DNA from: Vulcanimicrobiota bacterium
Lineage (GTDB): Bacteria > Vulcanimicrobiota > Xenobia > Xenobiales > JADMJV01
Length of the DNA: 64,000 nucleotides
Assembly: GCA_050250895.1 (NCBI GenBank)
Contig: JBFWNU010000008.1
Location: 224,001-288,000, forward strand
Direction of reading: 5' to 3'
The first letter of the stretch is position 1. Each line of letters starts with the position of its first letter. Shown in pieces: positions 1 through 64,000 of the stretch. The notes beneath the pieces were generated by a model. The model had not been told where the DNA came from. It was given only the letters and a program-made list of their open reading frames with translations, and ran no database searches. The position numbers and the translations under genes are program-made.

Positions 1-171
1 GCTGCCCTCCAGCGCGCCGGAACCACCTACACCGCTGAGGTCACCATTTTCGAGGTGCCCGACACCGAGCTGGATCTGCTCAAAGGCATCCGCGTGAGGG
101 TGATCTGGCAGGACGCCCAGGGGCAGCGCGAGACGGTGCATCAGGTCTATCGGGCCAATGTCGCCCCGTAA
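1..171 (+). CDS. Partial (3' end) PilV/pseudopilin-like protein
   Basis: Open frame from the window edge to TAA at 169-171, ending ...LLKGIRVRVIWQD...; similar to the C-terminus of ORF 4189-4581; overlaps the next prepilin gene. Confidence 0.55.
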   Translation, partial: AALQRAGTTYTAEVTIFEVPDTELDLLKGIRVRVIWQDAQGQRETVHQVYRANVAP

Positions 172-724
172 GGCCTTCAGCCTGGCTGAAGTGCTGGTTG
201 TGGCCGGGCTGGCGGTCTTGCTGTTGGCTCTGGTGGTGGGGGTGTTGCTGCCCTCGCTGGGGGCATTCCAACGGACCTCGAGCCGGGTGGACATGCAGCA
301 GACCGCGCTCGTGAGTATGCGTCGAATCCGCCACGATCTCGAGCGCTCCACCCCGGCGTCCATCCAGACCTATAGCCAGGCCGGCGTTTGCGCGCTATTG
401 ATTCATCGCTTGCAAGGGCTCGACGCCACCGGCGCCCGCCAGTGGGAAGAGAAGGTCGTCATCTATCACTTTCACCCCGCCACCGGCAAACTGGTGCGCG
501 AGTTGTGGCCCAACGCGGGCACAGCGACCACCAGCGGGCCTCAGCGCTTGGAAGAGGCGACCCTGGCCGCCATCGCAGCCAGCCAGACACCCAACCAGAG
601 GGTGGTGGCCCGCCAGGTCGGCGCCTTTGAGGTCGAGGCCACCAATCCCGTCACACTGCATCTCGAGATGAGCCGGGGCGAACATCGTCTGGTCTCGGAC
701 GAGACCGTCTATTTACGCAATTGA
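158..724 (+). CDS. Prepilin-type N-terminal cleavage/methylation protein (PilW/GspJ-like)
   Basis: RKA-FSLAEVLVV class III signal (A/F cleavage, E5) followed by a hydrophobic helix. Confidence 0.8.
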   Translation: MSPRKAFSLAEVLVVAGLAVLLLALVVGVLLPSLGAFQRTSSRVDMQQTALVSMRRIRHDLERSTPASIQTYSQAGVCALLIHRLQGLDATGARQWEEKVVIYHFHPATGKLVRELWPNAGTATTSGPQRLEEATLAAIAASQTPNQRVVARQVGAFEVEATNPVTLHLEMSRGEHRLVSDETVYLRN

Positions 725-1914
725 GCCAGCGCTTCGAGGGCTTCGCCCAGGTCGGTGAAGCGCTTGCGAGGGGTCTTGGCCAGCATGCGCAAGAGGATCG
801 CTTCTAACTGCTCGGGCACCTCGGGACGCTGGTCCCGCAACGGGGGCGGTGAGGCCAGGCAGTGCTTTTGGAGCACCTCGGTGGGGTCCTCGCCGGTAAA
901 GGGGGGGCTGCCGGCCACCATTTCGTAGGCGAGTATCCCAAGCGAATACTGGTCACTGGCCGGTCCGCGCTGGGTCTCGGGCGGCATGTAGAGAGGCGTT
1001 CCCAGGGTGGTGCCCAGAGCGGTCAGGGTCGAGTGCTCACCCCCCCGGGCCAATCCAAAGTCGAGGATCTTGATCAGCCCCGAGTCGGTCAAGACCAGAT
1101 TGTCGGGCTTGAGATCGCGGTGAATGATGTTACAGCGGTGCCCGTGCCAGACCCCTTCGAGAATCTGGCCAAACAGCTCGACGACCTTTTCTATTGGTAT
1201 TCTTTCGCCGGCCATCAGCGCCCTCAGGCTGGTTCCCTCCACCCGCTCCATGACCAGATAGGGAACCCCCTCGTGCTCGCCCCAATCTTCGAGCCGCACG
1301 ATGTTGCGATGGTCGAGCTGGCGCAGGGCGTCGACCTCGCGTTTAAAGCGGGCCAGAAACTGGGGCTCGTCGGCCAAGTGCGGATGCAGCAGCTTGACCA
1401 CCCGAGCGGGGTCGTTGGCCACGGCGAAAACCGTGCCCATGGCGCCGCGTCCCAGGGTAGGACCGAGTTCATACGGCCCCGCTCTTGGGGCCGAGCTGAC
1501 CTGAGCCGGGGTGGCTGCTACTCGCCGCCGGCCGACGGCTGCAGCCACCATCAGCACCAGCCCCAGGCCGGCCGGGGCCAGCCACCAGGCCGGTCGCTGA
1601 GGGTGCAGGGGGTCGAGTTGGATGACTCCAGCGGGCGGGTAGCGGTCGCCGTTGTGCAAGCCGTGGCGCGGGATCCGTTCGGTCTTGGGCCGGTAGCCCT
1701 CGGCTTCCAGCCGGATCACGATGTCTCCCCGGCTGGGCACCCGCACCACCACCGGTTGGCCGGCTTTGCCCAGCCAATCGGCTTCGGTGCCCGAGGCATG
1801 GGCCTGCAGCACCGTGGCCCCGGCCGGGTTGGTGTGAAAGGTCACCGTGAGGCTGTCCTGGGCCAACCCCGGCAGGCTCAAGAGCATGACCATGACTAGC
1901 GCGCGAAGGGCCAC
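709..1914 (-). CDS. Membrane Ser/Thr protein kinase with N-terminal extracellular PEGA-like domain
   Basis: GRGAMG, HRDLKPDN, DFGLA and GTPLYMPPE motifs; signal peptide and TM segment; start uncertain. Confidence 0.9.
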   Translation of the reverse strand: MALRALVMVMLLSLPGLAQDSLTVTFHTNPAGATVLQAHASGTEADWLGKAGQPVVVRVPSRGDIVIRLEAEGYRPKTERIPRHGLHNGDRYPPAGVIQLDPLHPQRPAWWLAPAGLGLVLMVAAAVGRRRVAATPAQVSSAPRAGPYELGPTLGRGAMGTVFAVANDPARVVKLLHPHLADEPQFLARFKREVDALRQLDHRNIVRLEDWGEHEGVPYLVMERVEGTSLRALMAGERIPIEKVVELFGQILEGVWHGHRCNIIHRDLKPDNLVLTDSGLIKILDFGLARGGEHSTLTALGTTLGTPLYMPPETQRGPASDQYSLGILAYEMVAGSPPFTGEDPTEVLQKHCLASPPPLRDQRPEVPEQLEAILLRMLAKTPRKRFTDLGEALEALAQLRK

Positions 1915-2402
1915 AGGCCTCGCCTTCCGCCGAGCGACTTGCCACAGCTGGAGCAATAGCGCGCCCCCTCGGGCCCGGCCGTCCCGCACGAAGAGCAGAG
2001 CGTGCCTCCGGCGTCGGCCAGGTGGATCAGCAGGCTCTGTTCATCCTCGGACAAGCGCCGGCTCAGACGAGTGGTTCCGACGGTGAGTTCGACCGAAGAC
2101 TGCGAGGTGAGCCATCCCGGCGTGCTCACCAACTCGCTGATCGGGGTGCTGTCTGGCGAGAGACTGGCGGCCCAGGCGGCCACGAACCGGGTCAATTCGG
2201 GCTGCAGCACAGGAGCTTTCAGCCAGGCGCGGGCCAGGGCCAGGTGGATCTCGACCACGCGGTCCTCGACCACCATGAGCTGCAGGCTAAGCAATCCGCG
2301 CAGCCGGTGCCCGGCCGGTCGATACCGCCCCTCGTCGGCCACCAGGTGAAAGATCGCGAAGAAGTCGCCGCTGGTAGCCTCGGCCAGGCTAAGCCCGAGC
2401 AT
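1896..2402 (-). CDS. Hypothetical protein with C-terminal zinc ribbon
   Basis: CSSCG...YCSSCG; overlaps both neighbours in an operon. Confidence 0.7.
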   Translation of the reverse strand: MLGLSLAEATSGDFFAIFHLVADEGRYRPAGHRLRGLLSLQLMVVEDRVVEIHLALARAWLKAPVLQPELTRFVAAWAASLSPDSTPISELVSTPGWLTSQSSVELTVGTTRLSRRLSEDEQSLLIHLADAGGTLCSSCGTAGPEGARYCSSCGKSLGGRRGLWPFAR

Positions 2403-4062
2403 TGGCACCGCCTGAAACTTCGAGCACCGTGCTCGGACTGACCTGGATGCGATCGCCCGAGCGGATGCGTTGCTCGGCTTCGACGGGCACACCGTTGACC
2501 ACGCACATCCCACCGGCTACCCGACTGAGATAGAGCCCGCTGTCGCGCCGAACCAGGGCAAAATGCTGGCGGGATACGGCCGGGTCAGACAGTTGCAGGT
2601 CGCAGTCCTGGTGACGGCCGACGACCACCACCGCTTCAGAAACTTCACAGCGTCGGCCGCGATCGCTACCCTCGACCACCTCGACCTGATAGGTGCGACG
2701 GCCGGAACGACGCGCCGACGGCGGGGCGGGCGCCCCCGCGCGGACCTGGATGCAGGTCTGACCCAGCCGGATTTCGGCCTGATGTTCTAACTCGACGGGG
2801 CCAAAGACGGGCAAGCCGTTGACCCGGACGTCGTCCTGACCGGTCAGGCAATGCAAGCGCAGACGTCCGTCGTCGACTTCGAGAGCGGCCACCCGGTTCT
2901 TGACTGAGGGGTCGTCGAGTTCAAGATCGCAAGCCAGGGCGCCGGGGCCCCCCAGGGTCAATTGCCGACCCTCGAGAGCGCGCGCGAAAATCTGGATCTC
3001 GCGATCGATCTCGGGCCCTTCGGTTACCAGCAAAAGATAATCGGCGCCCACCACCACCGGCAAGGTGGCCGCCGACGACGAGCCGCAGGTCAGAGGCTGC
3101 AGCTGCTCGGCCACGGCCTGGCCGCAGCCGGCCATTCGCGCCGCCAGAGCGGTCAGGCTGGGCTCATTCTGGGGCAGCTGCTGGCGGGCGGTGCGCCAGG
3201 CGCGCCCGAGGCTGTGGCCCAGGCAAAGCTCGCGGCCAAACTGTCTGAGCAAGGTGGCCACCACCGTCGGCTCGACATCCCAGGCAAAGTCGAGCAGGCA
3301 GCGCGTGCCGGCAGCCAGCCACAGGTTGACCAACCGCTCGCGCCCGACGCCGAGCCAGTCCAGGTGCAGGCTGACTAGACTCGAGGCGTCCCTTTGCCAG
3401 CCCACCAGTTCGTCGAAGCCGCAGGCCCGGTCGGCCAGCCACACCCGCTCGGGCTCGGCCACGGTTTGCAGATGAAACCAGCCGTAGTCCCCGCTGGCCA
3501 GGGCCGCCTCCACCGCGTGAGTGCTGGCCTGGGAGCCGGTCAGCCGGTCCACCTCGAAGACCGACGACACGGATTGGACCAGAGCCTGAGCGGCCTGCTG
3601 GGCCTGGTGGGCCAGACCCAGCGGGTCGCTGACCACCAGCAATCTGGGTCGCTCCTGGGCCCGCGCCGGCTGGGCCTGGGTGGTGTGCGCTCGGGTCACC
3701 AGGCAGTGCTGCCCGAGAAAGCCGTTTTCGAGTCGGCACAACTCCCAGTCAAGCCCGGGCGTGTCGGTGTCGAGTTCGAGCCAGGCATCGGCTGGAATCT
3801 TCTCGAGCCAGGCTCGGGCCGGCGCCGGCACCAGCGCCGCCAGGGCCCGGCCGGCTTCCTCGGCCAGAGCCTGATTGGCCCGGGGGGCGGCCCAGGGCGA
3901 GGGACTGAGAGCCTCAGCCAGGCGCGCCCGGGCTTCTTCGAAGCGCTCGAGTTCGAGTCGGCCCAGCAGCTCTTCGACCTGGCACTGGGTGTGCGGACCA
4001 GACAGGGCAAACGCCAGCGCCCGCCCGCCCTCGACAAGTCTAGCTCGCAACGAGAACGTCAT
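2389..4062 (-). CDS. Degenerate CHAT-like domain plus two FHA domains
   Basis: LDWEL, LLVVSDP and FAWDV CHAT-like segments; C-terminal FHA with VGRH..SRQH..VNG. Confidence 0.75.
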   Translation of the reverse strand: MTFSLRARLVEGGRALAFALSGPHTQCQVEELLGRLELERFEEARARLAEALSPSPWAAPRANQALAEEAGRALAALVPAPARAWLEKIPADAWLELDTDTPGLDWELCRLENGFLGQHCLVTRAHTTQAQPARAQERPRLLVVSDPLGLAHQAQQAAQALVQSVSSVFEVDRLTGSQASTHAVEAALASGDYGWFHLQTVAEPERVWLADRACGFDELVGWQRDASSLVSLHLDWLGVGRERLVNLWLAAGTRCLLDFAWDVEPTVVATLLRQFGRELCLGHSLGRAWRTARQQLPQNEPSLTALAARMAGCGQAVAEQLQPLTCGSSSAATLPVVVGADYLLLVTEGPEIDREIQIFARALEGRQLTLGGPGALACDLELDDPSVKNRVAALEVDDGRLRLHCLTGQDDVRVNGLPVFGPVELEHQAEIRLGQTCIQVRAGAPAPPSARRSGRRTYQVEVVEGSDRGRRCEVSEAVVVVGRHQDCDLQLSDPAVSRQHFALVRRDSGLYLSRVAGGMCVVNGVPVEAEQRIRSGDRIQVSPSTVLEVSGGANARA

Positions 4063-4188
4063 GGCGGGCTGGTTTCGCGCCGCCCACGGAGCCAGCCTCC
4101 AGGTTTAACATCTCGACACGCAGCCTGAAACATGGCGGTAACATTTTCCGCCGTCCTCCCACCCTCGCGATGGTACTCTCACCTCAAG

Positions 4189-4581
4189 ATGAAGATGCAA
4201 CGCAACCCCAACCGAGGCTTGACACTGGTCGAGACGATCCTCGCTTCCTTTCTGCTGGGCACGATGATCGTGGCCGTGATGGGCGTCTGGCCAGCCTACT
4301 ATCGGGCTGTAGAAAAGAGCAAGAATCGACGGGTGGCCGTAGCCCTGGCCGAACAGCAGATGGAGATCGCCATGGCCGAGGGCTTTCTCGGGGTGCGGCG
4401 GCGCGAAGAGAGCTTCGAGCTCGAATCCGAGCGTGGTGGCAGCCGCGTAACCACCCGATTTGATTGCCTGGTCCAGGTGACCCAGGACAGTCTCTATCTC
4501 AAGACCGTCACGGTGACGGTGAGTTGGCCCGAGACCCGGAATGTCAAGGAGGTTCGCTATGAATCGAAGATCTCGAGTTAG
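4189..4581 (+). CDS. PilV/GspI-like minor pilin
   Basis: RG-LTLVETIL class III signal; LKTVTVTVSW C-terminal motif. Confidence 0.8.
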   Translation: MKMQRNPNRGLTLVETILASFLLGTMIVAVMGVWPAYYRAVEKSKNRRVAVALAEQQMEIAMAEGFLGVRRREESFELESERGGSRVTTRFDCLVQVTQDSLYLKTVTVTVSWPETRNVKEVRYESKISS

Positions 4582-5146
4582 AGGAACGACCCTGTTCGAG
4601 ACCATGATCGCCGCCGCTTTGGTGGGACTGATGATGACCTACGGCTACGACATCCTGGTGGCCGGCAGTCGTTACCAGAAGCGAGTCGAGGTCAACGCCG
4701 AACTCGACCAGGCGGCCCTGGCCGGCATGGCCTTGCTGGTGCGCGAACTCAAAGAGTCGACTTCCTCGGCCATCGTCTTCGGCAGCAACGCCGTGGTCTT
4801 CGCCTCGCCCCGCGATCCTCAGGGTGGCTTTCAGTATGACGCCGCCGGACGCATCCTGTGGTGGAAAATCGTGTGCTACTCGGTGGAAGAGGTCAACGGC
4901 GTTTCGTGTCTGGTGCGCCGCGAAGAATCGCTGGGCAGCCTCCCTTCGAGCACCGTTCCCCGGGTGGTTCAAACCCCCATCTACTTTCAGCAGGCCAACC
5001 TGCCTTCGCGGGTCGTGGCCAGCGACGTCACGGCCCTCGACGGCCTGGCCCTGTCTCCGGTCGAGGTTCACCTGACCGCCTCGCGCCCCGTCCTGGGAGC
5101 CCGCTTTTCCGTGACCAGCCACACCCGCCTGGTTTGCCAGAACTAG
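4559..5146 (+). CDS. PilW/GspJ-like minor pilin
   Basis: RG-TTLFETMI class III signal; resembles 158-724. Confidence 0.8.
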   Translation: MNRRSRVRGTTLFETMIAAALVGLMMTYGYDILVAGSRYQKRVEVNAELDQAALAGMALLVRELKESTSSAIVFGSNAVVFASPRDPQGGFQYDAAGRILWWKIVCYSVEEVNGVSCLVRREESLGSLPSSTVPRVVQTPIYFQQANLPSRVVASDVTALDGLALSPVEVHLTASRPVLGARFSVTSHTRLVCQN

Positions 5147-5203
5147 CGCGAGTTATTTCTCGATAGGCCTTGGAGGGTCGCCGGGGGGCAGAACGAAGCC
5201 CAA

Positions 5204-7450
5204 TTGGTGAACCAAACGGCCCGGATTCTTCTGCTCGAAGACGACCAGGAGTTGCGTCAGACTCTGGTCGACGTGCTCGAACTCGAAGGCTATTTCGTAG
5301 TCGCCGTCGACCGCGGCGAGCAAGCGGTGGCGGCCGCCCACGGCGAGGCCTTCGACCTGATCGTGGCCGACGTTCGTATGGAAGGCATGGATGGCATCGA
5401 CGCCCTGCGTCAGATGCGGGCCGACCTGCCCGACAGCCGGGCGATGGTCATCAGTGGCTACTCCTCCGAGGCAGACTCGATCCGGGCCATTCAGGCCGGA
5501 GTCGAAGACTACCTCAAGAAGCCTTTTTCGGCCAAACAGTTTCTGGACGCCGTGCGCCGGCTGCTGGTGCTTCACAGCCAGGCCAAAGAGCGGCGCCAGG
5601 TAGAGCAGCGCCTGCGCCGCAACCTGCTGTGGGCACTCAAGTCGCTGGCCTTTACTATCGAACGCACCCAGGGTGGCGAGGTCAGCCAGAGCCTGCAGAG
5701 GGCTCAGCGTTTGGCTCTGGCCGGCGGGCTCTCTCCCGAGGCCGCCGAGGGAGTCCAGGTGGCCCTGCTGGTGCACACCATCGGCTCCCACTCGGTCGAG
5801 GGCACCAGCCCCGACCTGCCGCCTGGCATCACCCGCATTCTCGAGCATCTCGAAGAGTGGTGGGATGGTTCGGGCGAGCCCAACGGCCTGGCCGGTAGCG
5901 ACATTCCGCTCGAGGCCCGGGTGGCCGCCCTGGCGCTGGCCGGATCCGACCCCGAAGAGGAATACCCCGGCCGCTTCGACCCTCACTTGCTCGAAGCGCT
6001 TCGGAATCTGGACAAAGCCGACACCGTCCTACCCACGCTCGAGGCCTCGGTCCGGCGCAGCCTGCTGTCGCTGGGACGGACCCTGGCTCAGGCTGGCAAT
6101 ACCGGCAGCGCCCGCGAAGCCTATCATCGACTGCTGCAAGACCCGGCCCCCACCCGCGAGCGGGTTCAAGCGCTGCTGGGGCTGGCCCGTCTCGAGCGCC
6201 TGGATGGACGTCTCGAGACCGCCTCGCAGCTGGCCTGGGAGGCTACCTCTCAGGCTGAACAGGTGGGTCCGGTGGTGGCTGCCACCGTCAGCCTCGAGGG
6301 GGGATTGATGCTGCTCGACAGCGACCGGGCCAGCGACAAGATTCGCCAGGCCGGGCGTCTCTTTCGCCAGATGGGCGACGCTTCGGGCCAAGCCCGGGCC
6401 ACGCTGGCTCTGGCTTCCCGCCAGGTGGCCGTGGCTCCCGAGGCTGTCCAGGAGGCTTTGTCGACCCTGCTGGCGCCGGCCAATTATCCTTTGCTGGTGG
6501 GCTCGGTCGACTGGCTGCTTCCGTTTCTGCTCGAGCATCCTCAGGCTAGCCCAGAGCTTGAGCGGGCCCTGCAAACCCTGGCCCGGGACGCGGGCAACCA
6601 CCTGGTGGCGGTGGTCGCTGCCGGCCAACTCTCGGCCGCCGGCCGGTTGCGAGCGGTCGAGCTGATGGGCGGCCAGCCCGACGCCTCTCCCCAGGCCATC
6701 GGATTGCCCATGTTGCGCATCCTCTCGATGGGGCCGTTCGAAGTCTATCGCGGCGACGACCGCATCGCCGACCGAGCCTGGAAAACCCGCAATGTAAAGT
6801 TCTTGCTGGCGGCGCTGGCCTTTCAGGGTGGCCGCCCGGTGGTCGAGGATCACCTGTTGGACTGGTTCTGGCCGCGCCTGGACGTGCATAAGGCCCGCAA
6901 GAATCTCTACTGGTCTACTTCGGTGCTCAGGCGCACTCTCAAGCCGCCTGACTGGGACGGCGACGAGGACTACATGACCCGTTCCTCGGCCGGTCTGGGG
7001 CTCAACCCGGAGCTTCCCTGGAGCCACGACTATCAAGAACTCGAAGCGCTGGTGGAGGACTCGGCCCGGCCTGACGGCGAGCGATTCCGTCGCCTGAGCG
7101 AACTTTACCGGGGCGTCTATCTCGAGGGTTGCTATATGGATTGGGTCTTACCCCTGCGCGAGAAACTGCAGCGCAGGGTGGCCGATGCCATGGCCGGTTT
7201 CGTCGAGCGCGCCGAAGAGAACAACCAGCCCAAGGAAGTGCTGGAGTATGCCCACCGTCTGGTCGAGATCGATCCCTGTCGCCAGGCCGCCTATCTTTCG
7301 GCCATGCAGGCCAGCCTGGCCCTGGGTCGCCCCGAAGAAGCGGTGCGCCAGTACAAGAGCTGCCAGAAAGCCCTGCGCGAGCAGCTCGACATGGAGCCGG
7401 ATATCGCTCTGGTCGAGGCTCACCAGCGGGCGCTCCTGAGTATCGACTAG
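5204..7450 (+). CDS. Response regulator: REC + degenerate HD-GYP-like + TPR + winged-helix/BTAD (SARP-like)
   Basis: ILLLEDD/DVRM/LKKPF receiver; EWWDGSGEPNGL HD-GYP remnant; LRILSMGPF...LYRGVYLEG BTAD region. Confidence 0.85.
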   Translation: MVNQTARILLLEDDQELRQTLVDVLELEGYFVVAVDRGEQAVAAAHGEAFDLIVADVRMEGMDGIDALRQMRADLPDSRAMVISGYSSEADSIRAIQAGVEDYLKKPFSAKQFLDAVRRLLVLHSQAKERRQVEQRLRRNLLWALKSLAFTIERTQGGEVSQSLQRAQRLALAGGLSPEAAEGVQVALLVHTIGSHSVEGTSPDLPPGITRILEHLEEWWDGSGEPNGLAGSDIPLEARVAALALAGSDPEEEYPGRFDPHLLEALRNLDKADTVLPTLEASVRRSLLSLGRTLAQAGNTGSAREAYHRLLQDPAPTRERVQALLGLARLERLDGRLETASQLAWEATSQAEQVGPVVAATVSLEGGLMLLDSDRASDKIRQAGRLFRQMGDASGQARATLALASRQVAVAPEAVQEALSTLLAPANYPLLVGSVDWLLPFLLEHPQASPELERALQTLARDAGNHLVAVVAAGQLSAAGRLRAVELMGGQPDASPQAIGLPMLRILSMGPFEVYRGDDRIADRAWKTRNVKFLLAALAFQGGRPVVEDHLLDWFWPRLDVHKARKNLYWSTSVLRRTLKPPDWDGDEDYMTRSSAGLGLNPELPWSHDYQELEALVEDSARPDGERFRRLSELYRGVYLEGCYMDWVLPLREKLQRRVADAMAGFVERAEENNQPKEVLEYAHRLVEIDPCRQAAYLSAMQASLALGRPEEAVRQYKSCQKALREQLDMEPDIALVEAHQRALLSID

Positions 7451-7451
7451 G

Positions 7452-9140
7452 GTGGACGACCAGGCCTTCGTCATGTCTCGCCTGCTGCGTTGCCTTGATG
7501 AGCAAGGCGGCTCTCACGCCCTGTGCTCCCTGGTCGTAGACCTGGCGCGCAATCTGTTTCGGGCCCAGAGCGTGGTCGCGTTTCGGCGCATCCAGGGTCA
7601 TCTCGAGGCGGTGGCCTGGCACACTCCCCACGGTGACCGACTCACCGCCTGGCAGTTGCTCGGTCTGCGAGAACCGTTGCTCGAGGCCGACCGCCTCGCG
7701 ACACGGACCCAGGCCGTCGAGGCCGAGAATGCTCTCTTTCCTGGCGAAGAGGTGGCGGCCGTAGCCCCGATGGGCGACGGTCTGCTCTACCTTAGTCCTG
7801 AGCCGCCCGAGTTGGCCCAATTCGATCTTGTCCTGTTCGAGTGGTTGGCTCTTCAGGCGGGCAAGGCTCTGGGCATGGCCGCGGCCCGCCAGGATCTCGA
7901 ACAGTGCCGCGACGAGCGGGATCAGTTGTTGCTGAGCATGGAAGGCATCACCCGGATACTGGAGGAGTTGCCCCGCCTGACCGCCACTCTCGACGAGAAA
8001 GAATTGGTCGAACAACTGGGCCAACACCTCGAGACGCTCATCCCTCACGATAGCCGGGCCGTCCTGCTGTTGGATCCCGATGGCCGTCTCCGGGTCGAGT
8101 CGGTAGGCTTTGACCCCGCGGGTCTGGCCGAGCCGCACCAGACTCTGGTGGAGGGTCGTCGCCCTCTGCGCATTGACCGTCTGCGCGGCACCCGCTGGGA
8201 GAAGGACCTGGCCGGACACAGTAGCCTCATGGCCGTGCCCATCCCTGGTCGCCATGACCTGTTGGGCACCATCTTTCTGGGGTCGTGCTGCCCCGAGGCC
8301 TTCACCGCCGAGCACGTCCGCCTGCTCTCGATCGTGGCTAACCAGTTCGGGGTGACGGTCACCAACGCCCAGCTTCACAGTGAAGTGCTCGAGGCCTATG
8401 AGCAACTGCGCGACACCCGGGTGCGCCAGCTGGAATCGAGCAAGCTGGCCGCGGTCGGCCAGTTGGCGGCCGGCGTGGCCCACGAACTCAACAATCCCCT
8501 GGGCACGATTTTGCTGGCCACCGAGCTGTTGCCCGACATCATCCACTCTCATCCCGAGAAGGCGGAGCGCTTGCTGAGTAACGCCGGCAAAGCCGCCCTG
8601 CGCTCGAAGTCCATCGTCGAGAAACTGCTGGTTTATTCGCGCGAGCGCGAGGCTTTGCGCCGGGCCGAGTTGTCGCAAGTGGTGGGCGACGCTCTGGACC
8701 TGATGGAGACCCAGCTCCAGATCGAGGGGATTCGACTGCTGCGACGATTCGATTCGCAGCCTCTGGAACTGGTCTGTAACCCGGGCGAATTGCAGCAGGT
8801 GGTGACCAACCTGGTGCTCAACGCGAAAGCGGCCATCCTGGAACATCCCGACGCCCGGCGCGAGATCGAGGTTTGCACCGGCCGCCAGGATCAACTGCTC
8901 TGCTTCTCGGTCCGGGATTGGGGGCCCGGCGTCGCCAGCGAACTCAGCGAGCGCATCTACGAGCCGTTCTTTACCACCCGTCCCGTCGGCAAAGGAACAG
9001 GCCTGGGTCTGTCCATCTGCCAGCGCATCGTAGAGGAACATTGCGGGCGACTCGAGCTTGACTGCCCTGGGGACGGCGGGGCCCGCTTCTGGGTGCGGCT
9101 GGGGTTACAAACTCCTAAACTCTCAGAAACATCCTCGTAA
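7452..9140 (+). CDS. GAF-domain sensor histidine kinase
   Basis: GVAHELNNP H-box, QVVTNLVLNA N-box, DWGPG, PFFTT, GTGLGL; upstream GAF-like region. Confidence 0.93.
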   Translation: MDDQAFVMSRLLRCLDEQGGSHALCSLVVDLARNLFRAQSVVAFRRIQGHLEAVAWHTPHGDRLTAWQLLGLREPLLEADRLATRTQAVEAENALFPGEEVAAVAPMGDGLLYLSPEPPELAQFDLVLFEWLALQAGKALGMAAARQDLEQCRDERDQLLLSMEGITRILEELPRLTATLDEKELVEQLGQHLETLIPHDSRAVLLLDPDGRLRVESVGFDPAGLAEPHQTLVEGRRPLRIDRLRGTRWEKDLAGHSSLMAVPIPGRHDLLGTIFLGSCCPEAFTAEHVRLLSIVANQFGVTVTNAQLHSEVLEAYEQLRDTRVRQLESSKLAAVGQLAAGVAHELNNPLGTILLATELLPDIIHSHPEKAERLLSNAGKAALRSKSIVEKLLVYSREREALRRAELSQVVGDALDLMETQLQIEGIRLLRRFDSQPLELVCNPGELQQVVTNLVLNAKAAILEHPDARREIEVCTGRQDQLLCFSVRDWGPGVASELSERIYEPFFTTRPVGKGTGLGLSICQRIVEEHCGRLELDCPGDGGARFWVRLGLQTPKLSETSS

Positions 9141-9231
9141 CACTTTCCGGGCTTCTCTCACCTGCCGGGGGCTATCTTAAGGGTGGGCGGCGGACCGCCG
9201 ACCCGAAACCAGCCAAAGCGAGGATAAACCA

Positions 9232-9783
9232 TTGAAACTCACTAAACGTCATTTCGTAGCAGCCCTGCTGGTCGGCATCGCCCTCGGCGCCGGTCCCGCT
9301 CACGCCCAGACCCCCGATGCTGCCGGGGCGGCCGTCCGGGCACAGTTGCAGCTGGTCGGAGTGAAAGGCCGCAGTGGCGTCATTTCACCGGCCACGCCGG
9401 TGGCCCTGGAGATCAGCCTGGTCAAGCGGGCAGCTCCGGTAATCGCTGTCCCCGTGTCGCCGGTCCGACCGGCGCCTCCCCCGATCCTGGTGTCACCCAT
9501 CATCCCCCCCGCCCCTGCCGTCCCCGAGCGGCCCACTCCGCCCCCGGTCACCATCGCTCCGGCCCCAGCTCCGGCGCCCGCGCCCGCTCCGGCCCCGGTT
9601 CCCCCTCCGGCGCCACCGATCAGTCGTGACGGCGGCTTCAAGAGCGCGAGTCCAGCCGTTGCCGTTGCTCCGGTGGGACCGGACGCTGCTTTCAACATCA
9701 ACGAGCTGCTCAACCTCCTCATGCAATACAAGAGCGGAGCGATCGGCTTCAGTGGCGCTCGCGTCGGCTTGCTTGGGTTCTAG
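9232..9783 (+). CDS. Secreted proline/alanine-rich protein
   Basis: Signal peptide ending AHA, (PA)n tract, GAGGA RBS. Confidence 0.65.
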   Translation: MKLTKRHFVAALLVGIALGAGPAHAQTPDAAGAAVRAQLQLVGVKGRSGVISPATPVALEISLVKRAAPVIAVPVSPVRPAPPPILVSPIIPPAPAVPERPTPPPVTIAPAPAPAPAPAPAPVPPPAPPISRDGGFKSASPAVAVAPVGPDAAFNINELLNLLMQYKSGAIGFSGARVGLLGF

Positions 9784-9784
9784 T

Positions 9785-11410
9785 TCAAAGCGGACGCCAC
9801 AGCAGCAGGCGAGTCCTCTGCTGTGGCGCCAGCACGCGACTGGGAGCGAACGAGGCTCTCGGTCGTTGGTCGTTGATACTGGCCGTCACCCAGGGAAAGC
9901 CGGTGGTGGTCGTCACCGTGGTGGTGGTGGTCGTCGTGGTGTCAAAGATGTCGCCCAGAGACCCGCCCAAAATCGCCAGGACCTGGTCCCATTTGCTGCT
10001 ATCCACGGCCGGAGTGGTTGCTGGTGAGGCGATGGTGGCCGGGCTCGCGGGGGTCGTGGCCACGGCCGATTTGGCGCGCAAGGCAGGATCCAGAGACGCG
10101 AGGGTCGGCCCGGTGGTGGTGGTGGTAGTCGTGGTGACCGTCGTCGAATCCACCTCGAGAGGAATCTCGATCTCGGCCAGGTCTTCCCGCAAAATCACGT
10201 TGGTCCGGTCGAGGCGCAGGCTCTGACCTTCGCCGGCCTGGACGAGCGTGCCCAGGACCGTGAGATCGGAGGCCTCGAGACCCCCTTCAGAGTAGACCAT
10301 GCCCAGAAAGTAGGAAGCGTTTTGACCGTCGCCGTGCAAGGTCAATTTGCCCCCGGAAAGGGCAGCCATGCGATTGTCGGTGTCGAGCGCCGCCCCGCCT
10401 TCGATAGTCAGGTCGCCGGTCACCACCAGAGCCCCGGTGCCCCGCACGCCACCTGCGATGTGAAGATCCCCGTCGACAAACAGCAGCGCTCCGTCGAGTT
10501 CCAGACCGTTACGGAAACGCAATTGGTCACCGTTGGCGCTGGCCTCCCAGCGCAAAAAGCCGGCGACGGATTCGCTGTTGTAATCGTTGCCAACCAACAC
10601 CTGCAGATCGGGCATGCCGGCGGGATCATAGTCTGAAAGGGTCAGGTGAGGGATCTTGTCGGCTGAGGCGGTGGTGAGGACCTGTCCCTGGATCTCGATG
10701 GCGGGTTGGAGAGGGTCAAAGTCCAATACTCCCAGTTCGCGAACCTCGAGGTCCCCCGCGACCCGAGTGCCTGCGTCTAGATGCACCGAGCCAGGACCGG
10801 AAGAGGTCGAGATGATATGGCTTGGCGTCAGTTGTTCGGGGTCGAGCCGATCCACCCCGGCGGCCACCTGTTCTTCCAGGGGAACTCCAGCCACCAGCAG
10901 GCCCTGGCCTCCGTGGATCGGTCCGGCCGAAGCGATTCCATAGGGAAACGGCGGCATGGCCACCACGCACTCGGCTCGGGCCGGAGTGCCTCGGTAGCGA
11001 CCCTCGGCCACCAGGTGCACGGCGCGCCGGGGAACGACCTGGTCGTTGAAACCGGGAGCCGACACGTCGCTGGCCAGGTTGTTTAACGAGTAGCCCACGC
11101 CCAGGCGGCCGGCTTCATCTCGATCGAAGCAAACGTGGGCGACGGTGTCGTCGGCAGCGCCCTCAGGGCGGTACTCGACCTTGGCCCCGGCGGTGTCGCC
11201 CTGGCCAAACTGACCGTCACTGGCCAGCACCTTCTCGAGGGCCAGCGCCAGGGCTGAATCGACCAGTTCTTGCGCCTGGTCGTGCCGGCTGGCCTGCCCC
11301 GTGAGCTGCAGGTGCGAGACGCTCAGACTGCTCACCGTAAAGCCCAGCACAATCAACAACAATAGGACCAGGAGGGTGGTGCCCAGGGTCAGACCCGAGT
11401 TCTTGCGCAT
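9785..11410 (-). CDS. PilX-like pilin-signal protein with beta-helix-like region and Thr-rich insert
   Basis: KNSG-LTLGTTLL N-terminus; repeated GxLxVxGDL motifs. Confidence 0.75.
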   Translation of the reverse strand: MRKNSGLTLGTTLLVLLLLIVLGFTVSSLSVSHLQLTGQASRHDQAQELVDSALALALEKVLASDGQFGQGDTAGAKVEYRPEGAADDTVAHVCFDRDEAGRLGVGYSLNNLASDVSAPGFNDQVVPRRAVHLVAEGRYRGTPARAECVVAMPPFPYGIASAGPIHGGQGLLVAGVPLEEQVAAGVDRLDPEQLTPSHIISTSSGPGSVHLDAGTRVAGDLEVRELGVLDFDPLQPAIEIQGQVLTTASADKIPHLTLSDYDPAGMPDLQVLVGNDYNSESVAGFLRWEASANGDQLRFRNGLELDGALLFVDGDLHIAGGVRGTGALVVTGDLTIEGGAALDTDNRMAALSGGKLTLHGDGQNASYFLGMVYSEGGLEASDLTVLGTLVQAGEGQSLRLDRTNVILREDLAEIEIPLEVDSTTVTTTTTTTTGPTLASLDPALRAKSAVATTPASPATIASPATTPAVDSSKWDQVLAILGGSLGDIFDTTTTTTTTVTTTTGFPWVTASINDQRPRASFAPSRVLAPQQRTRLLLWRPL

Positions 11411-11439
11411 CCTTACATTGTAGCCTGAGTCAGGTCGAC

Positions 11440-12498
11440 TCACAATGTCTGCAGGGCCGAAACCATGGGTAGCAGGGTTCCCACCGCCACGATGCCCACG
11501 CCCACACCCAGAATCGCCAGGGCGATCGGCTCGAGCAAGGCCCCGGCCCGCTCGAACCAGTGCTCGAGATCGAGTTCGAGCAACCGATTGGTCTTGCGCA
11601 ACAGGGTGGGCAGACTGCCCGCCTGCTCTCCGATGGCCACGGCGGCGATGAAGAGCGGAGTGAAGAACACCAGTCGATCCAGCGAAGCCGCCAGCGTCTC
11701 GCCCTCACTCAGGGCTCTTTCGCAGCTGGTGATACAACTCTCGAAGACGGGATTGCCGGTAGCCTCGGCGCATGGTTTCAGGGCCGTGTTGAGGGCCACT
11801 CCCGCGCGCACCATCAGCTCGAGAGCCCAGCAAAAGCGCACGGTGGCTACCGTTCTCAGGGTCTTGCCGACGACCGGCACTTGCAGTAACTGGTCGGCGA
11901 TGGCCAGGCGTACCTCGTGGCGGCCCAGATAGCCGGGCAGCCAGTAACTGGCGCCGGCCAGGACCACCGCGCTCGCTACCAGCAGATACGGATTGCGCAG
12001 GGCCGACGACAGCAGCAAGAGGCCGCTGGCGATGGGGTTGAGATCGGCCGGGTCGAGCAAGGGACCCAGATTGGCGAACAGTAGGGGAGGGAGCACGAAG
12101 ATCAGGGCCAGGCACAAAACCATGACGAAGGCCGGATAGACCAGGGCTTTGCGGGTTCGCATCGAGAGTTGCTGACTGCGCTCCTCGTGCTCGGCCAACA
12201 TCTCGAGCACCAGCGGAAAGCTGCCGGTTCTTTCACCCACCCGTAGCAAAGCCACGTGAATGGGGCTGAAGAATTCGGTGTGCGCGGCCAGGGCGTTGCT
12301 CAGCGAGTGACCGGCCAACAACCGGGTCTCGGCGGCGCGACAGACTTCGGCCATGGTCTCGCTGTCGGACTGTTCGGCCAGCAATCCGAGCGAGAGATGC
12401 AGTGGCACGCCAGCGTGGAAGAGGGTGGCCAGACAGCGAAAGAACTGCGTTCTGGCCGCCGATGTCTGGCTGTCTAGCAAGCCTCGCAACAGTTCCAC
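11440..12498 (-). CDS. pilC: Type II secretion F / PilC family platform protein
   Basis: Two T2SSF repeats (LATLFHAGVPL..GERTG; LELMVRAGV..GEQAG..LLEP); start uncertain. Confidence 0.88.
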   Translation of the reverse strand: MELLRGLLDSQTSAARTQFFRCLATLFHAGVPLHLSLGLLAEQSDSETMAEVCRAAETRLLAGHSLSNALAAHTEFFSPIHVALLRVGERTGSFPLVLEMLAEHEERSQQLSMRTRKALVYPAFVMVLCLALIFVLPPLLFANLGPLLDPADLNPIASGLLLLSSALRNPYLLVASAVVLAGASYWLPGYLGRHEVRLAIADQLLQVPVVGKTLRTVATVRFCWALELMVRAGVALNTALKPCAEATGNPVFESCITSCERALSEGETLAASLDRLVFFTPLFIAAVAIGEQAGSLPTLLRKTNRLLELDLEHWFERAGALLEPIALAILGVGVGIVAVGTLLPMVSALQTL

Positions 12499-12601
12499 TC
12501 CGAAAGATTGTTGTACTTTCGCAAGATTCCTGTAACATCTTCCACCGCCGTCTATCCGCCCAGGCCTACAATGAAGGTAGTTCAGGAGAGGATTCGCACC
12601 G

Positions 12602-12985
12602 ATGAAGAAACGAGGAATCGCACTGGTAGTGGCCCTGATGATCGGGACCGTCCTGACGGCCGGCGCCCTGACGCTGGGGGTCATGGCCCACCGGGGTCTT
12701 GGTCAGGTCGGCCACGCCGAGCAGCAGAAGGTCGAATACTTCGCGGCACTGGCGGGACTGCATTCCGCCATGGCCCAGTTGCGCTCGCAGCCGACTTTTC
12801 CCGGCCCGATTCTGGGCACCACCAGCGGGGGGCAGAGCTATGAGGTCAGCCTGGTCAACAACCTGAGCGGTTCCGCCCCCATCACGGCCCCCGACGGCAC
12901 CGAGGTCCCGGCGGGTGGGATCTATCTGGTCTCGGTGGCCGGCTCCCAGCAACTTTCAGGTCTGGCCCTTTCGGTCGCGGAGTAG
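12602..12985 (+). CDS. Short PilX N-terminal-like protein
   Basis: KKRG-IALVVALM signal; YFAALAGL motif. Confidence 0.75.
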   Translation: MKKRGIALVVALMIGTVLTAGALTLGVMAHRGLGQVGHAEQQKVEYFAALAGLHSAMAQLRSQPTFPGPILGTTSGGQSYEVSLVNNLSGSAPITAPDGTEVPAGGIYLVSVAGSQQLSGLALSVAE

Positions 12986-12995
12986 GAGCAAAAGC

Positions 12996-13367
12996 ATGGA
13001 CGACAATCGACGCCGAGCGCCCCGAGTGCGCAACACCATCGAAGTAGACTTTTACGGTGACGACCTTCGCCCCCACAAAGCCCGCACCATCAATGTCGGG
13101 CTGCGGGGCATGCGCATGGTCTGCGCCGGACCCACCCCGGGCCGCCACCTACAGGTGGCCCTCAACCTGCCCACCGGGCGAGTCACCGGCCTGGCCGACG
13201 CCGTGTGGCAAGAAACTCTTGACGGCGACTCGACGGTGGTTGGTCTTCGCTTCGTCTCGATGCAGGGCAACGACTGTCGGCGCTGGCACGACTTCTGCGG
13301 ACGCGAAGCCCAGAAACAGGCCCGGCGGGTCTTGCCCACCAGCATCCCCCTACCGCGACCCGTTTAA
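12996..13367 (+). CDS. PilZ domain protein
   Basis: RRAPR (RxxxR) and NVGLRG (D/NxSxxG-like); VGLRF; AGGAG RBS. Confidence 0.85.
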   Translation: MDDNRRRAPRVRNTIEVDFYGDDLRPHKARTINVGLRGMRMVCAGPTPGRHLQVALNLPTGRVTGLADAVWQETLDGDSTVVGLRFVSMQGNDCRRWHDFCGREAQKQARRVLPTSIPLPRPV

Positions 13368-13420
13368 CGCTCTTGTGACGCCGGGGCGGTAAAGTTTCCT
13401 CAGTGAGATGAGCATTGGTT

Positions 13421-13693
13421 GGACCTAACGCCCCGGCGAAAGCCGGGGCTTTTTCTTTTTCTACCGAGGTTTCCGGACCTCCTCGTGCCCACTGCGAAAC
13501 ACTATAGGCCTCGCTTCTTGCCTGTTCAGGAAATGCGATCCCTCACTCGACGGCCGGCCCTGGCGGGCCGCCAAAATGGACCTTGAGCGCGAAGCTCACC
13601 AACCAAATCCTAGCGTATCCGCCGAAGTGAGAGGTCGCCTAAAGAACATACCATAGGACCTAACGCCCCGGCGAAAGCCGGGGCTTTTTCTTT
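13421..13693 (+). repeat. Two perfect 38-bp direct repeats, each containing an intrinsic terminator (13421-13458 and 13656-13693)
   Basis: GGACCTAACGCCCCGGCGAAAGCCGGGGCTTTTTCTTT occurs twice. Confidence 0.95.
13505..13693 (+). ncRNA. Candidate structured non-coding RNA
   Basis: Long-range pairings TGTTC/GAACA and GCGATCCCTCACT/AGTGAGAGGTCGC, internal hairpins, ends in a terminator. Confidence 0.45.
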
Positions 13694-13940
13694 GAATGCC
13701 AGGCCTAACGCTCGGCAACGGGGCACCGCTGCCGGAACCGCCCTATGTAGGTGGGCGGCGGGGGCACGCTGCTCGGGTGGTAGTTAACTCGCTGCCGGGG
13801 TGGTATCCCGGCTTGGGCTCGCCTACGGTGGTGCGGGGCGACTCCCGCGGCTACCCCGATGCCCGTGCGAGCCGACAGCCGCCAACAGAAAAGAGGGCGT
13901 CTTGCGACGCCCTCGGCTGAATCACTTTTGACTTCAGGCC

Positions 13941-14342
13941 TTAATCTAGGGCTTCGCGGCTGAAGTTGAAATGAACCTCGTCGTTTCCGTAGCAACGCTC
14001 CAGAGTGGCACACTCTCGCACGCGGCCTTCTTCGAAGTCGCGCACGAACAGGTAACGCTCCGCCTGACCGTTACGCTCATAGTGCCATTGCTGGACTACG
14101 GTCACACCGTTGCACTGACTGGTCTCTTGAAGTTTTAGCGCTCCGACCCGGTCGAAGAAGCGCTGGGCCGACTGGTGCTCGTGATAAGAGAGCCTGGCTG
14201 AGGCCACCGAGTTGCGGTAGCGATTCAGGGGTTGATTGTGCACGACTTTGACGCCCGGCAACACCGAGTTGGCGTTGGGCGAGGTGTGCACCGAGTAGGC
14301 CACATTCTCGAACTCTTCAATCAAGGCACCCGCATTCTTCAT
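13941..14342 (-). CDS. Hypothetical protein
   Basis: GGGAG RBS; downstream terminator GAGGGCGTC-GCAA-GACGCCCTC-TTTT on the minus strand. Confidence 0.75.
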   Translation of the reverse strand: MKNAGALIEEFENVAYSVHTSPNANSVLPGVKVVHNQPLNRYRNSVASARLSYHEHQSAQRFFDRVGALKLQETSQCNGVTVVQQWHYERNGQAERYLFVRDFEEGRVRECATLERCYGNDEVHFNFSREALD

Positions 14343-14501
14343 TGCTCACTACTCCCTTTTCCGAGTCGGTTGCTCCGACTTCATCTAACCAGAGAATAGT
14401 TCGAACGGGGTGAGAACGAGACGGAAATCATTAACGCCGCGTTGCCGTGGTGTTACAGATTTGCGCTGGATCTCGTCGCCAGCAGGCGCGGGTCATGGTG
14501 G

Positions 14502-14891
14502 TCACTTCATGGGCCGAAAGGTGGCGGGCACGGCCATCATCCAGCCCATCTCCGAGGTCTCGTCGGCGTCGGCAGCACCTCGCGACCCGAGGTAGCTCCA
14601 GTAGGTTACGCGGCCGGGCGAGTGCACTTCGGCAGTCCGGGCGTGAGGGTTGATGAAGACTCGGTAGAGGGTCGGGTCGCCATAGAGTTGATACGCCCCC
14701 TCATAGCCGTAGCGGGTCCACCACCAGCGGCCGCCCCCGGCCGAGCCATCCACCCGCAAGATGGTCATGGCGCCATTTTCCTGAAAGCGGAAGATGTTGC
14801 CGGAGGACGAGCGCCAGACGTTGGCCTGGGCGGGAGAGGCGATCACGAGGAGCGCCAGGACGGCTAGTAGCAGCAGGATGTTCTTCTTCAT
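14502..14891 (-). CDS. Secreted hypothetical protein
   Basis: MKKNILLLLAVL..AQA signal peptide. Confidence 0.8.
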   Translation of the reverse strand: MKKNILLLLAVLALLVIASPAQANVWRSSSGNIFRFQENGAMTILRVDGSAGGGRWWWTRYGYEGAYQLYGDPTLYRVFINPHARTAEVHSPGRVTYWSYLGSRGAADADETSEMGWMMAVPATFRPMK

Positions 14892-15110
14892 GGACTGACG
14901 ATACCCCGTGGGTGCGCCGACCTCCTATCGATTCTGACAAGAGGTCGTTCTAGCTCGATGGACGGGCCGCGTGACGATCGTTACGGACCTTGCGGCCCCC
15001 GGGGTGTAGACTGAACAGGCTTAAGATAGCCGACACAGAGTGACCCCTTCCGCGCGGTAGGGGTCGTTTTTTTTGGGGGAGGGGGAGAGCGGGATGGGGA
15101 AGCCGGTGGT

Positions 15111-15548
15111 ATGGGTTACGACATCAGCTTGAGGAAGTTTTCGCCTGACGGAGACGAGTTGCTCATCAGTCTCGAAGAGTGGCGCGCGGCCGTGGAACAA
15201 ACCGAGGGAGTTCGCCTTGTCGAGGGTGATTGGGAGGCCCGTCACCCGGAGAGCGGCGTCGGCTTCGAGCCCACCATCATGCGGGGCGAGGTCGTTCGTC
15301 GAGGCAGGTTCTCGTCCGGGCGCCTAACAGAGTTGGAGAGCTTGACCCGAGTAGCGCGGCTCGAACTCAGTATCGATGAGCATCCGGAGCCGAGTTTCTC
15401 AGTGCTTTCACTCCACGCTCGCGAGATGCAGGCAGTCTATTGGAATTGCCCCGCCGGCTTCCCTCCCCTGGAGACTTTGCACGAACTCTCGGGGGTATCG
15501 GGATTTTGCTGTGGTTATGCGGCTTCGCAGGAGGACGGGACTGGATGA
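15111..15548 (+). pseudogene. Probable fragmentary or chimeric ORF
   Basis: Plausible N-terminus (MGYDISLR...ISLEEWRAAVE) joined to unrelated-looking sequence; isolated. Confidence 0.35.
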
Positions 15549-16056
15549 ACCTCGACTCGCTCGCTGGGCGTTTGAGCTAACTTCAGTCGAGGGCCACTAG
15601 CCAGAGTTGGCCTGGGCTCAGACGGACTTCCAGCTGGAAGTACTCGCTCGCCACCCGGCGGCGCTCGCCTCAAGCGATCACCACTCCAGAGAACGATCCG
15701 AGGGGCCGGAGTCCTGAAGAAATAGGGCTCAAGCAATCGAGCTGCCACCCTGGCGCCCTGGCAACGACCCACCAAGCAAGCCGCCCCTCGAGGCGCCGAG
15801 GAGAGCGAAGCGGGCTTTCGCTCCTGATTCGGACCTCGGCTACAGCGGTCGCCCGAGCTGAACCTGGTGTCTCGCGCCGGTCCCCCCGGGATTTTCTGAA
15901 AAAAACCTTCCATTCGCTCACCACGCGGGCCAGGCGATAGGCTCGGGGCGTCCATAGACAGTCTTGGATCTCTGTAACAAACCGGTTGAGTTCTCACACC
16001 TCTAGCACACTTGCCATCGCTATGGTGCCCTCAGAGTTGTGTGAAGGAGTAGACGC

Positions 16057-17328
16057 ATGGCAATTTCAGCAGACAAATCGGTCAAGGCAGTTCCCGAGAG
16101 GCCCCGGGCGACTCCGCCGGTTCATCCGCCCCAGCCGGAGGGCAACAAAGAGCAGCAGGTCGCGCCGCCCGCCCCGGCCGACAAAGTGGAGCTTAGCCCC
16201 GAGGCCTTCGAGTCGGAAGAGGATTCTGGAGCCGCTTCCGCCGTCAATAACTTATCCCAGAATTTCACTCAGGGTCAGCAAGGCTACCTGGCTGAAGACA
16301 AAGACGAGAACGCCACCGTGGCCGTCTTTGACAACTTCGGACCCACGCCGTCTGGTGCCCCCGCTCACGGCGAGCTGACCGAGGGCGTTATCGCCGAAGT
16401 CGGCGGCTACGGCGAGGAAGATATCCAGCGCTATGAAGTCGGCAGTGGCGACATGAGCCAATCTTTCGAGCAGGCGGTGGCTGACGGCGATGAGGGCGCG
16501 CTGCAGACTCTGGTTGAGGACGCCACCACCGGATTGCTCGACAACACGACCGGCGCCATCCAAGAGATACTCGACGACGAGAACTCGCAAATCTCTACCA
16601 TCAGCCAATCCCAAAGCGTATCACCGGCCCAAGTTACCCAGGCACTCCTGGAGCGGGCAGTGCCTTCAGAGCCCAAGCCAGGGCAACCCGGGCGCGAACC
16701 CGACCTCGAATTTCGCTCGACCCTGGCCCAGTCGCTTGGCCTGCCCGAGGACATCAGCGACCAGAAACTCAGCCAGGCGCTGGCCGATGAGGTCGACAAC
16801 ATTTTCGAGAATTCGGACGCCATCGCCGATTCGAAACAGCGCTATGACGAGGTCTCTGGGCAAGCGGCCGAGGCCGGCATCAGCCATGTGCTGTCCTCAG
16901 GCAATCGGGGCAGCTTTGCGGACACCCTGGAGAGCCGCGGCGTCGAGACCAATGATGGCTTCTATACCAGCGTTCTGGCTAACGACAACACCACCGTGGT
17001 CGGAGCCACCGACGACCACGGCACCCCCACTCTGGCAGACGATACCGGCTTTGAAGGCAATTCTCCCGGGGCCGGGGCGGAAGTCTCGGCTCCCGGAACC
17101 AACCGTGAGATGACTACCCTGGACGGCCGAACCCACAGCTCCAGCGGCACCTCCTATTCGGCGCCCGAGGTGGCGGCTATTACCGCCCAACTTCAGGCTG
17201 CCCACCCCGAACTCACCCCTCAGCAGATCGAAGACCTGCTGGTGGCCACCGCCGCCCCGGTGAATGCCCCCGCCGAAGATGTCGGCGCAGGCGCGGTGCA
17301 AAGAGACGAGGCCATGGTGGCCGCTTGA
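16057..17328 (+). CDS. S8 (subtilisin-like) serine peptidase without signal peptide
   Basis: Triad VAVFD / AHG / SGTSYSAP, oxyanion SSGN, HPELTPQQI; AAGGAG RBS. Confidence 0.88.
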   Translation: MAISADKSVKAVPERPRATPPVHPPQPEGNKEQQVAPPAPADKVELSPEAFESEEDSGAASAVNNLSQNFTQGQQGYLAEDKDENATVAVFDNFGPTPSGAPAHGELTEGVIAEVGGYGEEDIQRYEVGSGDMSQSFEQAVADGDEGALQTLVEDATTGLLDNTTGAIQEILDDENSQISTISQSQSVSPAQVTQALLERAVPSEPKPGQPGREPDLEFRSTLAQSLGLPEDISDQKLSQALADEVDNIFENSDAIADSKQRYDEVSGQAAEAGISHVLSSGNRGSFADTLESRGVETNDGFYTSVLANDNTTVVGATDDHGTPTLADDTGFEGNSPGAGAEVSAPGTNREMTTLDGRTHSSSGTSYSAPEVAAITAQLQAAHPELTPQQIEDLLVATAAPVNAPAEDVGAGAVQRDEAMVAA

Positions 17329-17344
17329 ACTCGCTCGTTTACTG

Positions 17345-17466
17345 TTGCTCTCCACGGGCGGAATCGAACCAAATCCTTTCATTACAGGCATTCCCGTGTG
17401 TCTTCGTAGCATTCGAATCGCTTAGAATCAAGTTGAATCGCCCTACTGATCCCTCATTGGTCCCCC
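17345..17466. repeat. Degenerate second att site (tRNA-Arg 3' fragment plus arm-like site)
   Basis: TTGCTCTCCACGGGCGGAATCGAACC matches the tRNA 3' end at 25/26; TGATCCCTCATTGGTCCCCC matches the element arm repeat at 16/20. Confidence 0.75.
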
Positions 17467-17558
17467 GTATGGTTGCCCGCCCGCTGGGGGGTAGGACAGA
17501 TCCTGACAGCGGAGCTTGGTAGACTCTCTCCGAAGAACACACCTTTTGGGAGGTCTAC

Positions 17559-18278
17559 ATGCGAAAACTGCTCTGCTTCATCGCCCTGCTGTTCGTGGCT
17601 ACCGCGGCTGCCGACGAATGGCGACCCGCCGACAAGTTCACCTGGCCCACCGCGACGGCCAGGATCGTCCTGCGAGGCCGAGACATCACCTGTGTTTGGC
17701 GGAACGGCCGGCCTTTTGCTCGGCGTGAGGAGATCGCCGGCGCCCTGAAGCTGCCAGCCGAGGGCGCGCCTTACGTCGACCTGGTGGCCATCACCACCCA
17801 GCTGGGTTATCGAGTGCGCCACCTCGACGGGGGCGGAGTGGAGGTCTCAGCCCCGGTGGCCGGCCCGGCGGCGGTCAACTCGAGCGAGGCCCGGGCCAGG
17901 AACGAGCAGTTCCTTCAGGACGAAGCAGCCCGTCAGAAGGCCCTGAGGGAGTATTTGGCCACCCTACCCGTCCTCGAGGCCAGCGCTGCCAAATTTGTGG
18001 CCGAGACAGGCTTTGTGCGCGCCTACGTGCGCATCACCAACGTTGGGGCCGGCACCAGCCCGGCCACGGCCGCCCGGGCACTCTTCACCGACTATATGGA
18101 GAAGCCGTTCGCCCAGGACGACAAGGCCGTGCCACCGCTGGCCCCGGGTCAGTCGGTCGACCTCGAGTTCTTCTCGATGGTGCGCGATGACCAGATGACC
18201 GCCGGTGGAGTTATCCGCGGGGCGGGCAGCGACCGGGTTCGGGTGATCATCGCGCAACCCTGGCTGCCGTCGAAGTAG
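17559..18278 (+). CDS. Secreted protein with C-terminal CARDB/Ig-like domain
   Basis: Signal peptide; VRITNVG...PLAPGQSV; GGAGG RBS. Confidence 0.8.
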   Translation: MRKLLCFIALLFVATAAADEWRPADKFTWPTATARIVLRGRDITCVWRNGRPFARREEIAGALKLPAEGAPYVDLVAITTQLGYRVRHLDGGGVEVSAPVAGPAAVNSSEARARNEQFLQDEAARQKALREYLATLPVLEASAAKFVAETGFVRAYVRITNVGAGTSPATAARALFTDYMEKPFAQDDKAVPPLAPGQSVDLEFFSMVRDDQMTAGGVIRGAGSDRVRVIIAQPWLPSK

Positions 18279-18402
18279 GGGTGACCCCTCGATGTTTCGA
18301 TGCTGCGAGGAGGCCATCCTCACGGGCTGCAGGATACCTCGGTGGGTGAGCTCAATCAAGAGGGCGACTGCCGGCTAAAGAAACGGTTTCGGCCACCCGC
18401 GA

Positions 18403-18428
18403 AAAAAGCCCGTCACAGCGGGCTTTTT
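18403..18428. terminator. Bidirectional intrinsic terminator just outside the left att
   Basis: AAAAAGCCCG-TCACAG-CGGGCTTTTT. Confidence 0.8.
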
Positions 18429-18430
18429 CA

Positions 18431-18478
18431 TTGGTCTCCACGGGCGGAATCGAACCGTCGACCTACTGCTTAGGAGGC
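18431..18478 (-). repeat. att core (duplicated 3' part of tRNA-Arg)
   Basis: TTGGTCTCCACGGGCGGAATCGAACCGTCGACCTACTGCTTAGGAGGC is identical to 36213-36260. Confidence 0.97.
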
Positions 18479-18594
18479 TAATTTTTACCGTTTCGTCCTG
18501 TCTGGTCACGTTCTTGCAAACCCCGTCGTTTCTAGCTTTCTCGAGTCTTGTCGTGTCGTCTTGAGTCGTCCTGTTTCGTCGTTTTTCGTCCTGT

Positions 18595-18614
18595 TGATCC
18601 CCCGCTGATCCCCC
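18595..18614. repeat. Integrase arm-type site candidate (second copy at 36145-36164)
   Basis: TGATCCCCCGCTGATCCCCC is identical at both inner ends; preceded by 10-bp-phased TCGTC repeats. Confidence 0.8.
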
Positions 18615-18664
18615 GATGGCCTCGGAACCGTGACTTCGCCACCGCTTTCGCCTATGCTATCGAG

Positions 18665-19072
18665 GTGTTCGTCGACGGAAGTCTCGCCTACGTGGATATG
18701 AACTCGGGTCTGGACGGGTGGCGCGCCCTAGCGGCGGCCGTAGTGGTTCAGGCTGTGCATGACCTCGACCTCGCGAAACGGAACCTGTTCGAGGGCAGGA
18801 GGTGGCCGTTCAGACCTTTGAGGCCCGGCCCGTTCGAGGCGGCCAGGGCCGAAGCCGAGCTGCTCGAGTTTGCCATCGAGACGGCCGACTGGTTCACTAG
18901 CCGGGATAGCAGCTTCGAACTGCTGGCGGCCCAGCTCGGGCCAGGGCCTGGCCAGGTGCGCGACCAAATGAAGCTCACTTGTGAGGAAGTCGCCACCGAG
19001 GCCAGGCGCCGGTTGCAGTCCAACCTGGCCGCGATACTCGACACCGTCCAGAGACGCTACAAGACTCGATAG
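18665..19072 (+). CDS. Phage-type hypothetical protein
   Basis: RALAAAVVVQAVHD...DWFTS motif resembles small helical phage proteins; start uncertain. Confidence 0.65.
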   Translation: MFVDGSLAYVDMNSGLDGWRALAAAVVVQAVHDLDLAKRNLFEGRRWPFRPLRPGPFEAARAEAELLEFAIETADWFTSRDSSFELLAAQLGPGPGQVRDQMKLTCEEVATEARRRLQSNLAAILDTVQRRYKTR

Positions 19073-19116
19073 ACGCCGCTGGGGATTGACCCACTACACT
19101 TCAGATCTGCCGCCAG

Positions 19117-19659
19117 TTGTCACCGGCACCACGCTTTGCCGCCAGTTCTGGGGACAAGAAGGCCCGGGCCCTGGCGCGCCGGATGACCCAGTTTGGCCTG
19201 TCTCAGACGCAGATCGCTGAGGAATACAACCGGTCGCAGGGGTGGGTAGCGAAGCGTTTGGCTCTACTGCCCGAAGAACAAAAACCTGCAAAAAAGCCGG
19301 AACTAGGTGGTAGGCCATCCCTGGGGGAGGTTATTCCCCGGGGAATAACCTCCCCAAAGCTTGCCGCCGAACTTCGTTCCGCTCCGGCTGAAACCCAGGC
19401 CGCCGTCGCCAAAGCCGTCGAGGAGCACAACCTCTCCACTCGCAAGACGAAGGCGCTGGCGGATGCGCTCAAACAGGTCGAGCCTGCCAAGCGTCAGGAG
19501 GTGGCTAAGATCGCGGCCGCCTCCCCCCGAACCTGTTGCTGTGGCTCAGGCCGCAGCCCCGTGGTACACGGCCGATGGCTAGTCCATCTCGTCGAGACGG
19601 TGCCATGTGTTGCGTATCGCCCGGATGTCGTTCTCGATGTCTTCGAAGTGCGTCTGTAG
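19117..19659 (+). pseudogene. ParB/Spo0J-like HTH fragment
   Basis: GLSQTQIAEEYNRSQGWVAKRLALL HTH; no ParBc N-domain, no clear start; 3' end overlaps the opposite gene. Confidence 0.6.
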
Positions 19660-20142
19660 CCACGCGGCGTTCTCTCCGACAGGGCGGCTCGCGCGAAGCT
19701 TGGCCTCAAGCTCGGTGGTGGCCCTGAGGCCCTCCCGGAACTGGTCCATTGTCTCCAGATAGGCATTGCAGGCAGCGGGCGAGTTACCTGGCATACTCTT
19801 GTCGGTGGCCGTAACCATCGACAGCAAGAGCACGCACTTCTGCCGCAGCAACTCGTTCTCGGCGCGCATCAGTTCGATGGCTTCAACTCGCGCGGCGCTC
19901 TCGCGCGAAGGCTCGAAAGCCTTGAGTTCGTCGATAAGTGCCTTCCTCGCGTCAGTGTCATCAGCTGCGCGTTCAGCGATGTCTCGGAGCGGCATCTTCT
20001 CATCATTCTTCTCGACCACGAGCGAGGCCTGAATCATCTTCGCGTCGCGCTCGAGAACCTCGTTGACTTTCCGGTCTAGGCCGCTGTTGCAGCCGACCAG
20101 AATGAACAGAAAGAGGAAGATGAACGAACGAAGAACTGACAT
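19579..20142 (-). CDS. Lipoprotein, helical
   Basis: Lipobox ILVG-C after a hydrophobic core. Confidence 0.8.
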   Translation of the reverse strand: MSVLRSFIFLFLFILVGCNSGLDRKVNEVLERDAKMIQASLVVEKNDEKMPLRDIAERAADDTDARKALIDELKAFEPSRESAARVEAIELMRAENELLRQKCVLLLSMVTATDKSMPGNSPAACNAYLETMDQFREGLRATTELEAKLRASRPVGENAAWLQTHFEDIENDIRAIRNTWHRLDEMD

Positions 20143-20187
20143 TCTCGCTTCTTCGATGGGAAGCCACGTTTGCCCCCTCTGTGACCG

Positions 20188-20583
20188 CTAAGAGTCCGAA
20201 GTGGACGCGCCGGGCGTCACCCTTGCCGCGGCCGCAATCTTCTCACAGTGGCTAGGCCTCGGCACTCTCTCACCGGTCTCCCACCGGGCAACTGTTACCC
20301 GCGAGACCTCGAGCACGTTCGCGAACTCGTCTTGAGTGAGCCCGAGCTGCCCTCGCACGTGACGGACCCAGGTTGCCGGGTCGGGGTGCGGCTTCGGCCC
20401 AGTGTGCGCCCACAGCTCGGCGGCGACTCGTTTCGCCACTGACCCAGCGTCGACGGGGTCCCCGTGGGCATTGCGAACGTCCTTGATCGCACCCGAGATA
20501 AGGCGCTTCAGGCGTTCTTGAAATTCGTGTCGGACCGGGTCACCCACCAGAGGATTGTAACCTCCTCGGTAGCCAAGTGGCAA
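20188..20583 (-). CDS. XRE-family HTH regulator
   Basis: LGLTQDEFANVLEVSRVTVARWETG; true start probably near 20543. Confidence 0.85.
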   Translation of the reverse strand: MPLGYRGGYNPLVGDPVRHEFQERLKRLISGAIKDVRNAHGDPVDAGSVAKRVAAELWAHTGPKPHPDPATWVRHVRGQLGLTQDEFANVLEVSRVTVARWETGERVPRPSHCEKIAAAARVTPGASTSDS

Positions 20584-20623
20584 GCCCTGATGGTTGACGT
20601 AGTGCTACAATCCAGGTTACAAT
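20554..20623. promoter_or_regulatory. Back-to-back sigma70-type promoters
   Basis: Plus: TTGACG(20594)-N18-TACAAT(20618); minus: TTGCCA-N18-TACAAT. Confidence 0.7.
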
Positions 20624-20634
20624 GGTGAGGCCAA

Positions 20635-20702
20635 GAGGGTTCCGCAGGTGCGGGGCTGGCCTTTCCGGCCAAGTTCTCGGGTTCGAGTCCCGACGCTCTC
20701 CA
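20635..20702 (+). ncRNA. tRNA-like structure (non-canonical D arm) in the 5' leader
   Basis: Perfect T arm TCGGG-TTCGAGT-CCCGA; acceptor-like GAGGGT/GCTCTC; TGGC-CTTTCCG-GCCA arm; ends CTCCA. Confidence 0.6.
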
Positions 20703-20724
20703 CAAAACACAGTGGAGGTTTTCA

Positions 20725-21327
20725 ATGTCACAAGCAACGCAGTGCGCCGCATATCGCGGCGGCACACCCCCTTCTTCCCCCAACGCAGAGTTTCTGTCGA
20801 AGCTCACGTCTGACGACTTCCTTCTTTTTGATGCGATTGTCTGCGCCCTGGCCGGCCGGCTTGGCATCCACCCGACCGAGCTGATGATGCTTCGTTTCGG
20901 GTCCCCCGACCTGATGGTCAGGGAGTCCATCTCTCATCCGCTCGTTCGTCGCGTCTGCAAGAATCTCGGAACAACAGAGGAGCAGCTGGTGGATACCCTG
21001 CGTGCAAATGGCTGGCTACCGGCGAGCGCCGGCGAGTGGCTCCGGCGCCGGAACCTGCCGACCCGTTTCCGTTGCGACTCGGAGTGGTGCGGCTCTACGG
21101 TCCGTGAACCGAAGGAGGACGTCGACGATGGAGAGGCCAGCGTCTTCCTGGAGGACCAGTTGGCCAGCGCGAATCCCAATTACTGTTGCTGGGACTGGCG
21201 CTCTTGGGCGGGAACGGTAGAGGAAGCCATCGCGACGGCGGGCGAGGAGATTCGCGAGCGCGACAGACAGGCCCCGCCCGCGTTCTGGTTCGACCCCATC
21301 CGAGAGTTGGTGAGCCGCAATGCGTAA
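20725..21327 (+). CDS. Hypothetical protein, paralog A
   Basis: GGAGG RBS; DAIVCALAGRLGIHP...PPAFWFDP shared with the next gene. Confidence 0.85.
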   Translation: MSQATQCAAYRGGTPPSSPNAEFLSKLTSDDFLLFDAIVCALAGRLGIHPTELMMLRFGSPDLMVRESISHPLVRRVCKNLGTTEEQLVDTLRANGWLPASAGEWLRRRNLPTRFRCDSEWCGSTVREPKEDVDDGEASVFLEDQLASANPNYCCWDWRSWAGTVEEAIATAGEEIRERDRQAPPAFWFDPIRELVSRNA

Positions 21328-21886
21328 GCCATTCACTCCGCCTACAAGCTCCGAGAACCTAGCTGTGATGCAGACCATCACGCCTGACGAACTCGCCCGC
21401 CTGGATGCGATCCTCTGCTCCATCGCTGGCCGTCTCGGCATTCACCCGTGCATGGTGGCCGAGCTGCGCTACGGCGAGCCACCGGCGACAGGAGCGGACG
21501 CTGAAGCGGCCTTCCAGCGGAACCTGGACGGTGAAGACGAGGAGGTCACCGAGCTGTTGGTCGACCGGGGCTGGATACCCGAGACCGTGGCCGAGTGGCT
21601 CAATCTGCGCTATCAGCCCACCAGGGTCAGGATGGAGTCCGAGTTTTGCGCCTCGCCCGTGTTCTTCCCTGGGCCCGACGACGACCCTGGCATTAGGACT
21701 CTGCTCGACGACCAGCTGGTTAGCGCCACCTTCGACTTTGACCGCTGGTGGCTGACGACGGCCTGTGGCGACACGCTCGAAGAGGCTCTCGCGGCCAAGG
21801 TGGACGGCCCCCATCGGAAGCGCCGGGATGAGGCTTGCCCGCCCGAGACGTGGCTTGACCCGCTGTTGGTCGCCTCCCTTCGCTAA
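21320..21886 (+). CDS. Hypothetical protein, paralog B
   Basis: DAILCSIAGRLGIHP...PPETWLDP; 8-bp overlap with paralog A; GC hairpin at 21901-21925. Confidence 0.85.
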   Translation: MRKPFTPPTSSENLAVMQTITPDELARLDAILCSIAGRLGIHPCMVAELRYGEPPATGADAEAAFQRNLDGEDEEVTELLVDRGWIPETVAEWLNLRYQPTRVRMESEFCASPVFFPGPDDDPGIRTLLDDQLVSATFDFDRWWLTTACGDTLEEALAAKVDGPHRKRRDEACPPETWLDPLLVASLR

Positions 21887-21946
21887 CTCCTCCTCCTACC
21901 CAGCGGGGCCTTCGGGCCCCCGCTGCTGCATTTGAAAGGATTCACT

Positions 21947-22375
21947 ATGTCTGAACCTCGTGTTGGCTGGCTCGTTCTCCGCCGAGACCGCGGCTGCAAG
22001 CTTCTTGATATTCCCGGACTCATAGACCTACCAGTGTATTCCAGGTCTCGTTACGCGATTGAAGGGGGACAGGATCTGTTCATCAGCCTGTTCCGGTATT
22101 ACCACGCCACGGCCGACATGACGCTGGATCACATCGTCGGCTACATCCAGTTCCTAGACGACGTCCTCGATGGACGGTGTCCCAACGGGGACGGACGACG
22201 CACGAATCTCGATGGGGCCAAGCGCTGCCGCGCCAGGCGAGGCGACGGCAGCCGTTGTGGGGCCCGCGCGCTGCCGAACAGCGACTTCTGCCGACACCAT
22301 CAGCCGCCCAAACCAGCCAAGTCTGCGGACCAACTCATCGCCGAGCTGGTGGCCGCCCTCGGGGGTGCCCGATGA
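21947..22375 (+). CDS. Hypothetical protein with C3H zinc-finger-like motif
   Basis: RCRARRGDGSRCGARALPNSDFCRHH; AAAGGA RBS; ATGA overlap with the recombinase. Confidence 0.7.
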   Translation: MSEPRVGWLVLRRDRGCKLLDIPGLIDLPVYSRSRYAIEGGQDLFISLFRYYHATADMTLDHIVGYIQFLDDVLDGRCPNGDGRRTNLDGAKRCRARRGDGSRCGARALPNSDFCRHHQPPKPAKSADQLIAELVAALGGAR

Positions 22376-23313
22376 TCCAGCTCGCACACGCCACCACAGC
22401 CCCGCATTCGCCCCAGGACGGCCTTCAGCCGGTCCTCGACTTCCAGGGGCTTACCTTCGAGTTCCTCAGACGCCTGGACCGCTCCCAGGAGACGGAGAGG
22501 ACCTATCGGTCGGCCCTCGGCCTCTTCGGTGCCTGGGCGGCCCAGCAGGAGGCCACAGAGGACCTGGCGGGCCTGGTCCTGGCCTACAAGCAACACCGAC
22601 AGGCCACCGTGGCGCCGGCGACGGTGGCTCACGACCTGGCCGTCCTCCGGCGCTTCTTCGGCTGGCTGGTGAAAACCAAGCGCCTGGCCGAGAACCCCGC
22701 CGAGGACATCCGGCCCCCGAAGATGCCCCGCGGCTATCGGCGCGACGCGCTTACCCTGACCCAGGCCATCCTGCTCTTCGCCGCGGTCGACCCGACCACG
22801 CCGGCCGGCCGTCGCGAGATGGCCATCCTGTGCCTGATGGTGCGGGCTGGCCTGCGCGACGTGGAGCTCCACCGGGCCGACTTCGGGAACCTGGGCACAG
22901 TCGACGGGCAGCGAGTCCTCTGGGTGCACGGGAAGGGGCGCGAGCAGGCCGACGAGTTCGTCCTCCTCAATCGCAAGACGCGGGAGGCCCTGGACGCATA
23001 CCTTGCCGACCGAGCGCCGCTCGAGCCTGGCGACCCGCTGATCGCGTCGCTGGACGGGCGGGGCCCTGGCCGGCTCACGACTCGCCAGATTCGCCGCATC
23101 GTCACCGCGGCGCTCGAGCGGGTTGGCTTCAAGTCGGCCCGGGTCACGGCCCACAGCCTGCGCCACACGGCGGCCACGCTGGCGATTCAGGCAGGCTCGT
23201 CCCTCTCCCAGGTGCAGGCGATGATGCGCCACGCGGACCCGAGGACCACCTCGAGGTATGTCCACCTGCACGACCGTCTCGAGAACGCGGCCGAGAAGGC
23301 CCTCGACTTCTAA
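22372..23313 (+). CDS. Second tyrosine recombinase (XerC/D-like)
   Basis: GLRDVE, GKG, HSLRH, MRH, SRY catalytic motifs; core-binding region with NPA. Confidence 0.93.
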   Translation: MIQLAHATTAPHSPQDGLQPVLDFQGLTFEFLRRLDRSQETERTYRSALGLFGAWAAQQEATEDLAGLVLAYKQHRQATVAPATVAHDLAVLRRFFGWLVKTKRLAENPAEDIRPPKMPRGYRRDALTLTQAILLFAAVDPTTPAGRREMAILCLMVRAGLRDVELHRADFGNLGTVDGQRVLWVHGKGREQADEFVLLNRKTREALDAYLADRAPLEPGDPLIASLDGRGPGRLTTRQIRRIVTAALERVGFKSARVTAHSLRHTAATLAIQAGSSLSQVQAMMRHADPRTTSRYVHLHDRLENAAEKALDF

Positions 23314-23365
23314 GAAGGTCCGCCAACGCCGGTTACCAGTCACGAGGACGGGGGATAGACAGGTC

Positions 23366-23704
23366 ATGGACGTTGCCAGAGAGGACCTCGACGAATGGCT
23401 GACCCAAGGCCGTGTGGTCGGCCGCGGCCAGTTCCGCGGCAGGTTGGTCGAGGTCACCTGGTCGGATGGGCACATCACTGCCGACGCTGATGTCTTGGAG
23501 GCGTTACGGGAGGCCGAGCGGCGGAATCGCGACAAGCCGATAGGGCATCCCCTGGGGCCGTGGAGCCGGCGGGACCACCTTCGGGCGTCAGACGGGTTCT
23601 GCGTGATGTGTCACCAGGCGCTTACCGATTGGGAAATGCTGGTGGTCGAGCAACCGCCGCTGTGGCCACCGGGGGAAGAGCCTGGGCCCGAGGCGGTTTT
23701 CTAA
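23366..23704 (+). CDS. Hypothetical protein
   Basis: ORF with plausible composition, convergent with the next gene. Confidence 0.55.
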   Translation: MDVAREDLDEWLTQGRVVGRGQFRGRLVEVTWSDGHITADADVLEALREAERRNRDKPIGHPLGPWSRRDHLRASDGFCVMCHQALTDWEMLVVEQPPLWPPGEEPGPEAVF

Positions 23705-24057
23705 CCGCGGCGTTCGCGGGCTTCCCGGGTAAATTCGCCGGTGGCTTCGATTTTGTAGAAGGCGGTCTGGACCGCCTCAACCGTCGCTCGGGCGGCCAGG
23801 TCGGTGACCAGCTGGTCTAACGTGCGGCCAACCTTCACGCCGGCGATGATCGCGGCATCGAGTTCTTCGGCGGTGAACGGCACGACCGCCGGCAGCTCGG
23901 CATACTCGACCGAGACGCCGTCTCGGGCCAAGCGCTTCAGAGCCCTGAGAGCCCGCCAGCCAACACGGTCAGCAAGCGCACTCACTGCGACCAGGTCCCC
24001 CGCCCGAAAAAAGCGGCCAGGAGTCTGCACGTCTTTGAGGATGCGGAACGCTTGCAC
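23701..24057 (-). CDS. Hypothetical protein
   Basis: GGAGG RBS before GTG; last gene of the tape-measure operon. Confidence 0.7.
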   Translation of the reverse strand: MQAFRILKDVQTPGRFFRAGDLVAVSALADRVGWRALRALKRLARDGVSVEYAELPAVVPFTAEELDAAIIAGVKVGRTLDQLVTDLAARATVEAVQTAFYKIEATGEFTREARERRG

Positions 24058-24061
24058 CGGT

Positions 24062-24931
24062 CTACCTCCGAGTAGCGCGGTCAATCTCGCGCTGGGCGTC
24101 CAGGGCGCCCCGCTCGATGACGGCCCGAGTGTTTGGCGAGTTGAAGTAAGGTGCCTCACGGCGGTTGGTCATCGTCTGCCCGTAGCGTTTGAGCCGGTCG
24201 TGAGTGACCAGGGCTTCTCCGCGGGCGAAGTGCCGTTCGGCGACCAGCTCGGCCACGGCGGCCATCCGACGAGAGAGTTCGTCATCAAGTTTGGCCAGGT
24301 GTTCCTTGGCGGTCTCGAAGGCCTGCAGTCGCGCTTCATACTCGGTCTGCTCGGCGTGCCGGCGTTTCTCAGTCTCGATAGCGGCCTTGCGCTGACGGAC
24401 CTCGGCAAGCTTGGCTTGCCGCTCGGCTTCGCGCCTGTCGGCCTCGGCGAGCTGATGCTCGAGTCTGTCGAGTTCTTCAAGTTCAGTCTCGAAGGTCATG
24501 GTCTGCTCCAAAAAAGGGCTCGGGGCGTCGTGATTAGGACGATTGACTTGACCACGTGTTTCGACGACGACGCCCCGAGCGGCCCGATGGAAATTCGATG
24601 CCTGTGTGCCATCATAGCGTAACCGGGTGGCGTCGTCACCTTCGGCGTAGTGGGTCGGCGCCGGTCGGGGCACTACATTCGCCACCTGCTCGGCCAGTTC
24701 GGCCCGCTCTGTTTCGTCTTCGACCAGGTCGGTGAGCCAGTGGTCGACATCGGCCCAGAAACCGGCGCAGGCCTCCGGGTCGCGCCGGTCGACCTCATGA
24801 ATCGTGGCCAGGACCTTGACGCACCGGCGCCGTGGCCCGACACCGGGAACCCGCTCCGAGGCGCTCAGGACGGCCGAGAGGGCCATCCCGTAGGGTTCCT
24901 CTCGCTCGCGATGTTTCCAGACAATGAACAT
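24062..24931 (-). CDS. Hypothetical protein; C-terminal coiled-coil part has its own RBS/ATG at 24499
   Basis: GGGAGG RBS upstream of 24931; GGAG-N6-ATG at 24499; E/R/A-rich heptads. Confidence 0.7.
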   Translation of the reverse strand: MFIVWKHREREEPYGMALSAVLSASERVPGVGPRRRCVKVLATIHEVDRRDPEACAGFWADVDHWLTDLVEDETERAELAEQVANVVPRPAPTHYAEGDDATRLRYDGTQASNFHRAARGVVVETRGQVNRPNHDAPSPFLEQTMTFETELEELDRLEHQLAEADRREAERQAKLAEVRQRKAAIETEKRRHAEQTEYEARLQAFETAKEHLAKLDDELSRRMAAVAELVAERHFARGEALVTHDRLKRYGQTMTNRREAPYFNSPNTRAVIERGALDAQREIDRATRR

Positions 24932-24973
24932 GAGCTTGCCTCCCGTCGTGTCCGCCAATGACGCTTCTTGGCC

Positions 24974-25405
24974 CTATCCGCGGTCTTTCCATCCAAAGAC
25001 TGGTTCGATTCGGTTCACTTCAGCCATTCCTGGCTTGTGGGAAATCGAGACTTTGGCTCCCACCTGGTCGCCGTCGAAGAAGTCTCCCCAATATCCCTTG
25101 AGCAGGACTTCGGCCGGCCAGGATGCGGCCGCGGCGGCAGCTCGAGCCTCGCGGATAGACATCTCACGGTCAGCCTCGGCGTACTCCGAGTGGGGGAGCA
25201 CGGGTGGTTTGAGCGACGGGCCCATAATCGCTTCCGTCCGTTCGTCCCACGAGCCCTGAAACTCGGCCTGCGCCATCGCAGCTCCCGCCAGGGCGATGAG
25301 GTCGTGATAGTCCCAGCGCCCGTCGAGCGGCTCGATAGGGCGTCCCTCACGCATCGCGGTGAGCCACTCCTCCAGCATCTGCCGATGAACCACCATGCCA
25401 GTCAT
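24974..25405 (-). CDS. Hypothetical protein
   Basis: ATGA overlap with the tape-measure gene; GGAGG upstream. Confidence 0.7.
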   Translation of the reverse strand: MTGMVVHRQMLEEWLTAMREGRPIEPLDGRWDYHDLIALAGAAMAQAEFQGSWDERTEAIMGPSLKPPVLPHSEYAEADREMSIREARAAAAAASWPAEVLLKGYWGDFFDGDQVGAKVSISHKPGMAEVNRIEPVFGWKDRG

Positions 25406-28400
25406 CGTCCGGGCCTGCCTCCTCCGCCATTGGTGTTGCGGTGGTGTCGATGCTGGGTGGCCATGCGGGCAAACACCTTACGAATGATAGCCTCTTCGTC
25501 GGCGTTCAGCTGCAGGTTTGCATAAACGTTCGTGGTACTACCCCCATCGCTTCCGGCCTCCCTTTGCTTTTCCGCCTGCGTGCCGGGCTTGGATGGATCG
25601 GGCGCAATCGCGTCCAGGTTGGGCGCCGACAGGCCTGGAAGCCCGTTGCGCTTGAGAGCCGCCTCGACCTGCGCCTTCTGAGCATCCTCAACGCGCTTGG
25701 CCTGGGCGGCGTCCTTCAGTCCGATCTGCTGGGCGCGGGCCTCATCGATGCGACGAACGACCTCGCTGCTGGTCGGGTTGGCGTGGCCAAAGGCAACTCG
25801 CCGAGCCTCTTCGGACGATGCGGCGGCGGCCGAGATCTCGTCTGAACTGCGCGCCTGGCCCTGGATAGGTCCCGAGTCGAATCCGATGATCGAGCCACTC
25901 GTCCCACTCGTTGGGGCACTACGTTCGGCGGCCGCTACGGCCTGACTTCCGCTCTTCGTGATGCGGGCCCGTTCGGCATAGGCGCTAGCTACATCGCGGT
26001 TTTGCTGCTGCATCCTCGCTCGCTGCTCATAGGTGTGTTCAAGCTCCATCTGCCGCAACCGGGCCTGGTACTCGCGCTGCACGCCGAGCTTGTCGGTGGC
26101 TGTCTTCAGTTCTGCCTGATACTCAGCGAGTAGCGCATCGACCCGGGCCTGATAGAGCTCGGCCCGCTTGGCGATGAGCAGGTTGTCGACGTTCTCGCCC
26201 GCGTCGCGACGCTGCTCGAGTAGCTGAATCTCTTGTTGATAGACGGCGATCTGGGCCGACGCCACCTCACCGGCTTGCTTCTCACGCTCGGCCGTTATTT
26301 CGCGCTCGAGCTGAAGCTTCTTGGCGGCCTGGTCGCGAAGGAATTCATCGATGTCGCTCAGGTTTTCGCCAGCTGCTTTGGCGGCCACCCGAGCCGCGGT
26401 GGCCCGACTAATGCCCTCCTCGATCGCGGCCAGCTTGTCACCGGTGGTCAGGGCTTCGTCGCCCAGGTGGGAGACGGACTGCTTCAGGTCGTCGAGGCTT
26501 TCCTTCTGCTTCCGGGAATTAGCGGCCACACCCTGGACCAGCAGCGTTTGCCCGAGATTCTCGACGTAGCGCTTCAGTTCGGGCAACTGGTCGAGGATGT
26601 CTTTATTGCGCCCTTTCCACTCGGTGATGGTGTGGATGATGTTCTGGATGGCCTCCACGACCTGGCCGGCGCTGCCTTTGCCCTGGGCCTGCAGTTCCTT
26701 GAGGCTGTCGAGCTGTGCCTTAACCACGGCGTCAAAGGTCGCCTTGGCTGACGCGATCTGCACCTGGCGCTTCTCGCCCTCGATGCGGCGGACATCGTTC
26801 TTGCCCTCTTCGCCCAAGCGGCGAGCCTCGACCAACTGCTTCTCGAGGTTGGCCAACTGCTCTTTGAAGCTGACCTGCCGCAGGGACTTCTCCTCGGCCA
26901 GCTCGGCCCGCAGTGCCTCGACCCGCTGGCGGCCAGCTGCCACCTGGTTGCGCGTGATGGCGGCGTGGGTGTCGTCGACCTCGTGATAGAGCGCCAGGAT
27001 GGCCTTGATGACAGCTTCTTCCTGGTCGGTCGTTTTCGGGTCGAAGAGGCGCGCTTGAAGCCCTGCTTCGTCGGTTGGCAGGTTGATACTCTTGGCGATG
27101 CGCTGGACTCCAGCGAGCTGGGTCTGCAGCAACTGGAGGCCCTGAACCAGGCTGGCCGTATCGCCCTTCTGTCGGAAAACTGAGAGGACGTCGCTGGTCG
27201 CACGAATCTTCTTGCCTAGCTTCTCGAAGGCTATCTCGTAGGGGGTGGCCACTGCGACCCCGCCCTCGAGGCTGGCTATTTTGTCCTTCAGTTGGCCGAT
27301 GGCGAGCTGGGTTTGGAGAGCGGCCGCTTGAATGTGCTCGAAAGCGACCACCAAACGGCCGTCGGCTTCGTTAACCTTCGCTGCCTCGGGTAGAGCTGAA
27401 GCCAGGTCGGCAAAGTCACCCGTCAGAGCCACTTGTGATCCAGGCGTGGCCACCTTCTGTAGCTGGGCGAGTTTCTTCTGCTGGCTTTCGAGTTTTTCCA
27501 GCTCTTTGCGATACTCTTCGGTCTTGGCCCGAGCCTCTGTCGTGCCCCCAGCATACCGCTGAAGAGCATCGGTGACATCGCGGGGATCAGCCGACTTTAG
27601 AGCCTTGTCGATGGCGTCAAGCCGCTCAGCCGAACCGGCGGTCCCGGTCGAGAACAGGTCCTGAGCCCCGGTTGCCCCGATCACCGCTTTCGCATACTCA
27701 CGCCACTCGAGCGCTGCGTCTCTGACTCGATTGCCCTGGTCTTTGATATTGGCTGAGATGCGAGCATTCTCGGCATCCAGGAAGGCAAGTTTCACGGCTG
27801 CGGCCCCGGCAGCGACAGCCACCGCTGAGATGGCCAGGCCGGCCGGCGTCGTGGTCAAGTATCTGAAGGCGTTGCCTGCAGCTGAGCCCGCCCCGGCCAG
27901 GCGAGTAAGCGCCCCGCCCGTGAGGTTCGCTGCACCCTCGAGAGCCGGCATCTCGACGGCCGCCGCAACCAGTTGCCGGTTGAGAGCCACCAGGCCAGTG
28001 GCCAGGAGCGTAGCGGCGCCAGCGGCGCTCGATAGGCCAGCTCCCCCGACCAGGGCGGCCGCTCCGATGCCCTTCAGGCCCGGACTCAGCCCCTTGTTGA
28101 CTGTGTCGGCCATCGTGCTGAAGGTCTTGGCTGCCAATGTGACAAGAGGCGTCAACGTCTCGCCGAAGCTAGCGGCCAGGTTGATGGCTGAGTCTTTGGC
28201 GTTGGATAGCGCGCCAGACATCGTGGCCGCCTGGCGCTCGATCGCTCCGCCAAAGCGGGTGTCGATGATGCGCAACAAAGCCTGATTCGCTTTGTCGGCC
28301 TGGCCCTGAGTCTGGACGAGGAGACCGCCCGCCTTGGTCACTTCGGCGCCATACTTGGCGAGTTCGCGGGTCGAGATGCCGTAGGTGTTCCGCAGCGACT

Positions 28401-29028
28401 CGAAACCCTCCAGAGAGCCAGAGAGAGCCTTCCCGACCACGAGTGAGGTCTCGTTGATGTCTCGGCCCATTCCCGCGGCCAGGGCGGCTACCTTCGGCAG
28501 GATGCGCTCCGAGCGCTGCCCGTAGACCTCTAGTTGGACGGTCGCCTCGACGACGCCCTTCACGTCAAAGGGCGTCTTGGCTGCAAAGTCTTTGGCCTTC
28601 TCGAGCGTCTCGGCCGCCGTCACGGCCGAACCCTGCACCGTGGTCAGCTTCGCCTGCAACAGCTCGAAGTCGCCGGCCGTCTTGGCGATGATCGCGGCCA
28701 GGCCTCCCAAGCTGCCGCCAGCGAGAGAGAGGGCGGTGCCGACGCTGCGGCCCAGCTCCTTGAGGTGACCAGACGCCTTCTCGGCTTTGTCGCTGACGTT
28801 GTCGAGCTTGTCGCCGGCCTTCCCCGCACCTTCGAGACCCTTGCTGGCTTCGCTGGCGGACTGGCCGATGCCGCTCAGCCGCTTGTCGAGCTCGAGCAAC
28901 CGAGTGGCCGCCCGGTCGATGGCGGTGGCCAGCTGGCCCGCGCCTTTCTCGATGACGGTCAGTGCCTGCTGTGCGGTTGCGTCTCGCTCCGCCTTGATGC
29001 GGAGGAGAATGGGAATCTCAGCGCTCAC
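25402..29028 (-). CDS. Phage tail tape-measure protein (1208 aa)
   Basis: FAAKTPFDVKGVV...FGGAIERQAATMSGALSN tape-measure N-terminal motifs; Ala/Gly hydrophobic stretch; long coiled coil; TTNVYANLQL C-terminus. Confidence 0.88.
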   Translation of the reverse strand: MSAEIPILLRIKAERDATAQQALTVIEKGAGQLATAIDRAATRLLELDKRLSGIGQSASEASKGLEGAGKAGDKLDNVSDKAEKASGHLKELGRSVGTALSLAGGSLGGLAAIIAKTAGDFELLQAKLTTVQGSAVTAAETLEKAKDFAAKTPFDVKGVVEATVQLEVYGQRSERILPKVAALAAGMGRDINETSLVVGKALSGSLEGFESLRNTYGISTRELAKYGAEVTKAGGLLVQTQGQADKANQALLRIIDTRFGGAIERQAATMSGALSNAKDSAINLAASFGETLTPLVTLAAKTFSTMADTVNKGLSPGLKGIGAAALVGGAGLSSAAGAATLLATGLVALNRQLVAAAVEMPALEGAANLTGGALTRLAGAGSAAGNAFRYLTTTPAGLAISAVAVAAGAAAVKLAFLDAENARISANIKDQGNRVRDAALEWREYAKAVIGATGAQDLFSTGTAGSAERLDAIDKALKSADPRDVTDALQRYAGGTTEARAKTEEYRKELEKLESQQKKLAQLQKVATPGSQVALTGDFADLASALPEAAKVNEADGRLVVAFEHIQAAALQTQLAIGQLKDKIASLEGGVAVATPYEIAFEKLGKKIRATSDVLSVFRQKGDTASLVQGLQLLQTQLAGVQRIAKSINLPTDEAGLQARLFDPKTTDQEEAVIKAILALYHEVDDTHAAITRNQVAAGRQRVEALRAELAEEKSLRQVSFKEQLANLEKQLVEARRLGEEGKNDVRRIEGEKRQVQIASAKATFDAVVKAQLDSLKELQAQGKGSAGQVVEAIQNIIHTITEWKGRNKDILDQLPELKRYVENLGQTLLVQGVAANSRKQKESLDDLKQSVSHLGDEALTTGDKLAAIEEGISRATAARVAAKAAGENLSDIDEFLRDQAAKKLQLEREITAEREKQAGEVASAQIAVYQQEIQLLEQRRDAGENVDNLLIAKRAELYQARVDALLAEYQAELKTATDKLGVQREYQARLRQMELEHTYEQRARMQQQNRDVASAYAERARITKSGSQAVAAAERSAPTSGTSGSIIGFDSGPIQGQARSSDEISAAAASSEEARRVAFGHANPTSSEVVRRIDEARAQQIGLKDAAQAKRVEDAQKAQVEAALKRNGLPGLSAPNLDAIAPDPSKPGTQAEKQREAGSDGGSTTNVYANLQLNADEEAIIRKVFARMATQHRHHRNTNGGGGRPGR

Positions 29029-29031
29029 GTC

Positions 29032-29409
29032 TTACCGCGCCCGACTATCGGTCTTGGCGGACCCTTTTCGGTTGGCCTCGGGGATGAAGAGAGCCAGGCG
29101 CTCCACTTCGTCGGTTTCGGTCTCGACGGCCCGACGGTGGTCGGAGCGGTTGGCCTTCGGAATGGAGCGCACCATGCGCTCCTCGTCAGTCTCTACCCGC
29201 TCGAACGTCTCCCGCCCGGGCTGCCGCTGGAACGTTTCGACCTGCCTCCCTCGGTTGGCCTCGGGAATGTAGCTCATTAGTTCGGCGACCTCTTGCTCGC
29301 CGGCCTCACGCGAGAACTGGCGTTTCAGCTCTTCAGTCCGCTTTTTGAAGGCGGCACGCTGGTCTTTGATGCTGTCCAATGTGGTTGACTCCTCTGGATT
29401 TTCTTCCAT
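29032..29409 (-). CDS. Small charged protein with three IP(E/K)ANR repeats
   Basis: Three ~30-aa repeats; start at ATG 29409 or TTG 29379 (GAGGAG RBS); ends 3 bp before the tape-measure start. Confidence 0.75.
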   Translation of the reverse strand: MEENPEESTTLDSIKDQRAAFKKRTEELKRQFSREAGEQEVAELMSYIPEANRGRQVETFQRQPGRETFERVETDEERMVRSIPKANRSDHRRAVETETDEVERLALFIPEANRKGSAKTDSRAR

Positions 29410-30013
29410 TGTAGCGGGCGGGAGGGGCCGCACGAAGCCCTCCCTTGCCCTCCCTGCGAATTGGGGCACTACGGGGGGAAGCGCCGGTCGACGTGGAAAG
29501 CGCCTCGGCCGCCCAGGGCACGCCACCCCCCGCTGTGCCCGTTGGGCGGCTTTCCACGAGCCGACCCGGACGCGACCGAGATCGAGCCCGTCATCGCCGG
29601 CACCTACTGAGACTATTCCGCGCGGAATAGTCTGGCAACTGAAGGTCAGGACCACCATGCGCTGGGGGCCACCAGGGGTCTGGATAGTTTCCAGACCCCT
29701 GTCAGGGGAGCCTACAACGCAGGCTCCCTTCTCTACCCCTTCGACGAGGCCGGCCGCACCCAGCAGCAGCTCGCTGACGTTCTCGGGTGGGCCAGGACCA
29801 AAGTGGCGAACTATGCTGCACTCCAAAAAATCCACTCCGAGGCCTGGGAAATCGTTGTCACCACTTTCAATGCACCCGGTGACAACTCTGAAGAAGGATC
29901 GGTGACAGGCAATGTCACCACGGTGACATTCACCGAGCGACTCCTTCGGGACATCCTCCCCCTGTCCCCGGACCAACAGACCGAGCTGTGCACCGAACTG
30001 GCCAGTGGCGCGA

Positions 30014-30622
30014 TCAACCCCGACCACCCTGGATGGCTACCAGCTTCGGGCCGGCTGACTGCCTCCGCTCGAGTTCGGCGTTGACCTCGGCCAGAATGCG
30101 GCCGAGAATCTGAACGTCGAGAGTGAGCGCCTCGGAGAGCAGGCGCAGATCGTGCTCGGATGGGCAAAGACTCCAGCCAGGATCGTCCCCTTCGTCCAGG
30201 CGCACCCTGTAGAAGTAGGCGGCCTTCGAGAAGCGGCCATAGCACTTGTGGTAGTTCGTGGCCACCAGGTGGGCGGGCGTGTCTAGCCAGGGATTCCGAG
30301 CGGAAGCCTCTCGCCGGTGTTCGTGGTCAGCCCTAGCTCGCTCAGCGGACTTGGTAGCCGCCTCGATGGCGGATTCTCCACGCATCGTTCTCGAGAAAGA
30401 AAGCGGCGTGGCTGCCTGGGCCACCCCCACCGGGTCGGGCGAGCTGACCGCGATGTCAGCCACCTGCCGGCGAAGGCCGGGCTCGACGCGGCGTAGGTGG
30501 CCCGCGATCAACCCGAGCTGCCGCGTGTTGATGCGGCCGTCCTCGAAGGCCTGCTGGATAGGCTCCCTGGCCTCGGCTGGCAGCGCCTCCAGGTGTCTCA
30601 TTGCGGTCTTGGTCGTCTTCAC
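30014..30622 (-). CDS. Protein with ParB post-HTH-like helical region
   Basis: AGGAG RBS; N-terminal ~65 aa aligns by eye with the fragment at 19117-19659. Confidence 0.7.
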   Translation of the reverse strand: MKTTKTAMRHLEALPAEAREPIQQAFEDGRINTRQLGLIAGHLRRVEPGLRRQVADIAVSSPDPVGVAQAATPLSFSRTMRGESAIEAATKSAERARADHEHRREASARNPWLDTPAHLVATNYHKCYGRFSKAAYFYRVRLDEGDDPGWSLCPSEHDLRLLSEALTLDVQILGRILAEVNAELERRQSAGPKLVAIQGGRG

Positions 30623-30643
30623 TGGGCGTTTTCTCCTTTGGTT

Positions 30644-30856
30644 TTAGTCTGGATTCATGAACAGCAGTAACTGTCCGTAATCGGTCGTTTCGGTGGTCGG
30701 TGAGGGAGGGAAAGGGAGGGTTCCCTCGGGGCTCGAGACGGCCGCACAGCGCTTGCATTCGACCCAGGGCTCGCCCGGCTTGGCGCCTGGGCCGGTGGGG
30801 TCGACGACCGCGGCCGAGCGGGGAGTGACATCGCGGCGGCAATACCAGCACTTCAT
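30644..30856 (-). CDS. Small zinc-finger protein
   Basis: CWYC...CKRC; GAGGA RBS; ATGA overlap with the initiator. Confidence 0.65.
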   Translation of the reverse strand: MKCWYCRRDVTPRSAAVVDPTGPGAKPGEPWVECKRCAAVSSPEGTLPFPPSPTTETTDYGQLLLFMNPD

Positions 30857-31779
30857 GCGGTCCTCGCGGTGGCCACGTTGAGGATTGGGTAGGCCGGTTC
30901 GGGGTCGGGCTCGTCAAGAATGGCAAGCAACTGCTCTCGGGTATTTGGGAGCCAGTAGCGATGAGGTCGTTTCCCCTCTCTCGCGAGTTGACCCGCACGC
31001 TTTGTAGCTTCGATCAGCCGGGCCTTGGTCCACTTTTTCGTTTTTGCCCGCTCGACGATCTTGGCGAGTCTTGGCATCTCCCTCGCTACGATCTCCTCCT
31101 CGACTTCGAAGCCGAGGTTTTGGATTATCAACTGCTCGACCAACTGAAGAGAATCGGGGGGGTCCTCCCTTATTTGCCCCCGGGTTATTTCTAAGGGTTC
31201 TTTATAAGGGTTATTTAGAGAGCCACTTTCGCCTTTTCCCGTAAGGCTTTGCGGGGGGGCTAGAGTCCGGTGGGCCGAACCCTTGAGTCCGGTGGGCCGA
31301 ACCCTAGAGTCCGGTGGGCCGAACCCTAGAGTCCGGTGGGCCGAACCCTGGGGGTCGCTAGGGTTCGGTGGACCGGACCCCCTCACCGGAGTTTCTGTGG
31401 GTATTTTTCCACGTCGGGGATAGCACCACTCATCGACGTATTTGTTCGGGCCGATGGTCCGGCTCTGCGTCCCGACCGAACCCTTGAACTCGATGATGAC
31501 ACGGTTGGCAATCAACCGCCGCAATGCGTCGCTGACGCTCGACTTGCTCGCACCTGTGCGCTCCGCCAGCAAGTTGACGCTCAGATCGGCCTTGGTCTTG
31601 GGCGGGGCGTCTGGGTTGTTACCTGGACGGCGTCCGTAGGTTTCGCGCACGATTGCCAGGACCAGCTGGAGGTCTAGGCCCGGCATCTTGTGAGCGGTCA
31701 ATGCCTCCAGGAAGAAATGCTTGTATTGGCCATAGCCGCCCGGGCCGGCGGAGGCCAACGCGTCTCTAGCATCACTCAT
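30853..31779 (-). CDS. Phage replication initiator (lambda O-like)
   Basis: LAIVRETYG, wHTH, GPNKYVDEW; internal iterons. Confidence 0.85.
   Translation of the reverse strand: MSDARDALASAGPGGYGQYKHFFLEALTAHKMPGLDLQLVLAIVRETYGRRPGNNPDAPPKTKADLSVNLLAERTGASKSSVSDALRRLIANRVIIEFKGSVGTQSRTIGPNKYVDEWCYPRRGKIPTETPVRGSGPPNPSDPQGSAHRTLGFGPPDSRVRPTGLKGSAHRTLAPPQSLTGKGESGSLNNPYKEPLEITRGQIREDPPDSLQLVEQLIIQNLGFEVEEEIVAREMPRLAKIVERAKTKKWTKARLIEATKRAGQLAREGKRPHRYWLPNTREQLLAILDEPDPEPAYPILNVATARTA
31260..31347. repeat. Four 22-bp iterons (replication origin)
   Basis: CT(A/T)GAGTCCGGTGGGCCGAACC x4, a partial inverted copy at ~31360-31380 and an adjacent AT-rich tract at ~31185-31217. Confidence 0.92.
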
Positions 31780-33077
31780 AGGGGCACCTCCAAACTGCCT
31801 TGCTGGTCTTCCTCGGCTCGGTGGTCTGGCGCCGCGTGCAAAGCCTCACGGAAGGTGTAGGTCGGCCCATCGAATCGAAGCTGGACCTCTCCCGTAGGCC
31901 CGTCTCGGTTCTCTGAGATGGTCAGCGTGGCAGCCTTACCGGTCCGCTTGAGTAGCCAGATTTTGTAGGCGTCTTTTTGGAGCTGGCGCCCGCCGGGCAG
32001 GTCGTCGCTGGTCGGGTCGCCCTTCATTTTTCGGTCAACGACCTTGAACTGCTCGATCACCAGCACAGGGATGCGATGACGCATGGCCAGGTCGTGCACG
32101 GCTCTCGAGGCCTCAGCCACGTCCTCCCATTTCGCCACTGAGGCATATCGGCTCAGGTAGTCGATGCAGACGCAGGCGAGGTTCGGGTGTCGGAGTCGGA
32201 ATGACTCGACTATGCTGATTAAGCCTCGGAAGTCGGTCGCGGCGTCGTGGATGTACAAGCCTCGAGACCGAAGCCAGTCCTCTCCTTGCCAGAGGTGGCC
32301 GTCGGTGAGGTCGGAGTAGGGTCGTTTGAGGTGCTGGACGATCACTCGCTCGACCACGGCCCGCCGGTCCATTTCGTGGGAGCACCAGAGGACGGGGGCA
32401 TCAGGTCTTGCCATGTTGGTGGCCATCTGTAGCCCGAGGCTTGTCTTACCGTGTTTGGGGAGGGCAGCCAGGACGACCACCTCCTGGCTACCCAGGCCCC
32501 GGCAGTGATGGTCCAGCGACGCGAAGCCGGTCGCCAGCCAACGTTTTGCGGTGGTCTCGTCAGGCTTGGCCCGCTCCTCTGCTAGCGCGCGGGCGACGTC
32601 GGCCGCATTCACAGGGAACTGACGCTCGGACCCTGCCATGGCTCTGCTCCAGATGGAGGACACCCTTTGCTTGCGCTCCTCTAGTGGCAGGGTCAAGTCC
32701 CTAAAGACTGTCTGACAACGTTCTAGGGCGCGGGTCCCTCGCCGCTCAAACGAGCGTTCTCGGACGAGGTCGACCATCGTTTCGACCTCTGCCCCCGTGG
32801 CCATTGCGGACGCCAGTAGCAGCTGGTCAGACGCTTCTCGATCGCCGTGGTCGACCATGATCTGCTGGAGCGCCATCGGCCCCGGCTCGAACCCTCTCTT
32901 GAGCAGGCTAGTGAGAGCGACGAGCCCCTTTCGCGCGACGCGGTCGCCAAAGTCGTCGGGATTGAGCTGGGTTACGACCAGGACGGAAAGGCGCTCATCG
33001 TGGCAGCTCGACGCGATGAGTTCGCGCTCGAGCTCGTCGTGAGCGATGAGACGTAGTTCGGTGGGTGTATAGCTCAT
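31776..33077 (-). CDS. DnaB-like replicative helicase (divergent)
   Basis: N-terminal ELERELIA; Walker A ALPKHGKT; SHEM; CIDYL; NRDGPTG. Confidence 0.88.
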   Translation of the reverse strand: MSYTPTELRLIAHDELERELIASSCHDERLSVLVVTQLNPDDFGDRVARKGLVALTSLLKRGFEPGPMALQQIMVDHGDREASDQLLLASAMATGAEVETMVDLVRERSFERRGTRALERCQTVFRDLTLPLEERKQRVSSIWSRAMAGSERQFPVNAADVARALAEERAKPDETTAKRWLATGFASLDHHCRGLGSQEVVVLAALPKHGKTSLGLQMATNMARPDAPVLWCSHEMDRRAVVERVIVQHLKRPYSDLTDGHLWQGEDWLRSRGLYIHDAATDFRGLISIVESFRLRHPNLACVCIDYLSRYASVAKWEDVAEASRAVHDLAMRHRIPVLVIEQFKVVDRKMKGDPTSDDLPGGRQLQKDAYKIWLLKRTGKAATLTISENRDGPTGEVQLRFDGPTYTFREALHAAPDHRAEEDQQGSLEVPL

Positions 33078-33386
33078 CAGCGCCTCCCCCAGGCTACTCG
33101 CCTGCGGGCCGGCACTACACGCCACCGTAGGCCTGGCCGTTGCGTTGGTAGGCTACGGGGTGGTATGCTGCTAGTAGTCGTAAGAGATACTGGGCTGGCG
33201 CCGCCCCTCACGGGGCGGCGTTCGCTTTTGTAGGGCAATTGATGCGCTCCATTCGTCGGATTTGATACCCCGGTGGACGGACCTCGCTGAGCGCAGCGAG
33301 AGGCCTCTCGCACGGCGGTGTTATCGGGGCGCCGACCCCCGCGTCGTTACTTGAGTCCCCTTCAAGTTCGTTGGCAAAAAAAAGGC

Positions 33387-33635
33387 CTACTCGGCCAGGC
33401 CGAGCAGACGCTCGAGCTTTGCTCGCGGCACCAGGATGCGACGGCCTACCCGGATACTCGGGATGCTACCGTCCTTGATGCCAATGTAGGTCGCGCCCTT
33501 GGACAAGCCAAGTATCTTGGCTGCTTGAGCCACCGAGTAGGTGGCGGGCTTGGGAGTCGGTGGGGGAGCTGGTTGGCCGGCCGGATGTGGCAGCGGCAGC
33601 GATAGGACTTTGGCGGGGCCGTTGTGGTTGTGCAT
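33387..33635 (-). CDS. Excisionase-like HTH protein
   Basis: TYSVAQAAKILGLSKGATY...IPSIRVGRRILVP. Confidence 0.9.
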   Translation of the reverse strand: MHNHNGPAKVLSLPLPHPAGQPAPPPTPKPATYSVAQAAKILGLSKGATYIGIKDGSIPSIRVGRRILVPRAKLERLLGLAE

Positions 33636-33868
33636 CAAGCGGCCACCGTGACTTCGACGATCAGGTCCCGGAGGGCGATGCCCGTCTTTTCGGACAGTGC
33701 CCAGAGCATGGCGACGGTGACGTGACAGTATCCGTGCAAGTGCGCATAGAGCGTGCGGTGCGGCACTCCGATCTGAGCGGCCAACCATTTGTAGGTGCGG
33801 CGCTCCTCCTCTTTCCAGGCGTCGAGCGCTCTCTTGTTCAAGTGAAAGCGGCGGTCCTTCAGTTTCAT
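33635..33868 (-). CDS. Cro-like HTH protein
   Basis: WLAAQIGVPHRTLY; AAGGAGG RBS; divergent from the repressor. Confidence 0.8.
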   Translation of the reverse strand: MKLKDRRFHLNKRALDAWKEEERRTYKWLAAQIGVPHRTLYAHLHGYCHVTVAMLWALSEKTGIALRDLIVEVTVAA

Positions 33869-33915
33869 GTAAACCTCCTTCTTGCATCTGGCTTTGTAGT
33901 GTTAGGCGTAGCTTG

Positions 33916-33944
33916 GTTATAGCAGTCTCGCCCTAAAGTGTCAA
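33916..33944 (-). promoter_or_regulatory. Strong sigma70 promoter for the cro-xis-replication operon
   Basis: TTGACA-N17-TATAAC on the minus strand. Confidence 0.85.
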
Positions 33945-34010
33945 GCTGAGCAGGGTTTTGTCGTCGCCAGTGTAAATCTAGACCTATCAGCACGATAATC
34001 GAGGTGAGAC

Positions 34011-34742
34011 ATGGGGCTTTCGGAGACTTTCGGGGAAAGAGTAAAGCGGGCCAGAGCGGAGAGAAACCTTTCTCAGAGCGGTCTGGCCGATTCCGTGGGC
34101 GTATCGAGGACCACGATCGCGGAATGGGAAGCAGGTCGTTCGAGCCCTGAATTTTCGAGGTTAGAGCCTCTCGCGGAGGCGCTCGGGCGGCCTGTGTCTT
34201 GGTTCTTTCTCCAGGACCAGCCCGGTTCGTTCGCTGAGGTCAGTTCGCGTGACCTGTTCGAGGCTTACCTGGAAGCTGCGGAAGCCTGCGCCGTCCACGA
34301 AAGGCACCTCCACCAGGCCCTTCACGGTCTGCGCAGCGCGCGGTGCTATTTCTCGTTCGCAGCAGCTCACGCGGCGGAGCGAGATGACGGGGATTCTGAT
34401 CTCTATGAACTGCATCGGCGAACCGGATTCCAGTATGAGCCGGCCGAGGAGTTCACGGACGAAAAGTTCGCGGAGAGCCGCTGGCGCCAGTTCACCTGGC
34501 TCACCGGGGTGTCGGAGTCGGTCGATAGAAGTGACGACCTGGAGAGCCTCGCCCTGGCCGGGCCTGACTCCGAACAGCTCGAGGCGAGGCATCTCACGCG
34601 CCTTCTGGCCACCTGTCAGGTGGACCTGAAGGACCTTCCCGAGCATCAGGTTCAAGAAGCGGAGAAGAGTATCCGGGTCTGGCGGGCCGCCCTCAAGGGC
34701 GAAGGGCTGGACGTATTGCAGAAGGAGGAGTCGAAGCAGTGA
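34011..34742 (+). CDS. XRE-family master repressor (Stl/CI-like) with non-S24 C-terminal domain
   Basis: LSQSGLADSVGVSRTTIAEWEAG; coupled to the integrase. Confidence 0.88.
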   Translation: MGLSETFGERVKRARAERNLSQSGLADSVGVSRTTIAEWEAGRSSPEFSRLEPLAEALGRPVSWFFLQDQPGSFAEVSSRDLFEAYLEAAEACAVHERHLHQALHGLRSARCYFSFAAAHAAERDDGDSDLYELHRRTGFQYEPAEEFTDEKFAESRWRQFTWLTGVSESVDRSDDLESLALAGPDSEQLEARHLTRLLATCQVDLKDLPEHQVQEAEKSIRVWRAALKGEGLDVLQKEESKQ

Positions 34743-35899
34743 GAGGTCATATCGAGAAGCGCGGTCCCCAGCGCTACAAGGTGAGAATCTTCCTCGGTCG
34801 GGACGATAACGGGAAGGTCATCCGTCGCTCAAAGACGATTCACGGCACCCTCAAGGACGCCCAGCGGGCATTGACCGAACTCCTCCAGCAGTTCAACATG
34901 AACTGCCTGCCGGAAGAGCACAAGCTCACCGTTGCGGACTATCTCGCCCAGTGGCTGGCCAACGCCGCTGCCGGCCGGGTCAGCGAGCGGACCCTTCGGG
35001 ACTATCGCGGGATGTTCGACCGCTACGTCCTGCCCGAGCTGGGCCGGCTACGCCTCGAGGCGCTCACCCCGATGGCCATCCAGGGGCTCTACACGAAGAT
35101 GGGCCGGACCATCAGCGCCCACACCGGCCGGCCCCTGTCCCCCCGCAGCATCCAGTACACTCACCGAACCCTCTGCCAGGCCCTGAAACAGGCCGTTCGC
35201 TGGCGCCTGCTACCCAACAACCCGGCGGAGCTGGTGGACGTGCCCAAGCAGGTGAAGCGGCAGATGCTGTTCCTCACCCCCGAGCAGGCCCGAGCCTTCC
35301 TGGGCGCCGTCGAGGGCGCCCCACATGAACTCTATCTCGCGTTCCTCCTGTCGGTGGGCTGCCGACCGAGCGAGGCCCGCGGCCTCCAGTGGCGTGACCT
35401 CGACTGGAAGCAGCACACGGCTCAGATCGTGCGCACGGTGGCCGAGACGCGCCAGGGCGCCCGGCAGAACACCTGGACCTTCGCCCCGTGTAAGACCGAT
35501 GGCTCCCACCGAACCGTGTCCATCCCGAAGACGGTGATGGAGCGGCTGCGCTTCCACCAGCGGCAGCAAGAGGCCGAGAAGATGGCCGCCGGCGAGGCCT
35601 ACCAGAACAGCGGGCTGGTTTTCTGCACGACGCTGGGCACGCCCTTGAACCTCTCGAACGTCAAGCGGCGCAGCTTTCACCCCGTCCTCGCGAAGGCCGA
35701 CCTGCCGCGCATTCGGTTGTACGACCTGCGGCACACCTACGCGACGCTTCAGCTCTCGGCGGGGCAGAACCCGAAGATTGTGGCGGAGCAGCTCGGCCAC
35801 TCGTCGGTGACACTGACGCTCGACGTTTACTCGCACGCCATCCCGTCGCTGCGCCAAGCGGCCGCCGAGGTTGCCGAGCAGCTCCTCTGGGCTCGCTAG
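34739..35899 (+). CDS. int: Tyrosine integrase
   Basis: N-terminal arm-binding region; GCRPSE, YDLRH, LGH, VYSH; adjacent to the att. Confidence 0.96.
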   Translation: MRGHIEKRGPQRYKVRIFLGRDDNGKVIRRSKTIHGTLKDAQRALTELLQQFNMNCLPEEHKLTVADYLAQWLANAAAGRVSERTLRDYRGMFDRYVLPELGRLRLEALTPMAIQGLYTKMGRTISAHTGRPLSPRSIQYTHRTLCQALKQAVRWRLLPNNPAELVDVPKQVKRQMLFLTPEQARAFLGAVEGAPHELYLAFLLSVGCRPSEARGLQWRDLDWKQHTAQIVRTVAETRQGARQNTWTFAPCKTDGSHRTVSIPKTVMERLRFHQRQQEAEKMAAGEAYQNSGLVFCTTLGTPLNLSNVKRRSFHPVLAKADLPRIRLYDLRHTYATLQLSAGQNPKIVAEQLGHSSVTLTLDVYSHAIPSLRQAAAEVAEQLLWAR

Positions 35900-36129
35900 C
35901 GTCGCCCCAAAGCCGTCACGTTGCACGTGCAGCGGTAGAGGCTAGCGCTGCTGCGCTCGACCTCAAGCACCGTGAACAGGTGCAATCCGTCTTCCTCATG
36001 ATGGTCAATGAGTCTCTCGAAGGTGTCGCCAGGCTCGGGGGGCTCTTCACACATTTGCTCGACGCAGAGCCGGTCGGCATACCTGTTGTTGGCATAGCCC
36101 GCTGGGATATTGAGGAAAACTTTGACCAT
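35896..36129 (-). CDS. Small hypothetical protein
   Basis: GGAG RBS; convergent with int. Confidence 0.5.
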   Translation of the reverse strand: MVKVFLNIPAGYANNRYADRLCVEQMCEEPPEPGDTFERLIDHHEEDGLHLFTVLEVERSSASLYRCTCNVTALGRR

Positions 36130-36213
36130 TGGCTCCGAATTTGCTGATCCCCCGCTGATCCCCCAAGCCCGATTTTCGCGAGAATGGGGGAGGCGGAAAA
36201 CCGCTTGGTTACT

Positions 36214-36289
36214 TGGTCTCCACGGGCGGAATCGAACCGTCGACCTACTGCTTAGGAGGCAGTTGCTCTATCCCCTGAGCTACGTGGAG
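36214..36289 (-). tRNA. tRNA-Arg(CCT)
   Basis: 76-nt cloverleaf: CTCCACG/CGTGGAG acceptor, ACTGC-CTCCTAA-GCAGT anticodon arm, GGTTCGATTCC, encoded CCA. Confidence 0.97.
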
Positions 36290-36366
36290 TCTTCCCGTCG
36301 AAGGTAGCAAAATCGACTGGGCGTGTCAACGCGGGTTTTCGGCCCTGCGCCTCGAAGGGCCCGAGC

Positions 36367-37092
36367 ATGAAGGATACGACCACTGCCCCCGACCCGCGCC
36401 TGCGGCCGTTGGGCTGGCTGCTGCACCTCTACACCGGTTCCGGAGCGGTCTTCGGGCTGCTGGCCTTGCAAGCCACCGACGCCGGGGACTATCGCCAGGC
36501 CTTCCTGTGGATGGCGGTGACGCTGGTGATCGACGCCAGCGATGGCACCCTGGCCCGCATGCTCAAGATCGATCGCCTGATTCCGCAGATCGATGGACGC
36601 TGCCTTGACGATGTGGTCGACTACTTCACCTACGTGCTGGTTCCAATGGCCTTCGTGCTCAAAGCCGGGCTGGTCATCCCGACTGTGTGGGCGGTGGTGT
36701 TGCCGGTGATGGCCAGCGGATTGGGTTTTGCCAACCGGCAGGCCAAGACCGACGACGACTTCTTCCTGGGCTTTCCGTCCTACTGGAATGTGGTCGTGCT
36801 CTACATCTGGATGTTCGACTGGGCGCCCTGGCTCAACACCCTCATCATCACCGCAATCGGCTTGATGGTGCTCGTGCCGACCCGCTACATCTATCCGAGC
36901 AAGACCAAGCAATACCAGGGCCTGACCGTGGGTCTGTGCGTGCTGTGGGGCGTGCAGGTGCTGCTCGCCTTTTGCGTGCCCGATCGATTGCCCGACTGGT
37001 GGCTCGTTTCGACCCTTTATTTCCCGGTCTACTATCTGGCTTTGTCGCTACACCTGCACCGTCAGGCGGCTTCGCGCACGTCGGACGACTGA
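36367..37092 (+). CDS. CDP-alcohol phosphatidyltransferase (phosphatidylcholine synthase-like)
   Basis: DASDGTLAR...DGRCLDDVVDY; FLGFPSYWN. Confidence 0.88.
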   Translation: MKDTTTAPDPRLRPLGWLLHLYTGSGAVFGLLALQATDAGDYRQAFLWMAVTLVIDASDGTLARMLKIDRLIPQIDGRCLDDVVDYFTYVLVPMAFVLKAGLVIPTVWAVVLPVMASGLGFANRQAKTDDDFFLGFPSYWNVVVLYIWMFDWAPWLNTLIITAIGLMVLVPTRYIYPSKTKQYQGLTVGLCVLWGVQVLLAFCVPDRLPDWWLVSTLYFPVYYLALSLHLHRQAASRTSDD

Positions 37093-38159
37093 GGCGGTTC
37101 GGCGGGTTTGTCAGGGCCGGGCGGGTCACCGCCTTCGCCCTTCTCTTCTTTGGCAAACAGCGCGATCTGGGCTTGCTGGACGGTCTCCATGATGCCACCC
37201 AGGACGAAGCCCGACAGGCCGCCATCGCTGTACTGATAGCCGCGAATGCCTTCTTTGATGAACGAGGCCGGCAGCGAGCCAAGGGCGTTGCGCTTTTTCT
37301 CGTCCACTTCGGTGGGCAGCACTTTTTCGATGCCTTTGCCGATGTCTTCGGCCAGGTTGCGGAAGAACTGCGAGAAGCGCGGGCCGATAAAGGGGCCGGC
37401 GGCGCCAGCAGCCGCCGAATAGGCCATGATGGTGGCCAGTCCACCAGGGGGGTTGAAGACCTGGGCCAGCACCGCTCCAGCCGCTGCCCCGGTGGCTCCG
37501 CCGATGACGGCAGTGACCAATTTTTGCATCTTGGGCTTGTCCTTGAGGAACTCGGTCTCGGCCAGCTGGCTGCCCAGGCGCACACCGGCCACGGCCCCCA
37601 GGCCGCCGCCCAGTTTGGCTGGACCGTCCACGCCGAAGGCCGAAATCATGGTGGCGTTGCCGCCCGAATCACGAACTCTCGACTCGCCATGGGCGCGGAT
37701 GGTCTGGAAGAGGCCCAGCAAGGCACCGTTGGCCACGGCGCCGGGATTGCCGGTGTAGAGGCCGATGACGTAGCCGGCGGCGGCGCCCACGCCGGTGCCG
37801 GTGACCAGACCCAAAATCTGGCTGCCAGATTTATTCTGAGCGGTCGCTCCGCCCAGGGCCGAGGCGGCTCCGGCGGCAGCACCGGGCAGACCCCAGAGGT
37901 AAAAGCCTTCGGTGCCACCCTGAAAGGCGGCCTGAAAGAGAGAAGCGCCATTAAAGTTGCCGGCTGTGTGGGGGCGCGGCGAGGTATAGTCATCCAACCA
38001 CTTGATCCCCTTCTTCAAGGGGGAAAGGACCCCGCCGTCCGAGCTGGGCTCGGGTTCGGGCTTGACCGGCACGTCCACTTTGTCAGGCGGACCTTCCTGG
38101 CGTGGGGCGGCGCGCGAGGCGAGGGGTGAGGGAGCAGAGACAAGGCTGGGAATATACAT
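37062..38159 (-). CDS. Glycine-zipper-rich membrane-active hypothetical protein
   Basis: Multiple GxxxG/AxxxG helices; Pro-rich N-terminus without a Sec signal. Confidence 0.75.
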   Translation of the reverse strand: MYIPSLVSAPSPLASRAAPRQEGPPDKVDVPVKPEPEPSSDGGVLSPLKKGIKWLDDYTSPRPHTAGNFNGASLFQAAFQGGTEGFYLWGLPGAAAGAASALGGATAQNKSGSQILGLVTGTGVGAAAGYVIGLYTGNPGAVANGALLGLFQTIRAHGESRVRDSGGNATMISAFGVDGPAKLGGGLGAVAGVRLGSQLAETEFLKDKPKMQKLVTAVIGGATGAAAGAVLAQVFNPPGGLATIMAYSAAAGAAGPFIGPRFSQFFRNLAEDIGKGIEKVLPTEVDEKKRNALGSLPASFIKEGIRGYQYSDGGLSGFVLGGIMETVQQAQIALFAKEEKGEGGDPPGPDKPAEPPQSSDVREAA

Positions 38160-38242
38160 ACCAGCACGTTACCGCGACTTGCTGAAAACATGCTGAAATT
38201 CTGACAAGCAGGCGGGCGGGCTGCCTTCGCGAAACGCATAGA

Positions 38243-39559
38243 GTGCAGCAGTTGGGGGATTTTCTGGCCGGCCTGGCCAGAGGCCGGATCGAGTCGACCG
38301 GCAAGTTCACGCTCAACCTGAGCAAGGCCCGCGCTAAACTTCGCGAGTATCGACTGGCCGAGCCGGGCCTGTATCTGTTGAAGCTGATTCAGGGAGCCGT
38401 GGCCGCCGGCTGCCGCACGTTCCGCTGCCAGATCGAGGCCGATGAGGTGGCGGTCGAGTTCCAGGCTCGCGAGAGCGAACTGCCGATTTCTCGGCTGCTG
38501 GCAGCTCTCGAGAATCCGCAAGAACTCAAAGATAGCCCCCTGCGCCATCTGGCCATCGGTCTGACGGCCGCCCTGGTCTATCGTTCGGCTGAGCTGCGTC
38601 TCGAGGCTTTCACCCAGCGTTCTAGTTTGGCTTTGCGCTTGACCGAGGAAGCCCTGGAACCCCTGGCTGTAACGGTCTCGCCCGAGGTTTCACGCAAGGC
38701 AGTCGTTTTTCGACTGACCTTGAGACGAGCTGCTTCTTTGATGGCCGAGCTGCGGCTGCAACTGGGCGAACGGGCGGCCGAGCATCATCTGGTCTATTCC
38801 CGTTGCCGATTTGCCCGAACCGAGATCGTGGTGGACGGCAAGCCCATCCCGAGGGGTTGGGCCGCGCCGTCGGGTCAGTCGTGGCATCACCAGCTGGCCG
38901 AGCCATTCTGGTTGGCCCAGCGCATCCATCGCGCCCGCACCCGCAAGGGGTCGCTGTGGTTTCCGCCGTTCGGGCCCTGCAAGCTCGAGCGGAGTGCCGA
39001 CGCTTTTTTGTTGGAATACGACGCCTACGAGCACGGCTATATCTTCCTGCATCAGTTCTTGAACGCCCGAGGAGCCGAGATGGCGCCCGAGCGCGACGAA
39101 GGCTATCCCGTTTCGATGGCCTTTTTGGTTCCCTCGGCCCTCGAAGGGCCGGCTCAGGTGGTGGCTGTTAAAGGCGGCGTCACCCTCGAGCCGGTCGAGT
39201 TAGCGGGCCTGGACTGCCCGGGAACGCTCTGCCTGGTGCTCGGTGATGAGCTCGAAACCGACCTGTCGGAGTTTCAGGTGCGCCAAACGACCGAGTGGAC
39301 TCGTCGGCTCGAGGACCTCGAAGTCGAGCTGCGGATTTTGGCTCGCCAGCTACGGCTCAACCTGGACCGGCTGGATATTCCCCCTTCCCGGTCGGGACGA
39401 ATGGCGGTGGGACAGGTCGTCAGTCTGGCGGCCACCGGGTTGTTCTTCTGGAAGTTGGTGCCGGTGTGCTGCGGCGTGCTGGCCCTGATGAGCCATCTGC
39501 GCGAGGGAAACCGGAGCGAGGGTCTGCGCAACGGCCTGATGAAGAGGCTGGGCGGGTGA
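38243..39559 (+). CDS. Hypothetical protein (possible degenerate GHKL-like N-terminus, C-terminal TM)
   Basis: GKFTLNLSKARAKL..YLLKLIQGAV. Confidence 0.7.
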   Translation: MQQLGDFLAGLARGRIESTGKFTLNLSKARAKLREYRLAEPGLYLLKLIQGAVAAGCRTFRCQIEADEVAVEFQARESELPISRLLAALENPQELKDSPLRHLAIGLTAALVYRSAELRLEAFTQRSSLALRLTEEALEPLAVTVSPEVSRKAVVFRLTLRRAASLMAELRLQLGERAAEHHLVYSRCRFARTEIVVDGKPIPRGWAAPSGQSWHHQLAEPFWLAQRIHRARTRKGSLWFPPFGPCKLERSADAFLLEYDAYEHGYIFLHQFLNARGAEMAPERDEGYPVSMAFLVPSALEGPAQVVAVKGGVTLEPVELAGLDCPGTLCLVLGDELETDLSEFQVRQTTEWTRRLEDLEVELRILARQLRLNLDRLDIPPSRSGRMAVGQVVSLAATGLFFWKLVPVCCGVLALMSHLREGNRSEGLRNGLMKRLGG

Positions 39560-39579
39560 GGCCCCAGAAAGAAGCGAGG

Positions 39580-40083
39580 GTGAGAAGGATCGCCCTGGGT
39601 GGCTTGCTGTTGCTGGGTCTGGTGGGTCTCGCCCTGGCCGAGGGTGATGCTCCCCCGGCGCCCAAGCTCAAGAATGTGAAGGTTTGGTATTACCCGCCGG
39701 CCGGCGAGCCGGTGGCGCTGGTGTGGTGGCAGCCTGACAAACTGCCCGTTTCGAACCGCCACTATCGCTTCGACCGCGGCGGTCGCTTTCGCACTCGGGT
39801 CGAGATGGAAGGAGGGTTCGTCAAAGACGGCCGGGTGGTCAATTTCGTGACGATCGCCTTTCGCGATACCAACTCGAACATGTTTCAGCTGCCCATCTCG
39901 CAGAGCCTGGTGGAGGGGCCGGTCAAAGATGTTTTCTGGAGCCCGCCTACTCGCTTTGCCTCAGGCGACATGGATTTTCAAGTTGCTCTCTGGAACGACG
40001 TCTTGCCCAAGGTGAGTCTCGATACTTCCATCGTGGATCGCACCGACTTTCTGATGTTGGGCCGCCTCGACCCGCCCCGCTAA
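39580..40083 (+). CDS. Secreted hypothetical protein
   Basis: Signal peptide ending ALA. Confidence 0.7.
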   Translation: MRRIALGGLLLLGLVGLALAEGDAPPAPKLKNVKVWYYPPAGEPVALVWWQPDKLPVSNRHYRFDRGGRFRTRVEMEGGFVKDGRVVNFVTIAFRDTNSNMFQLPISQSLVEGPVKDVFWSPPTRFASGDMDFQVALWNDVLPKVSLDTSIVDRTDFLMLGRLDPPR

Positions 40084-41345
40084 GCCTGACCCTCCGAAAC
40101 GGCCTGGTTGAGGCCCGCCATCAAGGCTAGGAGCCCTTCGCCCGCCGTGCTCAGCTCGTTGCGGGCGACGCGCAACAGCGCGGTATCCCCGTTGTCTAGA
40201 AAGAGAGAGACCTTGTCGAGGGCCTGCCCAAACGCGTCGAGATGCGTCTGAAAGTTCTGACTCAGCTCGGCGATCTGGGCCGCTCGCTCGGGCTGGGAGG
40301 GGTCGACCGGGGGCAGGTTGTCGAGCTGGCGGCGCACTGCCTGAAAGCGAGCCCATACCGAGCGATACTCTTCGGCCAATTCGCGGGCCGAAACGCGGCC
40401 AAACTCGGCCGCTTCGATGGTGCCGAGCAGGCGGGCGAAAAGCTCTGGCTGAGCCGGACCGGTGACCGCGCTGATGGTTTCTTCGATGCGCAGGTCCACC
40501 TCGGGGCCGGCCAGTTGCGAGCGGGTCGAGAAGGTGGGCTGGGCTGCCCCGCAATTGGCGCAGACCTTGACGGACCGTTCGAGCCTCTGGCCGCAGGATA
40601 CGCACGGCACCAGGTGGGCGGTAGCCTGGCGTTCGGCCAGGCTCTGCTGGATCTCGAGCAGTTCGTCGGTCAGCTGGCTGATACCGTCGAGATACTCCCC
40701 GATCTCATCGACCTGGTCGGGGGCCTCGAGCAAGAGCGCCTCGAGTTCGAGCAGACTGACCAGCAGTTCTTCCACCATCGCCACCAGGTCGGGAGCGTTG
40801 CCAGCCAGCCATTCCTCTTCTTCGGGTCTCGGTTCGGCCGCCGACAGCGCCGTCAACATTCGTTGCTGCTCGGCGATTAGAGGCAGCAGCCGTTCGTGCA
40901 GCAGCTCGGCCGAGAGTTTCTCTTCGAGGAAGTCGTGGCCGGCCTGCAGCAGGGCATCGACGTAGGGTGAGTCCGACAGCTTTTCGCGAGCGGCCTCTTC
41001 GTCGCGCAGTTCGCCGAAGGCTTCAAAGAGGAGCTCGAGACCGCGCCGGACCGGGCCGGCCAGCAAGTCGCGCAATCCCTCGAAGTCGCCTGCCTCGACT
41101 TTCTCGCTCACCTCGGGAAAGAGCTCGAGCAAACGATTGAACTGCCGGTAAACGCGAGGCAAGGCGGCCTGCAGAGTAGGGGTGGAGCGGGCGAAGCGGA
41201 CCTCATAGTTGAAGTGCGTCAGCATGCCGGCCAGATCGCGCTCGAGATTGATCACCTGGGCTTCGACCTCGTCGAGGGTGTGCGTTTCCAGCGCCTGCAT
41301 CAGCTGGTTGAACGAAGACAGAGGGGTCAGAAGTTTATCGGACAT
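40080..41345 (-). CDS. Helical protein with internal zinc ribbon
   Basis: CVSCG...CANCG; start uncertain. Confidence 0.75.
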   Translation of the reverse strand: MSDKLLTPLSSFNQLMQALETHTLDEVEAQVINLERDLAGMLTHFNYEVRFARSTPTLQAALPRVYRQFNRLLELFPEVSEKVEAGDFEGLRDLLAGPVRRGLELLFEAFGELRDEEAAREKLSDSPYVDALLQAGHDFLEEKLSAELLHERLLPLIAEQQRMLTALSAAEPRPEEEEWLAGNAPDLVAMVEELLVSLLELEALLLEAPDQVDEIGEYLDGISQLTDELLEIQQSLAERQATAHLVPCVSCGQRLERSVKVCANCGAAQPTFSTRSQLAGPEVDLRIEETISAVTGPAQPELFARLLGTIEAAEFGRVSARELAEEYRSVWARFQAVRRQLDNLPPVDPSQPERAAQIAELSQNFQTHLDAFGQALDKVSLFLDNGDTALLRVARNELSTAGEGLLALMAGLNQAVSEGQA

Positions 41346-41545
41346 TGTATCGCGCAGACTTCTCAGCTTGTGAGCATTCAGGTTGGGTTCGAACAACCGG
41401 ACCACCTCGTGAGCACTTTCAAAAAAAACTTTGTCCTCCCTCTTTACTTTGGGTCGGGCAGGAGTGATACACGGTAAAAGCTCGAAATATATAGGTCCAA
41501 CAAAAGCTACAGATCCAAGGCCACACACCGGAGGAGTACACGACA

Positions 41546-42256
41546 ATGTTTGCACCCATGATGATGCCGATGCAGTCCGGGGGAATGAACCCTATGATGG
41601 GCATGTTCGGCATGTTCCAAATGTTCCAGATGCTTCAGATGTTGATGATGCTGATGGGACAGGGTCAAGGTCAGGGCCAGTGCGGCTGCCAGGGCGGTTA
41701 TCCCCAGGGCTACAATAACTACCTCGGCAACTCGTTTGGCATGCCCGGTTCCGGCGGCAACTGGAACGGCTACCCGTCGATGCCCTACGGCAACAACTAC
41801 GGCACCCCTCCCTACTGCGGCCCCGAAAGCTTTGGTCCGGTGCCTTACAACGGTAGCGGACAGGGTCTGGCGGGATTGGCCGCGTCGATGAACGGTCGCC
41901 ATTTCAAGCCCGGACAGACGAAACGCTGTGCTGACTTCGTCAGCACGATGATCGAGCAGTCCGGCATGGCCCCTCCAGGCTTCCGTCACCAGATGAGCGC
42001 CGCCGGTTTGGCCAACTACGGCACGGCTGTCGGCAGGCAAGACCTCAAGCCCGGAGACGTCGTCTTCTTCGGCAACACTTATCGCCCGGGACGTTACACT
42101 CACGTGGGTATCTATCTGGGCGACGGACGCTTCGCTCATCGGCCCACGGCGAACAAACCGGTTCGCATCGACCGACTCGATTCTGGCTACTACTCCAGCC
42201 ACTACACCGGTGCCCGCCGGCTACCCGCCGCGTCTTCCCCCGGCGTCGCCGTCTAA
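41546..42256 (+). CDS. NlpC/P60 peptidoglycan hydrolase with Met/Gln/Gly-rich N-terminus
   Basis: CADFVS, LKPGDVVFF, THVGIYLG, H; GGAGG RBS. Confidence 0.9.
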   Translation: MFAPMMMPMQSGGMNPMMGMFGMFQMFQMLQMLMMLMGQGQGQGQCGCQGGYPQGYNNYLGNSFGMPGSGGNWNGYPSMPYGNNYGTPPYCGPESFGPVPYNGSGQGLAGLAASMNGRHFKPGQTKRCADFVSTMIEQSGMAPPGFRHQMSAAGLANYGTAVGRQDLKPGDVVFFGNTYRPGRYTHVGIYLGDGRFAHRPTANKPVRIDRLDSGYYSSHYTGARRLPAASSPGVAV

Positions 42257-42297
42257 GTCTAAAGGGATCGGCCCCGGCCGCGCCGCAAGGTCAGGCC

Positions 42298-42750
42298 ATG
42301 GCTGAACAACCCACTTTGATACCAGAAAGCGCTTTGCAAGAAGCGCTTTCTGCCGTTCTGGAAGTCAACCTGGAAGACGACTACCAGGCCGACCTGTTTC
42401 GAGTTTCGGGGGCTCACAAGGATGACGGGCTGACGCTCAAGGTGGAGGCTCCTGACGGGCCCACCTTCGACGAGGCGATTCTGGCCGTTTTCTACGATGT
42501 CTTCTTCGAGTTGCCCGCTATCGCGCCCGAAACCCTCTACGATTTTCACTGGGTCAGCTACACGGATCGCACGTTTCAGAGCCCGGCTCATCACACCCAC
42601 CTGCACACCCAGGTCGGATTGATGCCCGACAGCATCGGTTTTACTCAAGAGCAGTGGCAGGCCTACTTCGAGCAGCTGGTTTACACCCGCGATGGCAAGG
42701 CTCTCGAGATGCCCGGGCCGCAAGAATTTTGGGAGGACGACCAGGAGTGA
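42298..42750 (+). CDS. Hypothetical acidic protein
   Basis: ORF coupled (GTGA) to the dehydrogenase. Confidence 0.75.
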   Translation: MAEQPTLIPESALQEALSAVLEVNLEDDYQADLFRVSGAHKDDGLTLKVEAPDGPTFDEAILAVFYDVFFELPAIAPETLYDFHWVSYTDRTFQSPAHHTHLHTQVGLMPDSIGFTQEQWQAYFEQLVYTRDGKALEMPGPQEFWEDDQE

Positions 42751-43679
42751 AAGGTCTCTATTTTGACGGCAAGCTCAGCCTGCGCGACAATCTGCCCGAC
42801 CCGGCCTTGACCCCTGGCGAGGCCGTGATCGCCACCACCCTGGCCGGTGTCTGCAAGACCGACATGGAGATCGTGAAGGGCTACATGGGTTTTTCGGGGG
42901 TGTTGGGTCACGAGTTCGTGGGAGTGGTCAAGCAGTGTGACGACCCGAGCTGGGTGGGCCGCCGGGTGGTGGGGGAAATCAATTGCGCCCCGGCCACCGA
43001 TCCTCGTCATGTGAGCGAGCGAACGGTGCTGGGCATCGTGGGCCGGGATGGCGCCATGGCCGAGGCCTTTCGTTTGCCGGTGGCCAATTTGCTCGAGGTT
43101 CCCGAAGGAGTGCCCGACGAGGTGGCCGTGTTTACCGAGCCGGTGGCCGCCGCCTTCGAGATACTCGAGCAGACCGCGATTACCGCTAACGACCGGGTAT
43201 TGGTCCTGGGGGACGGCCGCCTGGGCAACCTCATCGCCCAGGTGCTGGCCACCACCGGCTGTGAGCTGGTGATGGTGGGCAAGCACGCGGCCAAGCGCGA
43301 GCTGGCCGAAAGCCTGGGTCTGGCCACCATGGCCCTGAGTGACTTCGAACCGGCGCGCGAATGGGACCTGGTGGTCGATGCCACCGGCTCTTCCGCCGGA
43401 TTTGCCCTGGCCCTCGAGTCGGTGGTGCCGCGGGGCCGAGTGGTTCTCAAGACCACGGTGGCCGATAGTCTGCCGATGAACCTGGCTCCTCTGGTGATTC
43501 ACGAGATCACCCTGATCGGGTCGCGCTGCGGACGATTCGGTCCGGCCCTACAGGCGTTGGCCAAGGAAACCGTCAAAGTCCGGCCGTTGATCAGCGGACG
43601 CTATCATCTCGAACGGGGTGTAGAGGCTTTTCATCAGGCCGGCCAACCCGGCGCTCTAAAGGTGCTACTCGAAGTCTAG
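42747..43679 (+). CDS. Zinc-dependent MDR alcohol dehydrogenase-like protein
   Basis: GVCKTD, GHEFVG, GDGRLG; structural-zinc lobe shortened. Confidence 0.92.
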   Translation: MKGLYFDGKLSLRDNLPDPALTPGEAVIATTLAGVCKTDMEIVKGYMGFSGVLGHEFVGVVKQCDDPSWVGRRVVGEINCAPATDPRHVSERTVLGIVGRDGAMAEAFRLPVANLLEVPEGVPDEVAVFTEPVAAAFEILEQTAITANDRVLVLGDGRLGNLIAQVLATTGCELVMVGKHAAKRELAESLGLATMALSDFEPAREWDLVVDATGSSAGFALALESVVPRGRVVLKTTVADSLPMNLAPLVIHEITLIGSRCGRFGPALQALAKETVKVRPLISGRYHLERGVEAFHQAGQPGALKVLLEV

Positions 43680-43683
43680 AGGG

Positions 43684-44616
43684 TCATTCGCTCAGGCTCA
43701 GAGCCCCCTGGGCCTGAGCTGAGCGGGTCATGGCTTTGTGGACGTAGCCGATAAAATACACGTAGTTGGTGGTCTGCGAGTAGCGCGGGATGCCACCCAG
43801 CTGGCGCACCAGGTTAGGCCCGGCATTGTAGCTGGCCAGGGCCATGGCGCGGGGGTTGCCGTTGCCGTCCCAGTCGCGGATCAGGCCGGAAATCATTTTG
43901 GCGGCGCCAGCCACGTTCTGGGCCGGGTCGTGGGGGTCGACTCCCAACCCTTCGGCGGTGAACGGCATCAATTGGCCCAGTCCGATCGCCCCCGAGACCG
44001 AGCGGGCATCGATATCAAAGGCCGATTCGATCTGAATGAGGGAAGCCAGAAAGAGCGGATCGAGATCGTTGTTGGCGGCTTCCGCCAGGATGGCGGCGGC
44101 AATGGTGCTCAGTTGGCCTGGTTTGTAGTCGGGATTGTGAAAATGCATCCAGCTGGCCAGAAACTCGAACAGGCGCGGATCTCCAACCGAGGCTGGCGGC
44201 GTTGGGGGGGTGAAGGCCCAGTTGCGCGGGGGGCCGAGCAAGATCACCGAGCGGCCGCTCAGACTGGTCACCTGACCGTCTTTGAGTTCGAGATAACCTT
44301 TGACGGCAACCCGGAACCCTTCCCGGTCGTGTTCGAGGTTGAGCACTTTCTTGGGGAAGTGAACGGGAATCTCTCCGGCCGGCGTGCGCAACACGAAGCG
44401 ATGTTTGCCGTTGACCCGCTGCTGGGCCTGGATGCGCCCCTCCCACAGCACCAATTGTCCGTCCCAATAGCTTTTGACCGGACCCTTCAAAGCGCGGCGA
44501 GGACTTAGATCGGCGTTGATGTAGTCGCGACCCGCGTGGGCTGGCCGGAACCAGTCCCTGGCCGCGGCCGGGGCGAGCAGAAGTAGAGCCATCAGGGCTG
44601 CCAGGCGAAGTCTCAT
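43684..44616 (-). CDS. Lytic transglycosylase (SLT domain)
   Basis: IESAF, GAIGLGQLMP, ASYNAG; signal peptide. Confidence 0.92.
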   Translation of the reverse strand: MRLRLAALMALLLLAPAAARDWFRPAHAGRDYINADLSPRRALKGPVKSYWDGQLVLWEGRIQAQQRVNGKHRFVLRTPAGEIPVHFPKKVLNLEHDREGFRVAVKGYLELKDGQVTSLSGRSVILLGPPRNWAFTPPTPPASVGDPRLFEFLASWMHFHNPDYKPGQLSTIAAAILAEAANNDLDPLFLASLIQIESAFDIDARSVSGAIGLGQLMPFTAEGLGVDPHDPAQNVAGAAKMISGLIRDWDGNGNPRAMALASYNAGPNLVRQLGGIPRYSQTTNYVYFIGYVHKAMTRSAQAQGALSLSE

Positions 44617-45530
44617 TTTTCCTCCTGTCGGCCTTTCAAGAAGACCGAGGCCAGCATCGAGATCACGAGTAGTCCGCCCAATACGCCCAGTGCAACCGGC
44701 GTCGGGATCTTGTAATACTCGTCGATCAACATCTTGACGCCGATGAAGACCAGCACGGCTGCCAGTCCGTAGCGCAGATACTCGAAATAGTCCATCAGGC
44801 TGGCCAGGGCGAAATAGAGGGCCCGCAGTCCCAGGATGGCCATGATGTTGGAGGTGTAGACGATAAAGGCGTCCTGGGTGACTCCCAGGATGGCCGGAAT
44901 CGAATCGGTGGCAAAGAGCACATCGGTGGTTTCGAGGGCAACCAGCACGATGAGCAAAGGGGTTGCGTGACGCTTGCCGTCGACGGTCACGAAAAAGCGG
45001 GTGCCGTGGAAGTCGTTGGTGACCGGAATCCAGCGCCGGACCGCTCGCACGACGGCGTTCTCGGGGTTGGCGTCATCGTCGTCGAAGAACAGCATCTTGA
45101 TGCCGCTATAGATGAGCAAGAGCCCGAAGGCATACAGCAGCCAGTGGAAGCGCTCGATCAGAGCCACACCGAGCAAGATGAAGACGGCGCGCATCACCAG
45201 GGCACCCAGGATACCCAGGAAGAGCACGCGATGCTGGAAGGCCGGCGGCACTTTGAAGTAGCTGAAGATCAGCAGGAAGACGAAAAGGTTGTCGACCGAG
45301 AGCGATTTCTCCAGCAGATAGCCGGTGAGAAACTCGATCCCGGCCTGCTCGTTCTGGGTGTAGACCCAGTAGTTGAAGCCCAGGGAAAGAGCGATCCAGA
45401 AAACGCTCCAGGCCAGCGCCTCTTTGATGCCGACGGCGTGATTCTTGCGGTGGAAGACCCCGAGGTCGAGGGCGAGCAGGAATAGAACTGCTACGTTAAA
45501 CCCTATCCACATCGTGTTGGTATATTCCAA
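44613..45530 (-). CDS. terC: TerC/Alx family membrane protein
   Basis: EKSLSVDNLFVF; DVLFATDSIPA; GLRALYF. Confidence 0.95.
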   Translation of the reverse strand: MEYTNTMWIGFNVAVLFLLALDLGVFHRKNHAVGIKEALAWSVFWIALSLGFNYWVYTQNEQAGIEFLTGYLLEKSLSVDNLFVFLLIFSYFKVPPAFQHRVLFLGILGALVMRAVFILLGVALIERFHWLLYAFGLLLIYSGIKMLFFDDDDANPENAVVRAVRRWIPVTNDFHGTRFFVTVDGKRHATPLLIVLVALETTDVLFATDSIPAILGVTQDAFIVYTSNIMAILGLRALYFALASLMDYFEYLRYGLAAVLVFIGVKMLIDEYYKIPTPVALGVLGGLLVISMLASVFLKGRQEEK

Positions 45531-45748
45531 ACCTGCTCCTCGAGACCGGTCGACCCCCTGGACGTCATTTTCCCGGAGTCGCTAATCGGCAAACCGCGTG
45601 GCCTCGCCCTGGCCAAGAAGTATACGCCACATCCCTGTATGACTTGCTTCAATTCGGACAAGTGGGGCGGTTACCTGTTCACATAAATGTGCTTCTCGCC
45701 GTCCTGGCGATTTGTTATAATGCGGTATACACGCCGGAGGTTCAACGT

Positions 45749-46399
45749 ATGGCAGACGCAGGCAGAATGCCACCAGTTCAATTCAAGATTCCTATGCCCC
45801 CGGGGCAGACGCCCCCAGCAGCCGGCCCGGCTCACCCGGCGCCCCCAGCTGAAAGCTTTCAACCCGGACACGTCCCCCAGCAGCCGGTCGCGATGCCGGG
45901 CATCGACCAGCGAGCCGACGCTCCCAAGCACACCAAAGGGATGAGCACCGGAACCAAGGTTCTGCTCGTAGGCGCCGGTCTGGCAGCCGGCATCGGAGGG
46001 ACCCTGGCGGTGGTCAATCACCAACCGGCCGCCCCGACCCTTCAGGTCGAATCCATGAGTCGCTCCGAGCAAGCCGCTCTCAAGCACCTCAACTATCTCA
46101 ACCAGATGGCCTCGAAGGATGGCGGTGGTTTCACCGTAGCTCACCGCTGGCTACCCGGCGTCGAGGTGCCGGCCAAGGATGTGGCCAGCGTCTATCAGCA
46201 GCTTCATGACGGCCACAGCGTCAACTTCTATGAGGCCGAAGGCGAAATCCCGGTCACTATCTCGAATTTTGACCAGCTCCACGATGTCGCCGTCGACGTC
46301 AAGACCCGCGAGATCGAGGCCAAGGTTCAGGGCCACGTCGACCGGGCCGAACGGGCCGTCGAAGACTTCTTCGAAAACATGGGCAACATTTTCCGCTAG
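45749..46399 (+). CDS. Hypothetical protein, Pro-rich N-terminus, one TM segment
   Basis: GGAGG RBS; TATAAT upstream; terminator at ~46414-46444. Confidence 0.75.
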   Translation: MADAGRMPPVQFKIPMPPGQTPPAAGPAHPAPPAESFQPGHVPQQPVAMPGIDQRADAPKHTKGMSTGTKVLLVGAGLAAGIGGTLAVVNHQPAAPTLQVESMSRSEQAALKHLNYLNQMASKDGGGFTVAHRWLPGVEVPAKDVASVYQQLHDGHSVNFYEAEGEIPVTISNFDQLHDVAVDVKTREIEAKVQGHVDRAERAVEDFFENMGNIFR

Positions 46400-46457
46400 C
46401 CTTCTGGAGAAACAAAAAAGGGCCGCCAACCGGCGGCCCTTTTTCGTTGCTGCCTTA

Positions 46458-46532
46458 GGGCCTGTCAGGAAATAACTCGTGCATTCGGGGCGCCTCGGCG
46501 CCCCGAAGGCGACTCTTAATCCCTGACAACCC

Positions 46533-46533
<1 letters not shown>
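46458..46533. mobile_element. MITE-like element
   Basis: Imperfect TIRs GGGCCTGTCAGGAAATAA / TTAATCCCTGACAACCCT, TA(TTA) flanks, internal hairpin. Confidence 0.6.
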
Positions 46534-48788
<2,255 letters not shown>

Positions 48789-48919
48789 TACGTAATAGCA
48801 CTCCAGGCGAAAATGAACCGTCGCTTTCGGTGCATGGCTAGGATTCCCTTCAAGTTTGTCGGCACGATTCGCAGCCTCTCCGGGCAGGCGATCTCTGGCT
48901 GACCCAAAATTTGGTAGGC

Positions 48920-49846
48920 ATGGCTCGGTGGCTGCGTGTTCTGTGGATGATGTTGCTGGTGAGCGGCGCCCTGCAGGCTCAGACCATCGGGGTGTTGTGT
49001 GCCGGCGAACTGGTCCTGGTCGAGGCGTCAGGACTTCGAGTTCGGGCCTCGGTGGGACCGCTGGGCTCGCCGCGCAGTCTGGCCGCCAGTCCCGATGGCA
49101 AGTTGTTGGCCGTCGGCAGTGACGATGACACCATCCATCTCTATTCGTTACCCGAGGGTAAGACCCGCGGGGCCATTCAGAACCCCTACCTCAAGGGGGC
49201 CGTGGGATTGGCTTTTTCGGCCGACGGTCACTCGTTGCTGGTACTTTCGGAAGGGGTCAAGGCACTCGTCGAGGTCGGTCTTGACGGTCAGATTCATCGC
49301 GTCCTTGGCCTCAATGGCCCCGCTCCGGTAACCTGGTCCGTCCAGGGATCCACTTTGCTAGTGGTGCAGCAGGCGGGCTGGGTGAGTCAGGTGAGTCTCG
49401 ACGGCTGGGAGACGGTGCGCCAAGACACGCTGGCTTTGCCGGTGGGGGGAGCCGCCCTGGCCGGGGAAGTGCTGGTCGTCAGCCACCCTGACCAGAGCCA
49501 GTTGCGACTTCTGGCCGGCGAGGATCGCCAGGAGTTGGCCAATCATGGGGTCGGGCCGGGGGCCAGGGCGGTGCAGGCCAGCCCCCACGGCGACCTGGTG
49601 GTCGTGATCAGTGAGTTGGCCGACTCGATCACGGCGGTCGACCCCAGCACGGGCAAGCTAGTTTGGAAGTCCGACACCGGAAAGCGCCCCCGAGACTTGC
49701 TCTTTTCTCGGGACGGAAAGTGGCTCTATGTGGCCAACCAGGAGAGTAGCGACCTGTCGGTCTTCGAGGCTGTCAGTGGGCGCGAACTCGGCAAGTTGCC
49801 TTTGCCGCCGGGCCCGCAGGCCTTGATCTGGATTCCTAGCCGCTGA
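48920..49846 (+). CDS. YncE/YVTN beta-propeller protein
   Basis: SPDGK, FSRDGKWLYVAN repeats; signal peptide. Confidence 0.85.
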   Translation: MARWLRVLWMMLLVSGALQAQTIGVLCAGELVLVEASGLRVRASVGPLGSPRSLAASPDGKLLAVGSDDDTIHLYSLPEGKTRGAIQNPYLKGAVGLAFSADGHSLLVLSEGVKALVEVGLDGQIHRVLGLNGPAPVTWSVQGSTLLVVQQAGWVSQVSLDGWETVRQDTLALPVGGAALAGEVLVVSHPDQSQLRLLAGEDRQELANHGVGPGARAVQASPHGDLVVVISELADSITAVDPSTGKLVWKSDTGKRPRDLLFSRDGKWLYVANQESSDLSVFEAVSGRELGKLPLPPGPQALIWIPSR

Positions 49847-50228
49847 GCCGGCGCACGACCTCTTCGGGGTAGTGCACGCGGAAGACCCAGGTCAGCTGAG
49901 CATCTTCGAGGCTGCTGGCGACATCAAGGTTCTCTTCGCCGAGAGCCATCGAGAAGAGCTTTCGCAGGCGCCGGCCCAGAGGCGTATTGAGGGTGCGCAG
50001 ATGGTAGCGCACCGGTCTTAGACCGTGCACCTGCACCTGAACCGGTTGGATCTGTTGCCCCTGGCGGGCCATCAGTTCGAGCACCGGTGTGGCTTTGCGC
50101 CGCAGGGCAATCACGAAGTTGACCTCGCAGGGCGGCTCGCCTTTAATCACGCCCTGGAGTTTCTTGAGGAAGTGCTGTTCGACACGGCTAAACCGGCTGA
50201 ACATCCCGGACTGTTTTGGACTCTCCAT
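49836..50228 (-). CDS. Hypothetical protein
   Basis: Last gene of the rph operon. Confidence 0.65.
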   Translation of the reverse strand: MESPKQSGMFSRFSRVEQHFLKKLQGVIKGEPPCEVNFVIALRRKATPVLELMARQGQQIQPVQVQVHGLRPVRYHLRTLNTPLGRRLRKLFSMALGEENLDVASSLEDAQLTWVFRVHYPEEVVRRLSG

Positions 50229-50236
50229 GCTCAGCT

Positions 50237-50731
50237 CTATGTTCGACCCTCAGCGCCGGCATCCTCGCCCGGCTCATAGAGGTGAATAGCCGCGACTTTG
50301 GCCGGGCCGGCCAGGATCAGAAGCGAGATCCCCTGGCTGGGATAATCGAGGAAGTAGTGGGTCTTGTCCTCGCCGGCCGGACGACGAGTGGCCGGACCCA
50401 ACAGGCGGACCGCCTGGGCCTCTTTCTGCCAGAGGTGCAGGCCTGATGGACTTTGCCAGGGGCCGCTTTCGATACCGATGCGAACGATTTTGCCCGAGTC
50501 TACCAACAGCCAGAGGCCCTGCTCGGGATATTCGAAGTAGACGGCGGGAACCTCGCCTTTTTTGGCCGGCGCGACGCGACGGCGAGGTTGGCCCCAGGCT
50601 TTGACCACCGCCTGGGTGGTGTCACCCAGGCGAGCTGGACCGGCAGCCTGCCCGGCTTCGAAAGTTAGGTTTCGGCCGGCCAGGGCGGGGTAGGTCATCA
50701 GCGCCAACAGAAGGACGCCGAGTCGTTTCAT
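50237..50731 (-). CDS. Secreted hypothetical protein
   Basis: Signal peptide; two YPxxG repeats. Confidence 0.75.
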   Translation of the reverse strand: MKRLGVLLLALMTYPALAGRNLTFEAGQAAGPARLGDTTQAVVKAWGQPRRRVAPAKKGEVPAVYFEYPEQGLWLLVDSGKIVRIGIESGPWQSPSGLHLWQKEAQAVRLLGPATRRPAGEDKTHYFLDYPSQGISLLILAGPAKVAAIHLYEPGEDAGAEGRT

Positions 50732-51471
50732 CGGGCGTAAAGGGTGCGGTGGGCGGCGACCACCATGTTGAGTTCGGTGACCAGTTGTTCAGACTTCTGT
50801 CGCAGGGTGGGGTCGTCGGTGAGCCAGCGCCGCTGCAGCAGAAAGACGGCCCGGCTACTCAGCAGGGCCTCGAAGTGAGCCGGCGAGGTGCTGCCCTGCT
50901 CGAGGGCCAGGCGCAGGCCGCGACTCGACTCCGCCAGCCCCAACAGAGCTCTGCGAGCCTCATTGTCGACCCCTCCCGGCTGCAGCGGGCGGTTTCGAAT
51001 GGCCGCCCACAGGTCTTGAGAGAGAGCCTCCGCCTGGCGACTGGCGTTGACCAGGGTGCCCCGATCGTAACTGGGCTCGGGCGGGGGGAGCTGGCTGCCC
51101 ACCTGACTGGCGCCCACCGGAGGCAGGTCGAGATTGATGCCCCGGGTGGCGGCCAGGGCCACCGCCCGCTGTTCGAACGCCAGCATCTGGGAGGCGGCCG
51201 CTCCGGCGTTGGGGTCACTCCAGTAGAGGCGGCGGGTCTGCGAGAAGAAGCGCAGCAGCGAGTTGATATCGTTGTCGGTGCCGGTGGCATATCGTTGACC
51301 GGCGTCGGCCAGGATCCTGAGTCGATAGACTACATTGGTGGGCAGCCGGCCGTTGGCTGCTTCAGCCGTGTTCTGGGCCGTCTGCGCAAAGACTACGGCC
51401 TCGGGGCTGGCCGCCCCGACCGGGCCGGCTAGCAGCAGAACCAGGGCCAGCATGCACAGCTTTCGCATCAA
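50728..51471 (-). CDS. Secreted hypothetical protein
   Basis: Signal peptide; coupled to rph. Confidence 0.75.
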   Translation of the reverse strand: MMRKLCMLALVLLLAGPVGAASPEAVVFAQTAQNTAEAANGRLPTNVVYRLRILADAGQRYATGTDNDINSLLRFFSQTRRLYWSDPNAGAAASQMLAFEQRAVALAATRGINLDLPPVGASQVGSQLPPPEPSYDRGTLVNASRQAEALSQDLWAAIRNRPLQPGGVDNEARRALLGLAESSRGLRLALEQGSTSPAHFEALLSSRAVFLLQRRWLTDDPTLRQKSEQLVTELNMVVAAHRTLYAR

Positions 51472-52199
51472 GCGATTTCAACCCCGCTGGCCGCCAGGGT
51501 GTTTCGCTGCAATTCGAACAGTTTCTCGAGACCGACCCAGCCCGCTTCGATCATCTGGTCGAGTTGCTTTCGGGTAAAGGTCTTTTCCTCGGCAGTGCCC
51601 TGGACTTCGACCAGGCGCCCGTTCGAGGTCATCACCAGATTGAGGTCGACATCCGCCCCGGCATCCTCTTCGTAGTTGAGGTCGAGCAGAACGACCTCGT
51701 CTCGGATACCCAGGCTCACGGCCGCTACCTGCTCGGGCAGGGGCCACTTCTTGAGCTTGTTCAGCTTGCGCAGCTTATCACAAGCCAGAGCCAGGGCCAC
51801 CCACGAGCCGGTGATGGCGGCGGTGCGCGTGCCGGCGTCGGCCTGAATCACGTCGCAATCGAGAATGATCTGTCGCTGACCCAATTTGGGCAGGTCGGTC
51901 ACCGCTCGTAAACTGCGGCCGATCAGCCGCTGAATCTCGTGGGTGCGACCGTTGGCACGGTTGTTGTCGCGCCGAGTCCTGATCTGGGTCGCCCGCGGCA
52001 GCATGGCATACTCGGCGTGGACCCAGCCGCGATTTTGCTCGAGCAGCCAGGCCGGAACCCGATCTTCTACGGAGGCGGCGCAAAGCACCCGGGTATTGCC
52101 GCTGATGGTCAGGACCGATCCTTCGGCGTAGGGAGCGTAGCCTGGCTCCAGGGCCCAGTGGCGAAGCTGGTCGGGTTTTCTTCCGTCGGCACGTTGCAT
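51468..52199 (-). CDS. rph: Ribonuclease PH
   Basis: RADGR, AEYAMLPRAT, EIQRLIGRSLRAV, DCDVIQADAGTRTA. Confidence 0.97.
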   Translation of the reverse strand: MQRADGRKPDQLRHWALEPGYAPYAEGSVLTISGNTRVLCAASVEDRVPAWLLEQNRGWVHAEYAMLPRATQIRTRRDNNRANGRTHEIQRLIGRSLRAVTDLPKLGQRQIILDCDVIQADAGTRTAAITGSWVALALACDKLRKLNKLKKWPLPEQVAAVSLGIRDEVVLLDLNYEEDAGADVDLNLVMTSNGRLVEVQGTAEEKTFTRKQLDQMIEAGWVGLEKLFELQRNTLAASGVEIA

Positions 52200-52296
52200 T
52201 TGGGTCGGTTCAGCGACTGCTCGGCGGCTCCTGCCACTGCCGCGTACATCAAAAAGGCGACCCGGAGGGCCGCCTTCTGAGGACTTCTAAGTCTAA

Positions 52297-53097
52297 TTAC
52301 TGGACGTCGGGGAGTTCGACAGCCACCAGTTCGTCTTCGGTGTTGGGAACCCACTCGACGAAGGATACGGCGCCTTCGCGCTGGTTGAGGTTGGCGCTGA
52401 CCACCTGCACGTCACGGACGTGCCAGGCTTTGTCGGAGCCTTCGAGGCGGAATTGGAGCACCAGGGGATAGACGGTGGGATCATTGCCGAGGGTGCCGTA
52501 GAAGCCGGCCTGGGCGACGTAGTCGTTGCCGACTTTGCGAAGAGCCGGGTGCGAAGCCATCCAGGTGTTCCAGTTGCGGTCAGCCAGTTCGTCGGAGACC
52601 TGGAACTTGCCGTCGAAGGACTTGGCCTGGACATACATCGCAAGGTCTTCCATCACGTAGCTGGTGACTGGAATTTCGTTGGGCTGGATGGGGGTGAAGT
52701 GGCGCTTGTAGTTGTTGAAATATCTCGAGCCCTGGGCCAGAACCTGGGACGACGGGCGCGACCGGAGGGAAGCGCCGAGTCGGGCGTTGATGGTGCGGCC
52801 GGCGGTGGTGCGAGTGGCCAGATTGGTCTCGTTCAGGCGGGTAGGGATACGGTTGAGTTGGCCGGGCGTCCGAAGCAGGATGCGGGCCTTCTGGAATTGA
52901 GGATAGCGGAAGTAAGGCTTGACCAGTTTGTAGCGACGGGAGACGTTGAAATTGTTGTTGATGCGTCCGGCGGCGGCACGGGCACCCTGTTCCAGGCGGG
53001 ATTCGGTGACCATTCGGCCTTCATTGTTGTCGTCGGCGCTGGCGCCAAAAGTCAGAATGGCGATGATCAGAGTTGTCAGCAGAGTCAGTTTTCGCAT
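52297..53097 (-). CDS. Secreted hypothetical protein
   Basis: Signal peptide, GGGAG RBS, downstream hairpin at ~52251-52278. Confidence 0.8.
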   Translation of the reverse strand: MRKLTLLTTLIIAILTFGASADDNNEGRMVTESRLEQGARAAAGRINNNFNVSRRYKLVKPYFRYPQFQKARILLRTPGQLNRIPTRLNETNLATRTTAGRTINARLGASLRSRPSSQVLAQGSRYFNNYKRHFTPIQPNEIPVTSYVMEDLAMYVQAKSFDGKFQVSDELADRNWNTWMASHPALRKVGNDYVAQAGFYGTLGNDPTVYPLVLQFRLEGSDKAWHVRDVQVVSANLNQREGAVSFVEWVPNTEDELVAVELPDVQ

Positions 53098-53192
53098 TTG
53101 TTGTCTCCCTTAGTTGAAGTCCTTATACCCCTACTATAGGGAGATATGCTTAACATTTTCTTAAAAGACCGTGAAATTATGTTAAACCTGCG

Positions 53193-54233
53193 TTACAATC
53201 CCCTTAAATAATTTTCAATTTCCGGCTGGGTGAGAACCCGATCCGACTTCTTGGCTGCGGCTAGAACCGCTTGAACCTGGGCCTCCGTCGCGTCGTGGCC
53301 ATGGCGTTTCAACCAGTAGACGACATTGGAAGCGCCCGCCATCGGACCGACCTCGATAATCTGCTCGAATCCAAAAAGGCTGGCCGGTACTCCCGAATAG
53401 ATGGCGTCGGCCAGTTCGACGTCGCCCTTAGACTCGGCCTTGACGATGGCGGCCGCGTGGACTCCGGTCCCGGTCCGAAACGCGTCGGTGCCCACCACCG
53501 GATAGTTGGCGGGCACCGAGAAGCCCAGCCCGTCGGCCAGGCTCTGACTGACCTCTTTGAGGTTGGTTAGCGACTGCCGGATGGCGCCTAGCAGTCGCAG
53601 GTTGGTCAGGGCAAGTTCCGTGGCGGGTCCACCCGTCCCCGGCCCCAGGCCAAAAAAGCTCGTGTGGAGACGGCCGGCTCCCGACAGCAGAGCTACCAGA
53701 CCGTTGGACTGGGCCAGTCCGCACGCGTTGGAGCCCCACCATTCCAGGCGGGTGGTGAAGTCGAGCATCTCGAGGCCTTCCTGGCAGAAGCGCAACAGGT
53801 TTCGCACCCCGTGTTCCTGGGCCAGTCCGTCCGGGTCGGTCAGGCAGATCCCTTCGGCCTTTTGGCTGGCGGCTGCGGCGAGCGCCCGAGTAAGTTGTTC
53901 GGGGGCGAGCCGAGGCCCATCCTCGACCACAACCACCGTAGGGCCGTCACGGGGCGGGCCGGTCTGACGCCAGTCCAGCAAAAGGCCCACCCCGGCCGGA
54001 GCCTGCTGGCCAAAGACCCAATAGGTAACGCCTTCGGGGGCCGGCGCGGCCAATAAGGGCGAGGTGATTGGCAGGCTGATATTGTCGACGCCGAGGCTGG
54101 CCAGTGCGCTGACCACCGCGCCGGGGTCGTCGAGGTCGGGCGCAAACTCGAGGGTTCGATCCAGCAAGCTTACCGTCGGCCACTCGAGGCTGGGTAGTCG
54201 TTCCGTGTTCCAGTCGTAAATGAGCTCGTTCAT
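53193..54233 (-). CDS. LeuA/homocitrate-synthase-like paralog with degenerate TIM barrel and intact C-terminal subdomain
   Basis: DRTLEF replaces DETLRDG; WWGSN replaces HGH; retains DAFRTGTGVHAAA...IYSGVP. Confidence 0.8.
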   Translation of the reverse strand: MNELIYDWNTERLPSLEWPTVSLLDRTLEFAPDLDDPGAVVSALASLGVDNISLPITSPLLAAPAPEGVTYWVFGQQAPAGVGLLLDWRQTGPPRDGPTVVVVEDGPRLAPEQLTRALAAAASQKAEGICLTDPDGLAQEHGVRNLLRFCQEGLEMLDFTTRLEWWGSNACGLAQSNGLVALLSGAGRLHTSFFGLGPGTGGPATELALTNLRLLGAIRQSLTNLKEVSQSLADGLGFSVPANYPVVGTDAFRTGTGVHAAAIVKAESKGDVELADAIYSGVPASLFGFEQIIEVGPMAGASNVVYWLKRHGHDATEAQVQAVLAAAKKSDRVLTQPEIENYLRGL

Positions 54234-55174
54234 CTCACCGCCTCGGCCGGTTGCAGCGGCCAGTTCTTCGGGATTTCGACTTCGCAGTGGCGAGCCACCG
54301 CGGCCACATAGTCGGGCAGCCGGGTGAGATCGTTGTGGATGATGCCGAGCCGGTTCAGGTTGAGCAACAGAAGCTCCATCGGGGTGTTGCCAACTCGCTC
54401 TCCAATGCCCAGGCCGGTGCCGTGGATGCGGTCGGCTCCCGCCGCCAGGGCGGCCAGGGTGTTAGGCACCGACAGACCCCGGTCGCGATGCCCGTGCCAA
54501 TCGATGGCGACCTTTTCGCCCGTTTCGGCCACGATTTTTCGCATGAAACGAACCAGTGCCGCCACCCCTCGGGGGGTAGCGTGGCCGACGGTGTCACAAA
54601 GGCAGATGCGGCAGGCGCCGCATTCGATCGCGGTGGTATACAGCCGCCTCAAGGTCTCGGGTCGCGAGCGGACCGTGTCTTCGGTGACATACATGACCTC
54701 GAGCCCGCGCTCGACGGCGTAGGTGACCGCTTTCTCGGTGGTGCGCAGCAGATGGTCCACATCCCACCCCTCGGCATACTGGCGGATGGGGCTCGAGCCA
54801 ATAAAGAGGTCAGCCTCGAGCGTCTTGCCGGTGGCGTCGGCGATGGCTACGATAGGGTCGATATCGACCGGCAGCGTGCGGCCGGCACAAGAGGGCTTGA
54901 GTTTGAGCCTGTGGTCGACAATCTCCTGGACGATGCGCAAGACATCGGCCTGGGCTCTGGGCCCGGCACCGGGCAGGCCGACATCGGCGCCGTGGATGCC
55001 CAGCGCTTCCATCAAATGCAGAATCTCGAGCTTGGCCTCGATGGGGGGATCGGTCACCGACGGGCACTGCAATCCGTCGCGCAGAGTTTCGTCCTGGAAT
55101 TGCACTCGGGTGCGCAGCCCGAACAGGGCCGCCTGGGGCTGGTTCCAATCGTAGTGGTCATGCATGCCAGGCAA
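54230..55174 (-). CDS. LeuA/homocitrate-synthase-like DRE-TIM catalytic barrel, C-terminally truncated
   Basis: DETLRDGLQ, CDTVGH, WHGHRDRG, GIGERVGN; ends at IPKNWP. Confidence 0.9.
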   Translation of the reverse strand: MPGMHDHYDWNQPQAALFGLRTRVQFQDETLRDGLQCPSVTDPPIEAKLEILHLMEALGIHGADVGLPGAGPRAQADVLRIVQEIVDHRLKLKPSCAGRTLPVDIDPIVAIADATGKTLEADLFIGSSPIRQYAEGWDVDHLLRTTEKAVTYAVERGLEVMYVTEDTVRSRPETLRRLYTTAIECGACRICLCDTVGHATPRGVAALVRFMRKIVAETGEKVAIDWHGHRDRGLSVPNTLAALAAGADRIHGTGLGIGERVGNTPMELLLLNLNRLGIIHNDLTRLPDYVAAVARHCEVEIPKNWPLQPAEAVR

Positions 55175-55248
55175 CTTAGTGGTCGTGGCCGCAATTCCTC
55201 GCGTGTCCGTGAGCAGGGACCCGTCCCGGGCCTCCCGTAGCAGATGGG

Positions 55249-55512
55249 ATGGGAATCGAGCTTAGTGACGAGCGAATTCGTCGAGAAATGTCCGATCTGA
55301 CCTCGGATCTGGTGCAGCTCTTCGAGGCCAAGTATCCACCCCTCTATAACTTTATGGAGGGTCTACCCGAAGACAAGCTCATCGATCTGATGATCGAACT
55401 CTGTGATGTCTTCGATCTCTATCGCGAGTTGACCGCCGAGGTGGCCCGTATCTACAAAGAGCATCGCATGTTCACCGGTTCGCTGGAAGACCGCGACTGG
55501 CCCGAGAATTGA
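55249..55512 (+). CDS. Hypothetical protein
   Basis: ORF in an operon with cutA. Confidence 0.7.
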   Translation: MGIELSDERIRREMSDLTSDLVQLFEAKYPPLYNFMEGLPEDKLIDLMIELCDVFDLYRELTAEVARIYKEHRMFTGSLEDRDWPEN

Positions 55513-55519
55513 GGAGAGA

Positions 55520-55846
55520 ATGTCGGATTACCGTGTCTGTTTGATCACCTTCCCCGAACTGGAAAAGGCGCGCGAGTTCGCGCGAGCCCTGGTCGAAAGA
55601 CGTCTGGTGGCGTGTGTCAACATCGTGCCTCGGATCGAATCCTTCTATTGGTGGAAGGGCGAGATTCAGCAAGATGGAGAGGTCTTGCTGGTGCTCAAAA
55701 CCGTGGTTGACCGCCTGGAAGAGTTCGTGGCTACGGCCCAGGAGCTGCACCCCTACGAGGTGCCCGAGGTGCTTTGTCTCGAGGTGGAACGCGGCAATCA
55801 ATCCTATTTAGACTGGTTGACCGACTCCACCCGACCAGCGGTTTAA
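55520..55846 (+). CDS. cutA: Divalent-cation tolerance protein CutA
   Basis: LVACVN, SFYWWKG, HPYEVPE, YLDW. Confidence 0.96.
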   Translation: MSDYRVCLITFPELEKAREFARALVERRLVACVNIVPRIESFYWWKGEIQQDGEVLLVLKTVVDRLEEFVATAQELHPYEVPEVLCLEVERGNQSYLDWLTDSTRPAV

Positions 55847-56009
55847 CTATACTCAAATATATCTACAGGATGAACAGGATTCTAGCGGGCTTGAGCGCGG
55901 CCTCGCTGTGAGCCCTCTCCGCCTCGGTGTCACCGACAGCTCTGAAGCGGATTGCTAGACTAACACCTGTGTTAAGGGGCCTCAGGGCTCCACCTGGAAG
56001 GAGTATTCC

Positions 56010-56249
56010 ATGACTTACGTTATCACCGAGCCTTGCATCGGGGTGAAGGACGCTGCCTGTGTCGAGGTTTGCCCGGTGGATTGTATCCATACCAGCGACG
56101 ACGCCAACCAATACTACATCGACCCCGATGAGTGTATCGATTGTGGCGCTTGCGTTCCCGTCTGCCCGGTCGAGGCTATCTTCGCCGACGACGACGTTCC
56201 GGATGGGCAGGACAAATATCTCGAGATCAACAAGAATTTCTTCTCGTAG
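56010..56249 (+). CDS. 7Fe/8Fe-type ferredoxin
   Basis: [30 protein letters not shown]; terminator at 56267-56295. Confidence 0.96.
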
Positions 56250-56404
56250 CCAGGCTGGCAGCGTTTGAAAAGGCCCGCACAAAGCGGGCCTTTTCGTTTA
56301 CTTGAAAAGGTTCACGACCAGGAATGCGAGGTTTGGCGGCAAACGCTACGGGAATACTTTTCAACCGGGGCCAGAGGCGCCGTATCGAACTAGGAGGCGA
56401 CTGC

Positions 56405-58444
56405 TTGTCACGCCCTTGGAGCCAGCTCATTTGCTGCCTGGTCCTATTGCTCGCGGCAGTGGGTTGGGCCGACACGCCCGAGCTGGTGTTGCTCGAGGCC
56501 GAGAAAGTGCGGCGGGTGGGTGACATTACCATCGCCGAAGGCAACGTCACCGCTGAAGTGGGTGGCGTTCGCTTGGATTGCCAGCGGCTCGAGTATAATA
56601 CCACCACCCAGTTCCTGCACGCCGAGCGCGAGTGCATTTTCTACTGGGGCAACAACTATGCCACCAGCGAGGAGCTCACCTATGACGCCCTCAACAATCG
56701 GGCCGAGATGACCGACGCGGTGGGCAAGGGCACAGACCTGGTCCACCACAACCGGTTGGTCGAGAACCCGCTTTTTTTCTGGGCCGAGAAGCTGGTCTGG
56801 ACCCCCGAAAAGGTGGAGTTGGAAGAGGCCGTGGTCACCAGTTGTGACACCAACGCCGAAGAACTGCACTACTATGTCGAGTCGGAGAAGATCGAGGTCT
56901 ATCCCCAGGACAAGATGGTAGCCACCAACAGCAGCATCAACATGCACGGCAACAAGCTCTATACCGTGCCCACCCTGGTGGTCCCGCTCGAAGACCAGTC
57001 CGAAAAGCAGCAGACCTATTTTCCCTCGGTCGGGTACAACAAGCTCGACGGAGCCTTCTTGCGCAATCGTTTTGACTACTATTTCGACAAGCGCAATTAC
57101 GGCACGCTCAACTTTGACCTCTATCAGCGCTCGGGCCTCGGCGGCGGCATCGACCACTTCTTTTCGCTCGGTGAGCGCGGCGGGGGCAACCTCTTCTATT
57201 ACACTCAGAACGGACGCCAGAGCGCGCGCAATCGGTCCGAACTGCGGGCCAACGCCTATTACAGCCTCGATGAGTTCAGCAACATCGGAGTGGCCTACAA
57301 CTCGAACCAGTTCGAGTTGCCTGGCGAGGTCTCGACTCAAAACGAGGCGGCGGCCATCAATTTCTCGCGCTACACCGAAGAGAGTGCCCTGGTGTTGGGG
57401 GCCAACTTCGCTCGCAGCGGTGACAATCGCAACTCCTCCTATCGATTCTTCTACAACGTGAATCTCGACGACCGCTGGTCAGGATTACTGGCCGCCGACC
57501 TGTCGCGCTCGGGCACCCTGGTCACCGAAACCAGTCGTTTCCACTATCTGGGCTCGCTGCGCCATCGCGGCGACCTGTTCGATGGCGAGCTGGCCTATGA
57601 GCGTTCAGGGGGACAGAACACGTTCTTTCTCAATCGCGAGCCCGAACTGCGCCTGAAAACAAAGCAGCTCTATCTAGGGCCGGTGCCGGTGCAGGTGGCC
57701 GGGGCCTTCGGTTCCCTCGAAGAGGGTCCTAGTTTCTTCAGGACCGAGCGCTATCGCCTGGACTTTCAGGTGCCCGATCAAGAGATCGAGACCGGTCTGG
57801 GCAATTTTCACGCTGGGGCCGGCCTTCGTCAGACCCTCTATGGTAGTGGCCAGGAGCAGTATGTGTTGGGGGCTCGGGCCGGTTGGACCGAGACCTTCGG
57901 CGACCACGCCCTGGCGCGACTCGACTACAATTGGCAAAAGCCCGAGGGGTTCACGCCTTTTCAGCACGATGTGGCCTACTCCTACGAGACCCTCACCGGC
58001 GGCCTCGAGCTCTACAATGACGAGTATTGGAGCGTGTCGGCGCTAGCTGGTTATGATCTGCGCTATGAGGTCGCTCAGGACGTCATCGCACGCCTGGACC
58101 TTCGCCCCTGGGAGGGGTGGCAGGTGACGGCCACCGCCAACCTAGACCCCAATACGGGGACGTGGCGCCGGGTCGACTCGGGAGTCACGATGCAACTGAC
58201 TCCCGGGGTCTCGGTGACCCATTGGAGTGTCTATGACCTGCTCAACGGCCGTTTGACCTACCAGAACTTCGCCCTCAACTACGAGGACCACGACTGGATC
58301 GCCAGTTTGGCCTATCGCGGGGTGCAAAACGAGGTGTTCCTGCAGATGTCGCTCAAGGCGTTTCCCATTCGCCCGCTCAAGATCGGCCCCGATCCTGGTC
58401 AGCCGGTCCTGCCCGCCAACCTCAGCAACGCCTTTGTCAGATAG
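56405..58444 (+). CDS. LptD-like outer-membrane assembly protein
   Basis: Jellyroll N-domain with TSCD motif, aromatic beta-strand C-domain; AGGAGG RBS. Confidence 0.8.
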   Translation: MSRPWSQLICCLVLLLAAVGWADTPELVLLEAEKVRRVGDITIAEGNVTAEVGGVRLDCQRLEYNTTTQFLHAERECIFYWGNNYATSEELTYDALNNRAEMTDAVGKGTDLVHHNRLVENPLFFWAEKLVWTPEKVELEEAVVTSCDTNAEELHYYVESEKIEVYPQDKMVATNSSINMHGNKLYTVPTLVVPLEDQSEKQQTYFPSVGYNKLDGAFLRNRFDYYFDKRNYGTLNFDLYQRSGLGGGIDHFFSLGERGGGNLFYYTQNGRQSARNRSELRANAYYSLDEFSNIGVAYNSNQFELPGEVSTQNEAAAINFSRYTEESALVLGANFARSGDNRNSSYRFFYNVNLDDRWSGLLAADLSRSGTLVTETSRFHYLGSLRHRGDLFDGELAYERSGGQNTFFLNREPELRLKTKQLYLGPVPVQVAGAFGSLEEGPSFFRTERYRLDFQVPDQEIETGLGNFHAGAGLRQTLYGSGQEQYVLGARAGWTETFGDHALARLDYNWQKPEGFTPFQHDVAYSYETLTGGLELYNDEYWSVSALAGYDLRYEVAQDVIARLDLRPWEGWQVTATANLDPNTGTWRRVDSGVTMQLTPGVSVTHWSVYDLLNGRLTYQNFALNYEDHDWIASLAYRGVQNEVFLQMSLKAFPIRPLKIGPDPGQPVLPANLSNAFVR

Positions 58445-59171
58445 CCACCACTTCGAAGCGGGCGATGTCGAAATTGAGGGTGGGGAAGTTGACGGGCAAT
58501 CCACCCTGGGTCACGAAATCGTTGATGGGATCAATGGGATAACTCTGGGGTAGGGGAGTGATGGCTCCGTCCCCTTTGCGCACCGTGATGGTCTGAGCCG
58601 AGTTGCTGTTGATATTGGGACCCTGGCCCAGCGTGTCGATGAGACGCCCGATCAGACCGCCCTGGAAGTTGTCGCTGGTCAGGGCGTGGGCCGTGAAGGT
58701 ATTGCCCACGATAAACTGATTCAAGAAATTGGTGGATTCGCCGATATCGAGGACTACCTCGATGGTCTTGCCGTCGGGGCTGATGGTAGCCGCCGAGTTG
58801 AGGCTGCCCACCTGCACGAAGTTGAAACCAGGATTGGGCTGGTTGGCCTGCCGGTGGAACCAGTCGAAGTTGGTGCCGTCAAAACGAATGAAATCGGTGA
58901 ACGTATCGAGATCGGTGGCTTCGATGGCCTGGCCGTTGGCGTTGAGCAAGATGATGTAGTAGCCCTGTCCGCTCCGATCGACGGTGGCGTTGGGGTTGAC
59001 GCTCAGGCGAAAGACCAGCAGGCGACGCCCGGACGTGCCCGCCGAGTTGCTGCCGTCTTCGCTATTGTTGGGGCCGCTGGAGCCAGCGCTGGCGCAGCCC
59101 AGGAGCGTGGCTAAGGAAAGAGCTAAAATCCAGTGTTTCACGGGGGGGCGGTTCTGGAGGTGGGGAATCAT
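58437..59171 (-). CDS. Lipoprotein
   Basis: Lipobox LLG-C. Confidence 0.8.
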   Translation of the reverse strand: MIPHLQNRPPVKHWILALSLATLLGCASAGSSGPNNSEDGSNSAGTSGRRLLVFRLSVNPNATVDRSGQGYYIILLNANGQAIEATDLDTFTDFIRFDGTNFDWFHRQANQPNPGFNFVQVGSLNSAATISPDGKTIEVVLDIGESTNFLNQFIVGNTFTAHALTSDNFQGGLIGRLIDTLGQGPNINSNSAQTITVRKGDGAITPLPQSYPIDPINDFVTQGGLPVNFPTLNFDIARFEVVAI

Positions 59172-59216
59172 TCCTTCCCGACAGGAGCCGGACGGGCCCG
59201 GAAGGAAAAGGCGAAG

Positions 59217-59762
59217 GTGACTTGGCTTGATATTATGATCGTTCTGGTCCTGGGCGTAGGCATCTATGGTGGCTACAAACGGGGGGTGGTGGCGGAAGCG
59301 TTCGACGTCATTTGCCTGCTGGTGGGGTTGACCGTGGCCTTTCGGGTGCAGTCTCCTTTGGCCAACACTCTCAACAGCGGCGTGCTCAAAGCTTGGGGCG
59401 AAAGCTGGGTTTGGGGCTTTTCATTCTTTATCGTCTTCTTGCCCATTGCGGTGGCGATTTTGACCAGCGGGTTCCACCTCGACCGAGTCACCAAAGAACA
59501 GGAGCGAATTCCCCGCGAGGTGGCCGAGACCGGTGGCTTGCTCATCGCCGTGCCCAAGTATCTCATCTTGTTGTGTCTCTTTGTAGCCTGGTTCAATCAG
59601 AGCTGGATCAACCTCGATCGCGAGCGCGGCTCGCTGCGGCGGGCTCCGCTGGTGCAACTGGTCCGCGGTTTGAACCCCCTGGCTAAGCCGTTCGTCTGGC
59701 TGGCCCTGCCGACCGAGAGGGCCAAGCCGTTTATCGAGAAGGGCATGAACAAGAACTTTTGA
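59217..59762 (+). CDS. CvpA family membrane protein
   Basis: WLDIMIVLVL..GYKRG. Confidence 0.8.
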   Translation: MTWLDIMIVLVLGVGIYGGYKRGVVAEAFDVICLLVGLTVAFRVQSPLANTLNSGVLKAWGESWVWGFSFFIVFLPIAVAILTSGFHLDRVTKEQERIPREVAETGGLLIAVPKYLILLCLFVAWFNQSWINLDRERGSLRRAPLVQLVRGLNPLAKPFVWLALPTERAKPFIEKGMNKNF

Positions 59763-60628
59763 GCGGTCGTTTACTGGTGGCTGGCCTGGTCTTCTGGCTG
59801 GTTACCCCCGCTCTTTGCGACCAGGCCTTCGCCAGCTTTGACCTGGAACTCAATCGGGGCCTGGTCGAACAGAACCGAACCCTGCTCGAAGCCGCTCAGG
59901 TGATGGAGGAGTGGGCCAGCGGCCGGCTCGATAGTCCGGCGGCCAAACGGGCCCTCAATAGCCATCTCGAGCATCTCAAGGCGATTCGCTCTCGGATTAC
60001 GGCTCTGCGTCCCACGACCTCGGAGAAGGGGCTTCGCGATGCCTTTCTCGAGGTGTCCACGGCCTCGCTCGATCTGGTCGAGGCGGCCGGCCGGTTCCAG
60101 CAGGGAGGCGACCCTGACCGCAAGGCCCTCAAGGCTTTCGCCAGTCGCCATCTCGAGCGCTCGGGCCAGGTCCAGGCGCTTTGGCTGACGGCCCAACGCG
60201 ATGCGCTGGGCGAAGCCTTACGCGATGCCCACGGGCCGGTGTTGAGCTACTACGTCTGGCTGGGTGGCGTGCTGCCGCTACGCCGCCAATCGCTCGAGCT
60301 AGCGCAATCTTTGCAGGCAGCTCTCTTGCGCGAAGACCCTGACCTGACCAGTATCGCCGGACGAGCCATTCGCCAGGCGATCCAGCTCTCGAGCCAGGCG
60401 CAATCCGCTCGACCCTCGGCCTCGGTGCAGACGGCTCACGAGGCCCTGCTGGCCGAGCAGGTGGCCCTGGCCCGGCTGTGTGAGGGAGTGGCTCTGCACG
60501 CTCAGGACAAGAGCGCCGATTCGGCCAGCCGAGTAAGGCGTTACTCGCGCCAATTCACCCGGGCCAGTATGGAAGCTGAAGAGCTGCGACTGGCCGCGCT
60601 GGCCTCGGCTCTCAAGCAGAAACCCTGA
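59759..60628 (+). CDS. Secreted helical hypothetical protein
   Basis: Signal peptide; coupled to the CvpA-family gene. Confidence 0.7.
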   Translation: MSGRLLVAGLVFWLVTPALCDQAFASFDLELNRGLVEQNRTLLEAAQVMEEWASGRLDSPAAKRALNSHLEHLKAIRSRITALRPTTSEKGLRDAFLEVSTASLDLVEAAGRFQQGGDPDRKALKAFASRHLERSGQVQALWLTAQRDALGEALRDAHGPVLSYYVWLGGVLPLRRQSLELAQSLQAALLREDPDLTSIAGRAIRQAIQLSSQAQSARPSASVQTAHEALLAEQVALARLCEGVALHAQDKSADSASRVRRYSRQFTRASMEAEELRLAALASALKQKP

Positions 60629-60673
60629 TCTTTTCAGGTTTCTTTCCGGGTCGTACGAGATACTGCAGGCGTC

Positions 60674-61417
60674 ATGGAAGATCTCGACAAGACCATCAAG
60701 GTCGACATCGCGCGCTTGCCCGATCGCGAGCCGCCCCTTTCGTCGACCCAAAAATGGGGGCTGCTGTTCACCGGAGCCCTGGTGGTGGCTCTGGTCATGT
60801 ATTACGGCGTGCTGCTCGCCAGCGATCGCGATACTCGGAGCTCTCTCGGTGACACGGGTGCCCAGGCCCGCGGCCTCAAACAGGGTCCGCCCATCGACCT
60901 GGTGAGCGGAGAGCCTCTCGAGCCGGCCAAAGCCAAGTTTCGAGCGGAATTCTACGGCACCGAACTGTATTTCTCGAGCCGCGAGAACCTGGATCGTTTT
61001 CGGCAGGACCCGCTGGCTTACGTCAAGCTAAAGACGAATGTCAACATTCAGTATCAGGACCCCCAACCGACCGCCGCCGAGCCGCCGGAGCCGCAGCCGG
61101 CCACTCCGCCGCCTGCCACCGAGCCCGCCCCGCCGGTCGAACAAGCCCCACCGATTCAACCCGAACAAGGCAACAGTTGGAGCGATGCCGACGAGCCGCC
61201 GCCACCCATGCCGGCCAACCCCGAGGCGATCCCCGCTCCGGCTCAGCCAGCTCAACCGGCCGTCAGCGATGATGTGGTGCTCGAAGAACCTGCCTCGAGC
61301 GATAGCGGGTTTAGCGACGACGATATTATTCTAGAATCCGAGCCGATGGAGGGCGCCGCGCCGGTTTCCCCCGACGGGCGCCCCGGTCCGGCCGGACCGG
61401 CCCGGCGACTGCCCTAG
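60674..61417 (+). CDS. Membrane protein with YHS-like domain and Pro/acidic tail
   Basis: DLVSG...YGTELYFSSRENLDRFRQDPLAY. Confidence 0.75.
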   Translation: MEDLDKTIKVDIARLPDREPPLSSTQKWGLLFTGALVVALVMYYGVLLASDRDTRSSLGDTGAQARGLKQGPPIDLVSGEPLEPAKAKFRAEFYGTELYFSSRENLDRFRQDPLAYVKLKTNVNIQYQDPQPTAAEPPEPQPATPPPATEPAPPVEQAPPIQPEQGNSWSDADEPPPPMPANPEAIPAPAQPAQPAVSDDVVLEEPASSDSGFSDDDIILESEPMEGAAPVSPDGRPGPAGPARRLP

Positions 61418-62832
61418 ACCGACGCCGTGACCGGCCTGGGAGCCGACTTCATCGGGCGCTCGGCGGGACGGCTCATGAACTTGCCGTGACCCTTCTGGCC
61501 GATGAACTTGCCTTCTTCAAACGACAGTAGTCCGCGCACGAAGACGTGGCTGGGACGACCCTCGATGGCCATTCCCTCGTAGACGTTCGAGTCGCCGGCG
61601 CTGTGATGGGTCTTGGCCGAGATGGTGCCGCGGTAGCTGGGATCATAGATCATCACATCGGCGTCGCTACCGGGGGCGATGGTGCCTTTGTTGGGATACA
61701 GGCCGAACAGCTTGGCCGGGTTGGTACAGCAGACCTCGACCATCCGATTGATGGTGATGCGGTCACGGCAGACGCCGTAGGTATACATCACGTTCATCCG
61801 TTCTTCCAGTCCGTTGAGCCCGTTGGGGATCTTGCGGAAGTCGTCGCGACCCATGTCTTTCTGGCCCTTGAAGTCGAAGGTGCAGTGGTCGGTACCCACC
61901 GTCTGGATGATTCCGTTGGCCAGGGCTCCCCACAGAGCTTCTTGATCGTGCTGCTTGCGAATTGGGGGCGACAGGACGTACTTGGCCCCTTCGAAGTTGG
62001 GCAGATCGTAGACACTGTCGTCTAGCACCAGATATTGGGGACAGGTCTCGCCATACGACTCCCACCCGCGCGTGCGGGCGCGGGCCAGTTCTTCGACCGA
62101 CTCGCGGGCCGTCATGTGGACGATGTAGGCCGGTTGGTCGGCCAAAAATCCCAACTCGAGAATGCGACCGGTGGCCTCCCCCTCAGCGTAGGGAGGTTGG
62201 CACAGAGGGTGGTAGTGGGGAGTGAGCTTGCCTTCGGCGGCAAAGCGCGTGGCCAGAGCGTTGAGCACATCGCCGTTGACGGCATGCGCGGTCACCAGTC
62301 CGCCCCGCTCGCGCACCTCGAGCATCAACTCGAAGATGGCCTCGTCAGAGATCATCAGTGCCCCTTTATAAGCCGTGAACACCTTGAAGCTGGTGATGCC
62401 GCGTTCGAAACACATATCGAGTTCCGAGCGGATGGATTCGTTCCAGTCGGTGATCGCCATGTGGAACGAGTAGTCGCAATAGGTGAGGCCTTTGGACTTG
62501 GCGTCCCACACCTCGAGCGCTTCTTTGAGGCTTTGACCTTTGGCCGGCAGGCAGAACTCGATGATCGAGGTAGTGCCCCCGGCCACCGCGCACCGGGTGC
62601 CGGTGCTGAAATCGTCTTTGGAGACCGTGCCCATGAAGGGCATGGCCAGGTGGCAGTGGACGTCGATGCCGCCGGGCATGACGTACTTGCCCTTGGCGTC
62701 ATAGATCTTGTCGACCCCGTCGGTGGGGAGGTTGTGGCCGACGGCGACGATTTTTTCGCCATCGATCAGCAGGTCTGCTTTGAAGGTTTCGGCGGCATTG
62801 ACGATCTCGCCGTTCTGGATGAGAATTTTCAT
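61414..62832 (-). CDS. hydA: Dihydropyrimidinase
   Basis: [23 protein letters not shown]; GAGGA RBS before MKILIQNG. Confidence 0.95.
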
Positions 62833-62961
62833 GGTTCCTCCTCGCGGGCGCGCCCTGGGCCTGTGCCCGCTCGCCCCAGATTCCGTGGTCGAGGGGTGGC
62901 CTCCTTCCTGAGCCCGCGAGCCGGAGAGGGGCATCCATCCAGGCGTAGAATAGCGGCGCCC

Positions 62962-63594
62962 ATGGCGCTCCACGTAATCGAGCATCCGCTCGTCCAACAT
63001 AAACTCACGCTCTTGCGAAAGACCGAGACGGGACCCAAGGATTTTCGGGAACTGGTCGAAGAGATCGCGGCTTTGATGGCTTACGAGTGCACTCGTGAGT
63101 TGCCGCTGGAGGAGGTCGAGATCGAAACGCCGTTGACCCGGGCCTTCGGGCGCGCCATCGTGGGCAAGAAACTGGGCATCGTGCCCATCTTGAGGGCCGG
63201 GCTGGGAATGCTGGGCGGCATCTTGCGATTGATTCCCAACGCCAAGGTGGGACACATCGGTCTTTACCGCGACGAAAAGACCTTGCAGCCCGTCGAATAC
63301 TACTGTAAGTTGCCCGAAGACCTGCCCGATCGTGATGTCTTGCTGTTGGACCCGATGCTGGCCACGGGTGGCTCGGCGGCGGCGGCAGTCGAGTTTCTCA
63401 AAGCCCGCGGAGCCCGCAGCCAGAGCATAAAATTCCTCTGCTTGTTGGCCTCTCCGCAGGGGATCGCCACGTTGCGAGAATCCGACCCCGAGGTCGATAT
63501 CTACACCGCCAGCGTCGACGATCGACTCAACGACAAGGGCTACATTCTGCCGGGTCTGGGCGATGCCGGCGATCGCATTTTTGGAACCCTATGA
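62962..63594 (+). CDS. upp: Uracil phosphoribosyltransferase
   Basis: [27 protein letters not shown]. Confidence 0.97.
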
Positions 63595-64000
63595 GACCGA
63601 CGGTACTACTGCTGGCCTTGCTGTTCCTGGCACCGGCCATCGCCTATGAGAACAAAGAGTTGGGGGTGCGCTTCGCCGAGCCAGAAGGCTGGGAAGCCCG
63701 CGAGGCAGAGCGCGGCGCTCTGGTTCGCTACTATGCTCCCAGGGCCCCCGGTCCGCGGGCCAGCGTCGGCTTATTGATCGAGCCGATGAAGAGTGACGCC
63801 CCCCTGACCCGCTCGCAGGTGCTGGGAGTGGTAAGGCAGCTGGCCAGCCGCTATGACGACTACCACCTGGAAGGTAGCAAGGAAGTCGAGTTGGCCGGCG
63901 TCAGCGGCCACCTGGTGAGCTACACGGCCGAGCAGAAGAAGACGCAACTGGCCGCCACCCAGGTGTTCTTACTGAGGCAGCACCGGCTCTATGTATTTAC
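63591..64000 (+). CDS. Partial secreted protein (PsbP/DcrB-like)
   Basis: ATGA overlap with upp; signal peptide; F..PEGW motif; runs off the window. Confidence 0.6.

Follow-up and report, generated by a model that had tools for sequence, protein, structure and literature searches.

Att-bounded islands with a full-length tape measure gene and no recognisable capsid gene as candidate phage satellites

Classical PICIs have genes for packaging or for redirecting capsids (terS, cpm, ppi or rpp) and borrow complete tails; cf-PICIs have their own genes for capsid, portal, terminase and connector proteins. PLEs are ~18 kb in size and integrate with a serine integrase. According to a recent report (PMC12987554, Nature 2026), a tape measure protein (TMP), a chaperone and a baseplate hub are all encoded by the PLEs of Vibrio cholerae themselves, which assemble chimeric tails; the PLE TMP enters virions and its deletion lowers transduction by 96–99.9%. 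The legend of Extended Data Fig. 10 in that report indicates that sampled cf-PICIs carry putative tmp genes (PMC12987554). Extracellular Prophage-Inducing Particles (EPIPs) of Mycolicibacterium aichiense are TMP-encoding satellites of 11 kb, whose particle tails exceed those of the helper in length (PMC12822802, 2025 preprint). EPIPs encode a serine integrase, a small terminase, a head-tail adaptor and stopper and a scaffold, and the text of PMC12822802 adds a major capsid protein. The first-pass annotation of the locus described here had called this composition unknown among described satellite families; that claim did not stand, as both EPIPs (PMC12822802) and PLEs (PMC12987554) encode their own TMP. 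The islands reported here most likely form a new satellite family, of a kind with its own TMP that was already known (PLE, EPIP).

We analyzed a 64-kb stretch of DNA (the window), in which the island spans positions 18431-36260 (17.8 kb) between exact 48-bp direct repeats. Its borders comprise the following features.
18431-18478: attL, left copy of the 48-bp direct repeat, 100% identical to 36213-36260
18595-18614, plus strand: left arm-type repeat pair, two copies of TGATCCCCC, 11 bp apart
36145-36164, plus strand: right arm-type repeat pair, two copies of TGATCCCCC
36213-36260: attR, right copy of the 48-bp repeat, in the 3' part of tRNA-Arg(CCT)
36214-36289, minus strand: tRNA-Arg(CCT) (ARAGORN; Rfam tRNA 63.5 bits)
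The motif TGATCCCCC occurred four times in the window, as two tandem pairs each lying just inside one att, against 0.76 copies expected by chance; none of 100 shuffles reached four. The intact atts and the arm sites proposed at first pass were both recovered, and the element is a discrete, intact, att-bounded, PICI-like insertion in tRNA-Arg(CCT).

Genes for integration, control and replication were assigned with Pfam, PHROGs and a repeat search.
22177-23313, plus strand: second tyrosine recombinase, XerC/D-like (PF00589 E 1.6e-21; phrog_1 E 3.8e-36)
30853-31779, minus strand: RepO-like initiator (Phage_rep_O E 1.9e-7, above cut-off; phrog_277 E 5e-11)
31260-31369, inside the initiator gene: tandem 22-bp iterons, putative origin
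31776-33125, minus strand: DnaB-like replicative helicase (DnaB_C E 8.5e-29; phrog_19 E 1e-40)
33387-33887, minus strand: ORF with an HTH_17 excisionase-type (xis-type) domain in its C-terminal part (E 2.9e-9)
33635-33868, minus strand: cro-like HTH protein, 77 aa, leading the leftward operon (weak repressor-family matches)
34011-34742, plus strand: cI/Stl-like repressor, 243 aa (N-terminal HTH_3, E 6.4e-15)
34739-35899, plus strand: tyrosine integrase (PF00589 E 2.5e-18; Phage_int_SAM_3 E 4.6e-10)
The intact integrase was correctly noted at first pass, but the second tyrosine recombinase, whose real start is probably near 22372, had been overlooked. The repressor diverges from the leftward cro/xis-like and replication operon, and this earlier description was upheld in each of its parts, from cro and xis to DnaB, initiator and iterons. 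The HTH_17 domain is coded at ~33402-33539 and also matched phrog_66 (E 0.0015). Pfam found no S24 peptidase or autocleavage domain in the repressor; the control region reads as lambdoid or PICI-like with a predicted non-autocleaving repressor. The iterons consist of three copies and a degenerate fourth, reported by the repeat search as overlapping 44-nt windows, and together with the RepO-like initiator and the DnaB-like helicase they would give the island its own replicon. Like PICIs and SaPIs, the island has an integrase and a repressor divergent from an xis-replication operon, a tRNA or fixed att site, its own replicon and a size of some 10–20 kb, and lacks a complete virion gene set. Unlike them, it has a TMP and no convincing packaging gene (E 8e-4 only).

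The TMP gene and its neighbors are arranged as follows.
24062-24958, minus strand: ORF of 298 aa (PHROGs: only weak coiled-coil-type matches)
24974-25405, minus strand: ORF of 143 aa, 4-nt overlap with the TMP stop (no informative family match)
25402-29028, minus strand: TMP, 1208 aa, no internal stop
29032-30027, minus strand: ORF of 331 aa, immediately 5' of the TMP gene (no family match)
30014-30622, minus strand: helical ORF of 202 aa, not recognisable as a tail assembly chaperone
Each of the other five frames of the TMP ORF contains 19–41 stops, and, given the local base composition, a frame this open would arise by chance with a probability of ~1e-14. Full-length blastp matched the protein to the 1413-aa TMP of the phage element G036:C6 (34.8% identity over 884 aa, E 4e-115); at ~35% identity for the best match, the island TMP lacks close relatives. 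The N-terminal ~300 aa matched annotated TMPs in 504 phage records, with 27–32% identity among the 20 matches listed of these 504. The protein has a conserved N-terminal domain (~residues 100-300) and hydrophobic segments at 96-115, 321-358 and 391-420 and, beyond them, a long charged helical stretch, an architecture that fits a TMP. Pfam TMP_3 scored 28.2 bits on it, below the family cut-off of 41. The uninterrupted 1208-aa tape measure gene reported at first pass was confirmed as an open frame homologous to the TMP of a phage with virion genes; the doubt that the long ORF might match no TMP model was settled by these matches. By homology and architecture, we regard it as a genuine full-length TMP of siphophage type. 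With the 0.15 nm per residue used at first pass, 1208 aa would predict a tail of ~180 nm. The 143-aa ORF is likely translationally coupled to the TMP gene. The 331-aa ORF showed a clear coding signature in its last 105–125 codons only, an end that contains three IPEANR-like repeats. The 298-aa ORF does not have a capsid fold: its AF2 model (mean pLDDT 69) contains helices only, one of them ~97 residues long, and is not HK97-like.

No capsid, portal, large-terminase, tail-tube, baseplate or lysis family was found at E ≤ 0.01 among the island ORFs with Pfam and PHROGs, in agreement with the first-pass annotation, and the TMP is indeed the sole recognisable virion gene of the island at the HMM level. 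Neither a tail assembly chaperone, small terminase or capsid-remodelling gene nor a cos/pac site was recognisable in the island. The sole packaging hint came from the following ORF, in which residues 88-123 weakly matched the small-terminase family phrog_10899 (E 8e-4).
21932-22375, plus strand: ORF of 147 aa with a Cys/His-rich motif (DUF5763 E 0.0047)
In the genome from which the window comes, PF05065 and PF03354 had no match, TMP_3 matched this island and one other only, and no helper phage was found. When all ORFs of three phage contexts were compared with this genome by tblastn, the only matches at the two islands were the TMPs and the shared DnaB-like and repressor genes. The major head family phrog_29 had no match in any of five island-bearing genomes (5/5), and it was detected in both phage contexts that served as positive controls. 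Portal, large-terminase, tail-tube and baseplate families were likewise absent among the 25 listed of 55 PHROGs families from the seven other islands (78 ORFs of at least ~90 aa; the remaining 30 families all had E > 2e-6).

The second island of the same genome (C1 ~1949620-1967660; 17,955 bp) has 86-bp atts at tRNA-Lys. Both islands share the order int, repressor, cro-like, DnaB-like, RepO-like with internal repeats and TMP, and the second-island proteins are 28–46% identical to their first-island counterparts (42% for the cro-like protein). Since two islands of the same architecture and near-equal size (17.8 and 18.0 kb) differ this much, the arrangement is old and maintained. Across 10 genomes of the host order we inspected 12 TMP contexts: eight were small capsid-less islands, three were phage-like and one was an unclear remnant. 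Direct repeats flanking a tRNA were present in 7/8 of the small islands, giving att-bounded sizes of 13.2, 17.7, 17.8, 18.0, 18.2, 18.3 and 26.3 kb, and metagenome contigs yielded one more att-bounded capsid-less TMP island (13.4 kb). A search beyond this genome, suggested at first pass, found further such islands: besides the genome's own two there are six, of 13–26 kb, from related genomes and a metagenome contig. In some of these relatives the gene set extends to tail-assembly chaperones, a small terminase or a gene resembling a protease. Upstream of the second-island TMP, an ORF matched phage chaperones (E 2e-7 to 9e-6), and a fused G+T-like chaperone lies downstream of the TMP in both the second island and G018:C67. 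The "TMP-only" label given at first pass therefore suits the window island at the HMM level but not the family. The island is a member of this family and not a one-off internal deletion of a prophage.

The G036:C6 phage element spans 25.4 kb between 88-bp repeats and adjoins tRNA-like sequence; its TMP directly follows portal (5e-50), protease, major head (3e-32), Neck1, major tail and tail-assembly-chaperone genes, and the upstream set also includes minor head. It resembles the island in host lineage, tRNA-adjacent integration and a TMP homologous across its length, whereas its portal, head, protease, neck, major tail and chaperone genes are all absent from the island. The TMPs of the islands G018:C67 and L154 were ~95% identical with an overall dN/dS of 0.20, and windows past the mis-called start gave dN/dS of 0.05–0.19 at dS of 0.2–0.4. 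Where measurable, that is in one close pair from another branch of the family, island TMPs are under purifying selection. The neutral decay considered at first pass was not observed, as the window TMP ORF is open and dN/dS is ~0.1–0.2 in the related pair. In the TMP tree, island and phage sequences interleave with at least four forced label changes, a value also reached in 94 of 500 shuffles; this fits repeated capture of TMPs from phages, but also repeated phage decay.

Compared by description, PLEs and the island are both integrated satellites with their own replicon, their own TMP and no capsid gene, and chaperone genes accompany the TMP in PLEs, in the second island and in G018:C67. The island, however, resides in a different host phylum, uses a tyrosine recombinase at a tRNA and RepO/DnaB-type replication, and has no chaperone or baseplate hub found by Pfam/PHROGs; its 1208-aa TMP is of siphophage type, whereas the PLE helper ICP1 is a contractile-tail phage. 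EPIPs are likewise small satellites with a TMP gene, but their small terminase, adaptor/stopper, scaffold and major capsid protein were not found in the island. With cf-PICIs, the island would share a contribution to virion building, but the capsid, portal, terminase and connector genes of cf-PICIs are not detectable in it.

Because a full-length TMP is present but capsid, portal and terminase genes are not, the element is most likely a satellite. We hypothesized, with a probability of roughly 0.6, that it is an intact integrated satellite that places its own TMP in the tail of a helper phage; that it depends on a helper, is packaged and has its TMP incorporated is what we infer. A helper siphophage would relieve repression of the island, which would then excise, replicate from the iterons and be packaged in helper-made capsids. 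The island TMP would replace or join the helper TMP in tails built of helper tube and tip proteins, resulting in chimeric tails. If so, satellite particles could assemble and deliver DNA despite a blocked or mismatched helper TMP, a benefit modelled on the PLE satellites of Vibrio cholerae, in which it was demonstrated. It is unlikely, by comparison, that the islands are remnants of temperate siphophages that lost head and most tail genes, kept the TMP by chance and have no virion mobility. The nearest TMPs do belong to complete phages, island and phage TMPs interleave in the tree, and the modules for regulation and replication are of common lambdoid kinds that phages have as well, such as the DnaB-like gene in the phage context G013:C30. 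Signs of decay also exist within the set: G016:C192, where a 451-aa piece of a TMP lies without atts, has the look of a genuine remnant, and the G004:C69 island TMP is split into ORFs of 704 and 244 aa. However, the first-pass concern that close relatives are complete prophages held for the TMP and not for the backbone, whose relatives are capsid-less islands. The exact 48-bp atts, arm sites and intact core genes, the shared architecture of the two diverged islands in one genome, the 5/8 att-bounded capsid-less islands that fall within 17.7–18.3 kb and the low TMP dN/dS between two islands all argue against chance retention; independent deletions are unlikely to spare the same 3.6-kb gene yet remove the flanking tail genes.

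We also considered that the element is a satellite or defense island whose TMP mainly poisons helper tail assembly, so that tails of the wrong size or without function would shield the host population, and does not serve transfer of the island itself. TMPs recur in tail-assembly interference, both as target and as lever: Tab recognises the TMP of an invading phage (PMC10884400) and Rta of PLE11 targets the ICP1 TMP (PMC12987554). In addition, the window island has no recognisable chaperone or packaging gene, and the second island carries defense-type cargo (a STAND NTPase and a methylase-endonuclease fusion). A 1208-aa structural protein would nevertheless be a costly decoy, the G-like and GT-like chaperones of sister islands indicate productive assembly, and the narrow range of sizes hints at a limit set by packaging. 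The experimentally studied precedent, PLE, uses its TMP for its own transduction (PMC12987554). We consider a mainly interfering role unlikely. Far less probable still is that the island is a complete temperate phage of very small size, with head and tail genes that have diverged beyond recognition, although about 13 island ORFs (~2,000 aa in total) lack an assigned function and sampling of the host phylum is sparse. Siphophages of 14–18 kb exist. Besides the integrases, helicase, initiator and TMP, however, no ORF exceeds 331 aa, leaving no space for a large terminase or portal. PHROGs readily detected portal, head, neck, tube and chaperone genes in phages of the same order, so that divergence alone is an unlikely excuse, and the largest clearly coding unassigned ORF (298 aa) was modelled as all-helical.

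The left half of the island contains further ORFs.
18548-19072, plus strand: ORF of 174 aa with coding-like GC3 (no family match)
19579-20142, minus strand: ORF of 187 aa (no family match)
20188-20583, minus strand: second Xre-type HTH regulator, 131 aa (HTH_3 E 3.8e-12)
20725-21327 and 21320-21886, plus strand: tandem paralogues of 200 and 188 aa
23258-23704, plus strand: ORF of 148 aa (no family match)
The tandem paralogues were 38% identical to each other (E 1e-31) and gave a weak KilAC/ANT hint (ANT E 0.0019, below cut-off). By eye, the N-terminus of the 187-aa ORF, a hydrophobic stretch followed by Cys, looks like a lipoprotein signal.

The island at 18431-36260 (17.8 kb) is probably an integrated phage satellite, and we put the probability of this reading at roughly 0.6. 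Its borders and genes are listed here.

Borders and genes of the island (window coordinates or relative position, and strand where assigned)
18431-18478 and 36213-36260: att direct repeats, 48 bp, exact
36214-36289, minus: tRNA-Arg(CCT), called by ARAGORN and by Rfam (63.5 bits); its 3' part is overlapped by the right att copy
First gene inward from the tRNA end, plus: tyrosine integrase (PF00589, E 2.5e-18)
Beside the integrase, plus: repressor of 243 aa with an HTH_3 domain and without an autocleavage domain
Divergent from integrase and repressor, minus: cro-like HTH protein of 77 aa
Divergent from integrase and repressor, minus: HTH_17 excisionase-type domain
Minus: DnaB-like helicase (E 8.5e-29)
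Minus: RepO-like initiator of the Phage_rep_O family (E 1.9e-7)
Inside the initiator reading frame: tandem 22-bp iterons, three copies and a degenerate fourth
Between the initiator and the 1208-aa ORF, minus: ORFs of 70, 202 and 331 aa
25402-29028, minus: the 1208-aa ORF, tape measure protein (TMP)
Downstream of the TMP: ORF of 143 aa overlapping the TMP stop, then ORF of 298 aa
18548-23704 (left third): unassigned ORFs, a second Xre regulator, two tandem paralogues, a 147-aa Cys-rich ORF and a second tyrosine recombinase
22177-23313: the second tyrosine recombinase (PF00589, E 1.6e-21; phrog_1, E 3.8e-36)

The island carries its own integration and replication, as satellites generally do; i.e., 17.8 kb between exact atts hold an integrase, a RepO-like initiator with iterons and a DnaB-like helicase. 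The second tyrosine recombinase had been overlooked in the first-pass annotation, the gene list of which was incomplete in this respect. Just inside each att repeat, TGATCCCCC occurs as a tandem pair, and these four copies are all those in the 64-kb window (G+C, 63%), against 0.76 expected; none of 100 shuffles reached four. The pairs look like arm-type integrase sites. In an empty-site comparison, the right flank and the tRNA-Arg(CCT) were kept in relatives and the left flank was not syntenic; no clean empty attB was found among the relatives, and the same-genus contig stopped short of the tRNA. An att-like copy at 17345-17392 (65% alike, with 22 bases exact at 17349-17370) lies approximately 1.09 kb to the left of attL, where Rfam recognized no tRNA, and may be what an earlier insertion at tRNA-Arg(CCT) left behind. 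The tRNA-Glu(TTC) that ARAGORN called at 20633-20701, in the divergent intergenic region of the left arm, had no Rfam match at E <= 0.1 and is probably a false positive. A plus-strand ORF at 23804-24622 was likewise dropped, as 24062-24958 on the minus strand was judged the better gene. PADLOC returned generic HTH matches and coiled-coil noise only for 10 island ORFs, and ESM Atlas gave low-scoring leads and no usable family for the 143-aa and 202-aa neighbors of the TMP. The C-terminal part of the ORF directly upstream of the TMP has a peptide motif resembling IPEANR, encoded by a 22-nt repeat that is present three times at 29068-29272; neither a homologue nor a function was found.

Judged from its sequence and that of its relatives, the 1208-aa ORF is a genuine, intact siphophage-type TMP. 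Curated models alone were lukewarm. Pfam TMP_3 matched at E 1.9e-6 and 28.2 bits, under the 41-bit cut-off, with 189 of 192 profile positions covered (34.1 bits in a six-frame search), and five PHROG TMP families matched the N-terminal part only (best E 9.8e-9). A tblastn search of 50,697 phage records matched 504, all at <60% identity and none spanning 80% of the query, and the best 20 of these covered only the N-terminal fifth. A single TMP sequence found no match in the PDB, and a TMP profile found one weak TMP chain (9b45_a, E 5e-4) plus coiled-coil matches. The genomic context of the homologues settles the verdict. A single-sequence scan of genome contigs returned no relative, and a 3-sequence TMP alignment proved usable as the seed of such scans. 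A search of 40 genomes of the host's order found homologues in 15, the window's genome included. The best one outside this genome is a 1413-aa protein (34.8% identity over 884 aa, E 4e-115) of G036:C6, a phage element of a related genome that measures 25.4 kb between 88-bp repeats. Upstream of this protein lie genes for portal (5e-50), minor head, head protease (4e-24) and major head (3e-32) and, nearer to it, Neck1 (2e-25), major tail (phrog_807, 8.5e-9) and tail assembly chaperone (phrog_344, 5e-5). The order capsid, neck, major tail, chaperone and TMP recurs in the viral and metagenome contigs L072/L153, L073, L152, L155 and L158. The window TMP itself has hydrophobic segments at residues 96-115, 321-358 and 391-420, followed by a long charged region (39% E+K+R+Q+D in residues 431-1040). 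Its frame is open for 1208 codons, with 19-41 stops in each of the other five frames (chance, approximately 1e-14). The first-pass annotation had called it a full-length tape measure, and the open frame and the identity to a TMP in a phage tail operon bear this out. The G036:C6 phage (L025/L026, contig 14200-41684) has few genes after the TMP, and its putative large terminase was assigned by homology; it may be a siphophage of very small size or an incomplete element.

The TMP had also been regarded as the sole recognizable virion gene of the island, which holds in the Pfam and PHROG profile searches, with a structure model covering one ORF. In the profile search for hidden head or tail genes, the island ORFs had no match at E <= 0.01 to capsid/head, portal, TerL, tail-tube, baseplate or lysis families; PHROGs did recognize the structural proteins of this lineage's phages, with G036:C6 as the positive control. 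No ORF outside the assigned genes exceeds 331 aa; therefore, the island hides no large terminase or portal. A small-terminase hint (phrog_10899, E 8e-4) falls on a 36-residue Cys-rich motif of the 147-aa ORF at 21932-22375. The 298-aa ORF was modeled as purely helical, with one helix of approximately 97 residues and a mean pLDDT of 69, and is predicted not to be an HK97-type capsid protein. HMMs of tail chaperones from the family's phages found nothing in the six frames of the island, and hhalign of the chaperones against nine island ORFs gave probabilities of <1%. A programmed-frameshift chaperone pair considered at 30622-29032 was rejected, as frame-wise GC gave no clear support and the chaperone HMMs matched nothing there.

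A TMP homologue is encoded once more in the window's genome (9.5 Mb, 17 contigs), where contig C1 carries a second island (G000:C1:1949620-1967660, L070) that is 17,955 bp long, is flanked by 86-bp repeats and sits at tRNA-Lys(TTT). The two islands have a common gene order.

Amino acid identity between the second island and the window island
Integrase: 38%
Repressor: 40%
Cro-like protein: 42%
DnaB-like helicase: 28%
TMP: 33% overall, 46% over the first 395 aa

Their initiators gave no blastp match to each other; both match Phage_rep_O, and repeats lie inside the rep gene in both islands. Judged from its domains, the second island carries cargo that looks defensive; it encodes an ImmA/IrrE-type peptidase, an nSTAND1 NTPase and a fusion of an N6_N4 methylase with an Mrr-like endonuclease. 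Immediately upstream of the second island's TMP lies an ORF with matches to the proteins that occupy the chaperone position in three phages (E 2e-7, 3e-6 and 9e-6), and a 219-aa ORF downstream matches both the G-like and T-like chaperone parts, as does a 218-aa ORF of G018:C67, a capsid-less TMP island of another genome. That is, these two islands carry the ruler together with chaperones, which productive tail assembly needs. No resident helper phage was evident in the window's genome: PF05065 and PF03354 had no match, TMP_3 matched its two islands only, phrog_29 was not found, and all ORFs of three phage contexts, when searched against this genome, matched only TMP, DnaB-like and repressor genes at both islands.

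We fetched up to 40 kb around ten further homologues in nine genomes, which gave 12 contexts with the two islands of the window's genome; G007:C57, G008:C99, G037:C235, G032:C84, G019:C287, G031:C495 and four matches outside the order were left out as short contigs or edge matches. The contexts comprised three phage-like operons (G036:C6, G013:C30 and G008:C5), one unclear remnant (G016:C192) and eight small capsid-less islands. Seven of the eight are bounded by tRNA-derived repeats of 44-86 bp and measure 13.2, 17.7, 17.8, 18.0, 18.2, 18.3 and 26.3 kb; no flanking repeat was found for the island of G018:C38. Metagenome contigs yielded a ninth island, L154, of 13.4 kb at tRNA-Gln. The first-pass annotation had proposed looking in other genomes for att-bounded elements with integrase, replication genes and TMP and no capsid, and there are seven besides the window island (six in the order, 13.2-26.3 kb, with the second island of the window's genome among them, and L154). 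Five of the eight att-bounded islands fall at 17.7-18.3 kb, a cluster that hints at a limit set by packaging.

An integrase, a replicon and a TMP are common to all islands. The replication genes differ and may be RepO with DnaB, DUF3987 primase-helicases (in the relatives G005:C2 and G004:C69, not in the window island) or a DnaG-finger protein. We scanned 78 other island ORFs, after removing TMPs, integrases, repressor-like and DnaB-like genes and ORFs below approximately 90 aa; five large replication proteins were scanned apart. Matches fell in 55 PHROG families, the best 25 of which include recombinases, RepO-like, small terminase and protease-type families and no portal, large terminase, tube or baseplate family; the other 30 all had E > 2e-6. 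G018:C67 has a small terminase (phrog_51, E 1e-11), and three islands have a protease-like gene, namely G018:C38 (phrog_80, E 2.5e-11), G005:C2 (ClpP-like, phrog_11747) and G009:C10 (32% identity over 133 aa to the head protease of G036:C6). The major-head family phrog_29 was found in none of five island-bearing genomes and was present at both phage control contexts; the portal family phrog_113 matched no genome, controls included, and is uninformative. In G004:C69 (L031/L032), the TMP is split into ORFs of 704 and 244 aa, for which decay, sequencing error or a frameshift are possible.

The islands G018:C67 (L027/L028) and L154 (L154:2768-16252) share a TMP at approximately 95% identity, a GT-like protein at 91% and a small terminase at 88%; they differ in size (18.3 versus 13.4 kb), tRNA (Trp versus Gln), replication genes and att sites. 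Judged from these identities, the pair clearly illustrates that islands exchange modules. The dN/dS analysis proposed for the TMP was made in this pair rather than in the window island and gave 0.20 overall (Nei-Gojobori; dS 0.2-0.4), with 0.05-0.19 in 200-codon windows past the first, in which the ORF starts were called differently. At the codon level, this ratio shows purifying selection on an island-borne TMP. No close relative of the window island's TMP was found (best approximately 35% identity); therefore, the case for its maintenance is the intact frame together with the family-wide conservation.

A TMP tree of 19 sequences (nine island, nine phage and one unlabeled) interleaves islands and phages; the fewest label changes are five, well-supported branches force at least four, and 94 of 500 label shuffles did as well. 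The island TMP of G009:C10 pairs with the phage G013:C30 (support 100), and that of G005:C2 pairs with the phage L073 (support 98). The interleaving indicates that TMPs have moved between phages and islands several times, which fits satellites tracking their helpers and is also compatible with repeated decay of phages. The satellite reading appears weakest in that the window island has no recognizable chaperone or packaging function and its genome has no helper.

The integrase and HTH_3 repressor on the plus strand, set against the cro-like, HTH_17, DnaB-like and RepO-like genes on the minus strand, give the window island the layout of a PICI. Classical PICIs and SaPIs carry a packaging or capsid-redirection module (terS, cpm, ppi or rpp), whereas the window island has none, the phrog_10899 match being the sole hint; a clear TerS is present in G018:C67. 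The capsid-forming cf-PICIs have their own capsid, portal, terminase and head-tail connectors, and no such family was found in the window island. P4-like satellites combine an alpha-type primase-helicase with sid/psu/delta and cos, whereas the replication module here is RepO with DnaB.

To our knowledge, satellites were believed until 2025 to pirate complete helper tails. According to PMC12987554, one satellite family, the PLEs of Vibrio cholerae, swaps in its own TMP; PLEs encode TMP, chaperone and baseplate hub, and chimeric tails were documented by EM, western blot, mass spectrometry and deletion. A figure legend in that paper also marks putative tmp genes in PLE-like elements and some cf-PICIs. 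EPIPs, satellites of Mycolicibacterium aichiense, measure 11 kb, encode a TMP and yield longer tails (PMC12822802). The claim of the first-pass annotation that no satellite family of this composition had been described is thereby superseded, as the TMPs of PLEs (PMC12987554) and EPIPs (PMC12822802) were already published. Compared with PLEs, taken here by their description, the window island shares the TMP and lacks a chaperone (HMMs in six frames, hhalign) or a recognized hub; the second island, unlike the window island, has chaperone homologues as PLEs do. In terms of its genes, the window island would act like a PLE in the most distinctive respect, is laid out like a PICI, and falls outside PLEs, classical PICIs, cf-PICIs and P4-like satellites. 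We rate it as representing a distinct family, in an uncultured phylum, of long-tailed-phage satellites that encode a TMP. Among the papers listed by a full-text literature search, none on prophages or satellites of this host lineage was found.

In the proposed life cycle, a helper siphophage would relieve the non-autocleaving repressor, Int and Xis would excise the island, the initiator and helicase would replicate it from the iterons, helper capsids would package it, and its TMP would be built into helper-derived tails. The published defense systems Tab (PMC10884400) and Rta (PMC12987554) both act on the TMP, which suggests what a satellite may gain from a ruler of its own; PLE satellites escape such a block, and reach efficient transduction, only when they have their own TMP (PMC12987554). 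We tentatively propose, as a possibility that we consider rather unlikely, that a TMP with or without chaperones is the hallmark of an unrecognized, widespread class of siphophage satellites that borrow heads and tail tubes and keep their own ruler and DNA-injection conduit. If this were true, the interleaved tree would record repeated capture of helper TMPs, the TMP rather than the capsid would decide whether a satellite genome can be delivered (conceivably through escape from defenses or exclusion systems that target the TMP, or through a fit between genome end and tail), and the size of approximately 18 kb would be a fixed fraction of the helper's headful. On the satellite reading in general, the islands would extend TMP swapping to long-tailed non-contractile phages, a distant uncultured phylum and an unrelated island backbone, and would speak for replacement of the tail ruler as a tactic used by satellites at large rather than one confined to Vibrio. 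They also form a comparative series (TMP alone, with chaperones, with a small terminase, with a protease-like gene) usable to ask which minimal parts suffice for hijacking tail assembly, and they offer the TMP as a marker currently unused by satellite-finding pipelines.

In G008:C5 (L033/L034), the phage-like operon that contains a TMP is next to host genes and a cluster of five tRNAs (Pro-Arg-His-Arg-Lys), and the flank of the second island shows synteny with these. A prophage and a TMP island have therefore used the same tRNA cluster in two different genomes. Elsewhere on contig C1 of the window's genome, a 5.1-kb mini-island (G000:C1:1732730-1737931) lies between 53-bp repeats at tRNA-Lys(CTT). 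It contains a 365-aa ORF next to the att, a match to a small-terminase family (phrog_51), and a 323-aa ORF that has a domain in common with the 200-aa paralogue of the window island.
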